Shown here: piece after piece, positions 1 through 64,000 of the stretch
Layout of the letters: every line of letters starts with the position of its first letter
How positions within the stretch are numbered: position 1 is the first letter of the stretch
Source: a phage
DNA length: 64,000 nucleotides
Sequence record: PZ386967.1
Reading direction: 5' to 3' (one strand)
Made by a program: the position numbers and the translations under genes
The notes under the pieces: model-generated
What the model saw: the letters and a program-made list of their open reading frames with translations, nothing else
The model's database searches: none
What the model was told of the DNA's origin: nothing

Positions 1-351
1 ACGTTCTACAGATTGAACGACCTGCCCGAGAGCCAGTGGGTTTGTGTCGGCGCCATCAGTAGGACTTGAACCAGTCCAAGTCCAGGTGATGCGTAAATTC
101 TGGTATGCTTCGTCAAGGGCGAACCCCATAACCTCAGTACCAGGAATGATACCCGTTGGAGACCAACCTAAACCAGCAGAGGAGGCGTTAGAAGCAGGCA
201 TCAGTACCTTCGCCCACGGGAGTTTGTCTGTAGGCAGGAGGACGGGATCGTCGGTGTGTACGCCATAGATGCGGACGGCGACGCGCCCGTTTTGGTCTGG
301 ATCGTTGACATCTTCAACGGTGCCGTAAAACCATCTCATATTGTCTAACAT
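1..351 (-). CDS. baseplate central spike/hub protein, gp5-like N-terminal OB-fold domain (partial; C-terminus lies beyond window start)
   Basis: Minus-strand frame open from ATG at 351 to position 1 (117 codons, hand-translated: MLDNMRWFYGTVEDVNDPDQNGRVAVRIYGVH...LPTDKLPWAKVL...). WFxGxVxDVxDPxxxGRVxVRIxGxH...PTDxLPWA pattern is typical of phage baseplate spike N-termini. Not in the supplied ORF track because it is truncated. Confidence 0.5.
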   Translation of the reverse strand, partial: MLDNMRWFYGTVEDVNDPDQNGRVAVRIYGVHTDDPVLLPTDKLPWAKVLMPASNASSAGLGWSPTGIIPGTEVMGFALDEAYQNLRITWTWTGSSPTDGADTNPLALGQVVQSVER

Positions 352-385
352 ATTGAGTTCCGGTTGTCAAACAAGGATTTGAAGG

Positions 386-393
386 TATTTATG
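386..393 (-). promoter_or_regulatory. candidate T4-type late promoter (CATAAATA on minus strand) about 34 nt upstream of gp5-like start
   Basis: Plus-strand tatttatg = minus CATAAATA, one mismatch from T4 late consensus TATAAATA; same spacing to start codon as the 6498-6505 element. Confidence 0.3.
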
Positions 394-690
394 CGCAGCT
401 GATTTTGCCTTATATACTATAGGAAGCTCTGCTTCCGTTCATTTTATTTGTTTTATTCGATCCTATTCGCTTCGCTCATCAAACCGCCCTATGCGGGCAG
501 CACCATTCCAATGCCATGGAGGCATAAGGGCGAGGCAATAACTGTACACCCCAGAACACTCCTTGAAAAATGGTATTTTACTGACAATCTGATTCAAAAC
601 AGACAAACACCAACAAATGACTCGGGAACAAGCCCATTATAGCAATTTCAGGTAAAAAGAGCGCGTGTTAACCGATTTTACAGTTAAGCC

Positions 691-716
691 AATAAAAATC
701 CCGCCGAAGCGGGATT
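691..716 (-). terminator. rho-independent terminator downstream of CDS 864..1670
   Basis: Stem ATCCCGC / GCGGGAT with CGAA loop; on the minus strand followed by TTTTTATTGG. Confidence 0.6.
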
Positions 717-863
717 ACTGTTTCTTAGACAACCTGACCTTGAGGGCTTCGGTTAACAAGTCAAGATGCCATGGCATCGACTCGTTGATTTCAAATATGC
801 TATAGCCGTGTAACTTCAATTCATCACACATCACGAAGTAGGATAATAAATCAGTTTCAAACA

Positions 864-1670
864 TTAAATGAAAATTTCATTAATACTATTGAATTCGATT
901 TTGTGCTCCTTACCACATTTCGGACACTTGATCGAACTCTTGTAGTGGATGCGCGGTATTTTATGGAAGAAGTTCTTCGTAATGCTGTCAATAACATCTG
1001 ATTCGATGTTATCCTTCACCCACTCAACAAACGCTTCTTTCACACGGCGGCGCTCAGTAGCCTCTTCCGGAGTGATTCCGATTTCTTCAGGATTCTCAAC
1101 CTTCCACACCTGACCGTCATCATCGTACAGACAGTCGATAAAGGTGGCCAGCATCATCTCAACGCTTGCAGCATCAGACAGTGCCGTAGCGTCCGAGAAG
1201 GAAGGTTGGCGCATCTTGAGGTGATATCCACCTGGCAGGTCAAACGTCTCCCGGAAGCCGTCCTGAGCAATGCATTTGACGTTGTTCAACGGGATAGGTA
1301 GAGTCAGTTCCTGCTCACAGGGAACCATCTGGTGCTTTTCTTGACCATCTCCCAGATCGATCGTTTCTTCAATCTGATTATTGCACTTATAACGAATCTT
1401 CATCAATTCACCGATGGAGATCATGCGCATGCGGATGAACACTTCCTCAACAACGCCGATTGGCAGTTTACTGAAAGGTGCGCCTGCATTTACACACTCG
1501 CTAAAGAGACTCTCCATCATGGCCGCGCGTTCTTCAATCGGCGTTTGCGGATCTGACACCTGAAGTAATAAAGTTTGTTGCCCCGCAGTAAAGGCGCGAT
1601 ATTTGATCACAGTAGGCCAAAAGTCGCTTTTATATGTCTTTTCTGTTCTGGGCAATGATGGTAAATTCAT
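864..1670 (-). CDS. hypothetical protein with C-terminal CxxC...zinc-ribbon-like motif (CPKCGKEH)
   Basis: ORF track 864..1784; start moved to ATG at 1670 (MNLPSLPRTEK...) which has GGAG 8 nt upstream and avoids overlap with 1714..2244. Function not recognised. Confidence 0.45.
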   Translation of the reverse strand: MNLPSLPRTEKTYKSDFWPTVIKYRAFTAGQQTLLLQVSDPQTPIEERAAMMESLFSECVNAGAPFSKLPIGVVEEVFIRMRMISIGELMKIRYKCNNQIEETIDLGDGQEKHQMVPCEQELTLPIPLNNVKCIAQDGFRETFDLPGGYHLKMRQPSFSDATALSDAASVEMMLATFIDCLYDDDGQVWKVENPEEIGITPEEATERRRVKEAFVEWVKDNIESDVIDSITKNFFHKIPRIHYKSSIKCPKCGKEHKIEFNSINEIFI

Positions 1671-1713
1671 AATGTATCTCCACGGTATATTGTAAGAGTA
1701 ATTATAACGAGGA

Positions 1714-2244
1714 ATGAAAATGCGCGGATTTTGTTTTAGTGAAATAGGCAAAGAACTGTCTATACAATATCCCGATCCCAACACAGACTTCTTTATCTTC
1801 CTGACTGATTATGCCAAGAAAGAGAATATCCTCCATGTGGCAATGAAACACGAAGATTATAAGTTCTGTCGGCTGGGTGTCAAAGACCTGCTGCGTTATG
1901 GTCTACAAGTGGTCATTGTAGACCCATACTACAGCCCTATCGACGATGAAGAAGTTCTACCCGTATATGTTCACCGCAACATCAATACATTGGAAAAGCA
2001 TTATCCAGATTGTATTGTCATCGGCGAACTCATCTCGTATTATCATCGTGTGCGAAAGCTGGAACAGATTAAAAGTTATTTTCAAGAGGGTGTTGGTCAA
2101 TATAAGATGAATGCCCTTAGTAGTGGATGGATGGTGCTGTCTTCAGCAGGCAGTGCTGACTATATTAAGATGCGTGTCTACCAATACGTTGTGGAGCGCG
2201 ATTATGAACTGGAGAAAAGTAATGCAAAACGAAAAACCCGTTGA
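1714..2244 (+). CDS. hypothetical protein
   Basis: 176-aa ORF, first gene of a plus-strand run ending at gp32; no recognisable motifs. Confidence 0.4.
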   Translation: MKMRGFCFSEIGKELSIQYPDPNTDFFIFLTDYAKKENILHVAMKHEDYKFCRLGVKDLLRYGLQVVIVDPYYSPIDDEEVLPVYVHRNINTLEKHYPDCIVIGELISYYHRVRKLEQIKSYFQEGVGQYKMNALSSGWMVLSSAGSADYIKMRVYQYVVERDYELEKSNAKRKTR

Positions 2245-2713
2245 ACGTGCTCCGATTGAGGAAGTACAACAACACGTCCTGGACCTTATGAAACACACAG
2301 TTTCTGATGCCGAAGGTAAAGTGCCGGATGAGTTCATCGGTGCGTTCGATCAGGTGGCTTTCGATACAGAGGGAGTTCCTTTGATCCAGACGATCGCTGG
2401 TATGGTTTTGTTTGAACCAAAAGCAGTAGAAAATGGCGTAATCGTCTACTCAGCCAACATCGGTGTGGACGGTGAGTCCCTGTCTCTCGAAGTTAGCAAC
2501 ATTGCTAAGTACCTGATCAAGTGTGGTTATGATCTGCAGGTTGTGACAGCCCACTACATCGATCCTCAGGGACAGATCTCCTACGGTGATGAAGCGCGCA
2601 AAGTGAAACGCCACATCGACACTACCGTGATCCTGCAGAGTATCCAACAGATGCAGAAGAACCTGGACCACCCTGGTCTGATCCTACCTGATAGCAAAAT
2701 CATCACCCGTTAA
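2222..2713 (+). CDS. hypothetical protein
   Basis: ORF track 2111..2713; internal ATG at 2222 (MQNEKPVER...) has GGAGAAAAGT upstream and overlaps the previous stop by 23 nt. Confidence 0.4.
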   Translation: MQNEKPVERAPIEEVQQHVLDLMKHTVSDAEGKVPDEFIGAFDQVAFDTEGVPLIQTIAGMVLFEPKAVENGVIVYSANIGVDGESLSLEVSNIAKYLIKCGYDLQVVTAHYIDPQGQISYGDEARKVKRHIDTTVILQSIQQMQKNLDHPGLILPDSKIITR

Positions 2714-2764
2714 CCCGGCGTAAATAGCCCATACACCAATGAAACTTCGTTATGGGCTATTTAC

Positions 2765-3355
2765 ATGAAATATTGCGGAATCGACTACTCCTATGGCTGT
2801 CCATCCCTGTGCTTCTGGGATGACAAAGACCCTCTTGATTTTGATCATCTGCGCTTCTACGCATATTATACTGTGGAGAAGTACTGCACTCAGATTCGTC
2901 AGAATATCCTTATCATGAAGCAACCGAAGTGGGAGACCCCAGAAGAACGCTTCTATAACATCTGTAAATGGGCTGAGGCTGTCCTGTTGACTGAGAAGCC
3001 GGATGTGATCACTCTTGAAGGGTATGCTATGGGCAACTCTAAGAACTCCAACAACATATGCCAGACCGCAGAGAATACCTCACTGTTGAAGCAAGCCCTG
3101 CGCCGTAACAATTTCGACTTCCAGATCGTGACGCCATCCCATGTGAAGAAGATGTTCACCGACAAGGGCAACGCGGATAAACACGCCATGATCGCTCACT
3201 TCGAGTCGCTGTTCAATGTTAATATGCGCGGTATAATGGATATGTTGGAAGTTAAGGATCCTAAGCCAATCGATGACCTCGTGGATTCGTTTGCGATAAT
3301 GGCTTGTGGCTCTTACTTCATTGAGAATAATCCAGACTTCAACAGAGGTATATGA
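2765..3355 (+). CDS. RuvC-like Holliday junction resolvase (putative)
   Basis: N-terminal CGIDYSYG (catalytic Asp context), ITLEGYA (Glu), C-terminal PIDDLVDSFAIMACG resembling the RuvC D-x-x-D-A motif. Motif-level only. Confidence 0.4.
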   Translation: MKYCGIDYSYGCPSLCFWDDKDPLDFDHLRFYAYYTVEKYCTQIRQNILIMKQPKWETPEERFYNICKWAEAVLLTEKPDVITLEGYAMGNSKNSNNICQTAENTSLLKQALRRNNFDFQIVTPSHVKKMFTDKGNADKHAMIAHFESLFNVNMRGIMDMLEVKDPKPIDDLVDSFAIMACGSYFIENNPDFNRGI

Positions 3356-3666
3356 TGGTCGATTATTGGTTGTTGGCGAACTTCCTGACGTTCGCTTTGT
3401 TGTTAGTGGTTGTCTTGGTCTGGGTGAAGTCGTTCTTCACTCTGGTTCATGCGTATGTGTACCAGATCAACTTCTACACGCTGTCCCCACATCGTGACAC
3501 GAACGTTCGTGCCGATCAACAGGCCGAGGCTATCCTCTCATATCAGTTCATCCACATGCGCGATAAAATGATCAAGCGTGTAGTGTTTTCTACAGTGATG
3601 TTGCTGGTTATCATTATGGTGCGTTTCGTACTGACAACCGTGGGGGTGTTCCATGCCGCTGTATGA
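3352..3666 (+). CDS. small membrane protein (hypothetical)
   Basis: Hydrophobic N-terminus (LLANFLTFALLLVVVLVWV) and second hydrophobic stretch; start overlaps upstream stop. Confidence 0.35.
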   Translation: MMVDYWLLANFLTFALLLVVVLVWVKSFFTLVHAYVYQINFYTLSPHRDTNVRADQQAEAILSYQFIHMRDKMIKRVVFSTVMLLVIIMVRFVLTTVGVFHAAV

Positions 3667-3898
3667 TTATCAATGCAAGGGCTGTGGTAACGCGATGACA
3701 CTGCGTAAATCTATTGCAGATCGCCATGAGCCTGAATCCAACCCTTGCACTGAGTGCGGAGGGGAGATTAAAATGATCGTGGGTGCTCCCAAGATTGTCT
3801 CTGGGGTGAAGGGACCACAATCAGCTCCAGACGGCTTCAAGGACGTCTTGCGTACGATAAAGAAGGGTTCGGGTAAGGGGAACACAATCGATGTCTGA
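3653..3898 (+). CDS. FmdB-family zinc-ribbon protein (putative)
   Basis: MPLYDYQCKGCG...CTECGG matches the MPxYxYxCxxCG...CxxCG zinc-ribbon signature. Confidence 0.45.
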   Translation: MPLYDYQCKGCGNAMTLRKSIADRHEPESNPCTECGGEIKMIVGAPKIVSGVKGPQSAPDGFKDVLRTIKKGSGKGNTIDV

Positions 3899-4136
3899 CG
3901 AAAAACAGCCAGCGCTTGTGATGACACCAGAATTATTTTCTGAAATCGTCCTACTACGCGCCGCCCAAACCAAGGATAGTATCCTTGAGACTCTGGCAGC
4001 TGTCTGTGAAGAGAACGACATAGACGAGACCAAAGTCAAAAAGATGATTACAGCACCATTGTTGTCACGACTGACAGCTGAGTGCTCCGATGCGCGCCTG
4101 ATCAAAGACGCGCTAAAGTCTAAGAAATTAGTGTAG
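3891..4136 (+). CDS. hypothetical protein
   Basis: 81-aa ORF in operon context, overlapping upstream stop. Confidence 0.35.
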   Translation: MSDEKQPALVMTPELFSEIVLLRAAQTKDSILETLAAVCEENDIDETKVKKMITAPLLSRLTAECSDARLIKDALKSKKLV

Positions 4137-4143
4137 GTCTATT

Positions 4144-4383
4144 ATGAGCAAAGAATCAATTTACAGCGCAATGAAAGCCTCCGAATTCCTTCCTGGCTCT
4201 ATGCGCTGGCGTGTGGGTAGCCTGAACGAGCATGCCGACCAGACGGATCGTATTCGTTACGTTACCCCTGATGGTCGCTCATATGTCGTTGAGTATCACA
4301 CGCACGACGAAGGCAAGAAGACGTTTTCGGACGTGTTCGACATTATTGAAATTGACCCAGCAAATCAAGTGCTTAAAGGTTAA
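4144..4383 (+). CDS. hypothetical protein
   Basis: 79-aa ORF directly upstream of the gp32 promoter/hairpin. Confidence 0.35.
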   Translation: MSKESIYSAMKASEFLPGSMRWRVGSLNEHADQTDRIRYVTPDGRSYVVEYHTHDEGKKTFSDVFDIIEIDPANQVLKG

Positions 4384-4407
4384 TTCAATGTAAGATCGGG
4401 GTATAAT
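4384..4407 (+). promoter_or_regulatory. TTCAAT-box / TATAAT promoter upstream of gp32, with -10 inside hairpin CGGGGTA-TAAT-TACCCCG
   Basis: TTCAAT at 4384-4389, TATAAT at 4402-4407; 7-bp GC stem flanks the -10; gp32 ATG at 4482. Confidence 0.4.
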
Positions 4408-4481
4408 TACCCCGCTTTGTAGCAAACTGAAATACATGTAACAGAATAGCCCTGAGGGGCGGAAACAGAGGAAATTAAGAA

Positions 4482-5492
4482 ATGGGTAATTTATTCGATC
4501 GTCTGAAAGCATCTCGTGGCCAGCAAACTGAAGCAATGCAGGCGCGTCTTGCACAGCAAGGCCAGAAGTCCGGTTTCCAGAAGGATCCTCGCATCTGGAA
4601 ATGGACTTGGAACAAAGATGGTATCTCCGAGAATATCATCCGCTTCCTGCCAGTCCCGCTGGTAGACCTCAAGGCACAGGAAGAAGGGACGATCGATAAA
4701 GATCAGATCCTCACCCCTTGTGCCATGATCATGAAGCATCAGTTCCAAGGACCTGGTGGTTGGTACATTGAGAACTCACCTCAGACGTTCGGCAACGACG
4801 ATCCGGTGCGCGACCATGACCGTCCGCTGTGGGCGCAGCAGAAAGAAACGAACGACGAAAAGCTGAAGGACATCCTGAAGAAACGTCTACCCAACACCGA
4901 TTACTACGCTAACATTCTGGTGATCAAAGATGTCAACGTACCGGAAAACAACGGCAAGGTCTTCCTGTTGAAATTTGGTAACGCCATCAAGAAAATCCTG
5001 GATCAGGCGCAGAATCCTAAGTTCCCAACCGACCCTAAATTCGATCCGTTCGATCTGTGGGAAGGTGCCAACCTGAACCTGAAGCTCTTTGGCGAGCAGA
5101 AGAAGTTTGGGAACTGGGAAGGTCTGGTGGCAAACTTCAGTAAGGTGGTGTGGGAGAACCCTGCCCCGCTGAGTGATGACGAAGCGTATATGGAAGACGT
5201 CTGGTCTCGTGAGCATAGCCTGTTTGAATTCTTCAATCCGGCTAACTTCAAAGACTACGACACCCTGGAAAAGCGCCTGCGCAAAGTTCTGGCAATTCCT
5301 GATGACCAGCCTCTGGTTGAAGGTGGTGCAGCCACGATGGCTCATGCTCCTAGCACCCAGACTACACATCAGCCAACTGCTCAAGACAGCCTGAAACAGC
5401 AACAGGCCGCGCCGTCGCAGGCTCAGACTCAACCGGATGCCAGAAACACGGCTACCATTGATGAATTCGAGCAGTATCTCAAGTCTAACTGA
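4482..5492 (+). CDS. 32: single-stranded DNA-binding protein (T4 gp32 family)
   Basis: IRFLP, YYANILVIKDVNVPENNGKVF and WEGANLNLK match remembered gp32 blocks; GAGGAAA SD; acidic C-terminal tail. Confidence 0.85.
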   Translation: MGNLFDRLKASRGQQTEAMQARLAQQGQKSGFQKDPRIWKWTWNKDGISENIIRFLPVPLVDLKAQEEGTIDKDQILTPCAMIMKHQFQGPGGWYIENSPQTFGNDDPVRDHDRPLWAQQKETNDEKLKDILKKRLPNTDYYANILVIKDVNVPENNGKVFLLKFGNAIKKILDQAQNPKFPTDPKFDPFDLWEGANLNLKLFGEQKKFGNWEGLVANFSKVVWENPAPLSDDEAYMEDVWSREHSLFEFFNPANFKDYDTLEKRLRKVLAIPDDQPLVEGGAATMAHAPSTQTTHQPTAQDSLKQQQAAPSQAQTQPDARNTATIDEFEQYLKSN

Positions 5493-5498
5493 TCAAAC

Positions 5499-5527
5499 AA
5501 GCCATCTTCGGATGGCTTTTTATTTTC
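5499..5527. terminator. bidirectional rho-independent terminator between convergent gp32 and 5520..6464
   Basis: AAGCCATC-TTCG-GATGGCTT hairpin with T-run on plus strand (TTTTATTTT) and A/T-rich flank on the other side. Confidence 0.65.
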
Positions 5528-6464
5528 CCATCACGTCTTTCAATATCCCCAACAGGCTTGTCTTCTCCGCCGCCGTCAGGTTATCGTTGCCCATGATGTC
5601 ACGAGAGATACCTACCGAGATGCGCTCGAAGTCCTGTATGCTTATCCCAGCCAGGTTGTTTACAAGTTGGTCAAGCTGTTTGTAAGCCAGGAGAGCCTCT
5701 CCTGTGAAGTTCCCTTCTTTCACCTTGCGATAAAGCTGTCCGGCTTTTGAGGCCGCAGTTTCCCAGTCACCACTGGTAAGAGCGTCAGCAATACCGAGAG
5801 GAAGAAAATCGCTGGAAAGGCTGCGTGTTTCATATTCTGTCTCCGAAAGCACTTTGTTGTAAGAGAAAGAAATGTTGTACTGGTTGAACTGGTCTGTGGC
5901 ACCTTTATCCAGCTCAATAGAACTGAAATTTATTGGGTGAGCCTCGACGATGTAGACGCGGTGGACCACTTGATCTTCGGTGTCAAGCTGTTCAATGCAT
6001 ATGTCAGTCACGAAGTCTTCGTAATATCCCATTTTGGTGGTGTGTGGATCAAAGATCAGACTCTTCCACTTGTCCATCACAGACTTCTCATAATAGTCAT
6101 TGGCTAATAAGAATGACAAGTCGAGGTCGACGTTGGACTTGTTGTTCGGCATCTTGATGTGATTACCGTTGCTTGTCATTGGAGTGGTGTCGATACCAAC
6201 CCCTGGCAATGAGGCAACCATACACATCATCTGAAGGGAACGGGACGTCTGGTTTGTCCCTCCAAAGAAAGCGTTTACAATACGGGCTGACTGCTTAAAC
6301 AAGTCACCGAAAGATGAATTGGTTCTGTACGCCTTTCCGTCATTAGCCAGAGTGGCATTGGAGTCAAAGATCCCTGGTGGTAGAGGGATGGTCACTCTGA
6401 AGCGGTTCTTGCGCGACAAGCCCCGCTGTAATATCTGTGTGATAAAATTGCGATAGTCTTCCAC
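5520..6464 (-). CDS. tail tube / baseplate-tail-tube junction family protein (gp19/gp48/gp54-like, putative)
   Basis: N-terminal RFRVTIPLPPGIF...VASLPGVGI resembles the tail-tube fold signature; GTG start with GGAG SD; TATAAATA late promoter 34 nt upstream. Confidence 0.4.
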   Translation of the reverse strand: MEDYRNFITQILQRGLSRKNRFRVTIPLPPGIFDSNATLANDGKAYRTNSSFGDLFKQSARIVNAFFGGTNQTSRSLQMMCMVASLPGVGIDTTPMTSNGNHIKMPNNKSNVDLDLSFLLANDYYEKSVMDKWKSLIFDPHTTKMGYYEDFVTDICIEQLDTEDQVVHRVYIVEAHPINFSSIELDKGATDQFNQYNISFSYNKVLSETEYETRSLSSDFLPLGIADALTSGDWETAASKAGQLYRKVKEGNFTGEALLAYKQLDQLVNNLAGISIQDFERISVGISRDIMGNDNLTAAEKTSLLGILKDVMGK

Positions 6465-6497
6465 GGTGAGGACTCCACTTAAATAAAATAACTGTTA

Positions 6498-6505
6498 TTA
6501 TTTAT
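6498..6505 (-). promoter_or_regulatory. T4-type late promoter TATAAATA (minus strand) upstream of 5520..6464
   Basis: Plus tatttata = minus TATAAATA, exact T4 late consensus, 34 nt from the start codon. Confidence 0.45.
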
Positions 6506-6517
6506 AGGAGTTGACAA

Positions 6518-7222
6518 ATGGCAAAGAATGCAGCTGGCGAAGAAGATCCGTTGCTGTTTCCGGCCGAGATGGACGCCCCCGAGCTGGTCAAGCGTTACAT
6601 CCGCAAGTACCGTCAACACTTCGGTCCAGAGGCGAAGCGTAACATCCGCCGTTCGCATGTGTGGTTCATGGAGCGTGTGTCTAAGGACGCCAACCTGAAT
6701 CCCAACCATATGAAACAGGCGTTTGCTGATCACAAACGTCCGGTACAAGGTGTGCGGTATATAGTCGGGCGTATGTTCTATTTCAAATATGATGCTCTGA
6801 CGAAGAATGAACTACCCTACTGGGATATGTACCCTCTGGTGTTCTTCTTCAACTTTGTCAAGGGTGATGGTATCACCTTTGGAGAGAAGGGTGTGACATA
6901 CCTCTGGGGACTCAACATGCACTACCTGCCACCGAAGCTCAGGCTGTTGGTGTTTGAGGATCTGATTAAGTTGCGTAACGAACGGGCATACCGCTCAAAG
7001 ACGCGTCTGAAGCTCACCTGGGAAGCCCTGAAGCGCTTCGCCAACCATCCGCTGTACAATCACTGTGTGAAGCTGTACCGCGCCGATCAGTTCCGTTCAC
7101 AGCTTTACGAGATTGAACCACAGTACTGGGAGATCGTTCTCTTCATGCGCACGGCTCGCTTCCAGAAACAGAGCCAGATGTCTGTGTGGAAAGATGCACG
7201 TCGTATGCATAAGAAGAAATAG
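6518..7222 (+). CDS. hypothetical protein
   Basis: 234-aa ORF with GGAG SD; basic C-terminus; no recognisable motif. Confidence 0.45.
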   Translation: MAKNAAGEEDPLLFPAEMDAPELVKRYIRKYRQHFGPEAKRNIRRSHVWFMERVSKDANLNPNHMKQAFADHKRPVQGVRYIVGRMFYFKYDALTKNELPYWDMYPLVFFFNFVKGDGITFGEKGVTYLWGLNMHYLPPKLRLLVFEDLIKLRNERAYRSKTRLKLTWEALKRFANHPLYNHCVKLYRADQFRSQLYEIEPQYWEIVLFMRTARFQKQSQMSVWKDARRMHKKK

Positions 7223-7285
7223 TTCTATAACCTGTTCCGAGGGATAATTCGTGAACGGGTAATCCTTCAACAATGAGGCTATAAC

Positions 7286-8035
7286 ATGTCACAAATGTAT
7301 CGTTTGTTCGGTCTGGAGTTTACGCCAGCCCGTCTTGAAATGAAACTCCCAAACTTTGAAAAGAGCGGGTTCGAAGTCGGTTGCGTCCTGGGGTTCGATC
7401 GCAATGGCAGATCTGTCCGTGAACACAATATCTTCGACGCGCTGGGTCTGAAAGAAGACAGCGAAACCGCAATTCAGTTCAGCGAAGACATTCGTTTTGG
7501 TCATGCCGACCTGTACGATTATGTCCGTGATGTGATCGCTGGATATGAACATGCCAAAGCGCATATGAAGATGGCGACAGAGGCTTGCCTGAAGCTGGCG
7601 CATTGTCTATACTTCTTTGGTCGCAAGCGTCAGAATCTCGATATGGTATTCCCATCGGAACTGCTTGAACGCTTCTCTGAAACCGAATTCCTGCTGAAGC
7701 AAGCTGACGGAGTTGCTGTCAAATCTAGTGAAGTATTCAAACACCCGATAAATCTGGTGTCTGGGCATCTGCTGGTAGGGCGTGATCAGGTCGACCTGGC
7801 GATTCATCCGGATATGGAGTATGATCAGAACTCCTGTCGTGCCATCCACAACTACGTAGGTGCCATTCTAGAAAACTTGTACTCAGCCATGGAAGAAGTG
7901 ATGGCAGCAGAACAACAGGAAGAAGTGATTCGTCGTATCCGCGAAGATATCGAAGGGAAGGTGAAACAGGATGTTCTGGTGGGATATCTACCAGAGCATT
8001 TCCCTGAAGTTCCAAACTTCTACCTGTCCAAATAA
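7286..8035 (+). CDS. hypothetical protein
   Basis: 249-aa ORF, same operon orientation. Confidence 0.45.
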   Translation: MSQMYRLFGLEFTPARLEMKLPNFEKSGFEVGCVLGFDRNGRSVREHNIFDALGLKEDSETAIQFSEDIRFGHADLYDYVRDVIAGYEHAKAHMKMATEACLKLAHCLYFFGRKRQNLDMVFPSELLERFSETEFLLKQADGVAVKSSEVFKHPINLVSGHLLVGRDQVDLAIHPDMEYDQNSCRAIHNYVGAILENLYSAMEEVMAAEQQEEVIRRIREDIEGKVKQDVLVGYLPEHFPEVPNFYLSK

Positions 8036-8049
8036 CTCCACTGTGAGAG

Positions 8050-8331
8050 GTGTGTATGAAACGTTATCTGAAGCTGACGACTGTCCTTGAGTCGATCATA
8101 GAGTATTTCATCATGCAACACCTCCGCGCCGACAACATGCATTTAGACGGTTGCCTGACGTATGACCACAAGATCATTGTCCATTCTGTTGAAGTGGTGG
8201 ATGATGATCTGATGATTGCAAATGTAGAACACTGTCTGTTTGATGAGTCGGTTGATGCGTACTGCCAACCACGGTTCGCAAAAGTCGAGCTAACAAATTG
8301 TTGGCCGCCGGAAATGGTTTTTCTATATTGA
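8050..8331 (+). CDS. hypothetical protein
   Basis: 93-aa ORF. Confidence 0.3.
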   Translation: MCMKRYLKLTTVLESIIEYFIMQHLRADNMHLDGCLTYDHKIIVHSVEVVDDDLMIANVEHCLFDESVDAYCQPRFAKVELTNCWPPEMVFLY

Positions 8332-8423
8332 CGTAGAAAGTTAATATTCACGCAAGTTCGCGCTCCACTTGGTCGCGCACCTTATAACACTAAGGTGTTA
8401 ACTTTCTTTTCAATAAAAAGTAG

Positions 8424-8452
8424 TTTACATCTATGAAAATGCAGTATATTAT
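8424..8452 (+). promoter_or_regulatory. sigma70-like promoter (TTTACA -17 bp- TATTAT) in AT-rich 190-bp intergenic region
   Basis: TTTACA at 8424-8429, TATTAT at 8447-8452, upstream of 8521..9360; a TTCAATAAA box lies just upstream. Confidence 0.45.
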
Positions 8453-8520
8453 GTTCTCACTACACAGTCAGAACAACAATATGCCGCGGATACGGTCTTA
8501 ATAACGAAAGGGTTTTTATT

Positions 8521-9360
8521 ATGTCATATATTCTTCATGTGGATTCTGGAACCAAAATTGAAATTGAAGGCAAAGACGTTGCTGCTATTCAGGCTGAAAT
8601 CAAAGAAGCAGGTCTGATCATCGGAAACGTTACCCTGCGCCGTATGGTTGAAGGTGTTCTTCAGGCTGCCAACGGCTTCGAACTGATTGAAGGTCTGAGC
8701 GCCGAAGAGAAGGAAGAAACTCAGCAGGCTCTGGCGCAAGCCCAAGAGCAAGCCCAAGCTGAAGTATCCCTGAAAGTCGCTGAAACCGTTGATGCTGAAG
8801 CACCGATCTCTGCCGATGCATGTGAAGCCCCAGTGTCCGACGCCCCGGTAGACGCGGTTGAAGATGCAGTCAACGCGGCGCTGGAAGAAGGCAATCAGCC
8901 GTCCGACGCGAAAATCGGTTCCTTAGCGTCTTCTATGCTGAAAGAAGCATCGAAGGGTAAGACCCTGACCCCGCAGGCAGCGCTGGTAGAGCGTAAACGC
9001 CGTCACACCAAACGTGAGGAAATGGTTGACTTGGCTCGCGCTTCTAATCACGGTCCGGTCTTGGCGGCGATTGAAGCTGGTGTTGTCCCCGGCGTGTTCC
9101 TGAGCTACGTGAACCCAGACATGCGTTGGTTCCAGTTCCCGGTCACCGAACTGGCTAACCCTGAAAACCTTCACGCCCGCACCAATACGTATGTCGACGT
9201 TGCGCCTATCGTTTCCGGTGGCTGGGGCTTCAGTCTGTACGTGAACGGCAAGTCCTTCACCAAACGTCAGAAGATCAAAGAGTCTGATGCTGAGTCTCTG
9301 GTTAAGGCGATCAATGAATGGCTTCCACAGGCTCTGGCTGAAGCGAAAGCTGCTGCGTAA
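8521..9360 (+). CDS. hypothetical protein (Ala/Glu-rich central region)
   Basis: 279-aa ORF following promoter region; no recognisable catalytic motif. Confidence 0.45.
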   Translation: MSYILHVDSGTKIEIEGKDVAAIQAEIKEAGLIIGNVTLRRMVEGVLQAANGFELIEGLSAEEKEETQQALAQAQEQAQAEVSLKVAETVDAEAPISADACEAPVSDAPVDAVEDAVNAALEEGNQPSDAKIGSLASSMLKEASKGKTLTPQAALVERKRRHTKREEMVDLARASNHGPVLAAIEAGVVPGVFLSYVNPDMRWFQFPVTELANPENLHARTNTYVDVAPIVSGGWGFSLYVNGKSFTKRQKIKESDAESLVKAINEWLPQALAEAKAAA

Positions 9361-9390
9361 TTTAAGTTCAGAAACTGTTCAAAAGATGAA

Positions 9391-9424
9391 GGGGCTGCTA
9401 TAATAGCAGCTCCTTTTGTTTATT
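9391..9424 (+). terminator. terminator hairpin that also carries a TATAAT in its loop (terminator/promoter unit)
   Basis: GGGGCTGCTAT-AAT-AGCAGCTCC followed by TTTTGTTTATT; TTCAAA box 15 nt upstream of the TATAAT. Confidence 0.5.
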
Positions 9425-9434
9425 GGAGCAGTTT

Positions 9435-10094
9435 ATGTCCTACTCCCTGAAGGGGTTGATGAAGCGCCCCGTCCACACATTCTTTAAACCACCCGTCGTA
9501 AAGGGGATCTACCCAGCACGAGGGCAAATCTACTACGTCAAAGGCTCCAATGGTAGCGGTAAATCCACTGTGCCGTCTCAGCTGGCGGAGAGGGATCCTC
9601 AGGCGTATGTCGTGACCCATAATGGCAAGGTCATGCTGACTGTCTGTCCTTCGTTCAACGTGGTCTGTATCGGTAAATATGACAAGTCGAAGTCCAAGGG
9701 GGTTGATTCCCTGAAGGACACTGAGCAGATGTTGTTCGCGTTGTCTATTGCTGACCAACCAGAATACTTGAAATATGATGTGATTTTCGAAGGTATCATT
9801 CCATCCACATTATTGAGTTCTTGGATCCCCCGTCTGACACGCCCACCACGTGAATTGGTTGTGCTCTTTATGGACACTCCTCTTGAAACGTGTATCACCC
9901 GCGTTAAATCACGTAACGGCGGTGTGGACTTCAATGAAAGTCTGGTGGTCGAGAAGTGGGAGAGAGTTCATGACCATCGTCAACGACATAAAGACTTGTT
10001 CCCTACGGTAGCTGCGGGTATGATGAAGTCTCACGGCCTAACGGTAGACCAGGCTGTGATGGCATTCCTCTGTCGTGATTTTGGGAGTATCTGA
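9435..10094 (+). CDS. P-loop kinase, polynucleotide-kinase (Pnk) kinase-domain-like, no phosphatase domain
   Basis: Walker A GSNGSGKST in a context resembling T4 Pnk N-terminus (remembered GCPGSGKST); ORF track start 9423 is TTG, ATG at 9435 has GGAG SD; stop overlaps next gene start. Confidence 0.5.
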   Translation: MSYSLKGLMKRPVHTFFKPPVVKGIYPARGQIYYVKGSNGSGKSTVPSQLAERDPQAYVVTHNGKVMLTVCPSFNVVCIGKYDKSKSKGVDSLKDTEQMLFALSIADQPEYLKYDVIFEGIIPSTLLSSWIPRLTRPPRELVVLFMDTPLETCITRVKSRNGGVDFNESLVVEKWERVHDHRQRHKDLFPTVAAGMMKSHGLTVDQAVMAFLCRDFGSI

Positions 10095-11140
10095 TGGAAA
10101 TCAAAGCAATTAACAACAATGACATGCTGAAGCAGGCTGTCTTGGCTATCCGTGAATTCGGGATCGAATCTGATCCTGGTAATGCTGAAATCAATACTGA
10201 TAGCACCCGCTTCCTTGATGGTGTGACTATCACTGTTTCCGATATTCGTGACCGCTGGCTCTCCGTTGAAGGTCGCAACTCATCGGCTATCGCTGCCATC
10301 GGCGAGACCTTCTGGGTGTTGTCAGGTCGCAACGACATAAAGTTCCTGTCACGCGTATTGCCTCGCGCTGCTAACTTTTCGGATGATGGGGTAACATGGC
10401 GAGCTGCTTATGGTCCGCGTCTGTACGCCCATGGCCAGCTGGATAGCGTTATCAACCGCCTGCGCAAGAACCCAAACACTCGTCAGGCGTACCTCACCAT
10501 CTATGACCCGGCTCTAGATTCGGATGCTGGTCTGGCGAAGTTCAGCGAGAGCGGCGAAGCAAAGACTAAAGACATGGTGTGTAACCTGGCTCTGTTGTTC
10601 GCCATCGTTGAAGGTCGTCTGAACCTGACGGTCATCAATCGCTCACAGGATGTTCTGTGGGGGATGAGTTCAATCAACTTCATTGAGTTCTCTATTCTTC
10701 AGGAAGTGATTGCTCGGGTGTTAGATGTTGATGTCGGTCAGTACAAGCTCTTCTCCAACAATCTTCATTACTACAACAATGAAGTCAGCCAGAAGCAGCT
10801 GGGAAAGATCACGAAGGACACCAAAGTAGAAGCTGGGTTCATCAACACCATGATTCACTTCACGAACGTGACCAACCAGAACCATATCCGCAATCTGTTC
10901 ACTGGTGTGCTTCATCACTGTGATATCGGTAGCCCGTGGGAAACTGTGGTTGCTCACCTGAAGGAATACGATGCGGATCGCGGCCTGATTGTACAGATGG
11001 CGTACTGTCTGCACTGCAAACTGAACGAAAAGCTCATTAACCTGGACCTGATTCAGGATCATGGCTTGAACACCGCGCTCACCCATTCTCCGGTTGACCG
11101 CAAGATCGTTGATCCTAAGTTCCTGGAAGGTGTAGTATGA
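10094..11140 (+). CDS. thymidylate-synthase-fold pyrimidine hydroxymethylase / TS homolog with about 100-aa C-terminal extension
   Basis: ETFWVLSGRNDIKFL, WRAAYGPRLY, RQAYLTIYDP, catalytic Cys in MVCNLALLF, NRSQDVLWGMSSINF align to conserved ThyA blocks; Asn retained at the base-specificity position (uracil-type). Confidence 0.6.
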   Translation: MEIKAINNNDMLKQAVLAIREFGIESDPGNAEINTDSTRFLDGVTITVSDIRDRWLSVEGRNSSAIAAIGETFWVLSGRNDIKFLSRVLPRAANFSDDGVTWRAAYGPRLYAHGQLDSVINRLRKNPNTRQAYLTIYDPALDSDAGLAKFSESGEAKTKDMVCNLALLFAIVEGRLNLTVINRSQDVLWGMSSINFIEFSILQEVIARVLDVDVGQYKLFSNNLHYYNNEVSQKQLGKITKDTKVEAGFINTMIHFTNVTNQNHIRNLFTGVLHHCDIGSPWETVVAHLKEYDADRGLIVQMAYCLHCKLNEKLINLDLIQDHGLNTALTHSPVDRKIVDPKFLEGVV

Positions 11141-11706
11141 TGTACCCAAATCTTGAATTCTTTACGGGGCGCAAACGCTCCGGTAAGGACTTCTGTTTGG
11201 AGTCCCTCATCAGCTATCACCAACTACAGGGTGATATGGACATCCAGCGCCTTTCGTTCTCAGATGAACTGCGCCGTGTGGCCAACTACATCTACCCATG
11301 GCTGCCAGCGGAGGTAGAGGATGCCGTGAAGGACGTTCCTTACGTGCACCCTGATAACCCCAAGGGCTTAACTCCACGGCAGATCTGGCTTCATCTGGGC
11401 AGCGATACGGGCTTGCGTTACGTACAGCCTGATCTGTTCCTGGCATTCTTCAAGCGCTTCCAGCTTCCTCTGGTAGAGCAGAACCCCCACGTCCATTATA
11501 TCGTGAGTGATCTGCGTACCCCTCAGGAATATGAATGGGCGCTGAGTACGAAATGTCCTATCACCCGTATTTCAAAGGCCGACCGTGCTGGTATCATAGA
11601 GGACGATATAGAGGCTTTCATTGACCAAATGAAAGTGGACTACGAATTCCTCAATCCATTTGATGGTTGGGAACCGTTCGTTAAATTCTACGGAGAACGT
11701 AAATGA
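11137..11706 (+). CDS. 1: deoxynucleoside monophosphate kinase (T4 gp1-like)
   Basis: FTGRKRSGKDF matches remembered gp1 N-terminal SGVKRSGKD P-loop; translationally coupled to flanking genes. Confidence 0.55.
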   Translation: MMYPNLEFFTGRKRSGKDFCLESLISYHQLQGDMDIQRLSFSDELRRVANYIYPWLPAEVEDAVKDVPYVHPDNPKGLTPRQIWLHLGSDTGLRYVQPDLFLAFFKRFQLPLVEQNPHVHYIVSDLRTPQEYEWALSTKCPITRISKADRAGIIEDDIEAFIDQMKVDYEFLNPFDGWEPFVKFYGERK

Positions 11707-12257
11707 TCACAGCAGGACATATCAAAAGCCTGCTCGAACTCCAAAAGGCCACCAACGTGGCCTATTTTGGGGAAGAGTGGAAGAATGTATGGAGTCAGAA
11801 CGCAGTCATCAACTCTATCTATCGTGAGTGGGCAGAGTTCCTTGATGAAACCACCCGTGACTGGAAGGTCTATGGCAACGACATCAGGTTTGACCATACG
11901 AACGCAGTTTATGAACTGGTGGACGTGGTACACTTCATGTTGTGCTTCATCCTTGTGGACCGCACCAAAGGTGAGATCGAAGAAGAATTTGAAGTCCTTA
12001 GCAATCGCGAATTCACCCCATCTGCTTTGGGTGTTGTAGGGCATCGCAATGTTACGTACCGCCTTGGGCAATTCATGAACGATCCTTGCGTTGAGACTCT
12101 CATGTTCTTCCTGTCGTCTGCGTGTTCTTATATGGAGATCGACATTGAGACTTACATGCTGGCACACAAACGCAAGAACGATCGCAATCGTCTGCGTGCT
12201 TCTGGTGGTGTGGATTACGACAAGTCCGCAGAAACCCCTCTGACCCTGGAGTTCTAA
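11703..12257 (+). CDS. 56: all-alpha dNTP pyrophosphohydrolase (T4 gp56 dCTPase/dUTPase-like)
   Basis: EWAEFLDETTRDW and ELVDVVHFMLCFIL resemble the dimeric dUTPase/MazG metal-binding helices. Confidence 0.5.
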   Translation: MITAGHIKSLLELQKATNVAYFGEEWKNVWSQNAVINSIYREWAEFLDETTRDWKVYGNDIRFDHTNAVYELVDVVHFMLCFILVDRTKGEIEEEFEVLSNREFTPSALGVVGHRNVTYRLGQFMNDPCVETLMFFLSSACSYMEIDIETYMLAHKRKNDRNRLRASGGVDYDKSAETPLTLEF

Positions 12258-12799
12258 TGTTTACAGTCGTCGTTTCATACCATGCGGAGAACGCTGCTCA
12301 GGCATCCTCCAAATTCGCCGAGCACATCATCGGCGGCGGCCATAATGTATTCCTTACCGAATACAACAGGCCTGTTAAACCGGGCGACGGTCTTTCGGCG
12401 ACTGTTACGCATAAGATCGCCAGCGAGCAACCAGAGTCTCTGTTCAGAATGATCGAAGAGTATGCCAGTGGTGGCATCAAGATACCAGATGAACTGGTAG
12501 ACGTCTATTTCGAAGGCTCGATCTATTACATCCACGCTATGCCAAAGGATATAACCATTGAACAGATGATGTATATCCTGAATATAGCACTGAACACTGC
12601 GTGCATCAACCGCACGAACTACAACAATCTGCGCAATATGTACCTAACCGACCGGCATAATGACGCATCGTCACTTGTTGAGACAATGTCCCTGAAGAGC
12701 ATCCAAGAGGCGGTTAACATTTTGTCCCAGAAGGTTATGGGTGTAGACTTACTAACGACGATTAACAACAAAGAGGAAGTGAAATGGCCAGTTCATTAA
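12257..12799 (+). CDS. hypothetical protein
   Basis: 180-aa ORF between pyrophosphatase and uvsX; overlaps uvsX start by 16 nt. Confidence 0.4.
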   Translation: MFTVVVSYHAENAAQASSKFAEHIIGGGHNVFLTEYNRPVKPGDGLSATVTHKIASEQPESLFRMIEEYASGGIKIPDELVDVYFEGSIYYIHAMPKDITIEQMMYILNIALNTACINRTNYNNLRNMYLTDRHNDASSLVETMSLKSIQEAVNILSQKVMGVDLLTTINNKEEVKWPVH

Positions 12800-13869
12800 T
12801 GGACCGCATGCTGAAGGTTGCTAAGAAACACGATGACCAGGCTTCAGTGCTGTCCCAATCAGACGCTCTGGAACCGTCTATCATCTGTTCTACTGGTATT
12901 CCCCTGATCGACATCGCATGGTCTGGGCGTATTGACGGCGGTCTGATCTCCGGTATCAAGATGATGGTGGGTGATTCCCGTACCTTCAAAACGATGTTCG
13001 GCCTGGTCGATGTCAAGGCGTACATGGACAAGTTCCCTGATGCTATCTGCGTCTTTGCGGACTCAGAAAAGGGTGCCAACGCAGATTACTGGACCTCTAT
13101 GGATATTGACATGGACCGCGTCCTGTACGTACCGATCGACAACGTTGAACAGACCAAGATCCGCTTGCTACAGATCCTACAGGAAGTCAAGAAAGGCGAC
13201 CATGTTATTGTCTTCATCGACTCTATCAGCCAACTTCCCTCCACCAAGGAAGTTGAAGATGCGATCAAAGGGAACGACACTCAAGACATGACCCGCGCCC
13301 GTGCCCTCAACAGCTTCTGGCGTGTCATGACTCCTGAAATCAACAGCAAAAATCTCGTGTGTGTTTGGATCAACTCCTATTACGATGAGATCGGCAACCA
13401 GTATGCCGAGCCCAACATCAAAGGCGGCAAGCAGGGCTTCTTATCCTCCAACTTGATCTGGTTTATCACCCGTTCTCAGGTGAAGGAAGACAAAGATCTG
13501 CTGGGCTGGAACTTCAACATAAGCATCATGAAAGGTCGCCATGTCAAAGAGAAAGCCAAGCTCCCTGTGACGGTACTGTACAACGGTGGTATTGATCGCT
13601 GGAGCGGCCTGCTTGAGATCGCTCGTGCTCTGGGTTATGTTGATATGCCGTCTTCCGGCTGGTATGTGCGTACAGCCAAGGGTGGTTTCGATCCTGAGAA
13701 GGAAAAGAAATATCAGAAGCGTCAGATGGGTGATGATTTCTGGTATCCGCTGCTGGAGAATGTCAACTTCGCCGATGACGTGAAGAAAATGTTCGGTGTT
13801 TCTAACGGTACTGTTATGCCTGCTAACATGCTGGAGCAAATGGACCATGTTATTAACACAAGCGAATAA
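12784..13869 (+). CDS. uvsX: UvsX recombinase (RecA-like)
   Basis: RecA-fold blocks GIPLIDIAWSG, VIVFIDSISQL; size 361 aa; GAGGAAG SD; positioned before gp41 as in T4. Confidence 0.85.
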   Translation: MASSLMDRMLKVAKKHDDQASVLSQSDALEPSIICSTGIPLIDIAWSGRIDGGLISGIKMMVGDSRTFKTMFGLVDVKAYMDKFPDAICVFADSEKGANADYWTSMDIDMDRVLYVPIDNVEQTKIRLLQILQEVKKGDHVIVFIDSISQLPSTKEVEDAIKGNDTQDMTRARALNSFWRVMTPEINSKNLVCVWINSYYDEIGNQYAEPNIKGGKQGFLSSNLIWFITRSQVKEDKDLLGWNFNISIMKGRHVKEKAKLPVTVLYNGGIDRWSGLLEIARALGYVDMPSSGWYVRTAKGGFDPEKEKKYQKRQMGDDFWYPLLENVNFADDVKKMFGVSNGTVMPANMLEQMDHVINTSE

Positions 13870-14176
13870 TAGTGGAGGGGGAGGAGACTCCCCCAATAAC
13901 TACACAATCATCGACCCTGGTGCTGATCAGCTGGCGATCATCAAGATCACTTCTGGCAAATTCCGTGGTGTTCAATTCCGGTTCGGCAAGGTGGCTATTA
14001 ACGAAGTGGACGGCGAACCCCGCCTGTCTTTCGTGACTGATATATTGAAGAAACCATTGCGTCTGATGTTTGTGAATTTGAAAGAAAATGACTTGTTCAC
14101 TGAGGTATCAGGGGATATCCTTGTAGACCTCATGCAGCGTAATGCTCAGGAATATAATAAATTTTTGGTGGGGTAG
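13847..14176 (+). CDS. hypothetical protein (start uncertain), between uvsX and gp41
   Basis: ORF track 13796..14176 starts at GTG inside uvsX; first ATG in frame is 13847 (GGAG 11 nt upstream), overlapping the uvsX 3' end. A GC hairpin (13876-13897) lies inside the 5' region. Confidence 0.3.
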   Translation: MLLTQANNSGGGGDSPNNYTIIDPGADQLAIIKITSGKFRGVQFRFGKVAINEVDGEPRLSFVTDILKKPLRLMFVNLKENDLFTEVSGDILVDLMQRNAQEYNKFLVG

Positions 14177-14182
14177 TGGCCA

Positions 14183-15607
14183 ATGTTACTCGAATCTGTC
14201 GTGCTTTCACAGTTGATTTACAATGAAGATTACCAAAGAAAGATCCTGCCGTACCTGAAAGCCGATTATTTTGACAACGAAGGCGAAAAGGTCATCTTTG
14301 GCCTGATTGACAGTTATACCTCAGAGTACAATGCCCGCCCGTCTGTCGAAGCACTATCTATCATTCTTGAACGGACAAAGTTGAACGAATATGTGTTTGA
14401 CCAGGCAGTGACTGCCCTGGAGAACATCAACGACAACACCTTCAATGAAGAGTGGCTGGCGAAGGAAACCGAGGCTTGGGCGCGGCAAAAAGCCGTACAC
14501 AACGCAATCAAGACCGCCGTCAACATCTACGGTGACGAGAAGCGCAAGGACGAGATGAACAACATCCCGACCATGTTGCAGGAAGCCCTGGCTATCCGGT
14601 TTGATTCATACCTCGGTCACATCTATTGGGAGATGGCGGCAGAGCAGTATGACCACATGAACTCCAACGAGGCCAAGATCCCGTTCGCAGTTGAGATCTT
14701 CAATAAGGCGACACGTGGTGGCGTTGGTAAGAAGACACTGAACATCGTAACAGGTGCGATCAACGCAGGTAAGACCACAACGCTGATTGACCTGACCGCA
14801 GGGTACTCGGAGCAGGGGCTGAACGTCTTTGTCTTCACCCTTGAAGTGGCCGAGAACGTCTGGCGACACCGTCTTGATGCCCGTATCATGCGTCGCGACT
14901 TTGAGTCTTTAGAGAAACTCACAAGGCACGAGTATATTGCAACGATAGAGAAGCTCCGCAGTCGCCAAGATGGTGCGCCCAAGGGTGATATCGTCATCAA
15001 GGAATATCCTTCTGGTACTGGACACACGGGTTTATTCCGCCGCGATATCCTTGAGTACATCCAGGCAACAGGTCGTGCTCCTGATGTTATCGTTATTGAC
15101 TATCTTGGCGAAGCTGCTTCCTCGCGCCTGCCTTCCCACCTGATGCAGAACACGAACGTCTATTACACGTCTGTGGCTCGTGAGTTTCGTGCGCTGGGAT
15201 TTGAGTTTGATGTCCCTGTATGGACTGGTATGCAGTTCAATCGTGAGAATCAGAATAGCACTGATGGTGGAATCAGTGATCTGGCAGATGCTATCGGTAT
15301 TCCGAAGGTGGCCGACTTCATCATGGCATTCTATGCTCCTGACGAACTGGCGGCGGTCAAGAAAGCCCGAGCCTCAATACTCAAGAACCGTTATGCCAAC
15401 AAGCAGAAGCTGAAGTCATTCCTGTTTGGTATGGACCAAGACAAACAGATCCTGTTTGACCTGGACTGGAACGAAGTTAAGAAGGATCTGACTGAGGCTG
15501 AGGCCAAATATGTCGAAAACGTACACATCAAACATGACCTCAACAAGTCCGGGGCTGCTGCCAGCGATGAGCAGAAAGCCCAAACAGTCAATAATTGGAA
15601 ATTCTAG
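14183..15607 (+). CDS. 41: replicative DNA helicase (T4 gp41, DnaB-like)
   Basis: Walker A GAINAGKTT, DnaB-like C-terminal RecA fold, 474 aa. Confidence 0.85.
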   Translation: MLLESVVLSQLIYNEDYQRKILPYLKADYFDNEGEKVIFGLIDSYTSEYNARPSVEALSIILERTKLNEYVFDQAVTALENINDNTFNEEWLAKETEAWARQKAVHNAIKTAVNIYGDEKRKDEMNNIPTMLQEALAIRFDSYLGHIYWEMAAEQYDHMNSNEAKIPFAVEIFNKATRGGVGKKTLNIVTGAINAGKTTTLIDLTAGYSEQGLNVFVFTLEVAENVWRHRLDARIMRRDFESLEKLTRHEYIATIEKLRSRQDGAPKGDIVIKEYPSGTGHTGLFRRDILEYIQATGRAPDVIVIDYLGEAASSRLPSHLMQNTNVYYTSVAREFRALGFEFDVPVWTGMQFNRENQNSTDGGISDLADAIGIPKVADFIMAFYAPDELAAVKKARASILKNRYANKQKLKSFLFGMDQDKQILFDLDWNEVKKDLTEAEAKYVENVHIKHDLNKSGAAASDEQKAQTVNNWKF

Positions 15608-15611
15608 GCAA

Positions 15612-15639
15612 TTCAATAAAGCGGGTCATAGGGTATAAT
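15612..15639 (+). promoter_or_regulatory. TTCAAT-box / TATAAT promoter with -10 in hairpin loop (TCATAG-GGTATAATT-CTATGA)
   Basis: TTCAAT 15612-15617, 16-nt spacer, TATAAT 15634-15639; upstream of 15672. Confidence 0.45.
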
Positions 15640-15671
15640 TCTATGATCTGAATGTAAACCAGGAGCACATC

Positions 15672-16007
15672 ATGTCACACAATGATTTTATGGCTGGCCT
15701 GGTGCAGGCCGCCAAACAGGTGTGCCACACCAAACAAGCGATTGAGCTGAGTCCGGAGCAGACTCTGGAGTTCTTCAACAATCGTAAAATCTGGGAGGAA
15801 TATGGAATTGGTATGATATGCCAAGAGGGTGAACTCGTACAGCTGGATCTGCCGTCATTCCCCCTTCCAGTGCGCACTAACACAGTGGAATGGTATACGA
15901 CGGAAGATGGTGTAGAGATCATCCCGAAGTTCCAGTATCACTCCATCGTAAACTTCTTTTTACGCCGTTGCGGGACTAATCTGATCCCACAAGGTATGAG
16001 ATCCTAA
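15672..16007 (+). CDS. hypothetical protein
   Basis: 111-aa ORF. Confidence 0.35.
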   Translation: MSHNDFMAGLVQAAKQVCHTKQAIELSPEQTLEFFNNRKIWEEYGIGMICQEGELVQLDLPSFPLPVRTNTVEWYTTEDGVEIIPKFQYHSIVNFFLRRCGTNLIPQGMRS

Positions 16008-16022
16008 CAAGAGGAACACCAA

Positions 16023-16337
16023 ATGTCTGTAGAACAAATCGGTTTTTATGTACTACCTTCTGATCCTGAATCCCGTCGCAAGCTGATAGGTGCGATTGAA
16101 AACTGTCGTGCCGCCCAGGTCCGCATCAAGTCGGAACAGACTTTCATTACTGAGACTCTGGCCGAGCTGGCGAAAGAGACGGGCATCAAGGCCAGCGACC
16201 TGCGCAAGGTTGTATCCGACCGCGCCAATGGAACTTACCATAAGACGATCGAAACGAGCGAGAAATATCAAGACTTGTACGAGTCTCTATTCCCGAACGC
16301 CAAGCCCGATCGAGATCCGAATGCCAGTGGCGAATAA
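16023..16337 (+). CDS. hypothetical protein
   Basis: 104-aa ORF. Confidence 0.35.
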   Translation: MSVEQIGFYVLPSDPESRRKLIGAIENCRAAQVRIKSEQTFITETLAELAKETGIKASDLRKVVSDRANGTYHKTIETSEKYQDLYESLFPNAKPDRDPNASGE

Positions 16338-16464
16338 GTCAATAGAACACCAAGAAGCCCAGTCAAGTACTGGGCTTTTTAACTTCAATAACTTTACTTT
16401 CAAGAAATAATCGCCTAATATTTAATCTGTATTGAAGAGTTACAACTACATCATGAGGCTGGAA

Positions 16465-17658
16465 ATGAACGTCAAAACATTCAATATTCCGATCGACAAT
16501 GAAGGGTTGGTAGTTGAGCGACTGAAGAAGCTCGAGCGCACTGCCGAAAGGTTGGGTGTTCCGTTTCCGACTGTGACTTATGGTGAACCCTTCAAAACCC
16601 ACACCCGCGACTTCACTGGTGAGATCCTTACTCACTGGTGGAAACCTGTTACTCTCGAAGGCGAAGGCATTGACCGCCCCGTCTCTTATGGTGGCTGGAA
16701 GATCATCGGTCAGTTCAATCACGAATATCCAAAGGTTATTCTTAACCGCCTGTCCGACAACATCAATCCTGACTTCATCCGTCACTTCGAGACAGAGAAC
16801 GTCTCTTGGTGTCAGCATTGCAATCTAGTCATCCGTCGCAAGAACACGTATGTGATTGAAAATGAGGAAACGCATACCCAGATGCTGATTGGTAGCACCT
16901 GTATGCATCATTATGTGCCTCATCAGAAGTCCCTTGACGCGATTATGTCTTACTATCTGGAAATCCAAGAGTTCTTCATGCCAGACGAGGACGACCCAGA
17001 GGGTATATATCGCGTCCAAAATGAGCGCTTCGTCGACACCCACAGTTTCCTGCGCGCATGCTTCCAGGTGATGCTAGCAGGCGTGGATATCAAGTCTGAA
17101 CTGTTTGACAAAGTACTGGGCTATGTCCGGTCTCATCAGAAACCAAAAGCAGGTTCCGATGAAGAGTATTTCGTAAACAAGGCACACGAATACCGTGAAG
17201 ATGCCGAGTCGGAAATGTACCATATGAAGCTTTTCATCAGTGCGCTGTCCGAATCTAATGAGTTCAATGTTCGCCTGAAACGCATGTGTGAACCCGGCTA
17301 TCACCTCATCAAGGATAACAACACAGTCCGCTGGGGTGCCAAGAAGTATTACGATTACATCCATCGTCCTCGTACTGACCGCAAGGCGGAGAACAAATGG
17401 GTGGGTGAAGTCGGTGAAATGCTGGAAGTGCAAGTCAGGTTCGACAAGCGCACCTTCCTCTTCTCCAATGAATATGGTGATAGCTACCTGTTTACTTTCA
17501 AAACAGCAGAAGGCAATACAATTACCTGGAAGACCTCTTATATGGATACAGAGTTCTTGCAGGGTGATATGATCATCCGTGGTCGTGTTAAAGAACTGAC
17601 TGAGTACAACGGCGTTAAACAAACTCAGGTCACCAGAGCTAAATTGAGGAAGTTATGA
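16465..17658 (+). CDS. hypothetical protein with Cys/His cluster (CQHCN...CMHH)
   Basis: ORF track 16432..17658 (TTG); ATG at 16465 has GAGG SD. Occupies the position where T4 has primase gp61, but no clear TOPRIM motifs were recognised. Confidence 0.4.
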   Translation: MNVKTFNIPIDNEGLVVERLKKLERTAERLGVPFPTVTYGEPFKTHTRDFTGEILTHWWKPVTLEGEGIDRPVSYGGWKIIGQFNHEYPKVILNRLSDNINPDFIRHFETENVSWCQHCNLVIRRKNTYVIENEETHTQMLIGSTCMHHYVPHQKSLDAIMSYYLEIQEFFMPDEDDPEGIYRVQNERFVDTHSFLRACFQVMLAGVDIKSELFDKVLGYVRSHQKPKAGSDEEYFVNKAHEYREDAESEMYHMKLFISALSESNEFNVRLKRMCEPGYHLIKDNNTVRWGAKKYYDYIHRPRTDRKAENKWVGEVGEMLEVQVRFDKRTFLFSNEYGDSYLFTFKTAEGNTITWKTSYMDTEFLQGDMIIRGRVKELTEYNGVKQTQVTRAKLRKL

Positions 17659-17767
17659 ATTTGATTGAGTTTGTTCTGAAGTCGTTCGCCTTCGGTCTGA
17701 TAGCATGTGGGATGATTACAGCTATGCTTCTCATCATAGCCCTGGTCATCCCCTTTAAGAGGAAACG

Positions 17768-17983
17768 TTGATGGAATGTTCATGCGGAGGGCAGGGCACA
17801 AGTGCTTACCTGCCATTCACCACTGTGAAGGAAGCCGAAGCCGCTGGATTTGCCGTGGACAAGGCTCCCTGTGTAATCGCCACGAAGGATTGCCCGTGCT
17901 GTAAGAGGCACTCTCAGGACGTCTTCTACGCTCCTGATGCGCGTCCGGCTACGGTCAACCTACTCTCATTGATGAGGAAGTGA
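17768..17983 (+). CDS. small Cys-rich protein (hypothetical)
   Basis: 71 aa with CSCGG...CPCC. Confidence 0.3.
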   Translation: MMECSCGGQGTSAYLPFTTVKEAEAAGFAVDKAPCVIATKDCPCCKRHSQDVFYAPDARPATVNLLSLMRK

Positions 17984-18160
17984 CATGCGCAAGTATTTCA
18001 ACTGGCTGTTGGCAAGCCCCTGAGCACCGAAATCCGTTGTCTGATAGATGCGATCGATGTTGAAATGGAATGGCGAGCGCCGGATTAATCGCACAAAGGC
18101 TCAGGCCGAAATTAAAATCGTGAAGAAGTCCACAAGGCTCTGGGTTTCATAACAAATAAT

Positions 18161-18186
18161 TCAATAAACTATTCACCCATATAATA
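18161..18186 (+). promoter_or_regulatory. TTCAAT-box / TATAAT promoter upstream of 18214
   Basis: AATTCAATAAAC, 14-nt spacer, TATAAT; GAAGGAA SD before ATG at 18214. Confidence 0.45.
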
Positions 18187-18213
18187 CATGGGAACTTACA
18201 GAAGGAACAGACC

Positions 18214-18555
18214 ATGACTACACTCGTAGAAACATTATTCCCAGGCTGCGTGCTTGGGCGCGGTGGATCCGAAGCCAACGGGCTACCGATTGACGTCGAA
18301 CCTCAGAACTGTGTTATTGTTGACAAGTTTCACGACAACCACTATGCCCTGAACAATCGTCGTGACCACTATCTTGTTTCCGTAGGAGATTCTTTGGTCA
18401 GTCTGCGCATCTGCAAGGCTATGCCAGGATCCGGCTATGGAGCATTCGCCTATATTCACAGCGTGTCAAATGACAAGCTGGGTAAAGAAGCCCTGGTTGA
18501 AAAATTCAAGAGTTGGAAGGATTCTTTCACCTCAATTGAACCCCCGAAGAAATAA
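18214..18555 (+). CDS. hypothetical protein
   Basis: 113-aa ORF. Confidence 0.4.
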   Translation: MTTLVETLFPGCVLGRGGSEANGLPIDVEPQNCVIVDKFHDNHYALNNRRDHYLVSVGDSLVSLRICKAMPGSGYGAFAYIHSVSNDKLGKEALVEKFKSWKDSFTSIEPPKK

Positions 18556-18572
18556 CTGAGGACTACACACTG

Positions 18573-19181
18573 ATGTCACTGAAAAACTTACTGAAACGCA
18601 TCTTCACCACTGTTGAAGCTAACGTCACCGCAGGTCTGGATAAACTGACCGACACCGAAAAGCGCCTGAACCTGGCTGCTCGCAAGCTGTCTGACGAAAT
18701 CCGTCGCCTGGAGGAAGCCCGTGTCACCAACGTCCGCAACGGCGTCAAGCTGAAGAAGACCGCAGAACAGAACCTAAGTGAAGCCGCCAAGCGCGAAGAA
18801 GTTCTGAAGGACGCCATCGCTCGTGGTGTCACACCAACCCGCGCCGACGCCCTGATTATTCTGCATCGCCGCCGTATCGGTGAAGCCCTGTTGGCTCAGG
18901 TGAAGGACATCGAAGCAAGCAGCGACAAACTGAACGGTGCGATCATCCAGCTGGGTGACAAACTGGACGAAGTCAAGTCCAATCTCGAGCTGGTTCGTGT
19001 TCAGAAAGAGACGAACGACCTGGGTCTGGTGCTCCCTGAAGATATCGATTATGCCGCTGGTATGACCACCATCGATATCGATGCCATCCTGCGCGAAACC
19101 GAAATCGCTGATTCGAGCTACTCCGCCAACAGCCCGTCGTCTATCGAAGCCGACAACTACCTCGCCAGCCTGAGCAAATAA
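18573..19181 (+). CDS. PspA/IM30-like coiled-coil protein (putative)
   Basis: N-terminal RIFTTVEANVTAGLDKLTDTEKRLNLAARKLSDEI resembles remembered PspA N-terminus ([23 protein letters not shown]...); about 200 aa, heptad-rich. Confidence 0.35.
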   Translation: MSLKNLLKRIFTTVEANVTAGLDKLTDTEKRLNLAARKLSDEIRRLEEARVTNVRNGVKLKKTAEQNLSEAAKREEVLKDAIARGVTPTRADALIILHRRRIGEALLAQVKDIEASSDKLNGAIIQLGDKLDEVKSNLELVRVQKETNDLGLVLPEDIDYAAGMTTIDIDAILRETEIADSSYSANSPSSIEADNYLASLSK

Positions 19182-19195
19182 CATCAGAGGGGCTT

Positions 19196-19756
19196 ATGCC
19201 CCTCTATCACTTCGGGGATCTTATGAACATTATTGATTCTTTCAACATACTCACTGGTGCTACTGCTTTCGTTCTTTTGTGTATTGGCAGTGCCTGGCTG
19301 AGAGGTCGACTGAAGAAACGGGAAGTCTTGAAGCGAGACCGTATTGACATCCACAAAATAATGCTGGATAGAACTTGCAAACATGGCCCCAGCGGTGACT
19401 TCCGTTTGTATTATTTGTCGGATGAAGTCACCCCTTCGGAATTCTTCAATTATGCGATGGCTGGGTTGCGATGGCCGGAGATAAACGGCGTTGTTCAGAA
19501 AACTGATTACGTGTACGTGAATATGGCTTCCCTGAACAAGCACGGGGAACGCGACGATCTGCGGATGTGGTTCTTTGGAGGAGAGGAACAAGAAGAGTTT
19601 GTAAAAGAACTTGCTCTCTTGCTTAACACGTACGAAAAGGCTGGTTGCCCACCACTCGAGGTGGAAGAATCAGTAGAATCTATCGTGGCTCGCGCTCGTG
19701 GTGAAACCGTGGATCTACTGAACAAATACGGCTTTGTCTGGGCGGAGGGTTCATGA
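19196..19756 (+). CDS. membrane-anchored protein (hypothetical)
   Basis: N-terminal TM helix (LTGATAFVLLCIGSAWL); follows the PspA-like gene. Confidence 0.4.
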   Translation: MPLYHFGDLMNIIDSFNILTGATAFVLLCIGSAWLRGRLKKREVLKRDRIDIHKIMLDRTCKHGPSGDFRLYYLSDEVTPSEFFNYAMAGLRWPEINGVVQKTDYVYVNMASLNKHGERDDLRMWFFGGEEQEEFVKELALLLNTYEKAGCPPLEVEESVESIVARARGETVDLLNKYGFVWAEGS

Positions 19757-19810
19757 TGGATACAGAAGTCATTATCAGCCAAGCAAGATCCCACACCCGC
19801 CAATAATCTA

Positions 19811-19832
19811 TTGAAGTCCCCAGGGTTATAAT
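19811..19832 (+). promoter_or_regulatory. TTGAAG-box / TATAAT promoter inside an 11-bp hairpin that also overlaps the ligase RBS
   Basis: CCAGGGTTATA...TATAACCCTGG stem (19820-19852); TATAAT at 19827-19832; GGAG of the SD lies in the 3' stem. Confidence 0.4.
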
Positions 19833-19861
19833 AGCAGCACATATAACCCTGGAGACACCGC

Positions 19862-21292
19862 ATGATCCCTATCCTTGAAACAGTCCGCCGACTTCGCGAA
19901 ACCAAAGGCAGCAATGCGAAGAAAGCCGTGCTGACCGAAGCATTCAAGAACAACCCAGACTTGGCAGACTTCCTGCAGTATGTCTATGACCCAATGACGT
20001 CGTTCTATCGGACTGAGTTGAAGCTCAGCGCGTACCCTCGCATGCTCGTCCGTGAGAAGACTGATGACATTAGCGAAGTCTATGGCGTCCTCGACCAGAT
20101 GGCGCAGCGCCTTGTCGGTGGCCAAAAGGCTGATGCCCTGTTGGCCTCTGTCGCCCTGAAGATGGATCCCCAATACCACGAACTCATTCAGATGATCCTA
20201 GACCGTGATATCAAGGCGGGTATCGCTGAGAAGGGCATCAATGCAGCGTTCAAAGCAGCGGGTGGCACAGGCCGACTGATCAACATCCTTCCGTATCATC
20301 GTTATGACAACATGACGATTGACCTGCTGAAGAAGATGGACTTCAAGCGTGGTGTCTACAGCCAGCTGAAGTCAGACGGTATGTTCGCCAACATCATATG
20401 TCGGTACAATAAAGAGCCTGAGATTCGCTCTCGATCCGGTTCCCTTATCGCAGGCGGTTCGGTTGACAACCTGTCACTGGTGTTCAAGGACATCATCTAC
20501 GATGCGGGGATTGGTGAGAGTGTGTTCCATGGTGAACTTCTCGTTGTTGACCTCAAGTCGAATACCATCCTGCCTCGTGCTGTCGGTAACGGTAAACTCA
20601 ACAGCGTGATTCAGACAGGAGAACCCCTAGAAGATCGTTATCGGGTGATCTACCGGGTGTGGGATGTTATCCCGTACGACAACTGGTTCAACGCCCAGCG
20701 CGTGGACACCCCGTATGAAACCCGCTTCGACATGATCATGCAAATGTTTTGTGAAGACGACGGTCTGGTTCAGGTTCAAGAAACCCGTGTTGTTCACTCA
20801 TTTGCCGAAGCCGTCGACCACTTCAAAGACGCGCTGGCTCGCAAAGAAGAAGGCACGATATGTAAGGCCGCAGACATGCCGTGGGAAGATGGTACTTCTT
20901 CTGAAGGTCTGAAGCTGAAGATGGAGGTTGAGTGTGACCTTGAAATCGTGGGCTTCAACGAGGCTGACAAGAAGGGTAAACACGCCAAGACTTTTGGCTC
21001 ACTGATTTGTAAAACTTCCGATGGCCTGCTTGTTGTTGGCGTATCAGGGATCTCAGATGAGCTGAGACGCCATATGTGGGAGAACCAGGGCGATTACATT
21101 GGCAAGATCGCCGCAGTGCTCTCCAATGGCGTACAGGACAAGACAGACGATGCGATGAAGTCTTTGTTCCTACCTCGCCTTGTAGAAGTCCGCATTGACA
21201 AGAAAGTGGCCAACACACTGGATGAAGTCTATGCGATACAGAAAGCGTACATCGAAAACATCGCATTCCTGTTGGAGAAGGGTAATGGGTGA
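19862..21292 (+). CDS. 30: ATP-dependent DNA ligase (T4 gp30-like)
   Basis: Adenylation motif I KxDG (SQLKSDGMF), 476 aa. Confidence 0.8.
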   Translation: MIPILETVRRLRETKGSNAKKAVLTEAFKNNPDLADFLQYVYDPMTSFYRTELKLSAYPRMLVREKTDDISEVYGVLDQMAQRLVGGQKADALLASVALKMDPQYHELIQMILDRDIKAGIAEKGINAAFKAAGGTGRLINILPYHRYDNMTIDLLKKMDFKRGVYSQLKSDGMFANIICRYNKEPEIRSRSGSLIAGGSVDNLSLVFKDIIYDAGIGESVFHGELLVVDLKSNTILPRAVGNGKLNSVIQTGEPLEDRYRVIYRVWDVIPYDNWFNAQRVDTPYETRFDMIMQMFCEDDGLVQVQETRVVHSFAEAVDHFKDALARKEEGTICKAADMPWEDGTSSEGLKLKMEVECDLEIVGFNEADKKGKHAKTFGSLICKTSDGLLVVGVSGISDELRRHMWENQGDYIGKIAAVLSNGVQDKTDDAMKSLFLPRLVEVRIDKKVANTLDEVYAIQKAYIENIAFLLEKGNG

Positions 21293-21296
21293 GTAT

Positions 21297-21518
21297 ATGA
21301 GTTTCTGGTGGGCGAAGTTCTTGGTTGAACTTCAGATATCCGGCATCGTCTTCTTGATCGCCTTGATCCCAGTTGCCCGTTCGGCGTTCAAGCAATGGCG
21401 CTGCAAACACAGCACCTATCGTGAGAACCATGCTTGCCATGCTATCTGCACCCATTGTGGGAAGGATCTTGGGTTTGTGGGCACTGTCCGCAAGATGAAG
21501 AATCACAAAGAGGTGTGA
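21297..21518 (+). CDS. small membrane / Cys-His protein (hypothetical)
   Basis: ORF track 21195..21518; likely start just after the ligase stop; hydrophobic helix then CKHSTYRENHACHAICTHCG. Confidence 0.3.
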   Translation: MSFWWAKFLVELQISGIVFLIALIPVARSAFKQWRCKHSTYRENHACHAICTHCGKDLGFVGTVRKMKNHKEV

Positions 21519-21522
21519 TCTG

Positions 21523-21780
21523 ATGGACGAGCTATTCGCATTGGTGATTGCATTAACGTTCTTACTGTCCTTGATTATCAGCTCGCTTGTGTTGTTGCTG
21601 GTGTGGATAGCTATTCCCGAGATCAATAACCACAAGGCGCTCGTTGTCGTGATTATCCTAGGTCTGAGTGCTTCCCTTACTCTTCACTATTCCAAACAGG
21701 AGTATAATCCTAACAAATATTACAAGACATTAGCGGACAAGTATCATGAGTTTAAGAATGAAAGAGCTTCCGGTAAATGA
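21523..21780 (+). CDS. small membrane protein (hypothetical)
   Basis: Two hydrophobic helices in 85 aa. Confidence 0.35.
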   Translation: MDELFALVIALTFLLSLIISSLVLLLVWIAIPEINNHKALVVVIILGLSASLTLHYSKQEYNPNKYYKTLADKYHEFKNERASGK

Positions 21781-22000
21781 CAAGAAGTACATGTACAAGG
21801 TTCTGCTGAGCCTCGGGGTGTCACAATCTGGGCTGGCTCGTTTATTGGATTGTTCTAATGTTGTGAACTACTGGGCGAAGGGATATCGTGTTGTCCCCCG
21901 CTCCTTCCGTCGCTTCATCCTGGTGTTACAGTTCATCAAGAAGAAAGGGCTGATGGAAGAGTTATTGCAATTTATTAAAGAAGAGGAACGCAAATGCTAA
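21746..22000 (+). CDS. HTH (XRE/Cro-like) DNA-binding protein
   Basis: LGVSQSGLARLLDCSNVVNYWAKG helix-turn-helix pattern. Confidence 0.45.
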   Translation: MSLRMKELPVNDKKYMYKVLLSLGVSQSGLARLLDCSNVVNYWAKGYRVVPRSFRRFILVLQFIKKKGLMEELLQFIKEEERKC

Positions 22001-22653
22001 CAGAGTGGCAGAAGATGGAGTTCGAGCGGGCGTTCAACGTTTACTGTGTCTTCATGGCGATCAAGCTGCACTTCACCACTAAGGACTTCGATTACAGCTT
22101 GTATGGGCCGATGAATTACAAGTTCGAGACGTTCTTGGCGAAGGAGGCCGTGTGCAAACAGTTTGCTCGCCTTGCCCGTCGGTTCGAGTCATCACAGGGT
22201 GAAGTGGTAGAGAACTACATCATTGCCAACTTCATCAAATCACCCAAGACCTGGGTGACGACATTGCTTACACGCCAGGCTCAGGCCAATTATGATGAAT
22301 ACCGTAAGCTGTACGAGAACTTCACATATAACTTCCTTGAGGAGTTCGAGCGGGAGATGATCCCTGCCATAAGGGAGCGCAACTGCACCTTCATTGAGTA
22401 CATCAAGGGGACGGGTACAGGCCATCCACCGTTGCTGACAGACATCATCATCAAGAAGTTCCCGATTTGGTTCCTTGTCGGTCTGAACAAGATCGTTGGT
22501 TTCATTCATCTATACGATACGATTCTGCGTGATGACATCTATTGGAACTCGGAGGCGTTCTTGCTCAGGAAGACGAATGCTGTGGTTCCGGATGAGGATA
22601 CCACATATTCAAAACAGAGACTCCGTGAGCTAATACAAGCCCACGGAATTTGA
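21994..22653 (+). CDS. hypothetical protein
   Basis: 219-aa ORF, convergent with the structural block. Confidence 0.45.
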   Translation: MLTEWQKMEFERAFNVYCVFMAIKLHFTTKDFDYSLYGPMNYKFETFLAKEAVCKQFARLARRFESSQGEVVENYIIANFIKSPKTWVTTLLTRQAQANYDEYRKLYENFTYNFLEEFEREMIPAIRERNCTFIEYIKGTGTGHPPLLTDIIIKKFPIWFLVGLNKIVGFIHLYDTILRDDIYWNSEAFLLRKTNAVVPDEDTTYSKQRLRELIQAHGI

Positions 22654-24600
22654 TTACCATTCCCACAGGATGCGGGAATTATCTGTTTTGTTCTCAGGCT
22701 CAAGATATGAGCTGTTGAAGTTATTGGTCGTGTTGATCCTCTTAGAAGCATCCACATTCTGCTGTACTGGCATCACGACGCTGGCTGGAGGCGGTGAATA
22801 GCCGCCTTGTACTTGCTCAATATTAGACAGCGCCCTCCCTTGTGTTGGCATGGCCCCGCCCAGAGTACCACCCCCGATAGAACCATACGCAGCTTTCAGC
22901 TGAGAGGTGCGGTCATTAGTCATATTCTTGTCATCCGAAGACGCACCAGAAGGTATTGGAGTCAGCGTTTGTGGATCGATGTTCGGTTGTGCTGGCTTCT
23001 GTGGCTGCTGGGTCTCTGTCACATTAGGAGACGGATTCTCATCAGTGTCAATCAGCATAGACTGGCGAGCCTCATCCATCTTCTGCTTCGCAGCCTGTCC
23101 ACCCAGAGCGTCAGGGATGATGCTGACGAACTTGTCAACGATATCGAACATCGCATTGGTGATTGTGTTCAGCATGTTGAAGAAAGGTTTCTTCACATTT
23201 TCGGCAAATCCCTTCTTGATATCGTCAATGACCTTGTTGGCCACACCCATGCCCTCGTCGATCACACTACTGATACCCCCTGTGATCCAGTCTACCAGCT
23301 TTATCAACTCGGACTGTAGGTTGTCTGCTAACTTGCCAGGGATATCCGTAAGAGACGTGTCTCTCCCGATCCCTGCAAACAAGTCGTTGCTAATCCAGTC
23401 GATAATACCATTCAGCCAACGAGCGGGAGCCTCAGTGATCATGAGGGTGTATTTGCGCAGGGTTTCACCCGCCTCGGTATCAAAGCCAAAGATCTTGGAC
23501 ACCCAGTCAAATAGATCACCAAATCCACCAACCAGTTCTGATATCCCCGCCCGTACTCGGTCAACTATCGTGACAGCACCTTTACCCAGGATCTCCTTCG
23601 CATCAATGAAGCCTTTACCGAAGTCCCAGATCATAGACAGGAGAGCCAGTGGGCCGACTTTCAGGAACTTAAACACCTTCCCAAATGGACCCAGAAGTTT
23701 GGTGATACCTTCTCCCAGCTTGGAGAACATGCCGAGGAAAGTCCCGACAACACCACCGATGATCTTGAACGGCTTGAGCAAGAAGCCCTTCAGTGCATTC
23801 AGGCCAAGCATGGCCGCCACCGCCGCCCCGATACCGGAGGAATCGTCTTTCTGGTCATCGTCTTTGGGTATAACAGAACCCGCCTGAGGATGACCACCCG
23901 TTTCTTTGTCGGTTTCCCCACGGCGCATCTCGTCCTTCTCACGCCACTTCTGGTCTTCATCAAAGATGCGTGTCAACACTCCAACGATATGACCACCCGT
24001 GCGCCCAATCTTGTTTTCAATGCTAGACAAGCGAGTAAGGGTGTCATCGGAGTTCTTTTTCAGTTCAGCAACATCGTCACGAACCTCGATCATCACTCCG
24101 TCGATCATGTTCAAGAATGATCCCACGCGGACCAGAGACACACTCTGCTCGTCCATGCGCTTGAGGGTGTCATCATTGGCAGACTTCAGCTGGTCTGAGA
24201 TCAGGTTAAGATACTCCAGGGACGTGTCATCTGTTGGCATGCGGGTGATCTCACCGAGGCGGTCAATCTTGCCTGCGATATTCTCCAGTTCCCGATTGCC
24301 TTCGTTACCCACATCGACAGTATCCTTCATCCATACGCTGAAGTCGCGGGTGAAGATCGGAGACATGCGAGCGAATCCCATGACGATCTCATTGACTGTC
24401 GGGATACGGATTTCAAATGGCTTGGACTCGGCCTTGGTGCCCTGTTTAGTGGCAGATTCCAGCTTGGCCAGATTCTTGTTCATCCGGTCAAGCTGTCTGT
24501 TGGTTTCATTCTGAGCGCGGAGTTGTTTGCGCTGCATCATCTCCGCCTTGATCTTGTCTAGAACTTTGACAACATCATTGTTCGTTGCTTCCTGTGCCAT
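22654..24600 (-). CDS. tail tape-measure-like protein (gp29-like, putative)
   Basis: 648 aa; N-terminal coiled coils, central Gly/hydrophobic-rich segment (GIGAAVAAMLGLNALKGFLLKPFKIIGGVVGTFLG). Confidence 0.45.
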   Translation of the reverse strand: MAQEATNNDVVKVLDKIKAEMMQRKQLRAQNETNRQLDRMNKNLAKLESATKQGTKAESKPFEIRIPTVNEIVMGFARMSPIFTRDFSVWMKDTVDVGNEGNRELENIAGKIDRLGEITRMPTDDTSLEYLNLISDQLKSANDDTLKRMDEQSVSLVRVGSFLNMIDGVMIEVRDDVAELKKNSDDTLTRLSSIENKIGRTGGHIVGVLTRIFDEDQKWREKDEMRRGETDKETGGHPQAGSVIPKDDDQKDDSSGIGAAVAAMLGLNALKGFLLKPFKIIGGVVGTFLGMFSKLGEGITKLLGPFGKVFKFLKVGPLALLSMIWDFGKGFIDAKEILGKGAVTIVDRVRAGISELVGGFGDLFDWVSKIFGFDTEAGETLRKYTLMITEAPARWLNGIIDWISNDLFAGIGRDTSLTDIPGKLADNLQSELIKLVDWITGGISSVIDEGMGVANKVIDDIKKGFAENVKKPFFNMLNTITNAMFDIVDKFVSIIPDALGGQAAKQKMDEARQSMLIDTDENPSPNVTETQQPQKPAQPNIDPQTLTPIPSGASSDDKNMTNDRTSQLKAAYGSIGGGTLGGAMPTQGRALSNIEQVQGGYSPPPASVVMPVQQNVDASKRINTTNNFNSSYLEPENKTDNSRILWEW

Positions 24601-24611
24601 GGGTCACCTCG

Positions 24612-26000
24612 TTAAACCTTCTGTGCTTGGCCTTTCTCAATCGCCTGAGGAGTAGTGGTGGAAGCAGTTGTCTGATTGGTCTGAGGTGGAAGCACCTGCT
24701 CCAGCAAACTGTCCTTGGCAATCTCAGCGATGCACTGATAATCTTTGGTCAGGCGGGAAATTTTGTGACGCACTTTGGTCACGATATAGTGGCCTGTCGA
24801 TAGCTTACTTAACTCTGCCAGGTTTTCGTTCTTCTTAGGACGGTTGGACTGGTCTTCGACGTAGAACACCTGACCGACGTTCAGGCGGTTATCACCAACG
24901 AGCAACACGCGCATCACAGTGCTGGCAAGACTGAAGTTGATAACACGACGAGCATAATCAATCTGCTCCGCTCCATCCGGCTGGGCTTCAATGTAACGGA
25001 CGTTCTGACGATTGAATTCATCTGAGAACATCGGGAACGGATCAAGGTGAGCCGTCTCTGCAAACCACTCAGTATAGATGCGCTGTGTTGGGGTGACTGT
25101 CTTGGTCTCAAAGTCGTAGACGCGCTCGTTCACCGCCAGGACATCGCGGTAGTTTGCCATAAATTGGTCACGCGTCAGCTTCTTCTCTGCCTTGATGATC
25201 GTGCGCATAAAGCGCTCAGAGTTGAAGTTGTTATCCTGCATGAGCGGTGCGTCCTGAGGATCACGGAATAACTTGTTCTGCTGAGCCAGTTCCTGCTTCT
25301 CTTCTGCCGTCAATGACTGGCTGCCCTGGTTGAACAACGTCGTCAGGCTCTTGAAGTGATAGCCATTGAAGTCTTCATAGAAAACGAATGGCATGAACAA
25401 TTCGTCATAAGAACGGCTCGCCATATAATCAATAGATCGCAGCACAGGCCAGAGCGGGGTGGCGAACCGCTCTTGAATTCCATACGACGGGTCGATGTCT
25501 TCGAACTTGGTGCGCGACTCCAACTGATTGAAGATTGCCTTCGCCATGTCAGAATACGAACCGTCGAGACCGAGGGAGCATCGGATCATGCTGTCCTTAT
25601 AGGCATCGGTGGTCACCATGTGCAACCAGAATGCTTTCTTGGACGAGCTGTTGGACTCATCAGCTACGCGCCCAACACGCGCTACGCGCAGGGAGAGAGT
25701 GGTGTATTCCGAGGCCGCCGGACTCTTGAATGACACCACAACTTCTTCACCACCCAAGATAGGCATTGTGTCAAGAATGTCCCACCCTTCTTTTATCAAG
25801 ACATTGGCTGTAAGTGATGGAGATGACTTCCCTTCAAGACCCAGATCCTGGAATACGTTGAACTCCTCAAACAACGCCGTCAGGTCATATGGCGTTGGTG
25901 ATCCGCCCTGGGGTGTATGAGGGAGTATCGCCATATACTTCAGGTCAAATGTTGTTGACGGTGTTACAATACCGTCTTGGGTCTCTCTGTTTTCGATCAT
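24612..26000 (-). CDS. putative baseplate/tail structural protein
   Basis: 462-aa ORF within a co-oriented block with tape-measure-like and tail-tube-family genes. Confidence 0.4.
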   Translation of the reverse strand: MIENRETQDGIVTPSTTFDLKYMAILPHTPQGGSPTPYDLTALFEEFNVFQDLGLEGKSSPSLTANVLIKEGWDILDTMPILGGEEVVVSFKSPAASEYTTLSLRVARVGRVADESNSSSKKAFWLHMVTTDAYKDSMIRCSLGLDGSYSDMAKAIFNQLESRTKFEDIDPSYGIQERFATPLWPVLRSIDYMASRSYDELFMPFVFYEDFNGYHFKSLTTLFNQGSQSLTAEEKQELAQQNKLFRDPQDAPLMQDNNFNSERFMRTIIKAEKKLTRDQFMANYRDVLAVNERVYDFETKTVTPTQRIYTEWFAETAHLDPFPMFSDEFNRQNVRYIEAQPDGAEQIDYARRVINFSLASTVMRVLLVGDNRLNVGQVFYVEDQSNRPKKNENLAELSKLSTGHYIVTKVRHKISRLTKDYQCIAEIAKDSLLEQVLPPQTNQTTASTTTPQAIEKGQAQKV

Positions 26001-26551
26001 TTCGCCAACTCCTGCTCCAGCTGATTGACAAACGAAGACACATAATCTGGGTCGAGTACTTGGATGTTCCGTTTGGCTTCATTCTTACTGATTGCATCAT
26101 CATGGTATGAAACTGCCGTCAGACCATAGTTAGCAATTATGGACGGCTCATCTAGGTCTAGGTTATATGCAAATTTGATAGCACGGGCGTCGGTCACATT
26201 GTTGAACTGGTCGACATAATAGGCTGTATCCCACATACCATCGATGCCGTAATCTGCAGTCAGTTCTTCAACAATACGGCGTTCCGGTTTCGGCCAGTCC
26301 TTATTGATGTCCATGATGCCGTTTATCAGACAAGGTATCCAAAACAACTCGAAGGATCCGTAAACGCGTTCTGCGAAAGACCTTGGGGTTTCCCCATCTT
26401 GGATCGTATACGGCAGGAGAAGTCCTTCGATGTCCTTAATTTTCTGTAAGATCATCACCCGGCGCGTTAAGTTCTGTAACAGCACCTGATCATTCTCTTG
26501 GACATCTTGCAATTGATGCCAAACAAGTGGAAACTTCTCAAAATATTTCAT
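25997..26551 (-). CDS. putative baseplate/tail structural protein
   Basis: 184-aa ORF with 4-nt start/stop overlap to the downstream gene. Confidence 0.35.
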   Translation of the reverse strand: MKYFEKFPLVWHQLQDVQENDQVLLQNLTRRVMILQKIKDIEGLLLPYTIQDGETPRSFAERVYGSFELFWIPCLINGIMDINKDWPKPERRIVEELTADYGIDGMWDTAYYVDQFNNVTDARAIKFAYNLDLDEPSIIANYGLTAVSYHDDAISKNEAKRNIQVLDPDYVSSFVNQLEQELAK

Positions 26552-26562
26552 GGCATCCTCTC

Positions 26563-27531
26563 TTAGAAGCTATCGCCTTCGGTTTCAAAGCGCCCTTTGT
26601 GTAGAGGCTCCAGTTCGATGAAGGTCATGTCAACCTGCGTGGACACGATACCATCATCTTTGTGAACCGCGTATGAACTGTCCGGCGTCTCGTTGACGAA
26701 CATGTTGGAAAGTACACAAGTGGAGATGCGGTGCAGCCACTGGTTACGCTCCCCATTGACCATGAACGTAATGTCGAATGTTGAAGGATGCAAGTAAAAC
26801 GCGCTGGAATTCTTGTTGTACTTGTACTCTGGGTACATATGCATCTTGAACATGCGGATGATCTCACGGACCATCTTGGCTTCCTTCTGAGATCGCGGCG
26901 TGAATTTGAATGTAAATGGAATCTCACGGTTGCGAACACCCTGGAAGATCATCTCCACATATGGGTTGGTCATGGTGCCTGTGAACAACTCAAGGGTGTC
27001 ATGAGCGTTAATGCTCGGCAGGAATGGAATAGCCTCCGACGCAGATTGGATAGCCTTGGTGGCAGCGAATCGCCCCATCTCCTTCCCGACGTTGAGCGCA
27101 TCACCCAGTTTAAACTGAGTCATGTCTTGGGCGGCGCGGGAAAGGAACTGTGCCCCCATACCAGCCAGCCCCAGCTCGCTACCGTTCCAGCCAACACCAT
27201 AGTTGGTTGTAATGGACTCCGGCATACACAGAACAATAGATTCGTTCGAACGAACGTGACGCGCCCATGCATATTTGGTGATGGAACCAGACTTGGACCC
27301 ATAGACCACAGGAGTATTCCCCAGAGGGTTCTGTATTGGGTTCTCGATAGTCTGAGTAGCCGTGTTGCCATAAGATGAACCGGAGATGCGGTTGATGTTG
27401 AATAGGACATAGTGTCCCAAGGTCTTACCCCCAGTAACGTCTAGGGGATAAGACAATTGCTTCTGAGCCTGGGACAATCCCTTCGTGTTCAGAACCTTGA
27501 TCTTATCGATTGTCTTCTTGAAGTCGGCCAT
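26563..27531 (-). CDS. tail tube / baseplate-tail-tube junction family protein (gp48/gp54-like, putative)
   Basis: 322 aa, beta-rich, similar size to T4 gp54; first gene of the minus-strand structural block. Confidence 0.4.
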   Translation of the reverse strand: MADFKKTIDKIKVLNTKGLSQAQKQLSYPLDVTGGKTLGHYVLFNINRISGSSYGNTATQTIENPIQNPLGNTPVVYGSKSGSITKYAWARHVRSNESIVLCMPESITTNYGVGWNGSELGLAGMGAQFLSRAAQDMTQFKLGDALNVGKEMGRFAATKAIQSASEAIPFLPSINAHDTLELFTGTMTNPYVEMIFQGVRNREIPFTFKFTPRSQKEAKMVREIIRMFKMHMYPEYKYNKNSSAFYLHPSTFDITFMVNGERNQWLHRISTCVLSNMFVNETPDSSYAVHKDDGIVSTQVDMTFIELEPLHKGRFETEGDSF

Positions 27532-27581
27532 GGTCTCAGCCCTTAAATAGATAGAGTGTTATGGCTATTTAGGACTAGATT

Positions 27582-28196
27582 ATGAGCAACTATCTTCAGG
27601 GGAAGTACACCCCGGTTAATCCCAAGAAGTATCAGGGGAATGTGAATAACATCATCTTCCGCTCTTCGCTGGAGTTGGTGGCTTTCAAGTTCTGTGATAT
27701 GAACTCCGCGATAGTGAAGTGGTCTAGTGAGGAGACCGTAATCCCTTACATTTCCCCAGTCGACGGGCGCACCCATCGTTACTTCATGGACCTCAAGGTC
27801 TGGACGCGCCGTGAAGGGCAAGAGGAACTACAGGTCACCCTCATTGAGATCAAGCCCAAAGACCAGATCAAGCAGCCGAAGAAGACTCCGAACATGAAGG
27901 AGTCGACATTCAACAATGCGATGCGAACCTGGTTGGTCAATTCTGCCAAGTGGGAGGCCACCCGCGAACTGTGTGCCAAGAAGAACTGGAAGTTCATTAT
28001 CTGGACCGAAGAGCATCTTGTTCCAGGTGAAGATCCGGATGTTCGTAAACAGTTTGAGCTGAAGTCGAAAAAGAAACGGGATATGGAGATGCAAGATCGC
28101 CGACATGCCGAACGTGTCAGGGTGCTGAAGGAACAGATGCGGAAGGAGATTAAACCCGCCCCAACGGAGCGGGATGATGGACTTCTATTACCTTAA
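27582..28196 (+). CDS. hypothetical protein (basic C-terminal tail)
   Basis: 204-aa ORF; Lys/Arg-rich C-terminus. Confidence 0.4.
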   Translation: MSNYLQGKYTPVNPKKYQGNVNNIIFRSSLELVAFKFCDMNSAIVKWSSEETVIPYISPVDGRTHRYFMDLKVWTRREGQEELQVTLIEIKPKDQIKQPKKTPNMKESTFNNAMRTWLVNSAKWEATRELCAKKNWKFIIWTEEHLVPGEDPDVRKQFELKSKKKRDMEMQDRRHAERVRVLKEQMRKEIKPAPTERDDGLLLP

Positions 28197-28201
28197 CTAC
28201 C

Positions 28202-28414
28202 TTAACTTCTTTTGTGGCCAGGGGCGTAGCAGGTATGCCTGTCGCGCCCGATTTGCCAGCCGTCTGCTCGCGCCTGTTTGACACAATCACCCCAAGTCTC
28301 ACCAGTGTATTGTTTGAACCCGCACTTGGGGTGATGCTCTTCCCAAGCCCAACTGCATGCCTTGCAATCTGAGCATTCACAATAAAGATCGATGGTGTAA
28401 CCTGAAATGATCAT
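28202..28414 (-). CDS. small Cys-rich protein (hypothetical)
   Basis: 70 aa with multiple Cys/His. Confidence 0.3.
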   Translation of the reverse strand: MIISGYTIDLYCECSDCKACSWAWEEHHPKCGFKQYTGETWGDCVKQARADGWQIGRDRHTCYAPGHKRS

Positions 28415-28416
28415 AA

Positions 28417-28824
28417 TCAGTCTTCTAGGTGATCGTAGATCTTCTGACGGAACGCATTACCACCAGCACAACCCTTGGCCAGCAGGTGGGTGCCGCCCGT
28501 ACCGATCACGCTGATTGTTGAGAAGCCCAAGATACGGCCTGTGATGGACTGATCAACCTTCACTGTCTCCACCTTACCGATGCGCAACTCATCAGCATCA
28601 CGACGGATGAAACCACGTTTGACGATGACACGCTTATTAGTCACAGCGAATTCAGTTGTCAATACATTTAAAATTGTTGGTATCAGAAATAACAAGCTGA
28701 ATCCAAATGTTGGGATAAACGTTAAAATAACCAGAACGTAAATCCAAAAACCGCTCCACCAGGTCGGGCGGGTGAAGGCAATAACGTGCTCGTCTTTGCC
28801 GAGCATACGATCTACATAACGCAT
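28417..28824 (-). CDS. membrane protein, bacterial PH-like domain (putative)
   Basis: TM segments followed by a soluble beta-rich domain. Confidence 0.35.
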   Translation of the reverse strand: MRYVDRMLGKDEHVIAFTRPTWWSGFWIYVLVILTFIPTFGFSLLFLIPTILNVLTTEFAVTNKRVIVKRGFIRRDADELRIGKVETVKVDQSITGRILGFSTISVIGTGGTHLLAKGCAGGNAFRQKIYDHLED

Positions 28825-28834
28825 GATAAATTCC

Positions 28835-29341
28835 TTATTTGTCAGGGTTCACTAAAACAGGGGTGGATACCAGTTCGCCGTTCTTCACAGAATGCTGGAC
28901 TACAACAAACTGATCGACCATGCGATATACTTCAATTCCAGCAGCCAGCATGTCAATAATGCCGTCTATGATACGATATGGTCGGTCATAGAACACTTTA
29001 GCGATCTTGCCACTGTCGATAATACGACGGGTGCACTCTGGGCATGGACTATGAGTGACAAACATCACTAGGCCACAACAGTCTTCAGTGTGCTGGGGGA
29101 GTTTGCTCAGAGCATTCTCCTCGGCGTGGATAACACCCACCGATACCAGTTGACCGTCTACTTCCTTCTCACAGACATTAGGAGCGCCAGGAGCAGTCCC
29201 GTTCCAACCGATAGACAGGGGCTGGTCAACACGCGGGTCAACGATAACACAGCCGACCTTCAGGCGCTGGGCATAGCTGGACAGGGCGTATGCATGAGCC
29301 GAGCGCATATGCGCAAATAACATACGGGGTTTGATAGCCAT
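28835..29341 (-). CDS. cd: dCMP deaminase (cytidine/deoxycytidylate deaminase family)
   Basis: Zinc motifs HAEENAL and SPCPECTRRI; ORF track start 29344 is GTG, adjacent ATG at 29341. Confidence 0.7.
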   Translation of the reverse strand: MAIKPRMLFAHMRSAHAYALSSYAQRLKVGCVIVDPRVDQPLSIGWNGTAPGAPNVCEKEVDGQLVSVGVIHAEENALSKLPQHTEDCCGLVMFVTHSPCPECTRRIIDSGKIAKVFYDRPYRIIDGIIDMLAAGIEVYRMVDQFVVVQHSVKNGELVSTPVLVNPDK

Positions 29342-29655
29342 CACATCACCAGTTTCTTTTCAAGGAGGAAGATCATGTCGTCTTGGTCTGCACGACCAAA
29401 GATCTGACCCATGGCGACCATCTGGTGGACTTCCCTGACAATGATTTCTTTACCAGGAGTAACTTCATCCAGGTCCATGATAGTGCTGACGCGGTCTACC
29501 ATGCGCGGCGGGTGATTAATGTAGCGCTGCAGGTACTTCTCGCGAGTGGCAATCAGGTTGTTCAGCTCGGAGATTTCAGACTCTTCTTCTGAGAAGCGCT
29601 TTTCCTTCGCCTGCAGTTCAGCCAGGCGCTCATACATTTCTTTTAATGGGGTCAT
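29341..29655 (-). CDS. hypothetical coiled-coil protein
   Basis: 104-aa ORF; promoter-like box/hairpin about 36 nt upstream. Confidence 0.4.
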   Translation of the reverse strand: MTPLKEMYERLAELQAKEKRFSEEESEISELNNLIATREKYLQRYINHPPRMVDRVSTIMDLDEVTPGKEIIVREVHQMVAMGQIFGRADQDDMIFLLEKKLVM

Positions 29656-29724
29656 TTCCGGTTCCTCTTAATAAACGAAGGGAAGTATATACTCCCCCTT
29701 CTTCAATAACCGCTGAATCTTTAT

Positions 29725-30105
29725 TCAGAGATAAGATTTACCGAGTTCGGTCAGGCGATAGAACGTCACCTCAGTGTTCGGCCAGTTCACGTAAGAACCG
29801 TCATGAACCATTGAGCCAGCTGGTTCGATCAACCCCTTGGCGAGCAGGGAAGCCCCAGTGCGGGGGTTGCCTTTGACGGAGGTGAAACCACCAGCGTTCG
29901 GGCATACCTGGAACGTCCAGACGGTGTTGCCCTTGTCATTGGTCCAGGATTTGGGATGAAAGTACCATTCACCATAACGGTAATGACCTTTCTCAAAGTT
30001 CAACATTCCTAAAAGGACGCAGAGTTGATGTCCTGTGATGCGCGGCTTTTTCATGACAATACTCCTTTCAGAGCTAAAACGGAAAGCACACCAATAATCA
30101 ACCAT
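29725..30105 (-). CDS. hypothetical protein
   Basis: 126-aa ORF. Confidence 0.35.
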   Translation of the reverse strand: MVDYWCAFRFSSERSIVMKKPRITGHQLCVLLGMLNFEKGHYRYGEWYFHPKSWTNDKGNTVWTFQVCPNAGGFTSVKGNPRTGASLLAKGLIEPAGSMVHDGSYVNWPNTEVTFYRLTELGKSYL

Positions 30106-30368
30106 GTCGGGATAATTGGCTTGCAGTTCATGTGGGTTTCTCCACCTTCGATGTTCGGGCTTCCTTGTATAAGAACGTGTTCACAGGAAGCTCTGAACGT
30201 CATTACACAGCCCATCAACACAATTGGCCTGATATAATAACCCGTTTTAGTTTGCTTCACGATACATGGAGAGGAGAAGCGCAGATATGGATCCCCTTTC
30301 CGGTAGCCTGTGATTGTGACCTTCTGCACTTCAGAAGGCACTTTTTGGCCAGGAAAATAAATTTTCAT
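30051..30368 (-). CDS. hypothetical protein (start uncertain)
   Basis: 105-aa ORF overlapping neighbour. Confidence 0.25.
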
Positions 30369-30943
30369 ATTTCAATCCCCAGATTGGTGTATAACAACTC
30401 AGACAGGGTTACAGGACGCTTGAATTGTTCCCAGCTGCAGTTCAGGTATTCGCGCTCTTCACGCATTTCACCGTGAAGATGGCCATGGATATTATACGCC
30501 CAGCGGTCTAATTGATAAGGAACGTGAGTGGTCAGCACACGACCAACCGGAGTATCACGCTCATACATCGCACCAAAGGAGCTAATCCATCCCTCTTGAT
30601 ACAGCTGCATCAACATCTTGAATTTGTCATGGTTGCCTTGCGCCACCCTGATGATAAAGTTCGGTCGCCAGTCATCAGGGACGGGGCGGCGCTTGAACTC
30701 ATCAATATTCCGCTTGGCACCCTCGCGCATCAGGCGAATGAACCCCTCAGCCCCGATGAAGCAGATGTCCCCAGCCAGTTCAAGGACGTCTCGGGACTTC
30801 AGCCCCTGAAAGATACTGTCGATAACTGCAGCATCATGTGCCTCTTGGGTATCGAACCCACGGGGCTTGAAGATCTTCTTGTGTCCGAGGTGAGTGTCGC
30901 CCAGATACTTTACAATTCCTGCCATTATGGTCTCCTCAACCAT
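30365..30943 (-). CDS. calcineurin-like metallophosphoesterase (Ser/Thr phosphatase-like)
   Basis: GDTHLG, GNHD and HGHLHG metal-binding motifs. Confidence 0.55.
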
Positions 30944-31353
30944 TCTAAAATCGGTACGTTCACAAACCCTTTATGCCAGCGATGGGGTTTATGGCCTCTG
31001 TTGTGTTCGAGCAAACACGTATCCGGTGGGACACTGAAGTGGATGCCTTCGATGTCGTAGTAATGCCCATCAATCAGAGTATACACATGACCTTCGGTCT
31101 GACTGTAATGGATCTCTGCTTGGGGATACACGTGCTTCAGAAGTAGAGCAACCTGGTAACACTTCCCGTTCTTCCCCACGTACTCGACATCCACCTGTTG
31201 TGGAAACACATCTTTGATAAGGTTTATCAATCTCGTGATGTCATTTACGACAACCGAACGTTTCATATCACCTCTCCCGAGGATTCGTTGGTGAACCAAT
31301 GATACTCTATCCCGGATATAGAAAAGCCCCTCACGGGGCTTGATCGTCTTCAT
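30925..31353 (-). CDS. hypothetical protein
   Basis: 142-aa ORF. Confidence 0.35.
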
Positions 31354-31633
31354 CAGGGAATATACGCCATCGACCTATTCCATACCACTCACCGATAGAG
31401 TTCCATGTCCTTTCCCCAGGCCAGCCGCCGACCGAGTAGTAATGCGTCACCAGCCGCCAGTAAGGAAGAGAGGCCGTGTTCACGCCGCCGTCGGCCTTTA
31501 GGCAGGCCAAGTACCAATTCGTGAGACTGAACGCCTGAAATAACGGATGAAGGAACATGAAGTACAGGTAGCCCAATATGGCTGTGAATACCCCAGCTGT
31601 TACGATCACACCGATGACAGTGAATACAATCAT
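31331..31633 (-). CDS. small membrane protein (hypothetical)
   Basis: Hydrophobic N-terminal helices. Confidence 0.3.
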   Translation of the reverse strand: MIVFTVIGVIVTAGVFTAILGYLYFMFLHPLFQAFSLTNWYLACLKADGGVNTASLPYWRLVTHYYSVGGWPGERTWNSIGEWYGIGRWRIFPDEDDQAP

Positions 31634-32262
31634 CCCACAACCTCCAGACCCATCAGATCTTCCATGGTCTTCTGAATACGCAGCCAGTCAAGCGCAGCGT
31701 CATAACGAGGGTCATGATAGACCATACCTTCCAGTTCCCACGCCTTGATACCAGCATACCGATCCTGCTGTCCAACACCCTTCAGCCAACTCACGATGTC
31801 GAAGGTGTGGTGGTAGTCCCAAGGCTCGTTGGAGTCCTGCTTACATGTCACCTCAATGATGTGCTGAGCCTTGCGCAGATCAAACAGGTTGCGATCACAC
31901 CAGTCGACCGAGCGCGGGTCTACCCCAAGACGATGACAACCCTTGCGGATTTCATCGGCCAATTGGAAGATAGAGATGTCATCTTCCTTGGGGTACAGAC
32001 TGACTGCGCGAGCCGCATCACACGGGTTACGTTTACCCGCCCCCAACCACCATTCTACCGTCCCAGCGTCCTTCACGCGACCAAGTTCGAGCTGCTCTTT
32101 GACATTCAGCTTAATGAACGTCGTGCGCTCCTCAACCAGCTGCTGAAGAGTATAACGCTTGGTCAGGTCGGCGATGGTGTGCGCCCAAGACAGCATGACT
32201 GCATCATCCCAGCGCCCCAAGGTTTCACTGTCGGCCACAGCCAAAAAATTTGATTTATACAT
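31630..32262 (-). CDS. dexA: DEDD-type 3'-5' exonuclease (T4 DexA-like)
   Basis: Exo I motif AVADSETLG, GTVEWW block and C-terminal HDPRYDAALDWL resemble remembered DexA blocks. Confidence 0.5.
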   Translation of the reverse strand: MYKSNFLAVADSETLGRWDDAVMLSWAHTIADLTKRYTLQQLVEERTTFIKLNVKEQLELGRVKDAGTVEWWLGAGKRNPCDAARAVSLYPKEDDISIFQLADEIRKGCHRLGVDPRSVDWCDRNLFDLRKAQHIIEVTCKQDSNEPWDYHHTFDIVSWLKGVGQQDRYAGIKAWELEGMVYHDPRYDAALDWLRIQKTMEDLMGLEVVG

Positions 32263-32506
32263 GTTTATTCTCCCAACACTTTATTTTGGCTTTTACTGTA
32301 TAATAATTTTCATCAATGAACTTTTTGTTGACGCGCTTAATTTCTATCTCTGGGCAAAGTAACCCTATAGTTTCCCTCAAAATCTGGCTCACCCTGGCCT
32401 GTGAAATACAATAAATTTCTGATACTTCTTTCGAACTAGTTCCAGACATGACAAGTTTTAGAATATTGACCTTTTTATAAAATTCTTGATCAAACGCACA
32501 TATCAT
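32255..32506 (-). CDS. small HTH DNA-binding protein (sigma region-4 / Fis-like)
   Basis: SKEVSEIYCISQARVSQILRE helix-turn-helix. Confidence 0.4.
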   Translation of the reverse strand: MICAFDQEFYKKVNILKLVMSGTSSKEVSEIYCISQARVSQILRETIGLLCPEIEIKRVNKKFIDENYYTVKAKIKCWENKHV

Positions 32507-32509
32507 TAT

Positions 32510-33124
32510 TCACCCCTCCTCGTCGATGATTTCTTGCTCATCTTCGACAATCATGATACCTTCTGCGTCCAGATGAGAAAGTTCCATCAGATCATTATCG
32601 AATCCGTCTCCTTCCCTGATATAGAAGACTGGGACGACACGACGGCGGGTCTCTTCATACACGCTTTCAGAGATTCGATTGATATGGCGTACTACACTGT
32701 AGAGGTTCAGGCCACCAATACCACAGCCGATAGCAGGCAGGCCGACATAGACAGTTTCGTCTTTAGTTGCTTCCACAATTTCATGCACCTGCTCAAACAG
32801 GGTCTGAACAGAACTGATGACAGACGGCATGCGAGCGTTCGGGCCTGGATAAAACTGAGTGTAGAGGTTCGCGCCCCAAACGCCCTTGCTGTGGTCAAAT
32901 GCATAGGACATACCACCCAGGCGTTGCTCTGGACCACGAGGGTCGTTCGCATCGACTTCGCGCAGCGCTGGGAAGTTGTTGCCGATGTGCAGAGCAATGC
33001 CCGCACCCATGGTAGACCAGCAGTTGGCACCGTGGGCAAAGATGTCGATCAGATTGAAGCTACAGGCGGCTTTCAGTAGATCGCCGCCATTGATTACATA
33101 TGTGGTCATGCGTACTGTCTCCAT
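32510..33124 (-). CDS. macro-domain protein (ADP-ribose binding/hydrolase family)
   Basis: VINGGDLL...IDIFAHGANCWSTMGAGIA matches the macro-domain N-A-A-N...G-G-G-V signature. Confidence 0.55.
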   Translation of the reverse strand: METVRMTTYVINGGDLLKAACSFNLIDIFAHGANCWSTMGAGIALHIGNNFPALREVDANDPRGPEQRLGGMSYAFDHSKGVWGANLYTQFYPGPNARMPSVISSVQTLFEQVHEIVEATKDETVYVGLPAIGCGIGGLNLYSVVRHINRISESVYEETRRRVVPVFYIREGDGFDNDLMELSHLDAEGIMIVEDEQEIIDEEG

Positions 33125-33348
33125 TCAATAATGCTGTTGTCAACACATGACACTTGGATGATGCCTGTGCGGTGGTGATAATCAGTCATCTGCATGATAA
33201 AGTTGTTCCCATTGCGGATAATGGTGTTGACAACGATACCCTTGGCAGCAAGGCGTATTACAATGGCAGTGCAAAGACGGTCCATGTAACCGGACACAGA
33301 ACCTGGTTCGAAGCATCGCTCGAACAGATTTTCAAATTCTGGGCTCAT
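33106..33348 (-). CDS. hypothetical protein
   Basis: 80-aa ORF. Confidence 0.3.
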   Translation of the reverse strand: MSPEFENLFERCFEPGSVSGYMDRLCTAIVIRLAAKGIVVNTIIRNGNNFIMQMTDYHHRTGIIQVSCVDNSIIEWRQYA

Positions 33349-33398
33349 TTGATGTTACCAAACAAGAGGTCGAGGCGGTAATAATACCGCCTTTTTCT

Positions 33399-33809
33399 TC
33401 AATAGAGGTCTTCGGAAAAGAGTTCGCGGAATGGGGTTGTCTTCAGGCGCACCTGATTGATCTGTCCAGCTTCACGGGCTACGATGCATGCCTCTTCACG
33501 AGTAAGGAAGTTGCCCTGGTTGTCGATGAATCCCTGTTCGCGGGTATGGGTGGATTTAATGACGCCTGCCTCTTTCAGGATCTTGAGCTGGTTGTTCATG
33601 AATCGGCTGTGGTGACGGTCAGCAACGACGATTACATCACCATATTTGTTGGCGGCAGCGACCACACGACGCTCCCAGGCACCTTCGGCAGGAAGTTCAC
33701 GAGTGTACAGGGGAATCATCGTATCACCGATGTCATCCCCCTTCACCTGTGAGAACAACTTGCCTTCAGTTCCCGTTGGGAGTTCACGAAAATATCCCAG
33801 TAATTTCAT
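33399..33809 (-). CDS. hypothetical protein
   Basis: 136-aa ORF. Confidence 0.35.
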   Translation of the reverse strand: MKLLGYFRELPTGTEGKLFSQVKGDDIGDTMIPLYTRELPAEGAWERRVVAAANKYGDVIVVADRHHSRFMNNQLKILKEAGVIKSTHTREQGFIDNQGNFLTREEACIVAREAGQINQVRLKTTPFRELFSEDLY

Positions 33810-33860
33810 AATCTATTCAATCCAAATTTCAGGTTCAGAGATGTCGACCATATCCACTGT

Positions 33861-34091
33861 CTAGTTCTTCAGATCATGGAAACAGTCGCCGAGGAATTGT
33901 ATTTTGCCGTCGGTCAGGAATAGATGGCAAAATGATGCTGGATCAGTTGCATTCACCAGCAGGCTCGGTGTGAACGTAGGCTCAATAACATTGTTGTTCC
34001 ACGACCACATCGGACCTTGGGTTTCGCCCTTAATGTGATATAGATGAAGCATATCACACCCAGGACAATGAAAATACAAGGAATCATCCAT
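33861..34091 (-). CDS. small Cys-rich protein (hypothetical)
   Basis: 76 aa, HCPGCD...C motifs. Confidence 0.3.
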   Translation of the reverse strand: MDDSLYFHCPGCDMLHLYHIKGETQGPMWSWNNNVIEPTFTPSLLVNATDPASFCHLFLTDGKIQFLGDCFHDLKN

Positions 34092-34126
34092 AGACAGAAG
34101 TTTAGGGCTCAGAAGCTATGTTATGA

Positions 34127-34414
34127 TCAACCATCTACAGTGGCTTCAGGATCGTAGGGGCGCAGTTCACCAACCAGTTTCGGAAAGAGTGCAATCCCGA
34201 ACAGGTTGAAAGAACGCATAGTGCCGACCATTGCAACATCTTCCCCTTCCTCGATATCTTTCAGGGCGCACATTGGGTAATATTCATCGACCTCTGGGTC
34301 TTCCGTCTCACCATAGAGACCAAACGCTACCTCTTCTTTGATAAAGCGAGGAACCAAGATATCAAATAGGATAATGATGAATACCATAGGTGCTGCAGAA
34401 CGGAGATAGAACAT
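34127..34414 (-). CDS. small membrane protein (hypothetical)
   Basis: Hydrophobic N-terminus. Confidence 0.3.
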   Translation of the reverse strand: MFYLRSAAPMVFIIILFDILVPRFIKEEVAFGLYGETEDPEVDEYYPMCALKDIEEGEDVAMVGTMRSFNLFGIALFPKLVGELRPYDPEATVDG

Positions 34415-34455
34415 AGCACAACCCTCCAGGTGAGGAGGGGCGAACCCCTCCGATG

Positions 34456-35787
34456 TTATAGGCCAAGAGCCTTTTCAAGGTCATCAAGGTCTTCAGTGTA
34501 AAGATCGATGTCCTCTTTCTTACTTAATTCCTTGTGCTGTGCTTCAAGGTTCTCAATCTGCTTGAGTAGGCGCTCACGGGCATCCAGAGTAATAGACGAC
34601 AGAGGCATCTTGAACAACTCGTCAAGATCACCACCAAAGTCCGGGTAGTCCTGCATGAACAGAGACTTCAGCACGTCAATCTTTTGGCGGAGATCAACAC
34701 GCGTCGCCCATTCAATGAACACCGCCCGGTCACCCAGCTTGCGGATCCTGTCTGCCATGTCCTTCAACAGATACTGGCGACGGTCTTCATACCGTGACAG
34801 GCGATAATTGAAGAACGGCAGCAACATGTCCCGCCAACCAGAATAACGATGAATGACCCCGTCTTCATCCCAGGCCGTCCAAACAGGCTTGTTGGCTGAA
34901 TACAACTTGAACATCTGCTCAACCTGATTATCATCCAGCTTGGACAGTTCGCCGCGCTTAAACACAACCGTGATATCCCAGCCATCTTCCGTCGTGTCGT
35001 TGGCGTACTCGGTGAGGATACCTGCCTTGTACAGAGGCAGCAACACCTTGGTCTCATAGGTCTTGGCAAACCAACCCACTGGGACTTCGGTGATATGCAG
35101 GGTCGTGGCATTGACGCGACGGAAGATGCCGCGACTGTATGCTCTTCCTTCCTCAGTATAGCCTGTCTCTCCTTTGAAGCCGTTCCAGTACGGTTTTAAG
35201 TCTTTCGGGTCTTCGCCACGGAGAAGCGCTCTCAGGGCATTCAGCACGGACTTAACGCAATGACACGGGGTGTCGGTGGAATATCCGGTGCCGATACCAT
35301 TGATCCCATTCACCAGGAACATGGGTAGGATGGGCAGAAAGAACTTCGGCTCCAGTCTTTCTTCACCAAGGTAGTTGTATTCCAAAATACCCTCATCCTC
35401 CTTGCGGAAGATCTTGCGGATAACGTCAGATACAGCGACGGATATGTATCGGGCAGATGAAGCATCACGCCCCATGATAGAACCAAACTGGCCATCGCGG
35501 TCAAAGTACGGGATGTTGTTCGTGCCTGGGAACCCCTGAGCCATGTTCACGATAGTGCCGCTCATGTTCTCACCACCAGACTTGTAGTTGGTGCGAGCGG
35601 CGGCGAACATACCAAGGCGGTCAACAATCTCCTCCTTGTTGTACTCAAGAGCAGCGAAAAGGATCTTGCGCTGGCTTGGCTTGAGGCTGTCGATCAGCTG
35701 AGGGATTTGACGGATGCTGTTGACCACAGAAAACTGCTTATGGTCAGTGTTGACAAAGTCCGTTACAGTAATGCTCTTAGCAACCAT
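34456..35787 (-). CDS. 52: DNA topoisomerase II medium subunit (T4 gp52, GyrA-like)
   Basis: LKPSQRKILFAA resembles the GyrA LKPVHRRILYAM block; ORF track start 35868 overlaps gp39-like; ATG at 35787 follows the upstream stop by 2 nt with GAGGA SD. Confidence 0.7.
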   Translation of the reverse strand: MVAKSITVTDFVNTDHKQFSVVNSIRQIPQLIDSLKPSQRKILFAALEYNKEEIVDRLGMFAAARTNYKSGGENMSGTIVNMAQGFPGTNNIPYFDRDGQFGSIMGRDASSARYISVAVSDVIRKIFRKEDEGILEYNYLGEERLEPKFFLPILPMFLVNGINGIGTGYSTDTPCHCVKSVLNALRALLRGEDPKDLKPYWNGFKGETGYTEEGRAYSRGIFRRVNATTLHITEVPVGWFAKTYETKVLLPLYKAGILTEYANDTTEDGWDITVVFKRGELSKLDDNQVEQMFKLYSANKPVWTAWDEDGVIHRYSGWRDMLLPFFNYRLSRYEDRRQYLLKDMADRIRKLGDRAVFIEWATRVDLRQKIDVLKSLFMQDYPDFGGDLDELFKMPLSSITLDARERLLKQIENLEAQHKELSKKEDIDLYTEDLDDLEKALGL

Positions 35788-35788
35788 C

Positions 35789-37698
35789 TTATTCATCCTC
35801 AGTTTCAAACAGGCAAACATCGCTAAACCAGGTTTTACGGTAATCGGCAGCCTCATCACCGAAGCCATTCTTCAGTGACTGTTGGTAGCCATCGTCCAGC
35901 GTGACCGTCGTAGTATACGCATCTAGGTTGTTTAGAATACGTTTGAAGTCTTCAGTGCTGTTACCACCAAGACCTTTCAGATATTTCTTCTTCGTGATCT
36001 TCTTGGCATCAGGCGTCTTCAGGAACTCCTCATACTCGGCGTTGTTCATGAACTCATGCATCACCTTACCACACCACACACGCATGTAAGGGGTGCGCAG
36101 GAGCTTCAGCCTGCCCTGACGGACATACTCCGGCCAGTAGGTGCAATACAGGGTGATCAACAACCCACGGATGTGGATGCCGTCATCGTCCGCATCGGTA
36201 GCCACAACAGTCTGTGGGTAACGGGTGATATCAAGGGGCTGGCCTGGCACTGCGCCGCCATGGATCGTACACAGGTTCTTGAACTCTTCATTGTTCATCA
36301 CCTTTGAGCGCGGGGCGTTCAGGCAGTTGATGAACTTACCACGAAGCGGGAACAACCCGATCTTCTTGGTGTCGCGGGCGTTCAGGATAGGATTGGAGGC
36401 ACTATCACCCTCTGTCAGCAACAGGGAGCATCCGCTGCGGTCACCACGGGCGGTCGCCGGGTAATACTTCTCAATCTCACGATAATCCCGCTTGCTGATG
36501 TCCTTCTTGGCCTTTTCAAACTCAGCATCATCCTGCTCATTGCGCAGGGAAGCCAGTTCTTTGCTCAGACCAGCTGTAACGAACTCAAGCGCCTTGCGGA
36601 TCAGTTTATCACTGGGCTTGTACGACGTACCGAACTGGCTGACAGGAGTGGTCATGCGCTCCTTGGTCTGGCTGTCAAAGCGCGGGTTGTTGATGTCGGC
36701 AGCGATGAACAAGGACATGTGGTTCTTGATCATTGCTGGCTTCAGTTCGGTCTTGAACTTCTTCACCAGCTGGGGACGAATCGCTGCCACGATCTGGTCA
36801 GCAACATAATCAACGTGAGGACCACCGATGTGGGTGGCAATAGAGTTCACGTATGATGCGTGCATGAACGTACCGGATGAAGGGGCTACAGCAACAGACC
36901 AATCCCCGGTTTCGTCAACAGCCGAACCAGCATGGAAGTAATCAACGAAGTGGCCAAAGCGGTCAATCCGGATTTGCTTCCCGTTGAGAACAATCTTCAG
37001 GCGCGGGTTACACGCAGCCACTTCAAACGCGCGGCGATAGATCATCAGCAGGTTGTTCTGGTCAAGTCCTTTGACGCCCAGACGAGCATAGTCAGGGATC
37101 CAGGCGATGGATGTGCCAGGACTGTTCACGTTGCTGATGACTGGGTTAGATTTCTTGCTCATGTTGTCTTCAAACGTCTGAGTATAAGACTTCTTGCCGT
37201 CATTAGTCGTGACGCGGAACCATTTGGAGAACACGTTGACGAGGGACGCCCCTTCGCCATTCTGACCACCGGACTTCTGGTTGTTGTACTCTTCGTCTTC
37301 GTCGTTGAAGTTCGATCCCGCATATAGAGAGCCGAACAACATTTCAGGAAGCCACTCGTTGGTGACGCCATGCTTGACCACAGGGATACCCCCGTTGTCA
37401 GCAACGATGATTTGACCGTTCATCGGGGAAACTGTGACGGTGATTTCCGTCAGGGATTTGCCCTCAGGGGTCTTGCTGTGTCAACACAGTTGGTGATGAT
37501 TTCATCAAACTGTTTGATCAGCGCGGGGGAGTACTCAAAGTTGTCACGGAAGATGACTTTGTCCTTAGTTGGGTCATACACCCACACCGTCCCCACAGAC
37601 GAACGAATACTGCCCAGATGACGCTCTGGGCGGAGTAGGATATGCTCAACGTGAGTGAGCTTCTTGTACTTGCGTTCAATATCAATTTTGTTGGACAT
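35789..37698 (-). CDS. 39: DNA topoisomerase II large subunit (T4 gp39, GyrB-like ATPase + TOPRIM), reading frame interrupted near 37450-37470
   Basis: N-terminal fragment 37450..37698 carries the GHKL N-box context (ITNCVD); 35789..37423 carries IVADNGGIP, GSNFND and TOPRIM LLLTEGDSA. The frames are joined by a single-base shift at a C4 run (plus GGGG at about 37467-37470). Confidence 0.7.
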
Positions 37699-37747
37699 CG
37701 GCCTATCCCGTCAATGGTAAACACACAAGATTATGTATGGGGTCGGC

Positions 37748-38329
37748 TTATAGACCAAATTTGCTACGCCACTTTTCAACCTTGTGTTCAATAGCGTGCT
37801 CCACTTTAATGCGAGTGGCCATCAAAGAGGATCCATGGATCGCCCCTTCCCCACACCCCATGCGCGCAACATGCTTGATTAGGTCATTGACGAGTTGATC
37901 CAATCTGTCTTGACTGCGATAAGGCTGGTTGCACAACCGGATAATCCGGCCATGATAATGATGGATAAGATTCAGATGCTTTTGAGGATCACGATCAATC
38001 AGACGGAACCAGTCTTCTTCCAACAGATTAGAAGAAATATCGTTCACTGTCGCCATGTGGTTGATGACAGAGTCGATCATTTCGGCCTTGTTCATAGAGC
38101 CGCGCATTTGGACGTCGTCATAATCCATGACGTACAGAAGGTCAATAGCAGAGATAATGACATCAGCAACTTCGCCATTCAACGGCTCAGAAGATACTAT
38201 GCCATGAAACACATCAGACAGTTCACAGATCTCTTCACCTAGTTTGTTCAGAACAAACACAGGCGAGCGGTCTGGGGTATGAGCAGTGCAGTCATAAGAA
38301 GCGTCGACGATAGTGTGTAGAAATTTCAT
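37748..38329 (-). CDS. MazG-like nucleotide pyrophosphohydrolase (putative)
   Basis: LGEEICELSDVFHG...EVADVIISAIDLL resembles the MazG EExxE...ExxD helix pair. Confidence 0.45.
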   Translation of the reverse strand: MKFLHTIVDASYDCTAHTPDRSPVFVLNKLGEEICELSDVFHGIVSSEPLNGEVADVIISAIDLLYVMDYDDVQMRGSMNKAEMIDSVINHMATVNDISSNLLEEDWFRLIDRDPQKHLNLIHHYHGRIIRLCNQPYRSQDRLDQLVNDLIKHVARMGCGEGAIHGSSLMATRIKVEHAIEHKVEKWRSKFGL

Positions 38330-38829
38330 TTCAAAGTTCCTTGTATGCGGAGACGATTAATGTGGGCAATGATATAGTCCATAGAGTTTTGAAAACTGTA
38401 TTTCCCGTTCTGAACGTATGCATGGATCAGGGGTAGGCGACTGTACGCCAATCTGATCTTCAGACGTTCAGGCATTGTCTGGAGTTTCATACTAGTTGCA
38501 AATAGGATATCGCGCTTGAATTCTTCGGTAGACGGGTCCAGGACAATGACGCGGGAAGCCGCCAATCCCTGTCCATATTGCTTGGCCTCATAACCGTCGA
38601 GCAGGCGCAGGTTGTCATCCCTATACTTCAGCCAATACCAGTACCCCTCCATGGAGTTAAACACACCATGTTCATGGGTAGTCATTGGATGATGGGTAAA
38701 ATGCGAGAGGAAGCGCCCGAGTTCCGTCTGGCTCCGGCTGTAGATGTTGAAGTGATTCTTACCCTCTGTTGCAGGGGTCATCTTGTTCTGTGGAACGCTC
38801 ATTAACAGCATCATGATGTAGTTTCTCAA
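38326..38829 (-). CDS. hypothetical protein
   Basis: 167-aa ORF. Confidence 0.35.
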   Translation of the reverse strand: MRNYIMMLLMSVPQNKMTPATEGKNHFNIYSRSQTELGRFLSHFTHHPMTTHEHGVFNSMEGYWYWLKYRDDNLRLLDGYEAKQYGQGLAASRVIVLDPSTEEFKRDILFATSMKLQTMPERLKIRLAYSRLPLIHAYVQNGKYSFQNSMDYIIAHINRLRIQGTLK

Positions 38830-38856
38830 ATCAAAGTATTGCTGTGTGTAGCCAGT

Positions 38857-39054
38857 TTATTTCTTCACACACCCCAAATAGGAGCAGAGTAAACCGACAA
38901 CAGAAAATATAATGGCAAGAAGGTAACGAGTCACCTGCATTTGTGGTGTTGTAAGCAGGCCGATAACGCTTTCGAGCGCCAGGAACAAACACACCCCAGC
39001 GATTACACCGAATTTGAACGAATTACGTTCTCTGTTAATTCTGAACTTGTACAT
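38857..39054 (-). CDS. small membrane protein (hypothetical)
   Basis: Two hydrophobic helices in 65 aa. Confidence 0.3.
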   Translation of the reverse strand: MYKFRINRERNSFKFGVIAGVCLFLALESVIGLLTTPQMQVTRYLLAIIFSVVGLLCSYLGCVKK

Positions 39055-39103
39055 TGCGCACCTCCTGTTAGGGAAATAGGGGAGTTTCCTCCCCTATAAC
39101 TAT

Positions 39104-39649
39104 CTAGCCCAGAAACACTACTAAAGTCAAATTAGTGAGGGCGCTGCGGCCTTCCCGCAGCATTTCATGCGCAGATGCAAGGCGCTTGGGGTCATGCAAC
39201 GTATCAGAGAACACGATGATGTTTGCTTTATCGATGCCCGTGCCCATGTAATGGGAGATGGTTGTCGTGTGCTGTTTCTTGTCTACATCGGGCAATGATA
39301 CATCCGCGCCTGCTCGGGAGCGGAAGAAAGAATCGCGTTCACTAACGCTATGGAAGACACCCATGATGTTGAGGTTGTTCTCTGTCTGGAAATCATAGGA
39401 CAGAATCTTCTTCAGCGCGGCGGTGTGCCCAGTCTGGCGCAGCATGCGATAGTACAGTATGTTTCCAGAACAGGTGGGGTCCGTCACACCTCCCCTCGAT
39501 TGGCGATCTTTCTGGATTTCATACGCATCCAGGATAAGTTGTTGGACCATTTCAATATGGGCAGTCAGGGAGATTTCGACTTTACGTTTGACCATGGATT
39601 TCATTTGGTGTATCCTCAGATAGGTTCCGCTCATGGGGAACGGTTCCAT
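39104..39649 (-). CDS. hypothetical protein
   Basis: 181-aa ORF; start uncertain. Confidence 0.35.
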   Translation of the reverse strand: MEPFPMSGTYLRIHQMKSMVKRKVEISLTAHIEMVQQLILDAYEIQKDRQSRGGVTDPTCSGNILYYRMLRQTGHTAALKKILSYDFQTENNLNIMGVFHSVSERDSFFRSRAGADVSLPDVDKKQHTTTISHYMGTGIDKANIIVFSDTLHDPKRLASAHEMLREGRSALTNLTLVVFLG

Positions 39650-39722
39650 TATACACCAAATGCTGGAAATGAAAAAGAGGCCGGAGCCTCTTTTGTTAAC
39701 CCATGATCATCGCGTTCATGGC

Positions 39723-39980
39723 TCATTCCTCTTCATATTTGCCTGTCCTGAAGTTCCACTTTCGCGCATTCTTCAGGTCGAGGTCTTTGAAGATGTTTCC
39801 AAAGATCTTTTGGAAGGAGGTCTGCTCTTGTTCTTCCTCAAGATCCTTGGGCTTCTTGACAGGCTCTTTCACCATACCGCCTTCGGGTTTCCCCACATCG
39901 GCGGTCGTGGTTCCAGGGGCTGCTGAGTCTTCAAGGAAGTCCTGGAAGCCTTTCATGATTAGACCGCAGCCATTTCGCAA
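39723..39980 (-). CDS. hypothetical acidic/basic small protein
   Basis: 85-aa ORF. Confidence 0.3.
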   Translation of the reverse strand: MRNGCGLIMKGFQDFLEDSAAPGTTTADVGKPEGGMVKEPVKKPKDLEEEQEQTSFQKIFGNIFKDLDLKNARKWNFRTGKYEEE

Positions 39981-40780
39981 CGAGTAGAGGTCACAGAGTG
40001 GCCGTCAGCGTCTTCAACAACACACCAGTACTCACCCTCGTTTTCGGCAGCAACTGCAGTGATAACCAGGCTCGCAGTTGCAGCAGTGGGGTTAGTGCCA
40101 GCATCGATCACCTCACCTTCACCACCAGGGACATCAGAGAAGTACCAAGTATGTGTGTATGGGGTAGTGCCGCCTGTAGCAGCGATGGTGAAGGTTGCGG
40201 ATTCACCTGTTGTTACATCCTGAGAAGCAGCCAGATCGGTAGACAGAGACAGAGCGCCAGCCACTGTGATGACGGTAGAGTCAGTGTGGTCACCTTCGAT
40301 GGTTACACCGTAAACAGTCACTGAACCCGGTGCCAGCAGCTTGAATTTACCACCACCGATGTGCACAGCTTTGGTCAGATCGCCAGAGTACCAGTTGACA
40401 CCCTGGTAGGTCGCGTTCTCCGGAGCGACGACCGCCTTCAGTTCAACAACCTGACCGACTTCACCATTAGCAGTTTCAGGGGTGATGGTCAGGCCAGTGG
40501 TCAGCACAGCGCTTGGGTCGTGGATTTCATAAGACAGCTGGAAGCCAACGGGCTTGGTTGGATCCACTTTGGTGACGCCATCGGCCTGCAAATTGCTCTT
40601 GGTCAGCAGTGCATCCAGACCTTTACACTCAGTCAGGATCTCGTCTGGGTCTTGGTTAAGACTGGTCTTTTCCCAACCACGAGCAGTACCTGTTACAGTG
40701 TGAAGACGCTCAGTTTCCGGTTTGTTGCGAACAACTTCCGGTGCTACTAATACAGTGATCGTTGGCATGGTTTCCTCCAC
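39959..40780 (-). CDS. Ig-like domain virion decoration protein (Hoc-like, putative)
   Basis: Thr/Gly/Val-rich beta repeats and a C-terminal I-set-like segment (TWYFSDVPGG...YWCVVEDADGHSVTSTRC). Confidence 0.45.
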   Translation of the reverse strand: MEETMPTITVLVAPEVVRNKPETERLHTVTGTARGWEKTSLNQDPDEILTECKGLDALLTKSNLQADGVTKVDPTKPVGFQLSYEIHDPSAVLTTGLTITPETANGEVGQVVELKAVVAPENATYQGVNWYSGDLTKAVHIGGGKFKLLAPGSVTVYGVTIEGDHTDSTVITVAGALSLSTDLAASQDVTTGESATFTIAATGGTTPYTHTWYFSDVPGGEGEVIDAGTNPTAATASLVITAVAAENEGEYWCVVEDADGHSVTSTRCEMAAV

Positions 40781-41139
40781 TCATCCAAATCGTTGTTCAG
40801 AGCCATCATCAGCTCATTATCTGGTTCGTATGAACCGGAACATAAATCATCGCGCCATACGCCTAATGTCAACAAAGCAGCCTTGAGGCGTGGCAACTGG
40901 GGCTTATCCACCTTCAAAACGAGCATACGGCAAGCGGCCTCTGTTTCGAACGTATTGAAGACGGTAATCAATTGATTGAGAATCAACCGAGGACTCTTAC
41001 CAGGGACAAATCTCTTCAATGATTGATTAATTAGCGAAATCCGCTGAATGTCTACCAGCAGTTCATCCCACGAGACAGAATCTACAATATAATGCCTCAG
41101 TGCATAATCCATCAAGTTGCTTTCGTCAACGATAGGCAT
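40747..41139 (-). CDS. hypothetical protein
   Basis: 130-aa ORF. Confidence 0.35.
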   Translation of the reverse strand: MPIVDESNLMDYALRHYIVDSVSWDELLVDIQRISLINQSLKRFVPGKSPRLILNQLITVFNTFETEAACRMLVLKVDKPQLPRLKAALLTLGVWRDDLCSGSYEPDNELMMALNNDLDEWRKPCQRSLY

Positions 41140-41169
41140 ATTGAATAAGTTCAGCTGTTGTACATCGGC

Positions 41170-41595
41170 TTATTTAATCTGCAATTTTTCGATCAGCTTC
41201 GCAATCAGCTGAATGCGATCTTCTTCTGTGATACCCAGCGGCGCAGCCAACAACTTGAGATCATCTTCACCCAGCAGGTTCAGAGTCTCGACTGTGATGT
41301 TGGTTTCAATCACAGCCCCGGTTTCAAACGGCTTGCCGAACTTGTCGCGACCATAACGCTTGAGGGTCGCAGCCAGCCCTGGAAGCTCCTGGAGGAGTTC
41401 CTTCGTGCCGTCTTGGTATTCGCACACCCAACCGTACCCGCCAGCGTAGACGACGCCTCCGTCTCCCCCTGGAGGGATGTTATCGATGGCGCGTTGTAGG
41501 TAGGTAGGCAACACACCTTCCTCCTTCGCCTGGATGTCATCGACTGGGGCTTCAGTTTTAATTTCAACTTTCTTGACTTCAGGTTTCTTCGCCAT
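41170..41595 (-). CDS. hypothetical protein
   Basis: 141-aa ORF. Confidence 0.35.
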   Translation of the reverse strand: MAKKPEVKKVEIKTEAPVDDIQAKEEGVLPTYLQRAIDNIPPGGDGGVVYAGGYGWVCEYQDGTKELLQELPGLAATLKRYGRDKFGKPFETGAVIETNITVETLNLLGEDDLKLLAAPLGITEEDRIQLIAKLIEKLQIK

Positions 41596-41820
41596 GTTTG
41601 GTTCTCCTATAGACTGTTACGTATTTACCACAGCAATTGCAGCAGTATACGTGCATCGCGTATCCTTCGTCTGTGAAGTCGCAACCACCACAGCGACAGA
41701 ACAATTTCACGAACTGTTGGTCATGAACTTCACGGGGAGGGAATTGTTTGTGGGAGTATTCCCTGGTCTCGCCTTCGAACTGAAAAGGAGGCCGGAGCCT
41801 CCTTGGTGGATGGGGTTTGG

Positions 41821-43386
41821 TTACTTGTACAGGCCTGTCACGTCAATGGACTTGTGCTGGCGGTTGTACTCGGCGGTGTAATCATCCAACACCAGGTATT
41901 CACAGCAGCGGATTTTGCTTGAACCAAAATCATCGGTGACCGACACGATGTCACGCGGGTTCAGCTTACAGCGAACGACACGCTGTCCCACAGAACCGAA
42001 ACACTCCTTCAGGTAGGCCAGGGAGCACACATGCAGACCATATGAACACAGTTCGGAGTTGTTGTCGTTCACGAATGAGCGAGCCATGCGCACGATAGTG
42101 CCTGGGGCGTTGCTGATCGTGTTGCTATGCTTGTCCATGTAGTTGCCGCGCACCGATTTGTAGAGGATGATGTCACCATCTTCGTCAATTTCGATGTCAG
42201 AGTACGCCATGAACTCGTAGATGCGCCCAGACTGAACCAGAGAAGCTGACGGGTTCTGGAACATTTTGTCCATAAACTTCGCCATGCGGTCCAGGTTGTG
42301 GAAGTCACCCTTCAGCATCAGCGCCAGTACACGCTTGGCGATGGATGTGCCTGTGATGTCATGACCGGACCAGCGGACACGGTTGTCAGACACGTCTACC
42401 AGACCAGCAGCGTACTTCGCGATGGCTTCACGAGGACGCATCAGCGAGTATGCCAGCTTCACGTCTTTGTCTTTGATCGCCTGTACGATGCGGTCATAGG
42501 CCGGGTGTGAAGTGGTGATCGTTTCCGGCTTGCCGTCAATCGCGATAACAACGCTGTCAGGCAGAATCAGGATCTGGTGTTCGTTCAGGAACACGTCCAG
42601 GTCTTTCGCGCCGAAGTCCTGCTTGGTCTTCTTATCATCAGCCACTTCTTCAACGTCTTTGACAGCGACGGCGAATTCTACAGAAGACAGAGCCAGACGC
42701 AGGGTGCGACCGAGGATGCCATCAAAGTAACCAACACGGCGACGGGCATCCAAGGATCCACGGATAGGATAGGTTTCCCCGTCAACCACAACGCTGATTT
42801 CAACGTTGCTCGGAACTTTGTCCGCACCTTCTGACAGTGCCACAGAAATTTCTGCCATCTCGCCGATAGCTTCAACATCGAAAGCGCAACTATCACCTTC
42901 CACAGGAGTCAATTCAGACTTTTCAAAGAAAGCCCCTTTGAAATTGCCGTCGTTAGTGAGACACAGATACTTGTTGTGGTTCGGCAGATATGCCCCAACA
43001 TACCATTCTGTGCCATCTTTGTCTTTGGCCGTGCCGCCCGGTTGGACCTCGAATACTTCTTGTTCTTCCGGCTTGATAGGAGAGATCACAGTTACCTTGT
43101 TTTTCTCCTCGGTAATCCGGACCAACAGAGCGCGAGCAATGGTCTTGGCGGACACACCGTACACCTTGGCCAAGAATGCATTGCTGACATTACCTGCCGC
43201 CGAATCCCTTTGGATATTGGCGATCTGATCTGTTGTCAGGGATTTCAGCGAAGTAGGGTCAACACCAATTTCCGTGTCGGAAACACGTTGTACAGTCGAG
43301 CGGGGTATGCCCAACAGAGTAGCAATTGCGCTCTGGCTTTTGCCTTCCTTCAAATACTTCAGGATCTTTTCGTCAATCTTGTTCAT
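41821..43386 (-). CDS. rIIB: rIIB-like protein (N-terminal HTH)
   Basis: Immediately downstream of rIIA-like gene; N-terminal HTH (SQSAIATLLGIPRSTVQR); C-terminal block NAPGTIVRMARSFVNDNNSELCSYGLHVCS resembles remembered T4 rIIB C-terminus. ORF track start 43473 is TTG; ATG at 43386 used. Confidence 0.5.
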   Translation of the reverse strand: MNKIDEKILKYLKEGKSQSAIATLLGIPRSTVQRVSDTEIGVDPTSLKSLTTDQIANIQRDSAAGNVSNAFLAKVYGVSAKTIARALLVRITEEKNKVTVISPIKPEEQEVFEVQPGGTAKDKDGTEWYVGAYLPNHNKYLCLTNDGNFKGAFFEKSELTPVEGDSCAFDVEAIGEMAEISVALSEGADKVPSNVEISVVVDGETYPIRGSLDARRRVGYFDGILGRTLRLALSSVEFAVAVKDVEEVADDKKTKQDFGAKDLDVFLNEHQILILPDSVVIAIDGKPETITTSHPAYDRIVQAIKDKDVKLAYSLMRPREAIAKYAAGLVDVSDNRVRWSGHDITGTSIAKRVLALMLKGDFHNLDRMAKFMDKMFQNPSASLVQSGRIYEFMAYSDIEIDEDGDIILYKSVRGNYMDKHSNTISNAPGTIVRMARSFVNDNNSELCSYGLHVCSLAYLKECFGSVGQRVVRCKLNPRDIVSVTDDFGSSKIRCCEYLVLDDYTAEYNRQHKSIDVTGLYK

Positions 43387-43417
43387 CTTGTAGTTCCCAC
43401 GTTGGTTAACAGGACTA

Positions 43418-46174
43418 TTATGCCCTGATAATGGAATTTGAAATAACGTCCAAGTAATCCGAAGATTTTTCAATCGGGTTCAGGGCGCTTGGTTTGTAAT
43501 TCTCTTTCAAGAACCGGACAACACGATGACGCTCGATGGTCAATCGGTTTTCCCGCCTTGCTTTCAATGACGGAGTCCTCGATATATCAAACGGTGTAAA
43601 TCCATGAAACCGCAACACATCCGAAGCGCATTCAAAGATCTGTAGCATCTGATGTTCTGAACGGAATATCTTTTCGTCACGCTCGTTGGCGTACAAATTC
43701 ACGTTAAGAGAATGTATTGTGTCCTGGAAATGGCTAAATCGACGCTTGTCATTGATTGAAACCGGGGCTTTCGCCAGGCTTTGGTAATGACGTACAGTCT
43801 GCTCATCCAAGATATCGTCCACAACTTTCATTAACTTGTTGTAACGGCTGACCAATTTGCCATAACGATCGTCTTCAACATCACCAAACGCCTGATGAAC
43901 CAGATGGCTCCCGTATTTTAATCGATCCGCCCCAAGGCGCATGCGGCGGTATGATTCCAGTATGCGCTTGGCGCTATCGCGCTCCATCATAGGCTTCACG
44001 TTTTCCAACATGATCTTCAGGATTTCATCGATCGGTATGAAGACCTCTGGGAACTTCTTCATCATTGGCACGGATTTACGACGAGCCAAGAAGATTCGGT
44101 TGTGAACGTTCAACATATCGCTGATGTACACTGGCTTGCCTTCATCGTCGACACTGACTGCGTGCTCATACAGAGATTTACGAATACCCCGCGCCGCCGC
44201 AGTCGTCAACGTTCTGTCCATCACCTGATGGATACACGCATGGCCAGACACCTCAATATAGACGATGCGCTCGCCCTTGTTGATGATATCTGAGATCTGG
44301 TCGCCCGTTAGTTCTTCATACTGGTATATGTCGAAGTTGCTGCGCGTGAACGGAAACAGGCCGGGGTCTTTGGTGACCGGGGGCGTGACATACGACAGTT
44401 CGTTCATGAACTTGACTTCAGCAGGCTCCAACACCGCACTCAGCCAATCGACGAACTTGTCGGCGAAGCACAGATAATCAACCGTCGTTTCTTCTTTACC
44501 AATCCAAGTTTCAAAGAAATCATAGAGAGCCTGAGAATTCTTGAACGCAGGGTTGTCCTTAGATTGGTTGCGCTTGGTGACATAGGATGTGTTCGGCTTG
44601 GCCACGATGACTATCGTCCCTGTATCTTTCAGCTGCTTGATCTTCAGGTTACGAGCACGAACACTATCTTCGATCACCACAGTAACATGCTGGCCGCGAT
44701 CAATCCACTTCTGGATTTCTGAAATGGTCAAATTACTGGACTCACCCCAGTCATAGAAGATCTCCATAGAGAACGGTGATGACAGCTCATTGAACGGCGC
44801 GGTATGGTCATAATCGCGATCAATCTCAACAGGCAGCGGGTAACGGTAATATGAATCATGAAAGCGCTTGTCGGCCGGGTATTCCTTTTCAACCATCTTG
44901 CGGAACCCACTGCCGAACATTTCACTCAGTTTTACCTTCTCCATATACAGGGCAAGAGGACCACGCTTACACGCCAGCTCCAGGTCACGCATCTTTTCTG
45001 TCAAGATTGCATTGGCGGTGCCCTTAAACTCCTCAGAGAGCGTCTCACGCGTGAATTCGTCATATGAAAGGTCTTCACGCGACGGTGGTACGTTCAGCGA
45101 TCCAAGTTCGAAGAACGTATAGGACGATGGAAACTTGCTCATGATGGAAGCAGTGTCCGGGTCCAGCTGGTCCAGGTCAATCGGGTACGACACGCCACCC
45201 ATTACAGCATAATGGGTGTTCCCCTGGCCTTTCGGCTGGATGTACGTGTTGTTGACCTTGAAATCATAACTGATATCTTCCCAGCTGAAGCGGTATGAAG
45301 CGTTCTCAACAATTGGACGTTGTTCAGGGCGCATAACACGACCAAGACGGACCAGTTCATCGGAGAATGCAGAGAAACGAGCGTTCTTCACCGGGATCTT
45401 CACCGTCATACCGTTGAACTCATCGGTGTCTTCCGGTTTAGGATCACGGGTTTCAAGATCTTTGGTGATCAGATCAACAGTCGGGATGCGCTTGGCATTC
45501 AGGTACATCAGGAAGCGATGGAGTTTACCGTCCATGCGGCTTTCCACAGTGAACGAATCCGATACCGCAAATGGTGATTTGGAGCCAAGACCGAATGCCC
45601 CAATCTGATCATCATCTTCTTCCTTCGTACTGTGGAAGAGAGTGGTATACAACCCAGGCGTACGAATGATTTCACCATCTTCGCGACGGAACACTAGACC
45701 ACCATTATAGAACGCAGGCACGCCGATGACCTCAGCTGAGTCAGGGATCTCGTCTTCCTTGACCACCATGTTGCCTTCCAGCAGCACTTCATCTTCCTGC
45801 GCTGGGATAGGCTCGCCAATGATCTTCTCGAGTGGTAGACCGATGCCGTAATCACGGATTTCCAGCCATGGCTCAAAGTCATCAGGCAGATGCACAACAA
45901 CCTGCTTACCCTTCGGTGCAAGGTATTTGCTATGGCGGGCAGGAGGCGGAGTGAGAGGCGCGTAGTGGGATGCTACCATACGGTGCATACGATCACGCAT
46001 GCCATGGGAGTCGATGGCGTTACAGACGGTTTCGCGCAGGGCTGCAGCCTCTTTGTAACGATACAATGATGAGAACAGAGTCTCAAACATCTTATCGTTC
46101 ATCTTCACGTTGAACGCCTGCCCCTGAATGGAAGACGACGAGCGGATAAAGTGCTCGGACTTGCGCATTTTCAT
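43418..46174 (-). CDS. rIIA: rIIA-like protein with GHKL-type ATPase domain
   Basis: Bergerat-fold motifs: N-box ETVCNAIDSHG, G1 DYGIG, G2 GAFGLGSKS; 918 aa; synteny with rIIB-like and topoisomerase genes as in T4. Confidence 0.55.
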   Translation of the reverse strand: MKMRKSEHFIRSSSSIQGQAFNVKMNDKMFETLFSSLYRYKEAAALRETVCNAIDSHGMRDRMHRMVASHYAPLTPPPARHSKYLAPKGKQVVVHLPDDFEPWLEIRDYGIGLPLEKIIGEPIPAQEDEVLLEGNMVVKEDEIPDSAEVIGVPAFYNGGLVFRREDGEIIRTPGLYTTLFHSTKEEDDDQIGAFGLGSKSPFAVSDSFTVESRMDGKLHRFLMYLNAKRIPTVDLITKDLETRDPKPEDTDEFNGMTVKIPVKNARFSAFSDELVRLGRVMRPEQRPIVENASYRFSWEDISYDFKVNNTYIQPKGQGNTHYAVMGGVSYPIDLDQLDPDTASIMSKFPSSYTFFELGSLNVPPSREDLSYDEFTRETLSEEFKGTANAILTEKMRDLELACKRGPLALYMEKVKLSEMFGSGFRKMVEKEYPADKRFHDSYYRYPLPVEIDRDYDHTAPFNELSSPFSMEIFYDWGESSNLTISEIQKWIDRGQHVTVVIEDSVRARNLKIKQLKDTGTIVIVAKPNTSYVTKRNQSKDNPAFKNSQALYDFFETWIGKEETTVDYLCFADKFVDWLSAVLEPAEVKFMNELSYVTPPVTKDPGLFPFTRSNFDIYQYEELTGDQISDIINKGERIVYIEVSGHACIHQVMDRTLTTAAARGIRKSLYEHAVSVDDEGKPVYISDMLNVHNRIFLARRKSVPMMKKFPEVFIPIDEILKIMLENVKPMMERDSAKRILESYRRMRLGADRLKYGSHLVHQAFGDVEDDRYGKLVSRYNKLMKVVDDILDEQTVRHYQSLAKAPVSINDKRRFSHFQDTIHSLNVNLYANERDEKIFRSEHQMLQIFECASDVLRFHGFTPFDISRTPSLKARRENRLTIERHRVVRFLKENYKPSALNPIEKSSDYLDVISNSIIRA

Positions 46175-46223
46175 AGTATAGAAATCCTATCAAGTCAAAG
46201 GGAAACATATTGGTTGAGTGGGT

Positions 46224-46250
46224 ATAATACGGTGGGCGTCTTCAATTGAA
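46224..46250 (-). promoter_or_regulatory. TTCAAT-box / TATTAT promoter upstream of rIIA-like gene
   Basis: Minus-strand TTCAAT (46250-46245), 15-nt spacer, TATTAT (46229-46224); adjacent hairpin 46251-46272 likely terminates the upstream gene. Confidence 0.4.
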
Positions 46251-46279
46251 AAAGCCCTCGGCTGAGGGCTTTGTTCAGA

Positions 46280-46627
46280 TCAATCTTCGGTGGCAAATCG
46301 CGCCTGGAAGTCGAATGTTGGGCGCTGGGCACCAGGTTCCAACTTCTCTTCCAGATAGCCGATGATGGTGCGGGTGACCGACACAGGCTCTTTGCGTGGG
46401 TTGACTGGAGTAGCCAGCGCGATGATAGAGGACTGCTGCTCTTCTACACGCGTGTATTCCACATTGAAGTGATAGCGAGAACCAAAGGCCGCCACTTCGA
46501 CTTCAACGATTTGTAGATCTTTCAGGTCAGTGCTGCTCAGGGTTCCCACGTTCAACTGTGAGCGCAGGTGCTCAACAATGTTGGAGTACACATACTGTGG
46601 GGTGATCAGCTGTTCAATAGAACTCAT
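46280..46627 (-). CDS. hypothetical protein
   Basis: 115-aa ORF. Confidence 0.35.
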   Translation of the reverse strand: MSSIEQLITPQYVYSNIVEHLRSQLNVGTLSSTDLKDLQIVEVEVAAFGSRYHFNVEYTRVEEQQSSIIALATPVNPRKEPVSVTRTIIGYLEEKLEPGAQRPTFDFQARFATED

Positions 46628-46768
46628 AACATATCCTCTACTTTTTGGGTTCGGTTTTACTTAATCGAGCGACCTCTGCTCGAAGGAAGATTATCTCGTC
46701 GGTCATCAAACATCACCCATGATCTGGCCAACTTTGGATTGCCTACAGAAAGATCCTTCAGGCGCTCC

Positions 46769-46969
46769 TCACTTACGTTTGCGCTTGTTCTTTCCATAGG
46801 TCTTCGCCTTCTTCTTGCGGGTTACAGATGGACGACCATGTCCCGGTTCGCCGGGTGTGCCACCCTGAGTGTAACGACGCCCCCACATATCATCACCACG
46901 ATGCGCGGCGACGATTTCCATTTCTGACAGCGCTAGCATAGCAGCAACAGCCGCAGATGATTTCTTCAT
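46769..46969 (-). CDS. small Lys/Arg-rich protein (hypothetical)
   Basis: C-terminus TRKKKAKTYGKNKRKRK. Confidence 0.3.
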   Translation of the reverse strand: MKKSSAAVAAMLALSEMEIVAAHRGDDMWGRRYTQGGTPGEPGHGRPSVTRKKKAKTYGKNKRKRK

Positions 46970-47421
46970 TTCGTTTCCCCCTTGGCAGCATAGGACAGTG
47001 CCTGAACAATCATTACAGCCAGATCGATCGGCGAGTAGGTGCTGTTCAGATCTTCTCGAACACTCTGCTCGATTTCTTCATCAGACTGGACCACAGGACA
47101 GTTCTTCCCCTGGCGACGGCGTTCTGTGTTGATCATATCACGCAGGAGCAGATCGGTGAAGGAGTACTCGTCAAAGTTCTCCAGGTATTTCTGAATCCCA
47201 GTGGATACAGGGGTTGGCTCCGGTTCCTGTTCCCCAGGATCTTTCAGGGCAGCAACAGTGGCATCAATATCCCACAGAGGGTTCAGCAGTAACAGAAGAT
47301 TAACTGTTTCTCCTGACTCTGAAGTCGGGTTCTTTCCCAGCACCTTGTACAGATTCTTCAGGGTGCTGTCGAAGGTCAGAACGGTCTGCGCCAGTTCTTC
47401 ATAAGTTGGTTTGGTAGTCAT
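46966..47421 (-). CDS. hypothetical protein
   Basis: 151-aa ORF. Confidence 0.35.
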   Translation of the reverse strand: MTTKPTYEELAQTVLTFDSTLKNLYKVLGKNPTSESGETVNLLLLLNPLWDIDATVAALKDPGEQEPEPTPVSTGIQKYLENFDEYSFTDLLLRDMINTERRRQGKNCPVVQSDEEIEQSVREDLNSTYSPIDLAVMIVQALSYAAKGETK

Positions 47422-47480
47422 CAGCGTTTGCTCCGGCGTTTGTTCTTCATCTTTCTTGGCTTGTCTGTCATGTTCCTGTC

Positions 47481-47526
47481 CACGAAAAAGGGATAGAGCA
47501 ATAATACCCTATCCCCTTTTATTGAA
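47481..47526 (-). terminator. terminator hairpin fused to a TTCAAT-box / TATTAT promoter (terminator-promoter unit)
   Basis: GGGATAG...CTATCCC stem followed (minus) by TTTTTCG; minus TTCAAT at 47526-47521 and TATTAT within the loop. Confidence 0.45.
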
Positions 47527-47532
47527 GAACGA

Positions 47533-47946
47533 TTAGTCTTCAGATTCTACTTTGCCGCCTCGTAGATCCCGAACTGGTTTACCGTCCGGTGCCATCACAT
47601 AAATGGTGTTGATTGTCTCAAACCAAGACAGCTGGTCAACACCCTCGGTGTATGGAGTCACCGGAACAGAAGTCTTGACCTCTTTGCCTTTCGTGTTCGG
47701 ATGTTCAACCACATCCAAGAACGCACATTTCCCGCTCGGAAGGATAACACCATCAGTAAACAGCACGATCTTCTTGCGAGGGTTGCTGGCCTCACCCAGG
47801 CACACCACCAGATGATGGATCATCTCGGGGCGGTCAATCAACAAGTCGTCTTTGATAATCCCTTGCTTGATAGCAGAGATCACCACTTCATCCAACAGAG
47901 CCTGCTGTTGGTCCAGTGTCAGGGATTCAGTGAGTTTCACGCTCAT
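47533..47946 (-). CDS. hypothetical protein
   Basis: 137-aa ORF. Confidence 0.35.
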   Translation of the reverse strand: MSVKLTESLTLDQQQALLDEVVISAIKQGIIKDDLLIDRPEMIHHLVVCLGEASNPRKKIVLFTDGVILPSGKCAFLDVVEHPNTKGKEVKTSVPVTPYTEGVDQLSWFETINTIYVMAPDGKPVRDLRGGKVESED

Positions 47947-47950
47947 GACA

Positions 47951-48520
47951 TCAGCCTTTGAAGTTAATCGGTTTCTGAATACCAGCGTCGAACGCGGCCT
48001 GGGTACGGGTATCGCTCACCACCTGGCAAGTCTTGTCAAGGTCGATGCGCGGGTAGCCGAACATGCCAGCAATCAACGAACCAGGGAACTGAGCCAGCTT
48101 GGTTTCGTATATTGTGCAGATATCCAGCTTCTTGGTCTGGCTGATGCGGAATTCATCACGCCCAGAACTGATCACCACCTGGATCTCTTTGTACAGGCTG
48201 GAATCGAACTGAATATTCTGCTCCTGGATCCACTGCATGACGGCCTTGGAACCATCAGCGCCATAACGCCCTTCGAACGTGCCTTTGATCACTTCCTTCA
48301 GACCGTCTTTATACATGTCAGGAATCTGCGCCGTCTCCTGAACTTTGAGCGTGTAGTTGCTCAGGTAGTTCTCGGAGTCTTTGTTGAACTTCCTAACCTG
48401 CTGCTCAGTGCGGTTGAAGTCGTTGAAGTAGCTGATGACTGTACCGATGCCGAGAATCACTACACCCAGCAAAGCCAAACCAATTATCCAACCTGTTGCA
48501 ATACCCTTAGATTGAGACAT
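47951..48520 (-). CDS. LemA-family membrane protein
   Basis: N-terminal TM helix; C-terminal FPGSLIAGMFGY matches the conserved LemA FPxxIVAGMFGF block. Confidence 0.5.
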   Translation of the reverse strand: MSQSKGIATGWIIGLALLGVVILGIGTVISYFNDFNRTEQQVRKFNKDSENYLSNYTLKVQETAQIPDMYKDGLKEVIKGTFEGRYGADGSKAVMQWIQEQNIQFDSSLYKEIQVVISSGRDEFRISQTKKLDICTIYETKLAQFPGSLIAGMFGYPRIDLDKTCQVVSDTRTQAAFDAGIQKPINFKG

Positions 48521-48538
48521 TCTTACTTCCTCTTTTGA

Positions 48539-49651
48539 TTAAAAATTAAACGGATAACGACGACCACCATTGTACTCCATTCGCTGCAATATGAAAATTG
48601 CGGTGAATGGTAAGCAACCCAGCAGAACAATAACCACAACTTCCCAGGTCTTGAGTTCCCGCCACTTCAGGTACTCCATTTCCTTCATCTCAACGCGGTT
48701 GTAGCCTTTGGTGATGTTAGCGACAACATCAGCCATGACACCGACGCCCATGTCGTGGCCTGTGAGAGTCATGCCATTGCGAGAGTGTAGTTCACGGTTA
48801 TACATACCATCAGCGAACGAAGTGCTCTTACCCCAGTTGATCTTCAGATCTTTGCTGATGTCGGTCACGACGATAACGTCGTTCTTTTTACCACCATCCC
48901 AAGCATAGACCAAGCCCTGGAAGTATTCAACTGGCTGACCGGATGTCACAACCCAGACGATATTGACCTGACGTGAAGCACCTAATGTTTTCAGAGTATT
49001 GTTCAGATAGTCGTTCCAGTATGTGGTCGGTAACGCCAGGCCGGACACATTCAACACACGAGTGACACGATAGTAGTCATAGACCTCAGGGTACTTGGGA
49101 ATCTTGTCTTTGAAGCGCTCAGCAAACTGCTGGTCCGAGCGAGAGAACAGAGAGTCCTTGTTACCCAGCACATAGTTCATGTAGGAATGCTCACGGGCTG
49201 CGGGTTCGCCGATCTGAACCTGCGCCCAGCGCGGCGGTTGACCAAGACCACGGCGATCAATACGGTCAATCGTCAGATTACCGACAGTAGTCAACACATC
49301 CCAGTCCACGTCATATGAATGCTCATAACATGTACTGCAATGGCGAGTGCGGGTACAGGACTTGCTACTGCCGGAGCCAGAGCACGATGTGGTGTAGTAG
49401 CAGTTGCATTCATATGAATGCTCACAGCTCACCTTATTCCGCTCCTTTGCAGTGACGTACCCGTTCAGGATCTCAACATCCCCTGAACTGCCAAGGGAGA
49501 ACGCAGCATAAGCCCCCGCCTGAATCAGACAGGATAGCACCACTACAATCGCGGTCGCTATCAGAGTCTCTTTCGGCTCATGGGTCTTGCGGTGGTAGGC
49601 CACAAACAGGATAGCCAGTACCAATGGCACACCAAACAGGAGGTAGATCAT
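48539..49651 (-). CDS. membrane protein with Cys-rich extracytoplasmic segment (hypothetical)
   Basis: TM helices at both ends; CEHSYECNCYYTTSCSGSGSSKSCTRTRHCSTCYEH cluster. Confidence 0.4.
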   Translation of the reverse strand: MIYLLFGVPLVLAILFVAYHRKTHEPKETLIATAIVVVLSCLIQAGAYAAFSLGSSGDVEILNGYVTAKERNKVSCEHSYECNCYYTTSCSGSGSSKSCTRTRHCSTCYEHSYDVDWDVLTTVGNLTIDRIDRRGLGQPPRWAQVQIGEPAAREHSYMNYVLGNKDSLFSRSDQQFAERFKDKIPKYPEVYDYYRVTRVLNVSGLALPTTYWNDYLNNTLKTLGASRQVNIVWVVTSGQPVEYFQGLVYAWDGGKKNDVIVVTDISKDLKINWGKSTSFADGMYNRELHSRNGMTLTGHDMGVGVMADVVANITKGYNRVEMKEMEYLKWRELKTWEVVVIVLLGCLPFTAIFILQRMEYNGGRRYPFNF

Positions 49652-50034
49652 TTGGATTCACCGACGAGCTGCGCCTTGGTCATCCCAAGGAGTTGATCTT
49701 TATGCTCAGGATTGGCACCGTTCTTTAACAACAAATCCCAACGCTCTTCATGGTACTGTGGGTCCAGTGCTTCATCAAATGTGATGTGGTGGCGGAACAT
49801 AACAGTTGCCACTGAATGGACACAATGAGCGGTTGCACGCTTCAGAGTATGCTCTGATGTGATGTGCTTTTGGTATTCAATCCCCATCAAATCCAGTTCT
49901 CTGAAAAGACAAGATAATGACAGGACACCCTGCGAATGCAACGCGACGATAGTGTCTTTCTTAGGGTGCAGCATACCATCTGTTTCTTTCATGAACAGAT
50001 CATACAGATACTGCTTGTATTCAGACTGTGTCAT
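49648..50034 (-). CDS. hypothetical protein
   Basis: 128-aa ORF overlapping upstream start. Confidence 0.35.
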   Translation of the reverse strand: MTQSEYKQYLYDLFMKETDGMLHPKKDTIVALHSQGVLSLSCLFRELDLMGIEYQKHITSEHTLKRATAHCVHSVATVMFRHHITFDEALDPQYHEERWDLLLKNGANPEHKDQLLGMTKAQLVGESK

Positions 50035-50101
50035 TTAGATTCTCCCATGACGAGTAGAGACATATCTTCAATTCGTTGTATTGCCATGATGTAGATCCTT
50101 G

Positions 50102-50141
50102 CAAAAAGAAAGGGGAACGGGCTAATATTAACCCATTCCCC
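50102..50141 (-). terminator. terminator hairpin with TTCAAT-box promoter elements
   Basis: GGGGAACGGG / CCCATTCCCC stem, minus-strand TTTCTTTTTG after it; TTCAATAAA box upstream on minus strand. Confidence 0.45.
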
Positions 50142-50167
50142 TTTATTGAAGAACGCAATCCGCAGTC

Positions 50168-50338
50168 AGATTACTTTTTCTTCAGCTCTTCCAGCTTGGC
50201 TTCAATTTGGTCCAGAATCTCTTTACCTTTCTGGACGATGGCTTCACCATCTTGCGCGTGTTTACGGAAGACCAAAGCACCAGCGATGAAGCCGACAACC
50301 GCGCCAGGAAGCGCATAAACCAGCAGATCTTGTAACAT
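50168..50338 (-). CDS. small membrane peptide (56 aa, hypothetical), not in ORF track
   Basis: Hand-translated minus ORF MLQDLLVYALPGAVVGFIAGALVFRKH...EELKKK with strong SD (GAGGATATTATC) and terminator downstream; coordinates approximate. Confidence 0.35.
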
Positions 50339-50374
50339 GATAATATCCTCGCTTTATAGGCGAGGATATTTATA

Positions 50375-51610
50375 TCAGCGTTTCAAGAGTGCCATGAGGT
50401 TGACGCTGCTGGACTTCGGCTTGTCCTCAACCTTGCGCACAGGCATCTTCAGGTTCGTACATACCTCGGATGGCTCCCAGCGCGTACCCTTTTGCAGGTG
50501 CCAGATATGCAGAGGAACACCAGTCTCAAAGAACACAGGCATCTTCCACTTCTGGACGCCTGGAACGTGCCCTGCAGGAGCCTTTTCGCACAACAGGGTA
50601 TCTGGCAGCCAGAGCGAACGGGCTTCCCAGAGCGCTGCGCAGGAGTATTCAGGCCAGACGCGTTCCATGTAGTCTATTTCATCCCAGGTACGCTCTGCGT
50701 CCCACCCGATGTAACGGGTATTCTTCAGTCGGAAGAATTTCTTCAGCCAACAAGCACCGGAGGTTTCAAAGTTCAGACGGTTGATGAACGTCAGGTGTCC
50801 GAACTCAGCCACACAATCCTGGAACGCCTGCTCAAGGTCGGCCTCAAGGATGTCACACTCTTCATCCGTGATAGGGCAACCGTTGATCTTTTTCTTCCCG
50901 TGTTTAGTCACCCAATCGTCACGGTTGGACAAGAACGCCGCGCCATTACGGTTGGACTCGCTTCCATCACGATCACGCAGCATGAAGCCAGGGACGTCAA
51001 TGGTGTATTCGTTCCCGAAGACCATGTTCAGGGCTTCCAGGAAGTTCCAGGCGCTCAGGCGACCGAAGTATTTCCAGGACATCGCCGTGTCCCACAGCTG
51101 GGTGAATTGTTCTGTCTTATCGATGCACACCAACATCCCACGGAAAGCGTCATATTGAGTACGGCCAGCCAGCCAGTCAATATAGGACTGAACACACGGA
51201 ATCATCTTGGACTTGCGGTAGCGGCAATCGGTATCGAATCGCATGCGATCAAAGTTCAGATTATACCAATCAGAGAAGCGCTGCATCTCTTCCTTAGACT
51301 GAGGCGGCACAGGGAACTCACTGTAGATCGTCCACGGCCCGACGGCGTTATAGCAACAACCCCACAGGAATGCCATCCAGATCTTGCGCTCGACTTTCTG
51401 TTCGAGGCTGATGCCTTCAGTGACTTCGATCGCATAGTCCATCAGACGCATCTGCTGGTTGTGCTCTTCTGTGTAGGACAGCGCCTCCACCCAAGCCTTG
51501 AGCAGGTACATGCGATTCTCAGGCTTGCGATAATCAACAGCCAGGTCAATCGGGTACTTCCATTCAGCCGGAGGTGTATAGCCCGTCGGCATTTTAGATA
51601 AATGATGCAT
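50375..51610 (-). CDS. hypothetical 411-aa protein (candidate DNA-modification enzyme by context)
   Basis: GAGGAAG SD; Trp/Cys-rich soluble protein; no motif recognised. Sits in a block with P-loop NTPase and HAD phosphatase next to the DNA polymerase. Confidence 0.4.
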   Translation of the reverse strand: MHHLSKMPTGYTPPAEWKYPIDLAVDYRKPENRMYLLKAWVEALSYTEEHNQQMRLMDYAIEVTEGISLEQKVERKIWMAFLWGCCYNAVGPWTIYSEFPVPPQSKEEMQRFSDWYNLNFDRMRFDTDCRYRKSKMIPCVQSYIDWLAGRTQYDAFRGMLVCIDKTEQFTQLWDTAMSWKYFGRLSAWNFLEALNMVFGNEYTIDVPGFMLRDRDGSESNRNGAAFLSNRDDWVTKHGKKKINGCPITDEECDILEADLEQAFQDCVAEFGHLTFINRLNFETSGACWLKKFFRLKNTRYIGWDAERTWDEIDYMERVWPEYSCAALWEARSLWLPDTLLCEKAPAGHVPGVQKWKMPVFFETGVPLHIWHLQKGTRWEPSEVCTNLKMPVRKVEDKPKSSSVNLMALLKR

Positions 51611-51971
51611 CTTTCGCTTCCTCTTCAGGAGCCACAGCTTCAGGCTCGGGAGCCAACTGAATGTCTTCTGGTTTCACAAACCCCATCGGACGTTCCCACA
51701 TATCGATGAAGCGGCGGTCGGCGGTCACAAACCAAAGACGGGCTGCAGTGTGGGTCTTACCCGAGATGAACATCTGGGCATTCGTCTGGGTACGGAACGG
51801 AGCCGCCTGCAACCACTTACCGAAGTCTTTGGACGACGGATTGGCATTCAGCTGGAACTGAGGGATGACGCAGTTCTTTTCAGGAATAAGGCGCACGGCA
51901 GTAATGTGCTTGGCGTTTCCGGTGTAGTCAATCGCAACAGCCACAGCATCGCGAGGGATTTGAATTTTCAT
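51594..51971 (-). CDS. hypothetical protein
   Basis: 125-aa ORF. Confidence 0.35.
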   Translation of the reverse strand: MKIQIPRDAVAVAIDYTGNAKHITAVRLIPEKNCVIPQFQLNANPSSKDFGKWLQAAPFRTQTNAQMFISGKTHTAARLWFVTADRRFIDMWERPMGFVKPEDIQLAPEPEAVAPEEEAKDASFI

Positions 51972-52171
51972 TTTGGTTCCTTGAATATTTTATAGCCAGC
52001 AGCGCCGATAGCCATAATCGCGCCGATACAATACAACATGGTCAGGTTCATCTTCTCTGAGGTTGTTAAGTCCAGAGGGGTGAAATGATAGGCTAGGGCA
52101 GTACACATTGAAACGGCTGCCATAACCAGACCAATGAACAACAGATAATTAGACAACCGTTTCATGATCAC
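51968..52171 (-). CDS. small membrane protein (hypothetical)
   Basis: 67 aa, two hydrophobic helices. Confidence 0.3.
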   Translation of the reverse strand: MIMKRLSNYLLFIGLVMAAVSMCTALAYHFTPLDLTTSEKMNLTMLYCIGAIMAIGAAGYKIFKEPK

Positions 52172-53085
52172 CCCTTCTTCATCAGGTCAAGGAGAGAGCG
52201 CGACGCTGCCTTCGTTGCTTCTGGCTGGGCGCTCGCCTTGGTTTTAGTTTTGGATGCCTTCTGCGGCTTCTCAGGGACTCTGTGCGCCAAAGGATCCTGG
52301 CCGCCGATTTCACGAGTCATCGGATTGGTTTCACAGTAGGCGTAGAAGTCTTTGGTGTCCATGTTAACTTCACGCAGTTCGGACCGTATCTGATGACAAA
52401 TCGCATTACCCACAACCCACAGCGGGGCGTCGTATGGGAGCACCGCCAACTCGGACTGCTGTTTGGTCGTGAACTCCTGGGTGTTGGTCTCTGGCGCTTT
52501 ATACAGGATATCCTGTCCGCTGTAATCATCAACAGCCACAGTGAAGCCCAGCGCCAGCATTTCGGCCTTCGACTTCTCAAACTCCTTGGAGTAAGATTCG
52601 TTGCGTGACCAGCCGGAGTTCCCTGCTTCTTTACCAGATCGACCACGGATACGAGCATCGTACTGATAGCGGTCGGGGTACGCAAAGTACAGCAGCGCCA
52701 ATGATTCAATCGGATAGTTCTTGAACATCCATTCAGGACGCCATTTGTCCGACAGCATGAGGGGTTCACCCTCACACACCAGAGTGTATCCCTGAACCAA
52801 CCAGCACTTGATTAGATCACGAGCAATATCGCCTGAGCCTGTAGCAGCATGGATTGCATCCATTGAAGTCCAGGAAGCCAGGCCGGATTTGTTAGACACG
52901 GTGTACTGTCCAACGAAGATTAACTTCAGCTCTCCGAACTTCAGGCCAAACGGGCGAGTCTTGTCACCAACGGTGTAGGTCAGTTCGGTAGGCTCCAGCT
53001 TCGTACGGAGCCATTCGATGAACTGGACCACTCTCGTACCCTTGCCCGTGGCCGAGGTGCCTTTCACTACGATAATTTTTGCCAT
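52168..53085 (-). CDS. P-loop NTPase / kinase (putative)
   Basis: Walker A VVKGTSATGKGT at N-terminus; 305 aa. Confidence 0.45.
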   Translation of the reverse strand: MAKIIVVKGTSATGKGTRVVQFIEWLRTKLEPTELTYTVGDKTRPFGLKFGELKLIFVGQYTVSNKSGLASWTSMDAIHAATGSGDIARDLIKCWLVQGYTLVCEGEPLMLSDKWRPEWMFKNYPIESLALLYFAYPDRYQYDARIRGRSGKEAGNSGWSRNESYSKEFEKSKAEMLALGFTVAVDDYSGQDILYKAPETNTQEFTTKQQSELAVLPYDAPLWVVGNAICHQIRSELREVNMDTKDFYAYCETNPMTREIGGQDPLAHRVPEKPQKASKTKTKASAQPEATKAASRSLLDLMKKG

Positions 53086-53390
53086 TACACAGCATCCTCA
53101 ATACGCCAGCTCACGCCGCCCAGCCAAGGTGCCCAGAACACAGCAACCTGCGGACGACCGTTTTCTTCAAACTTAACTTTATACTGGTCGTCGAAGTTAT
53201 AGAAGATTTCATCCGATTCAGAGCGCTGGCCGATCTTCACCAGTACATCATGAAGAGCCTTGGCTGCGCCGATAGGAGTTGGAGTCTCCTGCTGACGAAT
53301 GAAGTTGTTCACATGGTTAATCACGCCATCCATGTCGCTGTCACCGGAACGCTTGTCTGGGGTTTCCCCGAACTTATTCTGATCTTGCAC
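53085..53390 (-). CDS. hypothetical protein
   Basis: 101-aa ORF. Confidence 0.35.
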   Translation of the reverse strand: MQDQNKFGETPDKRSGDSDMDGVINHVNNFIRQQETPTPIGAAKALHDVLVKIGQRSESDEIFYNFDDQYKVKFEENGRPQVAVFWAPWLGGVSWRIEDAV

Positions 53391-53399
53391 GATGTCCTC

Positions 53400-54179
53400 C
53401 TATCGGACGTATTGATAATGACTAATCAGGCGGTTCACCACTTCGAAGATATTGTGGTTCAGGAAGTCGAAGTGATTCTGGCCTTCTACTGGTTTAATAT
53501 AAAGCATGTCTTCCGAATTCGAAAGATCCAGTTTTTCATAATTGCCCTGAGGAACAAAGATGACAAAGATGTTGTTCAGGCCGCACGGCTCGACATACTT
53601 CGGATTGTCATCAATCAGGACATCGCCAGCCAGCAGATGCTTTTCGTCGGTACTGACAAACCCGTTGAAGATACCAGGGAACTTATCATAGACAAACTGA
53701 CGCTTGCTGCGCTCGTGTTCCGGCTCACACTTGGACACTGCGATGAATTCAACATTGTCGAAATCTTCAAGCAAGATCTCCTTCAGATTTACCAGGAACT
53801 CGTAAGCGCCGGGGAGCGGGTTCATCTTGGCGTACAAGTCAGGGCGACGCCACCAGTCCATAGGATCGTTACCGCTTGGCACACGTTGTTTGTGCATCCC
53901 CAATTGGACTTCATGGTATAGCCACGCCGGATGCGCACGTTCACGCATCAGAATAGCCAGGTCGCCAGCATGGGACATATAACACTCTTTGGTGATCGGC
54001 TGGAACTGGTATGACTTATGTTCCCCCGTAGCGATAGCAGCGGCGGCGATGTTCTCTTCGTTAAACCACTGCACCCAAGGGGAGAGGCTGTCGACCAACG
54101 TCAGGTCAACATCCACGAGGACGCGATACAGGCCACCGACCTTTGATTTCATATCATAGATACAAACCAGGTTGTTCAT
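53400..54179 (-). CDS. HAD-superfamily phosphatase / 5'(3')-deoxyribonucleotidase-like
   Basis: HAD motif I DVDLT (VLVDVDLTLVD) near N-terminus. Confidence 0.45.
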   Translation of the reverse strand: MNNLVCIYDMKSKVGGLYRVLVDVDLTLVDSLSPWVQWFNEENIAAAAIATGEHKSYQFQPITKECYMSHAGDLAILMRERAHPAWLYHEVQLGMHKQRVPSGNDPMDWWRRPDLYAKMNPLPGAYEFLVNLKEILLEDFDNVEFIAVSKCEPEHERSKRQFVYDKFPGIFNGFVSTDEKHLLAGDVLIDDNPKYVEPCGLNNIFVIFVPQGNYEKLDLSNSEDMLYIKPVEGQNHFDFLNHNIFEVVNRLISHYQYVR

Positions 54180-54526
54180 TTGTCTTCCTCAACTTTATCG
54201 TAGCCTGTAGCAACACACTGTTCTTCGGTACAATCTGCATACAGAACGACGGAGGCCTGCTTCACGTAGGTGATGCAGTGGTAAGTTTCGTCTTCCTGGA
54301 TGGAATCGTCATAGTTGCAGACAGTTTGGAGCGGACCCGGAGTAGTGTTGTCCAGTGCTGCATGCGCCTTGATGGTGTCTTCCATCTTGGACACGGCCTG
54401 CTCATTGGTGAACGTCGGCGTGTCAAGGTCTACAGTAGAAGCAACGTCCAGAAGGGTGGAACACGCAGTGGTAGAGAAAGCCAGAGCACACACCAGAAGA
54501 ATCTTATTGAGTTTCATTTCAATCAC
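54176..54526 (-). CDS. secreted/lipoprotein-like small protein (hypothetical)
   Basis: Signal-peptide-like N-terminus ending in Cys (LLVCALAFSTTAC). Confidence 0.4.
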   Translation of the reverse strand: MIEMKLNKILLVCALAFSTTACSTLLDVASTVDLDTPTFTNEQAVSKMEDTIKAHAALDNTTPGPLQTVCNYDDSIQEDETYHCITYVKQASVVLYADCTEEQCVATGYDKVEEDK

Positions 54527-54553
54527 CTGTTTGTCAAAGGGTTAACAGGGGGA

Positions 54554-54579
54554 ATTATATCCCCCTTTGGTTTATTGAA
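54554..54579 (-). promoter_or_regulatory. TTCAAT-box / TATAAT promoter with -10 in loop of GGGGGA/TCCCCC hairpin
   Basis: Minus TTCAAT 54579-54574, 14-nt spacer, TATAAT 54559-54554; immediately downstream of DNA polymerase stop. Confidence 0.4.
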
Positions 54580-57579
54580 TCAACCTTTCTTCTTTTGCAT
54601 CATGGCAAGAAGGTTCACACGGCGCTTGTGCGACCAGCCGACCACGTCAAGGATGGACTGAATCGGGTCAATGAAGGACTTCTCAAAGGCCGCCTGATAA
54701 TCCACCCATTTGCCCAGACCAAGCTCCTCAGGGAAGAACTCAGGATATGCGAAGTAATTCTGGCCGAATGGGTTGCCTGGCTTCAACAACACCATCTGTA
54801 CCTTATCACCCGACTCGATCATCGGTAGACCCAGATCTTCGTTCTTCTCAACCAGACGGTTGTAGCCCACACACGCCTTGGCAGCAAAATGAGCACCAGA
54901 GATGAACGATCCGTCAGCAGCCACACACTTCTCTATGTCGGACACGCCGGAAGCCTTGGCGATATCGTCTACAGAGAGTTTCATGTACTCCTCTTTGTAC
55001 TGGGAGATGAGCGCCTGTACTTCCTCTTCAGTGCCGAGTAGGATCTTCTCATAGCACTTGACAAGACGCTCACGACACCATTCCGGCGTGGTGGACTTGC
55101 GGGCTTCCAGACCTTTGAACTTGATCTTCGGCTTCTCGTACTTGATACCCTCACTGTCGTACACGGCCATGGCATACATCTTCTTGGCTCGCCAGACAGC
55201 GGCTGACGCAATGACCTCACGCTCCCATACCATGCGCTGTTCAAATCCGTTCATGGTGTTACACAGAAGCTGTGCCCACTCATTGGTCTTCGGCTGGTAG
55301 TTGTCTTTGATCCATTGGTCGATATTATCAACCATAGCATGATGGTCAGTAACATCAGGCCACAACTGCTTGACAAGACGCTCAATGCAGATGTAGTTGG
55401 AGTCGGTATCACCTGCGATGACGAAGTCCTGGCCTGTTGTACCACACAGCTTGTTCAGATAGTCATCAGTGTAACGCTTGTTCCACTTGTTGATCAGCTG
55501 ACCGGATGTGGTGATGGCTTCGGCAATGTTGAGGTTGAAGTACTCTTTGAACCAGACGTTCGAGATAGCGCCATAACCTGCGTTCATCAAGATCTTCAGA
55601 CCTTGCTGTAGGGTGTCTTGAGCAACGCCCAGATCTTCCCACTTCTTCATCACTTCGGTCAGTGCATCAAGATCAATGTTCTTGTGCTCTTCATACCACT
55701 CTGGGTCATAGTAGCGAGACTTCATGGCAGACTCAAGATGGAAGTCGCCCTTCGACATCTCTTTACACCAGCCAGCCCACTGCTCATACTTCAGACCCTT
55801 GGCCTTCTCTACTTTACGGTCGCTGTAGATACCACGCATGATTTCAGACAGGAACGACATCTTCTCGTTGCTGAAGAATTGAACGTTCGGCGTGAACGAC
55901 ACGTTGTAGCGGCGCAGGGTTTCAAAGTGGAACTCACCCAGGGCAACCAACTCATCAACAACCTGCAGGCGTTCGTCAACCGCACGCAACAGCTTGTCGT
56001 GAAGGGCTTTCATCAACCGACGTTTGTGCATCGGCGTTGCCATGTTATTCATCTGAGCAGCCAGCTCTTCACACATAGCCTCAATAATCTCGCGGCGCTG
56101 GTGTTTGTCGCCAACGATAGTCTCTGGACCGAGGTTGTACTGCTGAATGATGTGAGGATACAGGGAATTCAAATCTTCCGAGAAGACCCAGAAGTAGATT
56201 CCTGGTGTCACATCCATGACGTATGCACCCTCAAAGTCGGTCGGACCATCGTATACACGCTGGATCTTAGGCACTATCCCCTTCTCGTACAGGCGATAGT
56301 AGCACATGGCCAGCCACGGAGCCACAGTTCCCAGACCGTCTTCATAGTTGGACTTGGTGCGGTAGGCCAGGACGAACATCAGCTGGAGCAGGCGCAGCTT
56401 CTGTTCAAGTCGCCATACCAGCTTAACGTCTTTGATACCATATCGGGTGTGTTTGCAGTAGTCGTTGAAGTACAGATCAAAGAGCGACTTGCTCTCACTG
56501 TAGTCCATCTTCTTCTCACCCAGCTCACAATACGCAATCCAGTCAAGAGAGTAGCGTTCACGGGTGGTGTACGTGTGTTTCTTGTAGATCTGCATATAAT
56601 CGAGCATAGGACAGCCCACGAACTGATACGTCGTGATATCGCCCTTCTTATCGCGAATGATACGCTTCTTAATGATACCCCAAGGACTGAGGCGCGACGT
56701 TTCAGCCTCACCCAGAACCTGATTCATGCGCTCAACAAGATACGGGCTATCGAACGTTTCAATGTTCCAGCCTGTCCAGCCGTCGAACTGACGCTCCGAC
56801 CAGAAGTCAAGGAAAGATCGCAGCAGATCTTGTTCGGTGGTGAACTCCTGATAAACAACCTCAAGGCCGCCGATCTCTTTGTCTTCGGTGTCGTATGCGA
56901 ATTTGTTACGATCTTTGGCACAGGGCATACCCCAGACCATGAACTTATTGGTCGCCATATCCTGAAGCTGGATCAGGGTAATGGGGAACGCCGCATTCAT
57001 GTCTTGGGTGATCTTGCCGTTGCTGTCAATGATAGGGAACTGATCAGTGACGTTGTTGCTGATGAAAGAACCAGGGAAGTGCTCACGGACAAAGTCATGG
57101 TTGGCCAGCACTTGTTTATGGAAGCGGCGAATGCGCGCCTCATTCCCTTTGAACGTCTGCTGCTCAATAGTTGGGTGAGGGAATGGACCTTTGGTCATCT
57201 TTCCGTCTTTCCACCCGGCGGAGAATACTTCGATATCGAGGTTAGCAATATGGATGTTGGAGTAATCCGGCTCAATCTTTCCAGGAAAGCTATGGGCGAT
57301 GAACTGGTATGCATAATCGGTCTGCCCATAAATGGCAGCACCCTGGACTTCCTTGTACTCTTCAAGATAGTTGTCAGCGTCACGCATGGAAGGGAACTGC
57401 TTGGCTACCAGGGGTTCATTGAGAAGGCCGACCTTTTCAACATTTGAATAGTCAGCCGTGGGTAAATAGAGAGTGGGTTCGAATTTCTTTTTCAACAGAC
57501 GGCGATTACCCATGTCATCTGCAATTCGAATCAACAGGTCATTGCCCCTGCGGGCAACGTTCGTATAGAAAACGGTCAT
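54580..57579 (-). CDS. 43: DNA polymerase, family B (T4 gp43-like)
   Basis: Exo I NLDIEVF, Exo II NIETFDSPYL, pol motif A DLNSLYP, motif B KILMNAGYG, motif C AGDTDS; GGAG SD; 999 aa. Confidence 0.9.
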   Translation of the reverse strand: MTVFYTNVARRGNDLLIRIADDMGNRRLLKKKFEPTLYLPTADYSNVEKVGLLNEPLVAKQFPSMRDADNYLEEYKEVQGAAIYGQTDYAYQFIAHSFPGKIEPDYSNIHIANLDIEVFSAGWKDGKMTKGPFPHPTIEQQTFKGNEARIRRFHKQVLANHDFVREHFPGSFISNNVTDQFPIIDSNGKITQDMNAAFPITLIQLQDMATNKFMVWGMPCAKDRNKFAYDTEDKEIGGLEVVYQEFTTEQDLLRSFLDFWSERQFDGWTGWNIETFDSPYLVERMNQVLGEAETSRLSPWGIIKKRIIRDKKGDITTYQFVGCPMLDYMQIYKKHTYTTRERYSLDWIAYCELGEKKMDYSESKSLFDLYFNDYCKHTRYGIKDVKLVWRLEQKLRLLQLMFVLAYRTKSNYEDGLGTVAPWLAMCYYRLYEKGIVPKIQRVYDGPTDFEGAYVMDVTPGIYFWVFSEDLNSLYPHIIQQYNLGPETIVGDKHQRREIIEAMCEELAAQMNNMATPMHKRRLMKALHDKLLRAVDERLQVVDELVALGEFHFETLRRYNVSFTPNVQFFSNEKMSFLSEIMRGIYSDRKVEKAKGLKYEQWAGWCKEMSKGDFHLESAMKSRYYDPEWYEEHKNIDLDALTEVMKKWEDLGVAQDTLQQGLKILMNAGYGAISNVWFKEYFNLNIAEAITTSGQLINKWNKRYTDDYLNKLCGTTGQDFVIAGDTDSNYICIERLVKQLWPDVTDHHAMVDNIDQWIKDNYQPKTNEWAQLLCNTMNGFEQRMVWEREVIASAAVWRAKKMYAMAVYDSEGIKYEKPKIKFKGLEARKSTTPEWCRERLVKCYEKILLGTEEEVQALISQYKEEYMKLSVDDIAKASGVSDIEKCVAADGSFISGAHFAAKACVGYNRLVEKNEDLGLPMIESGDKVQMVLLKPGNPFGQNYFAYPEFFPEELGLGKWVDYQAAFEKSFIDPIQSILDVVGWSHKRRVNLLAMMQKKKG

Positions 57580-57658
57580 GTAATTCTCCAGGTTATCCGT
57601 GCCGTTAGCACGTGGGCATATTTAACCATAGAGCCATTCATTGACCAAGGAGTTTATT

Positions 57659-58231
57659 ATGGCAATCCCCCTCGTTGGTATGATCCCAGGGGCGCTCAAG
57701 CAACTCTGGAACCTCGGGACTGATTTGATCCAATATAAGCGGGAAGTTGTACAGGCCAAACACGACGTCAAGCTGGAGGCCATCAAGTCCTCCTCAGATT
57801 GGGAGCTGTCTAAGATTACCGAAGTCGGCGGGTCTTGGAAAGACGAATTCTGGACTATCGTGTTGGCCATACCCGCCATCCTCGTCATGACTGCTCCGGT
57901 TGTGGAACTGATTCTGTTCCCTGGTGAGTATCATAAAGGGGATTTCATCAAAGCAGTAATCGGTGGCCTTCAGGCACTAGATACCGCACCTGAATGGTAT
58001 ACCTATTCGTTATTGACAGCAATTAGTGCATCATTCGGTATCAAAGGCTACAACCACTACAAAAGCAACAGGCGAAAAGCCCAAGCTATGGATGCTCTCA
58101 AGCAATTTGGGGTTCGGGTCGTACAGAAAGATCCCACTGTTGTTACTCAGTCGGGTGCTCCCGATCTTGAGTCTGCTCCCCCAGCTGGGTCTACTGCGAC
58201 CTCTGGTGCGTGGCCTGATCTGAAGAAATAA
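57659..58231 (+). CDS. multi-pass membrane protein (hypothetical; holin-like possibility)
   Basis: ORF track start 57641 is TTG; ATG at 57659 has AAGGAG SD; hydrophobic helices. Confidence 0.4.
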   Translation: MAIPLVGMIPGALKQLWNLGTDLIQYKREVVQAKHDVKLEAIKSSSDWELSKITEVGGSWKDEFWTIVLAIPAILVMTAPVVELILFPGEYHKGDFIKAVIGGLQALDTAPEWYTYSLLTAISASFGIKGYNHYKSNRRKAQAMDALKQFGVRVVQKDPTVVTQSGAPDLESAPPAGSTATSGAWPDLKK

Positions 58232-58235
58232 GTTC

Positions 58236-58263
58236 AAGGGGAGGAAACTCCCCTTTCTTTTGG
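58236..58263 (+). terminator. rho-independent terminator
   Basis: AAGGGGAG-GAAA-CTCCCCTT followed by TCTTTT. Confidence 0.6.
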
Positions 58264-58273
58264 TGTTTAGGGA

Positions 58274-58486
58274 ATGAATGTGGTAAACAAGAGATTGCTC
58301 GTCACCCAAGGCGGGGCGACGATAGTGCGCGGAAGGATCTATGAACAAACACAGCTGGGTGATCACAAGACACGCCTGACTATTAAGGCTCCCGATGGTG
58401 GTTGGCCAACAAAGGTGATTGTCCCAGACGGTCTCATAGAACGAGGGTCGGCGGTGTATAAAGGAGCAGAGTTCAAAATTTATTAA
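58274..58486 (+). CDS. hypothetical protein
   Basis: 70-aa ORF. Confidence 0.3.
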   Translation: MNVVNKRLLVTQGGATIVRGRIYEQTQLGDHKTRLTIKAPDGGWPTKVIVPDGLIERGSAVYKGAEFKIY

Positions 58487-58581
58487 AATATTTATTGAAT
58501 AAAGTTTACTTCTTCAATAACTGGCGTATACTTCTAATTGTAGTACGAACAAACAACAATCTGAAGAGAAGGAAATACATC

Positions 58582-59139
58582 ATGGCAATCGAAATTATCG
58601 CTCAATCCAAATCTGGTAAAACTGTAATGTACGGCACTGAAGAAGGCCGCGCAATCACCACTCTGGGCACAATTGACGGTTCCAACCCAGTGAAAGGCGG
58701 TCGCTACCTGGTTGAATACGGTTCACACCTGCTGATGGTAAGCAAAGTCGATGGTCGTGAAATCATGATTCCCCGCAAAGAGTACTTCGACTCGCGCATT
58801 GAAGCCATGAACTTCTTCCTTTTCCAGGAACGTCACGAACTGTTCGTTGAAGCGAAAGACGCAGGCCTGGACGATGCGACTGCCGAACTGATCGCTGAAG
58901 GTAAAATGACTCTTGAGGCTGCTCTGGGTGACATGGATTGCGATGCTGAAGCCCATTACATCGAATATTCCGCTTATCAGAATGAATGCGAAGACGATCC
59001 TGAAGATGACGGCTTCGACCCTGACCTTCACGGTGGCGAGGATGACAACACTCCTTCCCTGGAAGTGATCATGGCAGGCGGTCAGGCCGCTTGGGAGTGG
59101 CAGAACGAAAAGAACGCCTGGCTGGATTCCCACCTTTAA
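58582..59139 (+). CDS. hypothetical acidic protein
   Basis: ORF track 58495..59139; ATG at 58582 follows AGAAGGAAATACATC; highly acidic C-terminus. Confidence 0.45.
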   Translation: MAIEIIAQSKSGKTVMYGTEEGRAITTLGTIDGSNPVKGGRYLVEYGSHLLMVSKVDGREIMIPRKEYFDSRIEAMNFFLFQERHELFVEAKDAGLDDATAELIAEGKMTLEAALGDMDCDAEAHYIEYSAYQNECEDDPEDDGFDPDLHGGEDDNTPSLEVIMAGGQAAWEWQNEKNAWLDSHL

Positions 59140-59156
59140 TGTGAAGAAATAAAGAA

Positions 59157-59182
59157 AGGGGCTTAACGCCCCTTTTCTTATT
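59157..59182. terminator. bidirectional terminator between convergent genes
   Basis: AGGGGC-TTAA-GCCCCT with T-runs on both strands. Confidence 0.6.
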
Positions 59183-59636
59183 CTTCCCAGAAGTCTTCGT
59201 CGTCCCCGACAGCAGCCAGTTCCGTGTCCAGTTCTTCATCGGTAAACGGTGGCAGCACCCCGTTCTGAATCAGATAATCCATCTCATCATCTTCCAGCTG
59301 CAGGTCGGTGGCAATATACAGCGCTCCGCTGCCCTCTTCGTCCGTCTCGATACTGTACGAAGTGTATGGCACCCCATTCACTGTAATGATGATAGACGTT
59401 GGATCCTTGGGATCTACGTGCGCCTCGAACGGCACACCATCAATCGGTGCATCTTCTAGGAAGGTAGCAAGTGCTACGGCGGCGCGGACAACATCAGTGC
59501 CTTCAACGCCCGCATAGATCTCTTCCGCGCCTGTCTCTTCACGATCAAACAGCTCAATCGTGATACCGTCTTGAACACCAGTCCATACAGGGATGTCATT
59601 GGTGTATTCTGATTCAAACAATTTGGAGGTTGGCAT
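59178..59636 (-). CDS. hypothetical acidic protein
   Basis: 152-aa ORF, Asp/Glu-rich. Confidence 0.4.
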   Translation of the reverse strand: MPTSKLFESEYTNDIPVWTGVQDGITIELFDREETGAEEIYAGVEGTDVVRAAVALATFLEDAPIDGVPFEAHVDPKDPTSIIITVNGVPYTSYSIETDEEGSGALYIATDLQLEDDEMDYLIQNGVLPPFTDEELDTELAAVGDDEDFWEE

Positions 59637-59780
59637 GTTGGGTTCCTCAGTGGGTTAGCCATATGGGGTATTTAGGCTTCCCGCTTGGCGAGGTCTGGTT
59701 TGTACAGGACGCCTCTCGGAAATATTGGAGGAAGGTTTTCATAGATACCCCACACGGATTGTATGGGGTATTCAGGAGGG

Positions 59781-60974
59781 TCAGGAAGGGGTGAATTCGT
59801 TTACAGGAACTGTTTCAGGGATAGCCAGCTCAGGGCATGCTGCCTTCATCGGCTCGATGTATGGCTTGCTACCCACAATCCAGAACAGAGTGTTCTCATT
59901 GAGCAACTCGGGCTTGTGTTGCTGAACCCAGGTCATGACCTTGCCTTCATAGCGAGGATGCAACTCAATATCACCCCACTGATATTCCATCAGGTCATTA
60001 TAACGAACCCAATTAGTGGTATGAAGATCCCAATGGTGTACCTCAAAGCGAGGAAGCACGACCTCTGGCTCTTCCTTCTGCCTGATACCACTTAGGAGGC
60101 CAGCCAGCGAAACGCTCTTAGAGGCATGCTGAAGCTCCTTCTTGCCGTGTACATAGTCTGGGTTGTCGTGATAGCGACGGGTAAAGTCGACAATGTGCGG
60201 TAGATTGGCATGTTTGCCGATGATGCGCAGACGACTCTCGATAAAGTCCAGGCGGTTCGGACCGATGCCAATCAGATACACACGCTTCAGATTAGGCTTC
60301 GGATGCATTGCCAGCCCGGTCAGGATGCTTGTGCAAGAGTTGCACGATCCGGCTGGGATGATCAGGTCAGTAATGTGATCAGGAATGTTGGCAACCTGCT
60401 CGCCACCCAACATATGGAACCCAGCAATGCGCTCAGGGGAGTGGGCTGTATGGTCGAGGGTGATACCATACTCCAGATAATACGCCTTTGGATTCTGTTG
60501 TTCGATCAACTTCTTACAGCGCGGCTGGATGGTGCTGTTGTAACCCGAGCCGACGAAGTTGAACTCACTACCAAACCAGGCTGACATTGCCACCATTTCA
60601 TGGTTCATACAGGTGGTGGGTTTGGTCGCGCCGAGCACAGTAGTTGTCTTGCCGCCGAAGTGCCGAGAGACTGCCGTCGCCATAGGGGACTGCGGACTAC
60701 CAACGACAGTACCATGGATGATGTCAGGGGAGCCTCCGGTCATGAGGTGCTCAACCATCAACCAGATGGCCTGGCGGAGTTTGCTGCCGTTGATGCCCTG
60801 CTGGCCATTTGCATAATTGGACAGCGGCGCAAAATAATCTTCACGCTTGAACCAGACCTGCTGGTTGGTTTCGGGGTTGACGACAAGTTCGCACGGGGTG
60901 TGCTTGTAGAGATAATCTTCCCAATGGACCAGGTTGCGGTCGAGGGAAAGGATATCGAAGATGGTCTTGTTCAT
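59781..60974 (-). CDS. possible PLP-dependent (fold-type II-like) enzyme; low-confidence
   Basis: ORF track start 60995; ATG at 60974 has AGGAGAAAA SD. NGSKLRQA resembles the S-x-K-x-R lysine motif of Trp-synthase-beta-like enzymes, but the match is weak. Confidence 0.3.
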   Translation of the reverse strand: MNKTIFDILSLDRNLVHWEDYLYKHTPCELVVNPETNQQVWFKREDYFAPLSNYANGQQGINGSKLRQAIWLMVEHLMTGGSPDIIHGTVVGSPQSPMATAVSRHFGGKTTTVLGATKPTTCMNHEMVAMSAWFGSEFNFVGSGYNSTIQPRCKKLIEQQNPKAYYLEYGITLDHTAHSPERIAGFHMLGGEQVANIPDHITDLIIPAGSCNSCTSILTGLAMHPKPNLKRVYLIGIGPNRLDFIESRLRIIGKHANLPHIVDFTRRYHDNPDYVHGKKELQHASKSVSLAGLLSGIRQKEEPEVVLPRFEVHHWDLHTTNWVRYNDLMEYQWGDIELHPRYEGKVMTWVQQHKPELLNENTLFWIVGSKPYIEPMKAACPELAIPETVPVNEFTPS

Positions 60975-61044
60975 TCTATTTTCTCCTGTAGACATTGGCT
61001 TATCATAGTGTATCTACAGGAGTATAGAAAAGGAGAATCTCGGA

Positions 61045-61689
61045 TTACTTCTTGAACAGACGAAGGAACTTCATCATGTTATCCATGAAAGTTGGCTTCT
61101 TGGCCTTTTGTTTTACTGGAGCACCCTGATCATTCAGAACACGACTGGCCGGAGGAGTTGGATTCAAAGATTTAATTGCCTGATTCAAATCGGAATTATC
61201 CACGACACCCACTTCTTCACCGACCGTAACGCATGGTTTGATTAGAACGGATTTCTTAGACTGCTCATACTGATGAGCGATATCCAGATATTTCTTGCGC
61301 TCTGCGTAGAAATCAACAGACTTGACCTTGCGACGACGCCAATTGGCGCTTTCTTCGCCATAGAAATCATATCCGTTTCTGATCAGCCAGTGTACGGCTT
61401 GTTCAAAAGAACCGAAGACCATAAGTGGAGCACCCTGGCCTTTCTCAGATTGTTCCAGGCTACCATAACCCATCAATACAACCTGGCCTTTGATACTCAA
61501 ATCAAACGTCATACCAAGGTTCGGGATGTTTTTATCGCGGCGGAAGAACCCGCCATCACGGTAGACGTAAACAGGCGACAGGAACTCATTCAGAGTACGC
61601 TTGACACCCTTGTATCGGAAGAGTCTGACAATTGGAGGGGTGTCACGGGAAATCACTTCGTTCAATTCCCAGATAGAAACATTACGCAT
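61045..61689 (-). CDS. hypothetical protein
   Basis: 214-aa ORF; last protein gene before the tRNA region. Confidence 0.4.
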   Translation of the reverse strand: MRNVSIWELNEVISRDTPPIVRLFRYKGVKRTLNEFLSPVYVYRDGGFFRRDKNIPNLGMTFDLSIKGQVVLMGYGSLEQSEKGQGAPLMVFGSFEQAVHWLIRNGYDFYGEESANWRRRKVKSVDFYAERKKYLDIAHQYEQSKKSVLIKPCVTVGEEVGVVDNSDLNQAIKSLNPTPPASRVLNDQGAPVKQKAKKPTFMDNMMKFLRLFKK

Positions 61690-61805
61690 CGGTGTATCCT
61701 CAAATCTATGACAGGGGGTTAACGGTTAAATTTTAAACCCCCTTTGTATCATTGAACAAACTATGATAAAGGAGGACATGCTTGGGTCGATAAGAAGATA
61801 ATAAG

Positions 61806-61842
61806 ACAGGGATAAAAAGAAAGCCGGATAGGATATCCGGCT
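61806..61842 (-). terminator. rho-independent terminator closing the minus-strand tRNA cluster
   Basis: AGCCGGATA-GGA-TATCCGGCT followed on minus strand by TTCTTTTTATCC. Confidence 0.55.
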
Positions 61843-62058
61843 ATACCACATCGATGGGTTGGGTTGAAAGACTACACGCTTACACTGGTACTACCCTATG
61901 GGAGAGCGCGTCAGGAGTCGAACCTGAAGTCGTCGACGTAGAGAAAGCTATTTGCATTTCACTATCCTCGCCGCGATTTTCTTAACTTCCTAAACACCCC
62001 GATTACGAGAGAGTCGACATGCACATCTTCTAACTCTTCAGGAAGTCACGCCCGTAAT

Positions 62059-62147
62059 TTGGCGGAAGGTGAAGGATTCGAACCTTCGGGGGCTAAAAGC
62101 CCCACTCGATTAGCAGTCGAGTCCCTTAAACCTCTCGGGCAACCTTC
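62059..62147 (-). tRNA. tRNA-Ser (anticodon GCU), class II with long variable arm
   Basis: Hand-folded: acceptor GGAAGGT/ACCTTCC, anticodon stem CTCGA/TCGAG with loop CTGCTAA, variable hairpin GGGGC-TTTTA-GCCCC, T-arm GAAGG-TTCGAAT-CCTTC, discriminator G, encoded CCA. Confidence 0.8.
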
Positions 62148-62368
62148 CAATTTGGACGGGCTTCACACCCGATTGAGCATTTGATCTGCTGTAGCCCAAC
62201 TCCCCGCGCTTCTCAGCGCCGATTGGTTAACTGGCGACCAGTGCCTTCTGGTTCGATCTCCTGGAACTTTACAGGCTTTGCGCCCGACCATTTCTGGAAG
62301 TTGGGGCATCGTTTCCGATGTGGAGTCACCCCATTTTATACACAGCTGGCTGCAACGCTTACTGTGTT

Positions 62369-62452
62369 TGGTGTGAGTGGATGGATTCGAACCACCGCGC
62401 TGTTACGGGGAGATTTACAGTCTCCTGCATTCGACCGCTCTGCCACACTCAC
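62369..62452 (-). tRNA. tRNA-Tyr (anticodon GUA)
   Basis: Acceptor GTGAGTG/CACTCAC, anticodon stem GGAGA/TCTCC loop CTGTAAA, long variable arm, T-loop TTCGAAT, discriminator A, CCA. Confidence 0.75.
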
Positions 62453-62709
62453 ATTTGGTCTGCCGCTGCGTGCTGGGCCACGCTCGAGGACATCGGCCAT
62501 CCTTCCTCAGCTAATCCACGCAGCGGTAGATTTGTATCAGAGTGTCCGGTGTAGCAACCCGTGAGGTGCGCACTACTGTAGCCTCTACACTCTGAATTTG
62601 GTGGGCGTTACTATCGTCGTCTTCGGATTCCGTTCGGCTATTGGACAGAGGCTTGGAGCTTGTCGGTCGCGTACTTTATGCCTATTCACTTTCGTTCACA
62701 CCCATTGTC

Positions 62710-62785
62710 TGGCGACGATGGCAGGACTTGAACCTGCGACATACGGTTTAACAGACCGCCGTTCTACCGACTGAACTACATCGTC
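62710..62785 (-). tRNA. tRNA-Asn (anticodon GUU)
   Basis: Acceptor GACGATG/CATCGTC, D-arm GTTC-AGTCGGTA-GAAC, anticodon loop CTGTTAA, T-arm GCAGG-TTCAAGT-CCTGC, discriminator G, CCA. Confidence 0.85.
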
Positions 62786-62794
62786 TTGCAAATC

Positions 62795-62819
62795 ACTATA
62801 CCATATAAAGTTTATTGAA
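62795..62819 (-). promoter_or_regulatory. TTCAAT-box / TATAGT promoter positioned to start transcription just upstream of tRNA-Asn
   Basis: Minus TTCAAT 62819-62814, 13-nt spacer, TATAGT 62800-62795, 9 nt before the mature tRNA 5' end. Confidence 0.45.
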
Positions 62820-62956
62820 CAAACATTTATTTTACAACAAACTGTATTGGCGGGGTCTGAGGCTTTTCACCTCACCTGCTGGGTTTGGCCGCCCAGCCGT
62901 TCTCTATGAGGATTCACTGTCCGGACAGCTATCCATTAAACTATCGCCCCTCAATA

Positions 62957-63033
62957 TGGTGATCCTGATTGGGTTTGAACCAATGACCAATGAATTATGA
63001 GTTCACTGCTCTAACCGACTGAGCTACAGGACC
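62957..63033 (-). tRNA. tRNA with CAU anticodon (elongator Met or Ile2-lysidine type)
   Basis: Acceptor GGTCCTG/CAGGATC (one G-U), D-arm GCTC-AGTCGGTTA-GAGC, anticodon loop CTCATAA, T-arm ATTGG-TTCAAAC-CCAAT, discriminator A, CCA; no initiator-specific features. Confidence 0.75.
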
Positions 63034-64000
63034 AAATTATTGTGTGACCAACCAAGGACTGTCAACCCTTTATCCCGTTTGTGCATGATCAGTTCATACA
63101 GGCCTCTTTGTGCTGCCTCACGGCATGCGCTTCTGTTGGTCATTGGCTTACACTGTGGCCTCACAACAGGCGTTTATTTTTCCAGGGCTTTCCACTTACA
63201 AGTCTTAACCAGACCGGGATACGGGCTTGTAAGATCGGGTTGGACACAACTTTGAGGACACTGACGACGTATACGAGTCACCCATAACAGATATTCGGAT
63301 GCCAGTGTCCTCAAAGTTGCAACCAATGTCGCAACTCGCAGCTTCCATACAGAAGCAACTTGTCCTCTAACGCTCGGACCAAACGAGGCTGGCTGGTTGA
63401 TTCAGAGCCGCTGGTTGCTCCAGCAAGCATGGGTTGATAGCCCGGCAACATAGAATCACCCAAAGATGAAGAACATTCATGACTCACATCACACCACGAA
63501 TGGCCTGAAAGAGAATCGAACTCTTTAAATGCTCTTCATTTTGTGAACTTGAGAATACTACGCCTGTCTCGGGTTTCCCCTTAGTTCGGCCTCCCAGTCC
63601 TCGCCGCGCCGGGTAGCTAACCCTGATGGCTCGTCTGCTACTGAGTTCTTCTTGGTGCCCACCAGTGTCCGGAATGTGTAGACATCGCAATCTGCAAGGC
63701 ATGGTCTATTTCACCCAATGCTCTCTCAAGTTCACAAATCGAAGTGCCCTGACTCAACAGTATGGCCCAATATGCTGTTATCGTCCACCGGATTGGCCGC
63801 CCAATTTGTAGATCAACCTTTGGGTTTAAGATAAATTGTCAAGGCACTTCGATTTGTGTGCCCTTCACCTGCCAGGGATCAGGGCTGATGGCAAGACTTC
63901 GCTCACATCTTTCAAGATACTCGTGAGAATATCCTCAAAGATGTGGAGCCGTTTTAGGGAGTCGAACCCAAATGCTCGGCCAGCGCTGACCTTACATCCC

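Follow-up and report, generated by a model that had tools for sequence, protein, structure and literature searches.

The two AT-rich boxes found upstream of a gp54-like and a gp5-like gene are very probably genuine promoters of late genes, recognised by a T4-like sigma factor of the phage. Both lie in the window, the whole stretch of 64,000 nucleotides analysed here (PZ386967.1), which belongs to an Ackermannviridae (ViI-like) phage with 98.7% identity to Enterobacter phage fGh-Ecl02; Shigella phage Ag3 is about 93% identical to the window. We consider it likely that the boxes function as -10-type late promoters for host RNA polymerase carrying a gp55-like sigma factor. In the proposed mechanism, gp55 would recognise an octamer at positions -13 to -6 without any -35 element, the gp33 coactivator and the gp45 sliding clamp would assist the polymerase by analogy with T4, and RNA synthesis would begin about 6 nt further on, at A6493 for gp54 and A380 for gp5, producing 29-nt leaders that carry the Shine-Dalgarno sequence. 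Genome-wide counts were taken from the complete genome of fGh-Ecl02, and the conservation of individual sites was compared over seven lineages, including Coodle and PhaxI.

The predicted promoter of the gp54-like gene is TATAAATA on the minus strand at 6499-6506, an exact match to the T4 consensus. The preliminary description had identified the motif and its strand correctly, whereas its position, 6498-6505, was one base off. Six of the seven lineages carry TATAAATA at this site and Coodle carries TATAAGTA, within a spacer that varies. The region from -5 to -2, C-rich in the family motif, reads ATAAC here. The downstream gene (5520-6464, minus strand) encodes a gp54-like baseplate tail-tube initiator, as judged from the annotation and from a full-length match starting at residue 1 to PHROG 3629 (E=1.5e-176); PHROG 45 (tail tube) also supports the assignment to the tail-tube family made in the preliminary description. 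It stands alone on the minus strand, with plus-strand gp32 and gp2 on either side.

The box upstream of the gp5-like gene is CATAAATA on the minus strand at 386-393, exactly as first described, and its flanks vary although the octamer itself is kept in all seven lineages. For this comparison, we used a start-anchored listing of the upstream regions; a MAFFT alignment misplaced the two most distant lineages. This putative gp55-type promoter departs from the T4 octamer at -13 only, a position where T4-like phages conserve the T poorly, so that CATAAATA falls within the known range of late promoters. CCTTC around -5 to -2 partly resembles the C-rich stretch of the family motif. The gene, of which only the 5' part (1-351, minus strand) lies in the window, matches PHROG 430 (baseplate hub and tail lysozyme; E=4.7e-49), in agreement with its earlier identification as gp5-like, and the annotation of fGh-Ecl02 describes its counterpart as similar to T4 gp5. 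An intrinsic terminator on the minus strand (697-716; AATCCCGCTTCGGCGGGATT then TTTATT) closes the gp26 operon upstream, so that gp5 needs its own promoter. The gp26-like hub gene (PHROG 150; start 1670) is itself preceded by TATAATTA at 1699-1706 on the minus strand, a degenerate form of a late promoter that reads TATAAATA in five of the six other lineages. Upstream terminators isolate both transcription units, which we counted in favour of the promoter reading.

In both cases, the box is separated by exactly 34 nt from the start codon, the GTG at 6464 and the ATG at 351. The preliminary description had pointed out the identical spacing of these two sites. Yet 34 nt is the most frequent spacing in the class as a whole and is shared by a third site in the window, that of gp48, so that it is a property of the class without special meaning.

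The signal is non-random in its placement and not in the number of motifs. In the window, TATAAATA occurs twice against 0.69 expected (two or more copies in 11 of 100 shuffles), CATAAATA once against 1.35 expected, and TAAATA 16 times against 14.5 expected, none of which is a significant enrichment. These counts, within chance expectation, are what one would expect if the boxes were functionless octamers arising by chance in AT-rich intergenic DNA. This explanation is strongly disfavoured, and we regard it as highly improbable, since both motifs are conserved in seven lineages inside variable spacers and since the positional enrichment (p about 4e-27) and the association with late genes would be left unexplained. 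Of the 16 copies of TAAATA in the window, eleven are placed 26-39 nt ahead of the start of a gene running in the same direction. In fGh-Ecl02, half of the copies (28/56) lie 10-60 nt ahead of a start in the same orientation, compared with a background of 3.2%, which places TAAATA first among all 4096 hexamers (p=3.8e-27) and ahead of every other hexamer composed of A and T only. The exact octamer TATAAATA is in promoter position in four of its five copies in this genome. TAAATA precedes 13 of 21 late genes but only 14 of 90 other genes (OR 8.8, p=4e-5). The capsid and portal genes have no exact TAAATA upstream, so our model of the late-promoter class is incomplete.

The 28 sites also define what the class looks like. 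Their spacing to the start codon ranges from 23 to 42 nt with the mode at 34 nt (5/28), base counts at -19 to -14 reveal no preference, and the base at -12 is C in 13, A in 7, T in 6 and G in 2. The late consensus of the phage family is CTAAATAC(CCC) with C at -12, and the gp54 and gp5 sites, which share the TAAATA core conserved across seven lineages, are minority variants with A at -12 and not literal copies of CTAAATAcCcc. The preliminary description had proposed a gp55-type promoter class beside the TTCAAT class. This core idea stands on the gp33, gp55 and gp45 homologues, the conservation and the association with late genes, whereas the motif was defined too narrowly. It had also made enrichment of TATAAATA before other structural genes its refutation test, but in the window the exact octamer stands in front of a single structural gene, and this test would therefore fail even though the mechanism is probably right. 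At least four late promoters of the same class had been missed, those of gp2, gp4, gp48 and ruvC.

The motifs CTAAATAcCcc and TTCAAT...TATAAT are cited for the family in PMC7283392. The second class, a two-box sigma-70-like arrangement of the form TTCAAT[N14]TATAAT in which the first box stands 13-16 nt ahead of a TATAAT-like one, has five copies in the window (at 3212, 15612, 18160, 54554 and 61730) against 0.07 expected. Both motifs reportedly go back to the first description of the genus (Adriaenssens et al. 2012, Arch Virol). In contrast to the late class, TTCAAT elements precede non-structural genes only (9/90 versus 0/21 late genes), and they are absent at 386-393 and 6499-6506.

A sigma-70 origin could nevertheless be envisaged for the boxes themselves, if they were -10 elements for host sigma-70 that placed gp54 and gp5 on an early or constitutive route. 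Indeed, a sigma-70-like match, TTGCCA-16-AATAAT (10/12), overlaps the gp54 box at 6524-6497 on the minus strand, and a conserved TATAGT/TATAAT box with a hairpin precedes the gp5 box by about 25 nt. However, the hexamer taken as -35 in the gp54 match consists of the first codons of gp2 in reverse complement and is altered in Coodle and PhaxI, and in relatives, the 98.7%-identical genome among them, the apparent -10 hexamer reads AATAAC, AATACC or AATATC whereas TATAAATA is retained. Because the -35 region of gp54 overlaps the gp2 start and its Shine-Dalgarno sequence, it is conserved for another reason. We rejected a sigma-70 promoter over the gp54 box, as neither hexamer is conserved as such whereas the octamer is. 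At the gp5 box itself, no match of the sigma-70 type was reported, and the sigma-70-like class precedes none of the 21 late genes. Taken together, a host sigma-70 route for gp54 and gp5 appears quite unlikely.

The spacer of only 53 nt between gp54 and gp2 contains a second putative late promoter on the opposite strand. CTTAAATA at 6478-6485 on the plus strand, with TTAAATA invariant in 7/7 lineages, lies 32 nt before the ATG at 6518 of the gp2-like DNA end protector gene (6518-7222, plus strand; PHROG 429, E=2e-67), and its predicted +1 is A6491. An intrinsic terminator after gp32 (5499-5518, plus strand) halts read-through toward gp2, which therefore needs its own promoter. The two promoters overlap face to face, and each motif is situated in the leader of the other gene beside its Shine-Dalgarno sequence: the minus-strand TATAAATA reads TATTTATA on the plus strand directly before the GGAG of gp2, and TTAAATA adjoins the GGAG of gp54. 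Their conservation could thus partly have another cause. One may go further and suppose that conservation has nothing to do with initiation at all, and that the motifs are AU-rich leaders aiding translation of the opposite-strand gene or the site of another phage protein. The adjoining GGAG sequences, where the constraints overlap, are in line with this explanation for gp2/gp54. On the other hand, the gp5 site has no opposite-strand gene and is still invariant in seven lineages. Moreover, the enrichment of TAAATA is strand-specific, with only 7 reverse complements against 28 forward copies in promoter position in fGh-Ecl02 and a narrow spacing of 23-42 nt, and the motif agrees with the late-promoter consensus of T4 and Aeh1. 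We therefore regard this alternative as improbable.

Recognition by a gp55-like factor as late-gene promoters is consistent with the proteins encoded in the window and in fGh-Ecl02. Among gp55, gp33 and gp45, the window contains gp33 only (3891-4136, plus strand), whose product scores 64.4 bits with Pfam PF16805 against a cutoff of 25 and weakly matches the T4 gp33 chains 3tbi and 7d7d. The gp55 homologue is encoded at 88570-89361 in fGh-Ecl02 and covers the full profile of PHROG 234 (E=5.6e-52). Searches with this protein against Pfam and, as a single sequence, against the PDB were negative, and PHROGs or a profile of 15 homologues was needed; the latter finds the T4 gp55 chain 7d7c_F (E=7.3e-7). 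The gp45 homologue of fGh-Ecl02 matches PHROG 223 (E=1.1e-64), with the Pfam C-terminal domain below the cutoff (18.6 vs 25). N13, T99, R57 and F86 of T4 gp55 are conserved in the family homologue, and N13 and T99 hold the flipped -9 and -8 adenines in T4. The family protein has 263 residues versus 185 in T4, with W in place of Y97, F in place of H95 and a 5-residue insertion nearby. We considered the Y97-to-W replacement as the cause of C at -12, which is not supported, because Aeh1, also with C at -12 in its consensus, keeps H95 and Y97 like T4. Aeromonas phage Aswh_1, presumed to be a relative of Aeh1, turned out to be a phage-65-like Ishigurovirus.

The likeness to T4, where gp55 acts with gp33 and gp45 on TATAAATA at -13 to -6, thus includes the same octamer at the gp54 site, the position upstream of virion genes, possibly the lack of a -35 element, and the homologues of all three proteins. 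DNA identity to T4 is nil, and the likeness of gp55 is detectable by profile search only. Unlike T4, in which gp55 flips A at -12 into a pocket against Y97, most late promoters of the family have C at -12. The Ackermannviridae ('Viunalikevirus') motif CTAAATAcCcc and the Aeh1 motif CTAAATA share the TAAATA core in the same position and orientation before late genes; the CTAAATA form is the majority in this same genome, whereas the gp54 and gp5 sites have A instead of C.

Further members of the class occur elsewhere in the window. A second face-to-face divergent pair consists of CCTAAATA at 27566-27573 on the minus strand, the late promoter of the gp48-gp53-hub-tape measure operon as annotated (start 27531, 34-nt spacing), and CTTAAATA at 27542-27549 on the plus strand, the late promoter of gp4 (head completion, start 27582). 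The full family consensus, CCTAAATA with CCCC after it, is also present at 59669-59676 on the minus strand, and a hypothetical gene (PHROG 3852) starts 32 nt further on, at 59636. The second exact TATAAATA of the window (50367-50374, minus strand) lies 28 nt before a gene for a 55-aa protein of unknown function (start 50338; PHROG 3879), within a hairpin that occludes the ribosome-binding site (RBS; fold z=-5.6). Likewise, the plus-strand CGTAAATA at 2719-2726, whose TAAATA is invariant, is followed by the gene of a RuvC-like resolvase (start 2765) and supplies the 5' arm of a hairpin (2720-2763; fold z=-6.1) in which the ribosome-binding region is paired. When each lineage was folded separately, this hairpin appeared in all seven with differing stem sequences; RNAalifold, run on the ruvC leaders aligned with MAFFT, recovered only 5 pairs, because indels shift the hairpin arms. 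About nine promoters, roughly a third, lie in the 5' arm of a hairpin that occludes the RBS, an arrangement that is sensible only if the RNA starts just downstream of the motif and that is documented for the T4 genes e, soc, 49 and I-TevI. Folding revealed no such supporting hairpin at the gp54 and gp5 sites, and an Rfam scan of the window returned four tRNAs only, with no match near the sites.

Both sites have been published before. The Ag3 paper (Anany et al. 2011, PMC3121705, Additional file 2) lists putative late promoters, Porf072 and Porf084, which were sought as TATAAATA with at most one mismatch and correspond to the gp54 and gp5 sites, respectively, in that ~93% identical genome. The printed 'tctttgccatttgtcaactcctataaata' matches the window exactly and 'tataaggcaaaatccgctgcgcataaata' differs by one base. 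The paper assigns Porf072 to gp2, but in the sequence as printed the gp2 start is present as its reverse complement, and the orientation is toward gp54, in line with the preliminary description; the gp2 promoter CTTAAATA on the opposite strand is absent from its list. We found no 5'-end mapping or timing data in the literature for any member of the family. With both sites published in 2011 for a near-identical phage, and as minority variants of a known motif, the finding is correct but ordinary, and the biology of both sites is expected.

Putting these observations together, we tentatively suggest, as a possibility that we hold with less than even confidence, that the gp55 of the family reads a relaxed nTAAATA that tolerates C, A or T at -12, where T4 gp55 flips an A against Y97, and that it does so with a remodelled pocket having W in place of Y97, F in place of H95 and the 5-residue insertion. 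The choice at -12 would be fixed per gene across genera, the hub genes (gp5, gp26 and gp54) carrying A, gp2 carrying T and the genes for fibres, sheath and head carrying C, and may tune strength or timing. The third or so of late promoters placed in RBS-occluding hairpins would allow only late-initiated RNA to be translated, and some face-to-face pairs would form mutually exclusive open complexes. Late promoters in this family should be searched for as nTAAATA about 23-42 nt before a start codon rather than as TATAAATA. Base-level predictions are now available for two start sites, and their practical value lies in annotation and engineering. On the late-promoter reading, ViI-like phages, common candidates for biocontrol and therapy, keep the T4 coupling of virion-gene transcription to a dedicated sigma factor.

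Over its first 12 kb, the window is 98.7% identical to Enterobacter phage fGh-Ecl02 (ON212266.1) and about 93% identical to Shigella phage Ag3, which identifies it as a ViI-like myovirus (family Ackermannviridae). The fGh-Ecl02 record is filed as Kuttervirus, and the region is about 93% identical to Ag3, an Agtrevirus, and only about 78% to Kuttervirus phages. A cluster of four tRNA genes lies at 62063-63033 (minus strand). Gene identities were taken from the deposited fGh-Ecl02 annotation and from PHROG scans, which were in agreement. The gp5-like baseplate hub/lysozyme gene starts at 351 (minus) and continues past the left end of the window, the gp54-like tail-tube initiator gene occupies 5520-6464 (minus), and the gp2-like DNA end protector gene occupies 6518-7222 (plus). 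Because terminators lie 3' of gp32 (5499-5518, plus) and at the close of the gp26 operon (716-697, minus), gp2 and gp5 need promoters of their own. Likewise, gp54 needs a promoter within the 53-nt spacer to gp2, since it stands alone on the minus strand among plus-strand neighbours.

The preliminary description had placed a T4-type late promoter before gp5 and another before gp54. The octamer CATAAATA was found before gp5 where it had been reported, at 386-393 (minus), and the exact T4 late-promoter octamer TATAAATA is indeed present before gp54, at 6499-6506 (minus), one base off the reported 6498-6505. Both octamers finish exactly 34 nt upstream of the start codon, as described, and transcription is predicted to start at 380 (minus) for gp5 and 6493 (minus) for gp54. 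Counts by themselves are uninformative, and the occurrence of the octamers is unsurprising: the window holds two copies of TATAAATA against 0.69 expected (at least two in 11 of 100 shuffles), one copy of CATAAATA against 1.35, and 16 copies of the TAAATA core against 14.5.

The signal is placement, not abundance. We rebuilt the fGh-Ecl02 genome (153 kb, 192 annotated genes) for a placement test, in which 28 of 56 TAAATA copies lay 10-60 nt before a co-oriented start, a placement that covers 3.2% of strand positions as background and that the reverse complement takes only seven times. Among all 4,096 hexamers, TAAATA ranked first for start-proximal placement (p=3.8e-27), outranking the sigma-70 -10 box TATAAT. 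The top octamer was CTAAATAC, the family late consensus, with 10 of 12 copies in promoter placement; exact TATAAATA had four of five. At the 28 sites, the base at -12, just before the core, was C in 13, A in seven, T in six and G in two, positions -5 to -2 were rich in C, and the predicted +1 was mostly A. Such placement is seen for 11 of the 16 TAAATA copies in the window. The original interpretation was sound in substance, while its motif definition was too narrow, the class being nTAAATA with the consensus CTAAATAC, and at least four further class members in the window had been left out. No special meaning attaches to the shared 34-nt spacing, which is simply the modal spacing of the class (five sites; range 23-42 nt).

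TAAATA precedes 13 of the 21 late or structural fGh-Ecl02 genes with an upstream gap, as compared with 14 of 90 others (odds ratio 8.8, p=4e-5). The second promoter class that had been proposed beside it was also recovered: TTCAAT-N13-16-TAWAAT matches the window five times against 0.07 expected, at 3212, 15612 and 18160 (plus) and at 54554 and 61730 (minus), and in fGh-Ecl02 TTCAAT...TATAAT stands before none of the 21 late or structural genes and nine of the 90 others. Several family members have the -10 box of this class within a G+C hairpin loop, for example GGGGGATATAATTCCCCC. The fGh-Ecl02 major capsid gene (56805), portal gene (52920) and a neighbouring gene (54652) have no exact TAAATA and carry CTAAGTAA, CTAATTAC and CTAAGTAT, respectively, at the distance where a box would be expected. 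Weaker promoter variants are one possibility, and read-through into these three genes from upstream late promoters is another.

We compared the homologous regions of six other lineages (an unclassified Yersinia phage, Limestonevirus, Taipeivirus, Kuttervirus, Miltonvirus and Nezavisimistyvirus), making seven with the window. The gp5 site reads CATAAATA in all seven, the gp54 site reads TATAAATA in six, with TATAAGTA in phage Coodle, and the gp2 site on the opposite strand reads TTAAATA in all seven. The ruvC site likewise keeps TAAATA in all seven lineages, and its -12 base varies. At the gp26 site (1699-1706, minus), five of the six other lineages have TATAAATA, and the window and fGh-Ecl02 have TATAATTA, a lineage-specific change within an otherwise invariant AAA core. 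In the alignment of the gp2/gp54 spacer, both promoter boxes, the Shine-Dalgarno core (two G's in GGAG) and the start codon are invariant, with variable bases between these blocks. A match of sigma-70 type, TTGCCA-16-AATAAT, lies across the gp54 box and could have accounted for it as a sigma-70-type promoter, but its "-35" consists of the opening codons of gp2 in reverse complement and its "-10" is not kept even in the closest relative, and we therefore rejected this reading in favour of a late promoter.

At 416-436 (minus), some 25 nt upstream from the late promoter of gp5, the hairpin GGAAGC-AGA-GCTTCC stands immediately before TATAGT. From genus to genus the stem changes in a compensatory way, to GGATGC/GCATCC in KpS110 and to GGCGGC/GCCGCC in Bue1; PhaxI, KpS110 and Bue1 all have TATAAT as the box. 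This element could be a second, sigma-70-type gp5 promoter, or the hairpin, which a T-rich run follows on the plus strand, could serve as a terminator on that strand. No gene is annotated in the 363 nt that separate gp5 from the gp26 operon (352-714), yet this stretch is alignable at about 72% identity up to Kuttervirus; Rfam gave no match in it.

The retention of a gp55-type late system is supported by gp33 in the window (3891-4136, plus; annotation and PHROG; PF16805, 64 bits) and by homologues of gp55 (PHROG 234, "late sigma transcription factor", E=5.6e-52) and gp45 (PHROG 223, E=1.1e-64) beyond the window, in the 98.7%-identical fGh-Ecl02 genome. The gp55 homologue had no match in Pfam, nor in the PDB with a single sequence; with a 15-member family profile, the best PDB match was T4 gp55 (7d7c_F, E=7.3e-7). 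In the T4 gp55 structure, bases -12, -9 and -8 are flipped out, with the -12 adenine stacked on Y97, the -9 adenine contacted by N13 and H95, and the -8 adenine bonded by T99 (PMC7892883). Alignment with T4 shows that N13, R57, F86 and T99 are retained, H95 is replaced by F and Y97 by an invariant W, with a five-residue insertion adjoining. This pattern fits a conserved AAA core with an altered -12 preference. The Y97-to-W substitution is not a general explanation for C at -12, because Aeh1 late promoters likewise have C there (PMC1524935) and Aeh1 gp55 retains H95 and Y97 in the alignment.

At roughly nine of these 28 sites, a stem of 9-14 bp, with the downstream half of the promoter as its 5' arm, pairs the Shine-Dalgarno region. 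The mean Shine-Dalgarno paired probability was 0.71 in read-through RNA, as compared with 0.51 in 74 control genes (p=9e-6), and 0.45 in RNA from the predicted late start. Hairpin-embedded boxes, pairing with the Shine-Dalgarno or start region with z as low as -6.6, lie at 2719-2765 (plus) and 50338-50374 (minus) in the window, and at the endolysin gene, three tailspike genes and gp14 in fGh-Ecl02. Among the window leaders, that of ruvC gave z=-6.1 and that of the gene starting at 50338, which contains the window's other exact TATAAATA, gave z=-5.6; the ruvC hairpin is found in all seven lineages with differing stem sequences. Neither focal site has such a hairpin in the fold test (z=-1.1 and +1.0). 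Genes e, soc, 49 and I-TevI of T4 have been reported to be arranged in the same way (PMC3014915), and T4 e and 49 correspond in function to the endolysin and the Holliday-junction resolvase that are hairpin-gated here. Such a design is sensible only where transcription begins just downstream from the motif. Two late-promoter pairs, gp2/gp54 (6478-6506) and gp4/gp48 (27542-27573), diverge face to face, with each -10 box within the leader of the other gene. With starts predicted at 6491 (plus) and 6493 (minus) in the first pair and at 27555 (plus) and 27560 (minus) in the second, the overlaps amount to 3 nt and 6 nt, and the paired open complexes should therefore exclude each other.

Both TTCAAT[N14]TATAAT and CTAAATAcCcc reportedly originate from the 2012 "Viunalikevirus" genus proposal. 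The EspM4VN paper cites them as the "two unique regulatory motifs" of the group (PMC7283392). The Ag3 study scanned for TATAAATA, allowing one mismatch, and its supplement lists as putative late promoters both focal sites and one before gp6; the gp54 site is named there after gp2, although its printed sequence points to gp54 (PMC3121705). The CBA120 paper noted the gp55, gp33 and gp45 homologues and stated that the family late motif was unidentified (PMC3184105), and the LIMEstone1 paper predicted 33 late promoters in silico (PMC3296691). We found no transcript mapping of the ViI-like family in the literature. The observation at the two focal sites is real, and the finding was already known. 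What may be new, in a modest way, is the extent to which late promoters of the ViI-like family are hairpin-gated, the two face-to-face divergent late-promoter pairs, and the conservation of the -12 base gene by gene.

Follow-up and report, generated by a model that had tools for sequence, protein, structure and literature searches.

The gene at positions 2765-3355 (+) of the stretch of phage DNA analysed here (64,000 nt, hereafter the window) probably encodes a catalytically competent RuvC-family nuclease of 196 aa that does the resolving and debranching job of T4 gp49 and is made mainly late. The identification of its product as RuvC-like by homology is correct and was already known. GenBank and RefSeq hold proteins 92-99.5% identical to it in many records under the names 'RuvC-like Holliday junction resolvase' or 'crossover junction endodeoxyribonuclease', and those of Shigella phage Ag3 (YP_003358558) and Enterobacter phage fGh-Ecl02 (USL85907) are the same protein with no real difference. 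These public names of the gene rest on homology only. Given the earlier presence of the gene in RefSeq, in PHROG and in a published list, confirmation of its identity changes little. The additions made here are an explicit test of the active site in a very large family, which comprises some 6,000 clusters at 50% identity, a TAAATA consensus for the late box, and a promoter-in-hairpin model for a nuclease expressed only late. The last two are modest additions after the known T4 paradigm.

The source phage was placed by nucleotide comparison. Positions 2000-5600 of the window shared 98.8% identity with fGh-Ecl02 and ~94% with Ag3, both members of the Ackermannviridae, and the whole 64-kb window aligned to fGh-Ecl02 in local blocks of ~94-99% identity throughout. 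By this measure the source phage is a Vi1-like myovirus of the Ackermannviridae. Compared with T4, phages of this family have replication, recombination and morphogenesis genes of T4 type without strict T4 kinship. Two ORFs without assigned function (1714-2244 and 2222-2713) lie upstream of the ruvC-like gene on the same strand, and a spacer of 51 nt separates the second from it. The gene is followed by a 104-aa protein with two predicted transmembrane helices (3352-3666, phrog_4696) and an 81-aa FmdB-family CxxC...CxxC zinc ribbon (3653-3898). Then come a gp33-type late-transcription coactivator (3891-4136; PF16805, E = 8.5e-18; phrog_254), a 79-aa conserved ORF (4144-4383; phrog_4100) and the gp32 single-stranded DNA-binding protein (4482-5492; PF08804, E = 1.6e-55). 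The limits of the first three ORFs, from RuvC-like to zinc ribbon, were exact in the initial annotation, and all three are on the plus strand with gp32 downstream on the same strand.

The RuvC fold, first proposed from motifs, was borne out by profile and structure searches. The 196-aa protein matched phrog_159, 'RuvC-like Holliday junction resolvase', with an E value of 1.4e-53. Its score for Pfam PF02075 (RuvC), 23.5 bits (E = 5.5e-5), was marginally above the gathering cutoff of 22.2. Of 104 diverse members of the family, 64 matched the same model, the best with an E value of 2.9e-10. A phmmer search of the PDB with the lone sequence returned only noise (E >= 0.41), so family profiles were required. 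All seven matches of a 104-sequence profile to PDB sequences were RuvC, with E values of 6.4e-8 for Deinococcus radiodurans, 5e-4 for Thermus thermophilus, 0.0095 for Escherichia coli and 0.024 for Pseudomonas aeruginosa, and a 22-sequence profile retrieved RuvC chains and almost nothing besides. An AlphaFold2 model from the 22-sequence alignment (mean pLDDT 88.9, pTM 0.87; low confidence in loop 88-102, which adjoins E85) predicted an RNase H-like alpha/beta fold with the helix arrangement of RuvC. When this model was compared with the PDB by Foldseek, the best twelve matches were bacterial RuvC (E = 2e-8 to 4e-6), followed by Ydc2, the RuvC of phage bIL67 and chloroplast MOC1. The score against the NCBIfam equivalog model of RuvC, NF000711, was 31.3 bits, far under its cutoff of 163, which argues against orthology with bacterial RuvC. 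Judged by these profiles, the protein is a distant member of the RuvC family and not an ortholog of the RuvAB-coupled bacterial enzyme. RuvC-like homologs were found by tblastn in 419 phage records, including those of Vibrio, Pseudomonas, Delftia and rhizobial T4-like phages.

Loss of the acidic tetrad among homologs, which the initial annotation had named as the way its proposal could fail, was not found. An exhaustive profile search gave 6,090 clusters at 50% identity with E <= 0.001, among them 489 with E <= 1e-30, and 185 proteins taken from the 6,090 clusters were aligned. D7 (codon 2783-2785) was present in 184 of the 185, and the lone exception was a gap in an N-terminally short sequence. 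E85 (codon 3017-3019), D171 (3275-3277) and D174 (3284-3286) were present in all 185, as were K128, G135, K139 and P168, and Y87 was kept in 181. Both MAFFT --add and hhalign aligned the tetrad with D7, E66, D138 and D141 of E. coli RuvC (reference sequence checked against PDB 1HJR), and K128 and K139 with its K107 and K118. The tetrad was also matched in an HMM alignment to P. aeruginosa RuvC. K107 and K118 are functionally important in the E. coli enzyme. Its D7, E66, D138 and D141 are the catalytic residues (PMC3864405). Like mitochondrial TEFM, the protein might instead have lost catalysis and keep the RuvC fold for a structural purpose or for DNA binding. We regard this as hardly credible, because none of the four carboxylates or the two lysines varies among 185 diverse homologs, and selection on catalysis is the only expectation for such a pattern.

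The protein differs from the characterised resolvases in several respects. Its identity to RuvC proteins of solved structure is 13-18%. Compared with the bacterial enzymes of E. coli (1HJR), T. thermophilus (4LD0/6S16), P. aeruginosa (6LW3) and D. radiodurans (7W8D), its interval from D7 to E85 is extended by ~20 residues, an additional beta strand (48-52) among them, and that from E85 to D171 by ~14. An exact equivalent of F69 of E. coli RuvC is absent, and the conserved Y87 is one position off. Unlike the bacterial genes, the phage gene has no RuvAB partner genes nearby. The characterised phage RuvC is that of Lactococcus phage bIL67 (4KTW), to which the protein is 13-14% identical and which belongs to another PHROG family. 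The phages also differ, bIL67 being a small siphovirus of a Gram-positive host and the present phage a 155-kb myovirus with replication and recombination genes of T4 type. Resolvase activity is proven for the bIL67 enzyme, whose specificity for branches is relaxed, and the clearing of branches before packaging has been proposed for it (PMC3864405). We believe that the product of 2765-3355 would be a stand-alone RuvC-family endonuclease of RNase H fold that works like other RuvC resolvases. By analogy with these, it would bind four-way and other branched DNA as a homodimer. D7, E85, D171 and D174 would form a two-metal (Mg2+) site, assisted by K128 and K139, and paired nicks would follow.

T4 resolves junctions with endonuclease VII (gp49), a zinc-binding beta-beta-alpha-Me (HNH-type) nuclease with no homology to the present protein. 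A different solution to junction resolution had been suggested for this phage, and the gene content of its close relative supports it. The whole-genome annotation of fGh-Ecl02 includes UvsX, UvsY, UvsW, gp46/47, gp59 and gp32, together with gp41, gp61, gp43/45/44/62, an RNase H and DexA. The ruvC-like gene is the only junction-resolving enzyme annotated in that genome, and endonuclease VII is absent from the annotation. A tblastn search of fGh-Ecl02 and the window with T4 gp49 (query verified against PDB 1E7D) found nothing; the best match, with E = 0.14 over 21 residues, fell within an annotated putative homing endonuclease gene. In a Pfam scan of 71 hypothetical proteins of fGh-Ecl02 of at least 100 aa, Endonuclease_7 (PF02945), RusA, RecU, Hjc and phage endonuclease I did not occur among the best 25 of 36 families, that is, at E below about 4e-4, and resolvase families between 4e-4 and 0.01 are possible. 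The scan returned one PD-(D/E)XK nuclease (PDDEXK_1), probably the annotated exonuclease adjoining uvsY. A nuclease of this kind is a possible second branch-processing enzyme and counts against the view of a sole resolvase. A comparison published in 2024 listed a 'RuvC-like Holliday junction resolvase' and a 'zinc ribbon domain-containing protein' among the proteins conserved in Vi01-like phages, and nowhere mentioned endonuclease VII (PMC10892097).

The likeness to gp49 is thus one of putative function: as the only recognisable junction-resolving enzyme in a phage of UvsX/gp32 type, the RuvC-like protein would be its analogue. It would resolve the Holliday junctions of the recombination-dependent replication driven by UvsX/UvsY/UvsW/gp46-47/gp32, as gp49 does in T4, and concatemers would be debranched so that headful packaging can go ahead. 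T4 gp49 frees packaging motors that have stalled on branched DNA (PMC9958956). Such a replacement would be a clean case of non-orthologous displacement, with a RuvC-fold enzyme in place of endonuclease VII in recombination-dependent replication of T4 type.

An active RuvC-fold nuclease could also have a main role other than junction resolution and debranching for packaging. It might cut host forks or the host chromosome for nucleotides, or tell unmodified host DNA from phage DNA with hypermodified thymidine. The PhiW-14 phage of Delftia, whose DNA contains putrescinyl-thymine, also has a RuvC-like homolog, and fGh-Ecl02 carries thymidine-hypermodification genes (a 5-hmdU DNA kinase domain and an aGPT-Pplase2-like protein). 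The bIL67 RuvC cleaves forks, and degradation of the host chromosome has been proposed as a benefit (PMC3864405). However, no second resolvase was detectable in fGh-Ecl02, although its T4-type recombination machinery is complete. The late timing predicted for the enzyme agrees better with packaging than with an early shut-off of the host, and the nearest structural matches are bona fide Holliday junction resolvases. We therefore consider a different main role rather unlikely, and junction resolution and debranching remains the preferred reading. The hypermodification genes could make the substrate preferences of the enzyme mildly interesting, and it is more speculative that the resolvase is adapted to cut DNA with hypermodified thymidine.

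The initial annotation had also placed a small membrane protein and an FmdB-like zinc ribbon after the RuvC candidate, and both were confirmed. Kyte-Doolittle analysis of the 104-aa protein showed hydrophobic stretches at about residues 5-37 and 76-104, and two TMDs are annotated in its Ag3 counterpart. The 81-aa protein matched TIGR02605, 'FmdB family zinc ribbon protein', with 41.2 bits (cutoff 31.3) and PF09723, Zn_ribbon_8, with 36.2 bits (cutoff 34.4). Its C8, C11, C32 and C35 were invariant in six homologs, from four Ackermannviridae genera, Vibrio phage K356 and Delftia phage PhiW-14, and the C-terminal tail GF...I...NTIDV was conserved.

The position of these genes raises the question of a three-protein module, for example a resolvase that is tethered to the membrane or targeted by the zinc ribbon. 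Start and stop codons overlap across the three genes, by 4 nt between the ruvC-like and membrane-protein genes, where stop and start share ATGATG, and by 14 nt between the membrane-protein and zinc-ribbon genes; the zinc-ribbon gene in turn overlaps gp33 by 8 nt. The order RuvC-like, membrane protein, zinc ribbon, gp33, small ORF, gp32 was kept in Agtrevirus, Kuttervirus and Taipeivirus, and also in Nezavisimistyvirus, where gp33 and the small ORF carry no annotation in the record. However, in K356 and PhiW-14 the zinc ribbon directly precedes and overlaps gp33, and other genes lie between it and the RuvC-like gene: different small ORFs in K356, and in PhiW-14 an endolysin and an unrelated ORF of 180 aa. 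Thousands of members of the wider RuvC-like family lack such a neighbourhood, and the RuvC-type resolvases known to us cleave without a partner. A dedicated module is accordingly very improbable. Because the zinc ribbon stays adjacent to gp33 where the RuvC-like gene is separated, it is, by its gene neighbourhood, a companion of gp33 (late transcription) and not of the RuvC-like gene. The comparison of neighbourhoods in the Ackermannviridae, K356 and PhiW-14 gave no sign that either the membrane protein or the zinc ribbon takes part in junction resolution.

The spacer before the ruvC-like gene contains a hairpin of 14 bp at 2720-2764 (+). Its 5' arm is at 2720-2733 (GTAAATAGCCCATA) and its 3' arm at 2751-2764 (TATGGGCTATTTAC), and pairing extends to the base immediately before the ATG. 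RNAfold gave -25.3 kcal/mol with a z score of -4.08, and none of 200 shuffles was equally stable (0/200). The hairpin was found in all Ackermannviridae lineages sampled, namely the Agtrevirus, Kuttervirus, Taipeivirus and Erwinia-phage lineages. Double-sided changes that preserve pairing were present, from A:T to G:C, from A:T to T:A, and an inserted G:C pair. The arms read GCCCATA/TATGGGC in the window, CCCATAAC/GTTATGGG in Kuttervirus and Taipeivirus, CCCATATC/GATATGGG in sequence L025, CCCGTAAC/GTTACGGG in sequence L029 and CCCG/CGGG in the Erwinia phages. In the MAFFT alignment a G:C pair inserted in the window lineage put the 5' arm out of register, and the compensatory changes were read straight from the sequences. 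A search of window positions 1-7000 against Rfam at E <= 1 returned no match. A scan for sigma-70 promoters and terminators did not flag the hairpin, since only 4 of the 8 tail bases are T. The hairpin could be an intrinsic terminator, instead or as well, that insulates the late genes; the Kuttervirus hairpin is followed by TATTTTTAT, a T-rich run.

A late-promoter-like box, CGTAAATA, with the core TAAATA, lies at 2719-2726 (+), 38 nt upstream of the ruvC-like ATG. It is two positions off the T4 late-promoter octamer TATAAATA and one off the local consensus CTAAATA. In 14 Ackermannviridae sequences TAAATA was invariant at this hairpin and was the only invariant part of the 5' arm, and in the Erwinia phages the box is exactly TATAAATA. 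The exact octamer occurred only twice in the 64 kb, no more than chance, and the octamer with one mismatch was under-represented. For this reason a local late motif was derived from the regions upstream of the structural and lysis genes of fGh-Ecl02. The resulting nCTAAATAc was located 31-50 nt upstream of the starts of gp6, gp14, tail sheath, gp22, gp5, gp54, gp2, gp48 and gp4, and likewise of three tail spikes, vriC, endolysin and uvsW. It was missing from most replication genes of fGh-Ecl02, several of which have TATAAT elements instead. Across the fGh-Ecl02 genome, 26 of 56 TAAATA sites and 13 of 17 CTAAATA sites were 20-50 nt upstream of an ORF start (ORFs of at least 60 codons), compared with 6.8% of random positions. 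The enrichment of TAAATA was ~7-fold, with a binomial P of about 5e-16, and the genes bearing it were mostly structural, lysis or other likely late functions. These counts are evidence that the core of the Ackermannviridae late promoter may be TAAATA rather than strict TATAAATA, and we infer that the box at the ruvC-like gene is a late promoter.

Together, the hairpin and the box suggest late-only expression of the resolvase. The hairpin, whose 5' arm is made up by the TAAATA box, would bury the translation start of the ruvC-like gene. Transcripts that read through from upstream would form the hairpin, with poor translation or termination as the outcome. Those initiated late would start ~6 nt past the box (~2732-2734), without the 5' arm, and would be translated, so that the nuclease is made mainly late. 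Late timing suits a debranching enzyme and would limit the early exposure of replicating DNA to a nuclease. For several late genes of T4, the ribosome-binding site is reported to be sequestered in the long transcripts of the early and middle periods, and the late promoter is placed so that late transcripts escape the hairpin (PMC2988022). The examples given are I-TevI, soc and e, and the text lists 'soc, e, 39, 25 and 26'. The precedent of gene 49 is taken from this review, which cites the Barth 1988 gene 49 paper among the sources for its statement on late transcripts. The predicted late-only expression from a promoter within a hairpin is thus a second likeness of the ruvC-like gene to T4.

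The arrangement is shared by other genes of fGh-Ecl02. A hairpin with the box as its 5' arm and a 3' arm that ends a few nt before the ATG was also found at tail spikes 1-3, endolysin, gp14 and a DUF3990 ORF. We tentatively suggest, with somewhat more doubt than confidence, that the Ackermannviridae have a small set of genes in which an nCTAAATAc box forms the 5' arm of a hairpin occluding the start codon, and translation is licensed only on late-initiated transcripts. In fGh-Ecl02 this set would include the three tail spikes, endolysin, gp14, the DUF3990 ORF and the ruvC-like gene, and the control of the resolvase would be a convergent re-creation, on a non-homologous enzyme with the same putative job, of the T4 control described in PMC2988022. 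A literature search found no transcriptome or TSS map for the Ackermannviridae.

The location of the candidate 'inside the gp32 operon', as first described, was upheld in part. The genes share a strand, and one strong intrinsic terminator (5499-5518 (+), an 8-bp stem followed by a T run) ends the same-strand cluster after gp32; a terminator at the matching place is annotated in Ag3 and in Klebsiella phage May. However, two of the genes have separate signals: a late-promoter-like box and a hairpin in front of the ruvC-like gene, and a leader with TATAAT in front of gp32. The region is more aptly called a cluster of same-strand genes that has internal signals and a single common terminator. The gp32 leader is in the 98-nt spacer upstream of that gene, where a hairpin at 4397-4414 (+), CGGGGTATAATTACCCCG, contains TATAAT and is possibly a gp32-specific promoter or leader element. 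TATAAT elements of a similar kind were found upstream of nrdA, ligase, uvsY and gp44.

In this phage group, nCTAAATAc appears to be the late-promoter core in place of the strict TATAAATA of T4. The exact TATAAATA occurred only twice in the 64-kb window. A TAAATA-type box is located at 2719-2726 on the plus strand of the window, and such boxes are also found 5' of approximately 25 genes of the Enterobacter phage fGh-Ecl02, the closest complete genome. Of the 56 TAAATA sites in fGh-Ecl02, 26 are followed by an ORF start at a distance of 20-50 nt; the same holds for 6.8% of random positions.

One class of fGh-Ecl02 genes is preceded by a strong hairpin, the 5' arm of which is the TAAATA box and the 3' arm of which stops 0-6 nt short of the start codon. 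Members of this class are tail spikes 1-3, the endolysin, gp14, an ORF containing DUF3990 and the ruvC-like gene, and the sites are at fGh-Ecl02 positions ~17610 (minus strand), 27788, 30863, 33045, 45322, 102040 and 112951 (loci L002-L004 of that genome). This arrangement suggests that these genes share a common gate restricting their translation to the late phase. A different hairpin, CGGGGTATAATTACCCCG, is located in the gp32 leader (window 4397-4414), and TATAAT forms part of its loop and stem. In fGh-Ecl02, nrdA, ligase, uvsY and gp44 are likewise preceded by TATAAT elements of a similar kind. The leader hairpin could belong to a class of promoters or be analogous to the autoregulatory leader of T4 gene 32; it had no Rfam match at E <= 1 in a search of window 1-7000.

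The gene encoding an FmdB-type zinc ribbon lies directly 5' of gp33 and overlaps it in Ackermannviridae, Vibrio phage K356 and Delftia phage PhiW-14 (the pair spans window 3653-4136, and 3621-4104 and 4148-4647 in the K356 and PhiW-14 loci, respectively). Because the two genes adjoin and overlap across these phages, gene order hints at a role of the zinc ribbon in late transcription. In T4, dsbA presumably occupies the same place, upstream of gene 33. In the record of Shigella phage Ag3, the counterpart of the zinc-ribbon ORF of the window (3653-3898) is annotated only as its C-terminal 41 aa (7774-7899). The family phrog_16163, with 41 positions, matched the window protein over residues 41-81 (E 1.7e-29); this family may originate from truncated annotations such as that of Ag3.

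The DNA on which the resolvase has to act is probably hypermodified. Thymidine-hypermodification genes are located at fGh-Ecl02 7171-8406 and 17651-18844 (locus L002), with window counterparts at ~50-60 kb. According to the annotation notes, the set includes an aGPT-Pplase2-like protein and a PLP-dependent enzyme, and among the fGh-Ecl02 hypothetical proteins scanned with Pfam, one matched the 5-hmdU DNA kinase helical domain (PF18723, E 2e-83).

The alignment of the window with fGh-Ecl02 was broken at approximately 17764-19769, 31266-32508, 49844-50081 and 52293-53081. Since one break coincides with an annotated homing-endonuclease gene of fGh-Ecl02 (8964-10562), the two phages probably differ in mobile-element content.

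A perfect sigma-70 consensus promoter (TTGACA-16-TATAAT, 12/12) is present at window 1856-1883 on the minus strand. It sits within ORF 1714-2244 and faces the baseplate-hub gene gp26 on the opposite strand, an odd target for such a promoter given that gp26 is a structural gene.

Follow-up and report, generated by a model that had tools for sequence, protein, structure and literature searches.

The T4-type phages RB49 and phi1 carry promoter-early stem-loop (PeSL) cassettes, for which Arbiol et al. (2010) demonstrated both promoter and terminator activity (PMC2839356). In a PeSL, the upstream stop codon sits within AT-rich sequence and is followed by a promoter of sigma70 type, a GGGG...CCCC stem-loop, a Shine-Dalgarno sequence and a start codon; the stem-loops mostly lie between the -35 and -10 or overlap the -10, tolerate G-T pairs, and terminate or attenuate upstream transcription (PMC2839356). 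For the Ackermannviridae (formerly "Viunalikevirus"), a paper on the Agtrevirus-like phage EspM4VN described TTCAAT[N14]TATAAT and CTAAATAcCcc as "two unique regulatory motifs", and the part of that account available to us gives pattern and coordinates only (PMC7283392).

The DNA analyzed here, a 64,000-nucleotide stretch (sequence record PZ386967.1; "the window"), is by its sequence that of a Vi1-like (Ackermannviridae) phage. It is 97.5% identical over 8 kb to Escherichia phage vB_EcoM-ZQ1 (Ackermannviridae; Aglimvirinae), and a sequence search matched it to 280 Ackermannviridae records. The TTCAAT...TATAAT sites of the window agree with the published motif in sequence, spacing and phage family; they are a real and ordinary feature, previously described for Ackermannviridae. 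The promoter-in-stem-loop layout is likewise known, from the PeSL cassettes of RB49 and phi1. With motif and design both published, the significance of the sites as it stands is little. Beyond the available part of the published account (PMC7283392) go the extension of the box to TTCAATAA(A) or TTC(A/T)ATTGAAG, a spacing range of 12-16 nt, and the hairpins at the -10.

Sites in the window and the genes they precede

We found about 19 intergenic candidates and one copy in coding DNA. The -10 is a sigma70-type hexamer, TATAAT or a close variant, and the upstream box takes one of the two extended forms given above.

4384-4418, plus: gp32 promoter cassette; TTCAAT-N12-TATAAT at 4384-4407, hairpin CGGGGTA/TACCCCG around the -10 at 4393-4418
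7223-7260, plus: ahead of hypothetical gene 7286; TTCTAT-N14-GATAAT, -10 in the loop of hairpin 7230-7260
8409-8452, plus: TTCAATAAA box, then canonical sigma70-like TTTACA-N17-TATTAT at 8424-8452; terminator-like hairpin immediately 5'
9378-9421, plus: kinase/thymidylate-synthase/dNMP-kinase/dUTPase operon; TTCAAA-N15-TATAAT within terminator hairpin 9384-9421, U tract
15612-15650, plus: after gp41; TTCAATAAA-N-TATAAT (N16 from TTCAAT), hairpin 15622-15650 without U tract
16384-16421, plus: TTCAATAAC next to TTTACT-N17-TAATAT; stand-alone terminator 16355-16377 directly 5'
18160-18192, plus: exact TTCAAT-N14-TATAAT; weak 5-bp hairpin CCCAT/ATGGG at 18176-18192
19806-19856, plus: DNA ligase cassette; ATCTATTGAAG-N-TATAAT, -10 in the 5' arm of hairpin 19816-19856
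29678-29711, minus: ahead of hypothetical gene 29341-29655; GGTTATTGAAG-N-TATATA(CT), hairpin 29678-29699
33373-33407, minus: ahead of gene 33106-33348; CTCTATTGAAG-N-TATTAT, hairpin GGCGGTA/TACCGCC at 33373-33392
39648-39673, minus: weak member ahead of a histone-like protein gene; TTCATT-N14-TATAAT behind a stand-alone terminator
46224-46275, minus: rIIA cassette; palindromic TTCAATTGAAG, into which the T run of a terminator hairpin merges, then N-TATTAT; -10 without hairpin
47485-47526, minus: TTCAATAAA-N-TATTAT (N14) within 16-bp terminator hairpin 47485-47520, U tract
50109-50150, minus: TTCAATAAA-N-TAATAT (N14) within 16-bp terminator hairpin 50109-50144, U tract
54547-54579, minus: gap between DNA polymerase and 5'(3')-deoxyribonucleotidase; exact TTCAAT-N14-TATAAT, hairpin GGGGGA/TCCCCC with TATAAT as its loop
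58490-58532, plus: palindromic TTTATTGAATAAA, then TTTACT-N16-TATACT with TTCAATAAC within the spacer
60983-61029, minus: TTCTAT-N16-TATGAT, -10 in the loop of hairpin 60983-61022; Shine-Dalgarno AGGAG in the 3' arm
61713-61756, minus: TTCAAT-N15-TAAAAT, hairpin GGGGGTT.../...AACCCCC at 61713-61743
62795-62819, minus: TTCAATAAA-N-TATAGT (N13), 10 nt 5' of tRNA-Asn; without hairpin
3212-3237, plus: coding-region copy; exact TTCAAT-N14-TATAAT in the RuvC-like gene 2765-3355, 118 nt ahead of gene 3355

A sequence-only reading of this DNA had listed 12 sites; all 12 are real, lying at or within 1-5 nt of where it placed them, and both strings that it quoted as examples occur in the window. The TTCAAT box layout that it described holds at most sites, but at 19811 and 29690 the first half-box is degenerate (ATCTAT/GGTTAT, then TGAAG). 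Sites at 7223, 8409, 16384, 33381, 39648, 58505 and 61002 were absent from that list. The coding copy at 3212 is shared with ZQ1; whether it is an internal promoter or a chance occurrence is uncertain.

The exact published pattern, TTCAAT-N14-TATAAT, occurs three times in the window (3212, 18160 and 54554), alongside N12 and N16 copies and about 16 intergenic variants with one or two mismatches. With spacers of 10-20 nt, 5 exact matches were observed against 0.04 expected, and 0/100 shuffles contained at least 5, in keeping with the earlier expectation that the motif would exceed its frequency in shuffled sequence. A relaxed two-box scan of the window returned 34 matches versus 12.7 +/- 3.0, about half of them intergenic. 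When k-mers were ranked without bias by their enrichment in oriented upstream regions, TTCAATAA (9 versus 0.18 expected, p = 4e-13) and TCAATAAA came first. TTCAATAAA was observed 8 times in the window against 0.56 expected; all 8 copies lie in non-coding DNA, which makes up 10.5% of the window, and 7/8 are directed at the downstream gene. The proposal that the sites stand correctly oriented upstream of genes is borne out by these copies, except that 62795 serves tRNA-Asn and no protein gene.

The distance from box to -10 is 12-16 nt (mode 14) and that from box to stem 0-8 nt; at N14 sites TTCAATAAA ends about 11 nt upstream of TATAAT. The box spans about -32 to -24, where T4 has its MotA box, and differs from that box in sequence, as had been claimed. 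Because its spacing is tight to the -10, and because it is kept where there is no hairpin (the rIIA and tRNA sites), the box is, on the sequence evidence, a promoter element tied to the -10 instead of to the stem. An extended -10 TG was absent at the sites, and a 14-nt spacing is ill-suited to sigma70 -35 contact. In another register, a weak canonical -35 is present at a few sites, such as TTGATT-N18-TATAAT at 54583-54554, and TTTAC(A/T) at N16-17 from the -10 occurs only at 8424, 16393 and 58505. A separate small promoter class, TTGACA/TTTACA-N16-18, also exists, and eight TTGACA/TTTACA-type promoters have been reported for Ag3 and CBA120.

The sites lie 10-90 nt ahead of the start codons of pre-replicative genes and lead into gp32, the nucleotide-metabolism operon, ligase, rIIA, deoxyribonucleotidase, tRNAs and small ORFs; the late structural block is without them. 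Across the whole ZQ1 genome, none of 28 near-exact motif matches stands ahead of a late structural gene. Structural genes are instead preceded by late-type (C/G)TAAATA(G/C)CC boxes, and the companion CTAAATA-type motif of Ackermannviridae is found in the same window, before late genes:

59667-59675, minus: late-type box CTAAATACC, ahead of a structural gene
27564-27572, minus: late-type box CTAAATAGC, ahead of a structural gene
2720-2729, plus: late-type box GTAAATAGCC, ahead of a structural gene

Orthologous sites in about 21 genomes, from several genera, retain box, -10 and hairpin, and the box is kept across genera infecting different hosts. The gp32 cassette at 4384 is kept in about 20 genomes, the 8409 site in its orthologues, and the layout of the rIIA cassette is identical across all genera compared. 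Hairpin stems covary among orthologues: at gp32; at 7223, where a compensatory CC/GG to GC/GC change occurs in Kuttervirus-like orthologues; at 15612, with double compensatory changes at three stem pairs; at the ligase site, with an A-T to G-C change; and at 50109. The 54547 site is kept with a GGGGGC/GCCCCC stem in distant relatives, and the stem of the kinase site is wholly different in distant relatives, with the layout unchanged. The first box of that site (9378), TTCAAA in the window, is TTCAAT in all relatives. Orientation, position, absence from the late block and conservation across genera together support the view that the sites are promoters, with which these sequence tests are consistent.

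Hairpins at the -10

A hairpin encloses the -10 at 13/19 candidate sites (MFE <= -14 kcal/mol and z <= -2.5), which upholds the earlier description for most sites; at rIIA (46224) the terminator lies 5' of the box and not at the -10. Strong hairpins surround 15/72 intergenic -10-like hexamers versus 18/265 coding ones (Fisher p = 0.001). The -10 is preceded by G-rich positions (-4 to -2) and itself falls within the apical stem and loop. Across the hairpins, G-T pairs outnumber A-C mismatches 208 to 22 on the sense strand, and the sense RNA is stabler than the antisense in 33/45 site groups (Wilcoxon p = 0.004). This greater stability as sense RNA fits hairpins that terminate or attenuate transcripts from upstream, and not DNA extruded as a cruciform. 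Four or more T within 8 nt 3' of the stem were counted in only about 10/33 hairpin groups, so most hairpins are not canonical intrinsic terminators. A GC-rich stem-loop with a U tract is present at 9384-9421, 47485-47520 and 50109-50144 and in part at 4393-4418 and 29678-29699; this combination was not found at 15622-15650, 54547-54566, 19816-19856, 60983-61022 or 61713-61743. Terminator scanning matched 9388-9416 at the kinase-operon site and 50144-50109.

We propose that the sites are probably conserved pre-replicative (early or middle) Ackermannviridae promoters in terminator-plus-promoter packaging. The sites lie in the short gap behind the stop codon of the preceding gene, with a G-rich/C-rich inverted repeat bracketing the -10 at about two thirds of them: its 5' arm occupies the spacer, the -10 the apical stem and loop, and its 3' arm about -6 to +4. 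RNA arriving from upstream would fold into the stem-loop and be terminated or attenuated there, with a proper U tract in about a third of hairpins. RNA from the embedded promoter would begin in or after the 3' arm, could for that reason not form the hairpin, and would continue. The outcome would be a terminator-plus-promoter insulator of about 40 bp between transcription units, the PeSL design of T4-type phages. The sequence-only reading had suggested such compact units, and stem covariation, the sense-RNA and G-U bias, U tracts and terminator flags speak for them. Ackermannviridae virion DNA contains hypermodified thymidine, which may bear on T-rich promoter elements and which we count against this explanation. 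A literature search for transcript 5'-end or time-course data on Ackermannviridae phages found none. The sites should be useful for better transcription-unit annotation in this family, which is widely used in biocontrol and engineered as reporter phages, and would put compact terminator-plus-promoter insulators at hand for phage engineering.

Alternative readings and the reader of the box

The sequence-only reading also raised structure-dependent promoter activity. The inverted repeat would be extruded as a DNA cruciform or hairpin with the -10 single-stranded in the loop, and RNA polymerase could open the promoter without -35 contact, somewhat as at the hairpin promoters of the N4 virion RNAP or the single-strand promoters of plasmids. 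We give this very little credence. It would account for the -10 in apical stem and loop at 13/19 sites, the two thirds of hairpins without a U tract and the lack of a usable -35, but a cruciform requires pairing on both strands and the strand asymmetry of the hairpins therefore speaks against it. Moreover, rIIA, the tRNA site and 18160 keep box and -10 with a weak or absent hairpin, and the same layout in RB49 and phi1 functions as promoter plus terminator (PMC2839356). It also appears highly improbable that the box is an RNA or terminator feature, whether as the A tract in bidirectional terminators or as an RNase E-type, AU-rich processing site beside a protective hairpin. The AAA of the box does pair with the U tract at 47501 and 50125, and the antisense strand of 54547-54566 was flagged as terminator-like, its T run being the box complement; the box nevertheless keeps its distance to the -10 and not to the stem, is retained at the hairpin-less rIIA and tRNA-Asn sites and the weak hairpin of 18160, and is oriented to the downstream gene in 7/8 exact copies.

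Possible, if short of probable, is that these are middle-type promoters used through sigma appropriation. A candidate MotA/AsiA-like phage protein on the TTCAATAA box at about -30 would replace the -35 contact. Once a short early phase driven by the few canonical sigma70 promoters had passed, the host polymerase would in this way be redirected to genes of replication and nucleotide metabolism. The position and spacing of the box are those of T4 middle promoters and too short for a -35, the box persists in genera that infect different hosts, T4 has middle promoters at the genes that the sites serve, the small TTGACA/TTTACA class could supply the early phase, and the CBA120 authors call early and middle control unexplained. 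Set against this, the phage-encoded MotA-like activator envisaged by the earlier reading did not turn up: T4 MotA and AsiA gave no tblastn homologue in ZQ1 (best E 1.2 and 0.034), the best E values of their profile HMMs, run on every six-frame ORF from ZQ1 and the window, were only 2.6 and 4.6, and the roughly 1150 records matched by tblastn were of Straboviridae type only. The CBA120 paper likewise found MotA/AsiA absent. Also served by the sites are tRNAs and many small ORFs of the kind usual among immediate-early genes. The sole nearby annotated "transcriptional regulator" (16023-16337), considered as an activator, is T4 DsbA-like.

As a 14-bp spacing is too short for sigma region 4 to make a normal -35 contact, we regard it as evenly balanced whether the box is read by a phage factor or remodelled sigma or the host holoenzyme acts through the -10 alone. 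That a candidate phage protein at the TTCAATAA box (-30) replaces the -35 contact and so redirects host RNA polymerase independently of MotA and AsiA seems rather unlikely; if true, T4-related phages would have two "middle promoter" systems, that of the Ackermannviridae having evolved independently. The box offers an entry point to a question posed in 2011, how Vi1-like phages achieve pre-replicative timing without MotA, AsiA, Alt and ModA.

Comparison with T4 and PeSL promoters

Like the MotA/AsiA-dependent middle promoters of T4, the Ackermannviridae sites lack a -35 and have a conserved 9-bp box, centred near -28 to -30 and separated by about 11 nt from a sigma70 -10, with replication and nucleotide-metabolism genes downstream. 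The T4 MotA box is (a/t)(a/t)(a/t)TGCTTtA, whereas the Ackermannviridae box, TTCAATAAA or TTCAATAA(A), is without TGCTT, and T4 encodes MotA and AsiA, of which no homologue was found in ZQ1 or the window.

In T4 e, soc, 49 and I-TevI, the ribosome-binding site is masked by a hairpin within which a promoter lies. The hairpins at ligase (19816-19856) and at 60983-61022 resemble these, with a Shine-Dalgarno sequence in the 3' arm (at ligase, the arm extends to GGAG) and the -10 inside; read-through RNA could mask the ribosome-binding site there, which promoter-initiated RNA could not. This geometry is found at only 2/13 hairpin sites, and the T4 internal promoters are late or middle.

The likeness to PeSL, whose stem-loop is usually GGGG...CCCC, lies in a stem-loop over the -10 region at 13/19 window sites. 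PeSL have a canonical sigma70-like -35 at the normal spacing of 16-18 nt, whereas the Ackermannviridae sites have TTCAAT about 14 nt (12-16) from the -10. PeSL resemble one another over about 100 bp and form mini-circles by recombination, whereas the Ackermannviridae cassettes share short boxes only; gene-content differences adjoin the cassettes at 47501, 50125 and 18160, and the one indel checked (18575-19769) has no cassette at its left breakpoint. The phages that carry PeSL are Straboviridae, and the family of the window sites is Ackermannviridae.

Occurrence of the box in the window

Twelve sites with a TTCAAT-type box upstream of a -10 hexamer (TATAAT or a close variant) had been listed in the sequence-only reading. 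All of them, and both of the strings it quoted, were found, offset by a few bases at most. The motif is commoner than expected: TTCAAT-N10-20-TATAAT occurs 5 times in the window versus 0.04 expected, and TTCAATAAA 8 times versus 0.56, with all eight copies of the latter confined to the non-coding 10.5% of the DNA. A relaxed two-box scan returned 34 matches versus 12.7 +/- 3.0, roughly half falling between genes, and motif discovery by assumption-free k-mer enrichment in oriented upstream regions gave TTCAATAA (9 versus 0.18) and TCAATAAA as the top words. The observation holds and has firm statistical support. The claim that each site lies upstream of a gene and is oriented towards it stood as regards orientation, as seven of the eight TTCAATAAA copies are aimed at the next gene, and needs amending at 62795, which precedes tRNA-Asn.

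Adding 7223, 8409, 16384, 33381, 39648, 58505 and 61002 brings the credible sites to approximately 19. At 19811 (upstream of the ligase gene) and 29690, both among the original twelve, and at the added site 33381, a degenerate first half-box is followed by TGAAG, and the box of the rIIA site (46224) reads TTCAATTGAAG. These sites suggest that the box extends beyond TTC(A/T)AT into TGAA or AAA(n). Palindromic forms are found at two positions and hint at a dimeric binding site:

58490-58502, plus strand: palindrome TTTATTGAATAAA, the box overlapping its own reverse complement, directly upstream of a canonical TTTACT-N16-TATACT promoter
46241-46250, rIIA site: similar palindrome TTCAATTGAA

Over an 8-kb stretch, the window and Escherichia phage vB_EcoM-ZQ1 (Ackermannviridae, Aglimvirinae) share 97.5% identity, and about 280 further records, of Agtrevirus, Kuttervirus, Limestonevirus and Taipeivirus-type phages, matched as well. 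The complete ZQ1 genome contains 28 matches with at most one mismatch over the twelve specified bases, none of which precedes late structural genes. Transfer of the ZQ1 annotation, together with gap ORFs and four tRNAs, yielded approximately 95 genes covering 89.5% of the window. Replication, recombination and nucleotide metabolism are represented by gp32, UvsX, gp41, ligase, DNA polymerase, topoisomerase II, rIIA/B, thymidylate synthase and dUTPase; the rest consists of numerous small ORFs, a cluster of tRNAs and a few baseplate genes. Comparison with ZQ1 also revealed the following:

54580-57579, minus strand: DNA polymerase gene, a single intact 999-codon ORF that is broken up by inserted ORFs in ZQ1
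52168-53085: homing-endonuclease gene adjoining the polymerase gene, only 48% identical, to part of a ZQ1 protein
47421-47471, minus strand: ORF of 16 codons immediately following the 47501 cassette, resembling a ZQ1 gene reduced by in-frame deletion to its two joined ends; the gene is full-length in close relatives

The box as a probable promoter element

The box is separated from the -10 by 12-16 nt (mode 14), its distance from the stem base of the neighboring hairpin varies from 0 to 8 nt, and it is kept at sites without a hairpin; we therefore assign the box to the -10 rather than to the stem. At sites with an N14 spacer it lies at about -32 to -27, reaching -24 with the AAA extension, and the proposed resemblance to the placement of the T4 MotA box holds, as the geometry is the same. 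A T4 middle promoter is nonetheless rejected, since the box has another sequence and the phage lacks MotA and AsiA: no homologue of either was detected by tblastn or by profile HMM over all ORFs in the six frames of ZQ1 and the window, and the CBA120 paper likewise reports both to be absent. Read as a -35 element, the box is too close for contact with sigma region 4, and the extended -10 TG is absent at the sites. Three boxes adjoin a real TTTAC(A/T)-N16/17 promoter. A canonical -35 hidden in a different register is weak and occurs at a few sites only, so it is not a general rule, and sigma32-type promoters (CTTGAAA...CCCCATNT), considered on account of 'ATTGAAG' and 'CACCCATAT', fit just one site. 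The sole reading with some novelty is that a phage factor reads the box in place of the -35 contact, which we regard as possible but rather doubtful. Early and middle control in such phages was left unexplained by the CBA120 authors in 2011, and promoters and transcription go unmentioned in a 2024 review of the Ackermannviridae. As the literature searched contained no transcriptomics, TSS mapping or transcript ends for any Ackermannviridae phage, we infer promoter use and timing at the sites, and termination at the hairpins, from sequence.

Two features of the window bear on transcription more generally:

16023-16337, plus strand: gene for a 104-aa protein annotated 'transcriptional regulator' (PHROG 639), conserved in approximately 290 family records and predicted to be transcribed from the 15612 cassette
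1856-1883, minus strand: perfect sigma70 consensus TTGACA-N16-TATAAT (12/12), antisense within coding region 1720-2244, pointing to the gp26 baseplate-hub gene and identical in ZQ1

Homologues of the 104-aa protein carry Pfam PF11126, which we take to be the phage T4 DsbA-like (dsDNA-binding) family. A search for a relative with a solved structure returned none. The protein was rejected as the box binder, as it is T4 DsbA-like and not a MotA analogue. A 12/12 sigma70 match would seldom be expected by chance in a sequence of this length.

Hairpins around the -10 and their conservation

For each site, 56 nt around the -10 were folded, and a hairpin was considered strong at MFE <= -14 kcal/mol and z <= -2.5 versus shuffles. 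That many copies place the -10 inside a hairpin was confirmed, with a strong enclosing hairpin at 13 of the 19 sites. In the usual arrangement, the stem is closed by bases 1 and 2 of the hexamer, bases 3-6 are in the loop, and the hexamer is flanked by a G run on its 5' side and a C run on its 3' side. Among control -10-like hexamers, a strong hairpin encloses 15 of 72 intergenic versus 18 of 265 coding cases (p = 0.001). At the rIIA, 8409, 16384 and 39648 sites a free-standing terminator immediately precedes the box, and the tRNA site and 58505 are without any hairpin.

Regions upstream of orthologous genes were extracted from approximately 42 kb of each of ~21 family genomes (IMG/VR). Box, -10 and hairpin recur across genera at gp32 (4384), 7223, the kinase operon (9376), 15612, ligase, 50125 and 54554, and the order terminator, box, -10 at rIIA is universal among these genomes. 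Compensatory stem substitutions were observed at gp32 (CGGGGTA/TACCCCG to GCGGGGGTA/TACTCCCGC), at 15612 (TCATAG/CTATGA to TCATGA/TCATGA; three pairs with double changes) and at 54554 (GGGGGA/TCCCCC to GGGGGC/GCCCCC). In two distant relatives the stem at the kinase site is unrelated, yet the loop still holds box-N14-TATAAT and the U tract is retained.

Conserved pairing of this kind could act in DNA or in RNA. A DNA cruciform would need pairing in both strands, whereas the hairpins are strand-asymmetric. The 187 unique hairpin-bearing family sites contain 208 G-T pairs versus 22 A-C 1x1 mismatches. Because RNAfold by construction favors G-U pairs, the strands were also compared directly; the sense RNA is more stable than the antisense in 33 of 45 orthology groups (Wilcoxon p = 0.004), and several of the 12 exceptions are the same hairpins caught from the opposite strand. 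This asymmetry suggests that selection has acted on the sense transcript, i.e. RNA coming from the upstream gene. Textbook intrinsic terminators are found at three positions, two of which were also flagged by an independent terminator scan:

9384-9421: intrinsic terminator
47485-47520: intrinsic terminator
50109-50144: intrinsic terminator

A good U tract is present in only about a third of site groups; for the other hairpins, attenuator or 3'-end stabilizer is a more apt description. RNA from the embedded promoter would start in or after the 3' arm, so that the hairpin could not form in it. The suggestion of compact terminator-promoter units is well supported by the sense-RNA bias and the terminator features of the hairpins.

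Three hairpins may affect translation:

19816-19856, plus strand: hairpin with the -10 inside and the downstream gene's Shine-Dalgarno sequence in its 3' arm
60983-61022, minus strand: hairpin of the same arrangement
4449-4460, plus strand: gp32 leader hairpin GCCC-TGAG-GGGC, approximately 20 nt upstream of the gp32 start codon

The first two may mask the RBS in read-through RNA and would be unable to do so in promoter-started RNA, and are likened to T4 genes e, soc and 49. The gp32 leader hairpin is present in all genera with compensatory changes (GCCG...CGGC, GCCCC...GGGGC); by analogy with the translational autoregulation of T4 gene 32, it is probably the gp32 autoregulatory translational operator.

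Comparison with known promoter systems

The TTCAAT...TATAAT family motif reportedly originates from the 2012 Viunalikevirus genus proposal. The core observation is already published for the Ackermannviridae (PMC7283392), and the companion late-type box of the published motif pair is likewise present in the window. It takes the forms (C/G)TAAATA(G/C)CC and TATAAATA before structural genes:

2720-2763: two late-type boxes as an inverted repeat
27532-27581: between gp48 and gp4, two late-type boxes of opposite orientation
59666-59675: late-type box
6499-6506: late-type box
50367-50374: late-type box

The cassettes have the same promoter-in-stem-loop layout as the PeSL (promoter-early stem-loop) of the T4-type phages RB49 and phi1, in which a sigma70-like early promoter is combined with a GGGG...CCCC stem-loop, most often between the promoter boxes or over the -10, and for which promoter and terminator activities were both shown by experiment (PMC2839356). 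They differ from PeSLs in that the upstream box is non-canonical and the cassettes lack extended mutual similarity. PeSL-style recombination was looked for at cassette borders, and the one clean indel inspected was not cassette-bounded. Both the family motif and the architecture that carries it had been described previously.

Follow-up and report, generated by a model that had tools for sequence, protein, structure and literature searches.

The four genes at 9435-12257 of the 64-kb stretch of phage DNA analysed here (the window) most likely, with a probability of roughly 0.9, provide the precursor supply and the first DNA-level enzyme for the 5-NeOmdU thymidine hypermodification of Ackermannviridae. 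The evidence for this reading consists of family membership, active-site residues and orthology to the kinases, the transferase and the decarboxylase of Salmonella phage ViI, the activities of which have been measured. An enzyme set for a 5-hydroxymethyl pyrimidine pool had been proposed in the initial annotation, and this proposal is borne out by the ViI orthologs, the hydroxymethylase residues, the PHROG families and the hypermodification genes further downstream in the window. By analogy, the DNA of the window phage probably contains 5-NeOmdU. This base has been measured in ViI, CBA6, CBA120 and 1.255.O, and Ag3, LIMEstone and SKML-39 have been counted among the 5-HMUDK phages (PMC5889632); the enzyme activities of the pathway have also been assigned (PMC8989533). 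In the literature, 5-NeOmdU measurements come from Kuttervirus phages and a Vibrio phage, and no nucleoside analysis was found for the window phage or its genus.

Organization of the locus

The window shares 98.5% nucleotide identity with Escherichia phage vB_EcoM-ZQ1, an Aglimvirinae (Ackermannviridae) phage, and the gene order is identical in all related phage records (n=268). The four open reading frames (ORFs) lie on the + strand and encode products of 219, 348, 189 and 184 aa (Table 1). Start-to-stop overlaps were seen throughout, as expected from the proposed translational coupling of the four genes; the junctions along the chain are TGATG, ATGA, ATGA and TAATG, with overlaps of 1, 4, 4 and 1 bases, respectively. 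The coupling runs past 12257 into an ACT-like gene and then uvsX (12784-13869), and because these two genes overlap onward from the four-gene set, the operon is a chain of six genes. The ATG at 9435 is the correct start of the kinase gene, since it is preceded by a GGAG at a distance of 7 nt and the window kinase and ViI gp67 begin with the same residues (MSYSLKGL).

The 5' boundary of the operon is marked by a terminator-like hairpin, which has a 13-pair stem in a terminator scan and an RNA fold z of -5.2, and which is nearly invariant from ViI through Taipeivirus to Aglimvirinae. Because no compensatory changes were found in this hairpin, it is not claimed as a regulatory RNA. A promoter scan upstream of the operon gave no convincing promoter, and a search against Rfam returned four tRNAs only, all distant from the operon. 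ORFs on the - strand inside the genes (e.g., 10721-11149 and 11688-12167) were judged spurious because annotated relatives have no genes there. The ACT-like protein is only 37% identical to its counterpart in the relative CRW-SP2. The kinase gene is co-translated with the genes of the precursor enzymes.

Table 1. Features of the operon and of the associated pathway genes in the window
Feature	Position	Strand	Evidence
Terminator-like hairpin	9388-9416	+	G+C-rich, conserved, with a T-run after it; 19 nt upstream of kinase ATG
Predicted 5-hydroxymethyl-dU (5-hmdU) DNA kinase, type 1 (ViI gp67 ortholog)	9435-10094	+	PF18748; 88% identity
Predicted dUMP hydroxymethylase, thymidylate synthase (TS)-fold core and MilA-like C-terminal helical domain	10094-11140	+	PF00303; phrog_3676
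T4 gp1-type deoxynucleoside monophosphate (dNMP) kinase	11137-11706	+	phrog_139; P-loop; 1DEK fold match
All-alpha dNTP pyrophosphatase (dimeric dUTPase/T4 gp56 type)	11703-12257	+	PF08761; phrog_173
Phage ACT-like protein	12257-12799	+	PF24021, E 2.3e-79; TAATG junction with pyrophosphatase gene; overlaps uvsX
dCMP deaminase, supplying dUMP	28835-29341	-	PF00383, E 4.3e-16; phrog_174; 63.5% to ViI Vi01_030
Second, MazG-like nucleotide pyrophosphatase, candidate for dTTP/dUTP clearance	37748-38329	-	phrog_1247, E 5e-35; 51% to ViI orf11
Amino acid:DNA transferase (ViI gp247 serine:DNA transferase ortholog)	50375-51610	-	PF18724 ADDT, E 7e-60; 89.5% identity
5-hmdU DNA kinase, type 2 (ViI gp243 ortholog)	52168-53085	-	PF18747 HMUD2, E 3e-158; 84.5% identity
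NT5C-like 5'-deoxynucleotidase, candidate dTMPase	53400-54179	-	PF06941, E 1.5e-8, above cut-off; phrog_420, phrog_2643
Phage polymerase	54580-57579		
PLP-dependent enzyme (ViI gp226 decarboxylase ortholog)	59781-60995	-	91% identity; phrog_3650; PALP 29 bits, below cut-off

The kinase is an ortholog of a DNA kinase

The first product of the operon matches Pfam family PF18748 (HMUDK_HMUD1) over 195 of the 196 profile positions (E 1.6e-108, 361 bits vs a cut-off of 27). It is 88% identical to ViI gp67 (YP_004327432), and in both phages the kinase gene lies directly upstream of the TS-like gene. ViI gp67 phosphorylates 5-hmdU in DNA in vitro (PMC8989533). Thus, the product is an ortholog of ViI gp67 and is predicted to be a 5-hmdU DNA kinase, in agreement with its earlier designation as a candidate DNA-level kinase. 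The earlier description as "Pnk-like" stands in part: the protein is a P-loop kinase with a Walker A motif (G37SNGSGKS44), but the resemblance to polynucleotide kinase (PNK) is weak, with an AAA_33 match of 20 bits that falls below the cut-off and no PNK match in the PDB, where a sequence search gave generic P-loop matches only. A weak second match is phrog_761, named "thymidylate kinase". NCBIfam models were uninformative for the kinases, and likewise for the nucleotidase, the PLP enzyme and the ACT-like protein.

The gp67-type kinase has been lost in CRW-SP2, which has kept the gp243-type kinase, and the former is therefore not indispensable. It is conceivable, but on balance unlikely, that the two DNA kinases are not simply redundant, that the gp67-type kinase sets the fraction or the sequence contexts of 5-hmdU that proceed to 5-NeOmdU rather than being returned to thymine, and that the loss in CRW-SP2 would then alter the level or pattern of modification.

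The TS-fold enzyme groups with hydroxymethylases

The TS fold with a catalytic Cys, which had been recognized before, is supported by a match to PF00303 (E 1.1e-15) and by the invariance of C163, together with D160, N195, R183, D186, H225 and Y227, among 42 homologues. The enzyme is 77% identical to ViI orf66. When it was compared with ThyA and hydroxymethylases at the profile and structure levels, it grouped with the hydroxymethylases. All seven NCBIfam ThyA equivalog models scored far below their cut-offs (16-58 bits vs 108-427; best 57.9 vs 327). Similarity was highest to the PaMx11-type (E 6e-43) and SPO1-type gp29 (E 2e-32) enzymes, followed by MilA (E 1.5e-17) and ThyA (~1e-6 to 1e-9), and the enzyme is nearer to the first two than to T4 gp42 or ThyA.

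Residues at the active site point in the same direction. D160, three residues before the catalytic C163, aligns with D145 of T4 dCMP hydroxymethylase, at a position occupied by Leu143 in E. coli TS; an Asp at the T4 position has a water-activating role (PMC6400193). The uracil-type Asn of the initial annotation corresponds to N195, which HMMER aligned with the TS Asn that marks base specificity; cytosine enzymes have Asp there. To match N195 with ThyA Asn177, an insertion of one residue is required, as it is relative to T4 gp42 and MilA. This insertion before N195 is common to SPO1-type and PaMx11-type hydroxymethylases, in which the WGxxxxN spacing matches. In addition, R130 and S184 occupy the MilA Lys133' and Ala176 positions, which mark ribose vs deoxyribose preference, Arg/Ser being the deoxyribose type (PMC5175136).

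The structure model (pLDDT 93.8) contains a confident helical domain after residue ~240. The best PDB match in both sequence and fold was the hydroxymethylase MilA, which aligned over the full length including the C-terminal domain (TM 0.75/0.81), whereas ThyA structures aligned over the core only (245-270 columns). The C-terminus forms a five-helix domain that superposes on that of MilA, in place of the ThyA-type tail that closes over the folate. The C-terminal extension of roughly 100 aa is therefore real, but it is not the distinguishing feature suggested previously because a MilA-like domain is shared across the enzyme clade, which is a small addition to the known picture. The protein is thus probably a dUMP hydroxymethylase, and its product would be 5-hmdUMP. 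In the papers on Ackermannviridae consulted here, the name hydroxymethylase for this enzyme rests on homology, not on assay.

The dNMP kinase and the pyrophosphatase

The two remaining labels, gp1-like and gp56-like, hold at the PHROG level, and for the kinase at the fold level as well. The dNMP kinase, 90% identical to ViI dnk, shares phrog_139 with T4 gp1 (E 1.2e-47 and 1.8e-65, respectively), as well as the P-loop G-x-K-R-S-G-K-D (G11RKRSGKD). Pfam DNMK (PF21448) did not match it at E <= 0.01 (T4 gp1 scores 358 bits), a PDB sequence search gave no match, and a profile of 14 homologues retrieved only phosphomevalonate kinase P-loops from the PDB. A fold search was needed because the sequence profiles did not reach T4 gp1; the top PDB match was 1DEK (E 1.9e-6), for which the TM was moderate (0.56).

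The pyrophosphatase matches PF08761 with 37.3 bits (cut-off 22.9) and is 61% identical to the ViI dUTPase. It shares phrog_173 and an ELVD motif with T4 gp56, and its acidic metal-binding motifs, E42xxE45 and E71xxD74, align with Campylobacter dUTPase 1w2y. As judged from the sequences, the dNMP kinase presumably acts on the pathway nucleotide, and the pyrophosphatase may act on dUTP, dTTP or dCTP.

Other pathway genes and the proposed pathway

The dCMP deaminase noted previously at 28835-29341 is real and lies on the - strand, and further genes of the pathway are present in the window (Table 1). A gp160-type aGPT-Pplase1 had no match within the 64-kb window; the ViI gene sits in a genome region outside the window, and the gene is present in relatives (also PMC10458263). 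The genes of the gp243, gp247 and gp226 types, located at 50-61 kb, had gone unmentioned in the first reading.

We propose that dUMP would be fed by the dCMP deaminase and the pyrophosphatase of the operon. The TS-like enzyme, using Cys163 and methylene-tetrahydrofolate, would form an exocyclic methylene intermediate, to which water rather than hydride would be added with Asp160 in the place of Asp145 of T4 dCMP hydroxymethylase, yielding 5-hydroxymethyl-dUMP. The gp1-type kinase may convert this product to the diphosphate and the host NDP kinase to the triphosphate, and the phage polymerase would then put 5-hmdU into DNA in place of T. After replication, the DNA kinase of the operon and its paralog (52168-53085) would phosphorylate the hydroxymethyl group on DNA, the gp247-type transferase would attach serine, and the gp226-type PLP enzyme would decarboxylate the serine adduct to 5-(2-aminoethoxy)methyl-dU.

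Comparison with known systems

The closest known counterpart is orf67-orf63 of ViI (Vi01), where gp67 5-HMUDK, a dUMP hydroxymethyltransferase named "thyA", dnk and dUTPase are encoded in the same order as in the window, with four-gene identities of 88, 77, 90 and 61% and with the same ACT-like gene and uvsX downstream. The distal partners gp243, gp247 and gp226 are also found in both phages. The two differ in that ViI belongs to Cvivirinae and the window phage to Aglimvirinae, and the window pyrophosphatase is markedly more diverged. In the Bacillus hmU phages, the hydroxymethylase (SPO1 gp29 type) has a homologous core, with E 2e-32 in the comparison with gp29 from phage Goe9 (an ortholog), the Asp-x-x-Cys and WGxxxxN motifs are shared, and the pool logic of deaminase, pyrophosphatase, nucleotidase and dNMP kinase is the same (PMC8989533). 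However, 5-hmdU is the final base in these phages, in which a DNA kinase, a transferase and a PLP enzyme are all lacking, and the C-terminal regions of the hydroxymethylases show no sequence similarity.

MilA, the CMP 5-hydroxymethylase of mildiomycin biosynthesis (PDB 5jnh, 5b6d), has the extra five-helix C-terminal domain and an Asp three positions ahead of the catalytic Cys, as the window enzyme does, but it carries Asp186, Lys133' and Ala176 (cytosine, ribose) where the window enzyme carries Asn195, Arg130 and Ser184 (uracil, deoxyribose) (PMC5175136). T4 gp42, gp1 and gp56 represent the same enzyme classes, with PHROG families shared for gp1 and gp56, and T4 likewise replaces a canonical pyrimidine via the nucleotide pool; in T4, however, cytosine is modified (Asp179) and then glucosylated, and the genes are scattered. 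Pairwise BLAST to T4 gp42, gp56 and gp1 gave marginal matches only (E 5e-5, 0.003 and 0.005 among the three).

Alternative explanations

Most GenBank records annotate the set as an ordinary operon for dTTP supply and dUTP sanitation, in which the TS-like protein would be a canonical thymidylate synthase and its neighbors would serve as thymidylate (or nucleotide) kinase, dNMP kinase and dUTPase. Many of these records carry the names "thymidylate synthase", "thymidylate kinase" and "dUTP diphosphatase", and the PF00303 and PF08761 matches, along with the weak phrog_761 match, would also suit such an operon. This explanation appears extremely improbable in view of the sub-threshold scores with the ThyA equivalog models (16-58 bits vs 108-427), the Asp160 at the ThyA Leu143 position and the MilA-like domain that replaces the ThyA C-terminal tail (PMC6400193), the 88% identity of the kinase to a proven DNA-base kinase (PMC8989533) and the hypermodification genes downstream in the window. 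Just as improbable is a kinase that acts on free nucleotides such as 5-hmdUMP and leaves the DNA-level step to its gp243-type paralog. Such an activity would account for the place of the kinase gene in the precursor operon, where it is translationally coupled to pool-enzyme genes, and would be compatible with CRW-SP2, which has the gp243-type kinase without the gp67-type one. Nevertheless, purified ViI gp67 and gp243 both gave a phosphorylated 5-hmdU nucleotide from 5-hmdU DNA (PMC8989533), the operon already has a separate gp1-type dNMP kinase, and the adjacency of kinase and hydroxymethylase recurs in SP10 and in phages of the PaMx11 type, where the kinase is a DNA kinase.

It is also quite improbable, although somewhat less so, that 5-hmdU DNA is made and that the final base in Aglimvirinae is other than 5-NeOmdU, carrying a different group or remaining as bare 5-hmdU. 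No DNA chemistry was found in the literature for Agtrevirus or Limestonevirus, and identity to ViI is much lower for the pyrophosphatase (61%) and the dCMP deaminase (63.5%) than for the rest of the enzymes. By contrast, the enzymes that determine specificity are close orthologs of their ViI counterparts, at 89.5% for the serine transferase and 91% for the decarboxylase, and reviews describe strict conservation of the gene set throughout the family (PMC11721090, PMC8472413).

Significance

Publications of 2018 and 2021 already described the hypermodification pathway favored here, as well as the neighboring kinase and hydroxymethylase genes of ViI-like phages (Ag3, LIMEstone and SKML-39 among them), and the whole scheme has been published for Ackermannviridae (PMC5889632, PMC8989533, PMC10458263). 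The additions made here are the MilA-like C-terminal domain common in the enzyme clade and the loss of the gp67-type kinase in CRW-SP2. For the window, the value lies in correct annotation, and the finding itself brings no new biology; in public records, the DNA kinase still goes by the name of "terminase small subunit" or "thymidylate kinase", while the hydroxymethylase is listed as "thymidylate synthase". For the family, this gene set allows Ackermannviridae phages to swap ~40% of their thymidines for 5-NeOmdU, a protective base.

Operon organization and conservation

An ORF scan of the + strand found four ORFs of 219, 348, 189 and 184 codons between 9435 and 12257, with start/stop overlaps at the junctions (TGATG, ATGA, ATGA and TAATG), confirming the overlapping four-gene operon proposed in the initial annotation. 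The coupling runs beyond 12257, where the ACT-like gene and uvsX overlap too, giving a translationally coupled chain of six genes. ATG 9435 is the true start of the kinase gene, because GGAG lies 7 nt upstream and the N-terminal residues are identical to the start of gp67 from Salmonella phage ViI. The 2.9 kb operon region matched 268 phage records, almost all from Ackermannviridae, with 98.5% identity to Escherichia phage vB_EcoM-ZQ1 and 96-98% to other Aglimvirinae phages, e.g., AV101. The gene order is also that of ViI (orf67, thyA (orf66), dnk (orf65), dUTPase (orf63), orf62 and uvsX).

A hairpin with a 13-pair G+C-rich stem followed by a T-run (GGGGCTGCTATAATAGCAGCTCC plus T-run; loop TATAAT) is positioned 19 bases 5' of the kinase start (folding z = -5.2 against shuffled sequence). 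It is almost invariant among three Ackermannviridae lineages, across which no compensatory changes were observed; the flanking intergenic bases vary between genera, and its lower stem, when extended, is able to pair with the kinase ribosome-binding site. The hairpin may act as a terminator, as part of a promoter or in the control of translation. At the other end of the operon, the ACT-like protein (PF24021), coupled between the pyrophosphatase and uvsX, evolves much faster than its neighbors: it shares 37% identity with its counterpart in the Aglimvirinae Salmonella phage CRW-SP2 (OR464140), compared with 55-87% for the pathway proteins. A role in sensing small molecules for the supply of nucleotides or serine is purely speculative.

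Features of the proposed hypermodification pathway and its surroundings
Feature	Coordinates	Strand	Remarks
Hairpin	9388-9416		
5-hmdU DNA kinase	9435-10094	+	88% identity to ViI
TS-like enzyme	10094-11140	+	77% identity to ViI
dNMP kinase	11137-11706	+	90% identity to ViI
Pyrophosphatase	11703-12257	+	61% identity to ViI
ACT-like gene	12257-12799		
uvsX	12784-13869		
dCMP deaminase	28835-29341	-	
MazG-like pyrophosphatase	37748-38329	-	
Amino acid:DNA transferase (ADDT)	50375-51610	-	PF18724; 89.5% identity to ViI gp247
phrog_4163 protein	51594-51971	-	conserved, without known function
Second DNA kinase (HMUD2)	52168-53085	-	PF18747; 84.5% identity to gp243
DUF7254 protein	53085-53390	-	conserved, without known function
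NT5C-like deoxynucleotidase	53400-54179	-	
DNA polymerase	54580-57579	-	
PLP enzyme	59781-60995	-	91% identity to gp226
Four tRNA genes	62060-63033	-	Ser-GCT, Tyr-GTA, Asn-GTT, Met-CAT

The thymidylate-synthase-like enzyme, a probable hydroxymethylase

The second product of the operon has a thymidylate-synthase (TS) fold (PF00303, E 1.1e-15) and failed all NCBI ThyA equivalog models (best score 58 bits; cut-off 327). Grouping with canonical ThyA, named in the initial annotation as evidence that would refute its reading, is not what was seen. The catalytic Cys and uracil-type Asn recognized initially hold up as Cys163 and Asn195, which are invariant in an alignment of 42 homologs together with Arg183, Asp186, His225, Tyr227 and Asp160. 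Asn is the uracil-type residue, with Asp in cytosine enzymes (PMC5175136); alignment of Asn195 to the ThyA Asn requires a one-residue insertion, and the WGxxxxN spacing is common to the SPO1-type and PaMx11-type hydroxymethylases. Asp160, three residues before the nucleophile, aligns to Asp145 of T4 dCMP hydroxymethylase, which activates the substrate water and is replaced by Leu143 in E. coli TS (PMC6400193), and Arg130 and Ser184 are deoxyribose-type residues. Similarity to a PaMx11-type enzyme (E 6e-43) and the SPO1 gp29 ortholog (E 2e-32) is much greater than to T4 gp42 (E 5e-5) or ThyA structures. Bacteria (Klebsiella pneumoniae, Rhizobium rhizogenes, Paenarthrobacter and Herbiconiux) also encode homologs of the core, and metagenomes contain others within fusion proteins of 470-590 aa (all among proteins P0036-P0120).

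The C-terminal extension is real, but it is not the distinguishing feature that had been suggested, since it is general in the hydroxymethylase clade, where it stands in place of the ThyA tail sealing the folate site. A confident AlphaFold model built from the 42-sequence alignment (pLDDT 93.8) is helical between about residues 262 and 338, and its best PDB match was the CMP hydroxymethylase MilA over the full length (342 columns, TM 0.75/0.81), whereas with ThyA structures the match was limited to the core (245-270 columns, TM about 0.54). MilA carries an extra five-helix C-terminal domain distant from the active site and is insoluble without it (PMC5175136). Similarly, long, poorly conserved C-terminal regions occur clade-wide, for example in enzymes of the SPO1 type (383 aa), of the PaMx11 type (348 aa) and of SP10 (382 aa).

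The dNMP kinase and pyrophosphatase

The T4 gp1-like and gp56-like assignments were both supported. The dNMP kinase falls in phrog_139 (E 1.2e-47) as T4 gp1 does, shares its GxKRSGKD P-loop, and its model (pLDDT 87.7) has T4 gp1 (1DEK) as best PDB fold match (E 1.9e-6, TM 0.56); Pfam DNMK did not match the product, and its sequence profiles did not reach T4 gp1. A search of 5.8 billion proteins returned only 13 homologous clusters, down to 61% identity, and those with source names all came from Ackermannviridae-type phages, so that the family looks very narrow. The pyrophosphatase passed the PF08761 cut-off, shares phrog_173 with T4 gp56 and conserves the acidic ExxE and ExxD motifs. Its counterpart activity in hmU phages has dUTP and dTTP as substrates for hydrolysis (PMC8989533).

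A proposed pathway for thymidine hypermodification

The most likely pathway is as follows. The dCMP deaminase, found at its initially annotated position, on the - strand, and the pyrophosphatase would supply dUMP, which the TS-like enzyme would convert to 5-hmdUMP and the gp1-type kinase with host NDP kinase to 5-hmdUTP, while thymidine nucleotides would plausibly be removed by nucleotidase-like and pyrophosphatase-like enzymes. After the polymerase has synthesized 5-hmdU DNA, the base would be phosphorylated by two DNA kinases, serine added by the transferase and decarboxylated by the PLP enzyme, yielding 5-(2-aminoethoxy)methyl-dU (5-NeOmdU). The post-replicative steps have been demonstrated with ViI orthologs (PMC5889632, PMC8989533), and our assignment of the pool steps is an inference from the protein families involved and the precedent of hmU phages; by the same analogy, the MazG-like and NT5C-like enzymes are candidates for the dTTPase/dTMPase activities.

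The region 50375-60995 constitutes a second hypermodification cluster, ordered from the polymerase side as polymerase, a 116-aa ORF, NT5C-like, DUF7254, HMUD2 kinase, phrog_4163 and ADDT transferase, with the PLP enzyme at the far end, past the polymerase; the DUF7254 and phrog_4163 proteins thus sit among known pathway genes. Within the 64-kb window, a gp160-type gene is the sole pathway gene missing, and its ViI counterpart lies in a region that the window does not span. In ViI, a third MazG-like gene adjoins gp160 (ViI stretch L007, 8726-9589).

The scheme itself is already known. Phages with the 5-hmdU DNA kinase include Ag3, LIMEstone and SKML-39, 90-92% nucleotide relatives of the window, and the kinase is co-associated with a dUMP hydroxymethyltransferase (PMC5889632); the same genes were named in SW16-7 (PMC10458263), a 92% relative, and reviews describe the set as conserved in all Ackermannviridae (PMC11721090, PMC8472413). 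For Agtrevirus and Limestonevirus themselves, we found no nucleoside chemistry.

The gp67-type DNA kinase and its loss in CRW-SP2

The first product of the operon covers the full profile of PF18748 ('5-hmdU DNA kinase', E 1.6e-108) and carries the Walker A motif GSNGSGKS; its ViI ortholog, gp67 (YP_004327432), phosphorylates 5-hydroxymethyl-dU in DNA as a purified protein (PMC8989533). The supposed likeness of the operon's kinase to the kinase half of polynucleotide kinase (PNK) was only weakly visible, with AAA_33 scoring below the cut-off and no PNK among its matches in a PDB search. PHROG and RefSeq name the family 'terminase small subunit', which is wrong because ViI's own small terminase adjoins its large terminase. 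The misannotation is systematic (RefSeq records NC_015296, NC_013693 and NC_019487): besides 'terminase small subunit' (phrog_800, RefSeq), the label 'thymidylate kinase' is attached to the 5-hmdU DNA kinase, and the second DNA kinase is mislabeled 'guanylate kinase' (phrog_4409).

In CRW-SP2, about 170 nt (stretch L009, 1032-1200) stand in place of the kinase gene. Besides the conserved hairpin and the ribosome-binding site, a remnant of 24 kinase codons persists there. Whole-genome tblastn found no gp67-type kinase and recovered all other pathway genes, including the gp243-type kinase and gp160. CRW-SP2 is thus a natural knockout, showing that the gp67-type kinase is dispensable, and the loss is consistent with redundancy of the two DNA kinases, a point left open previously (PMC5889632).
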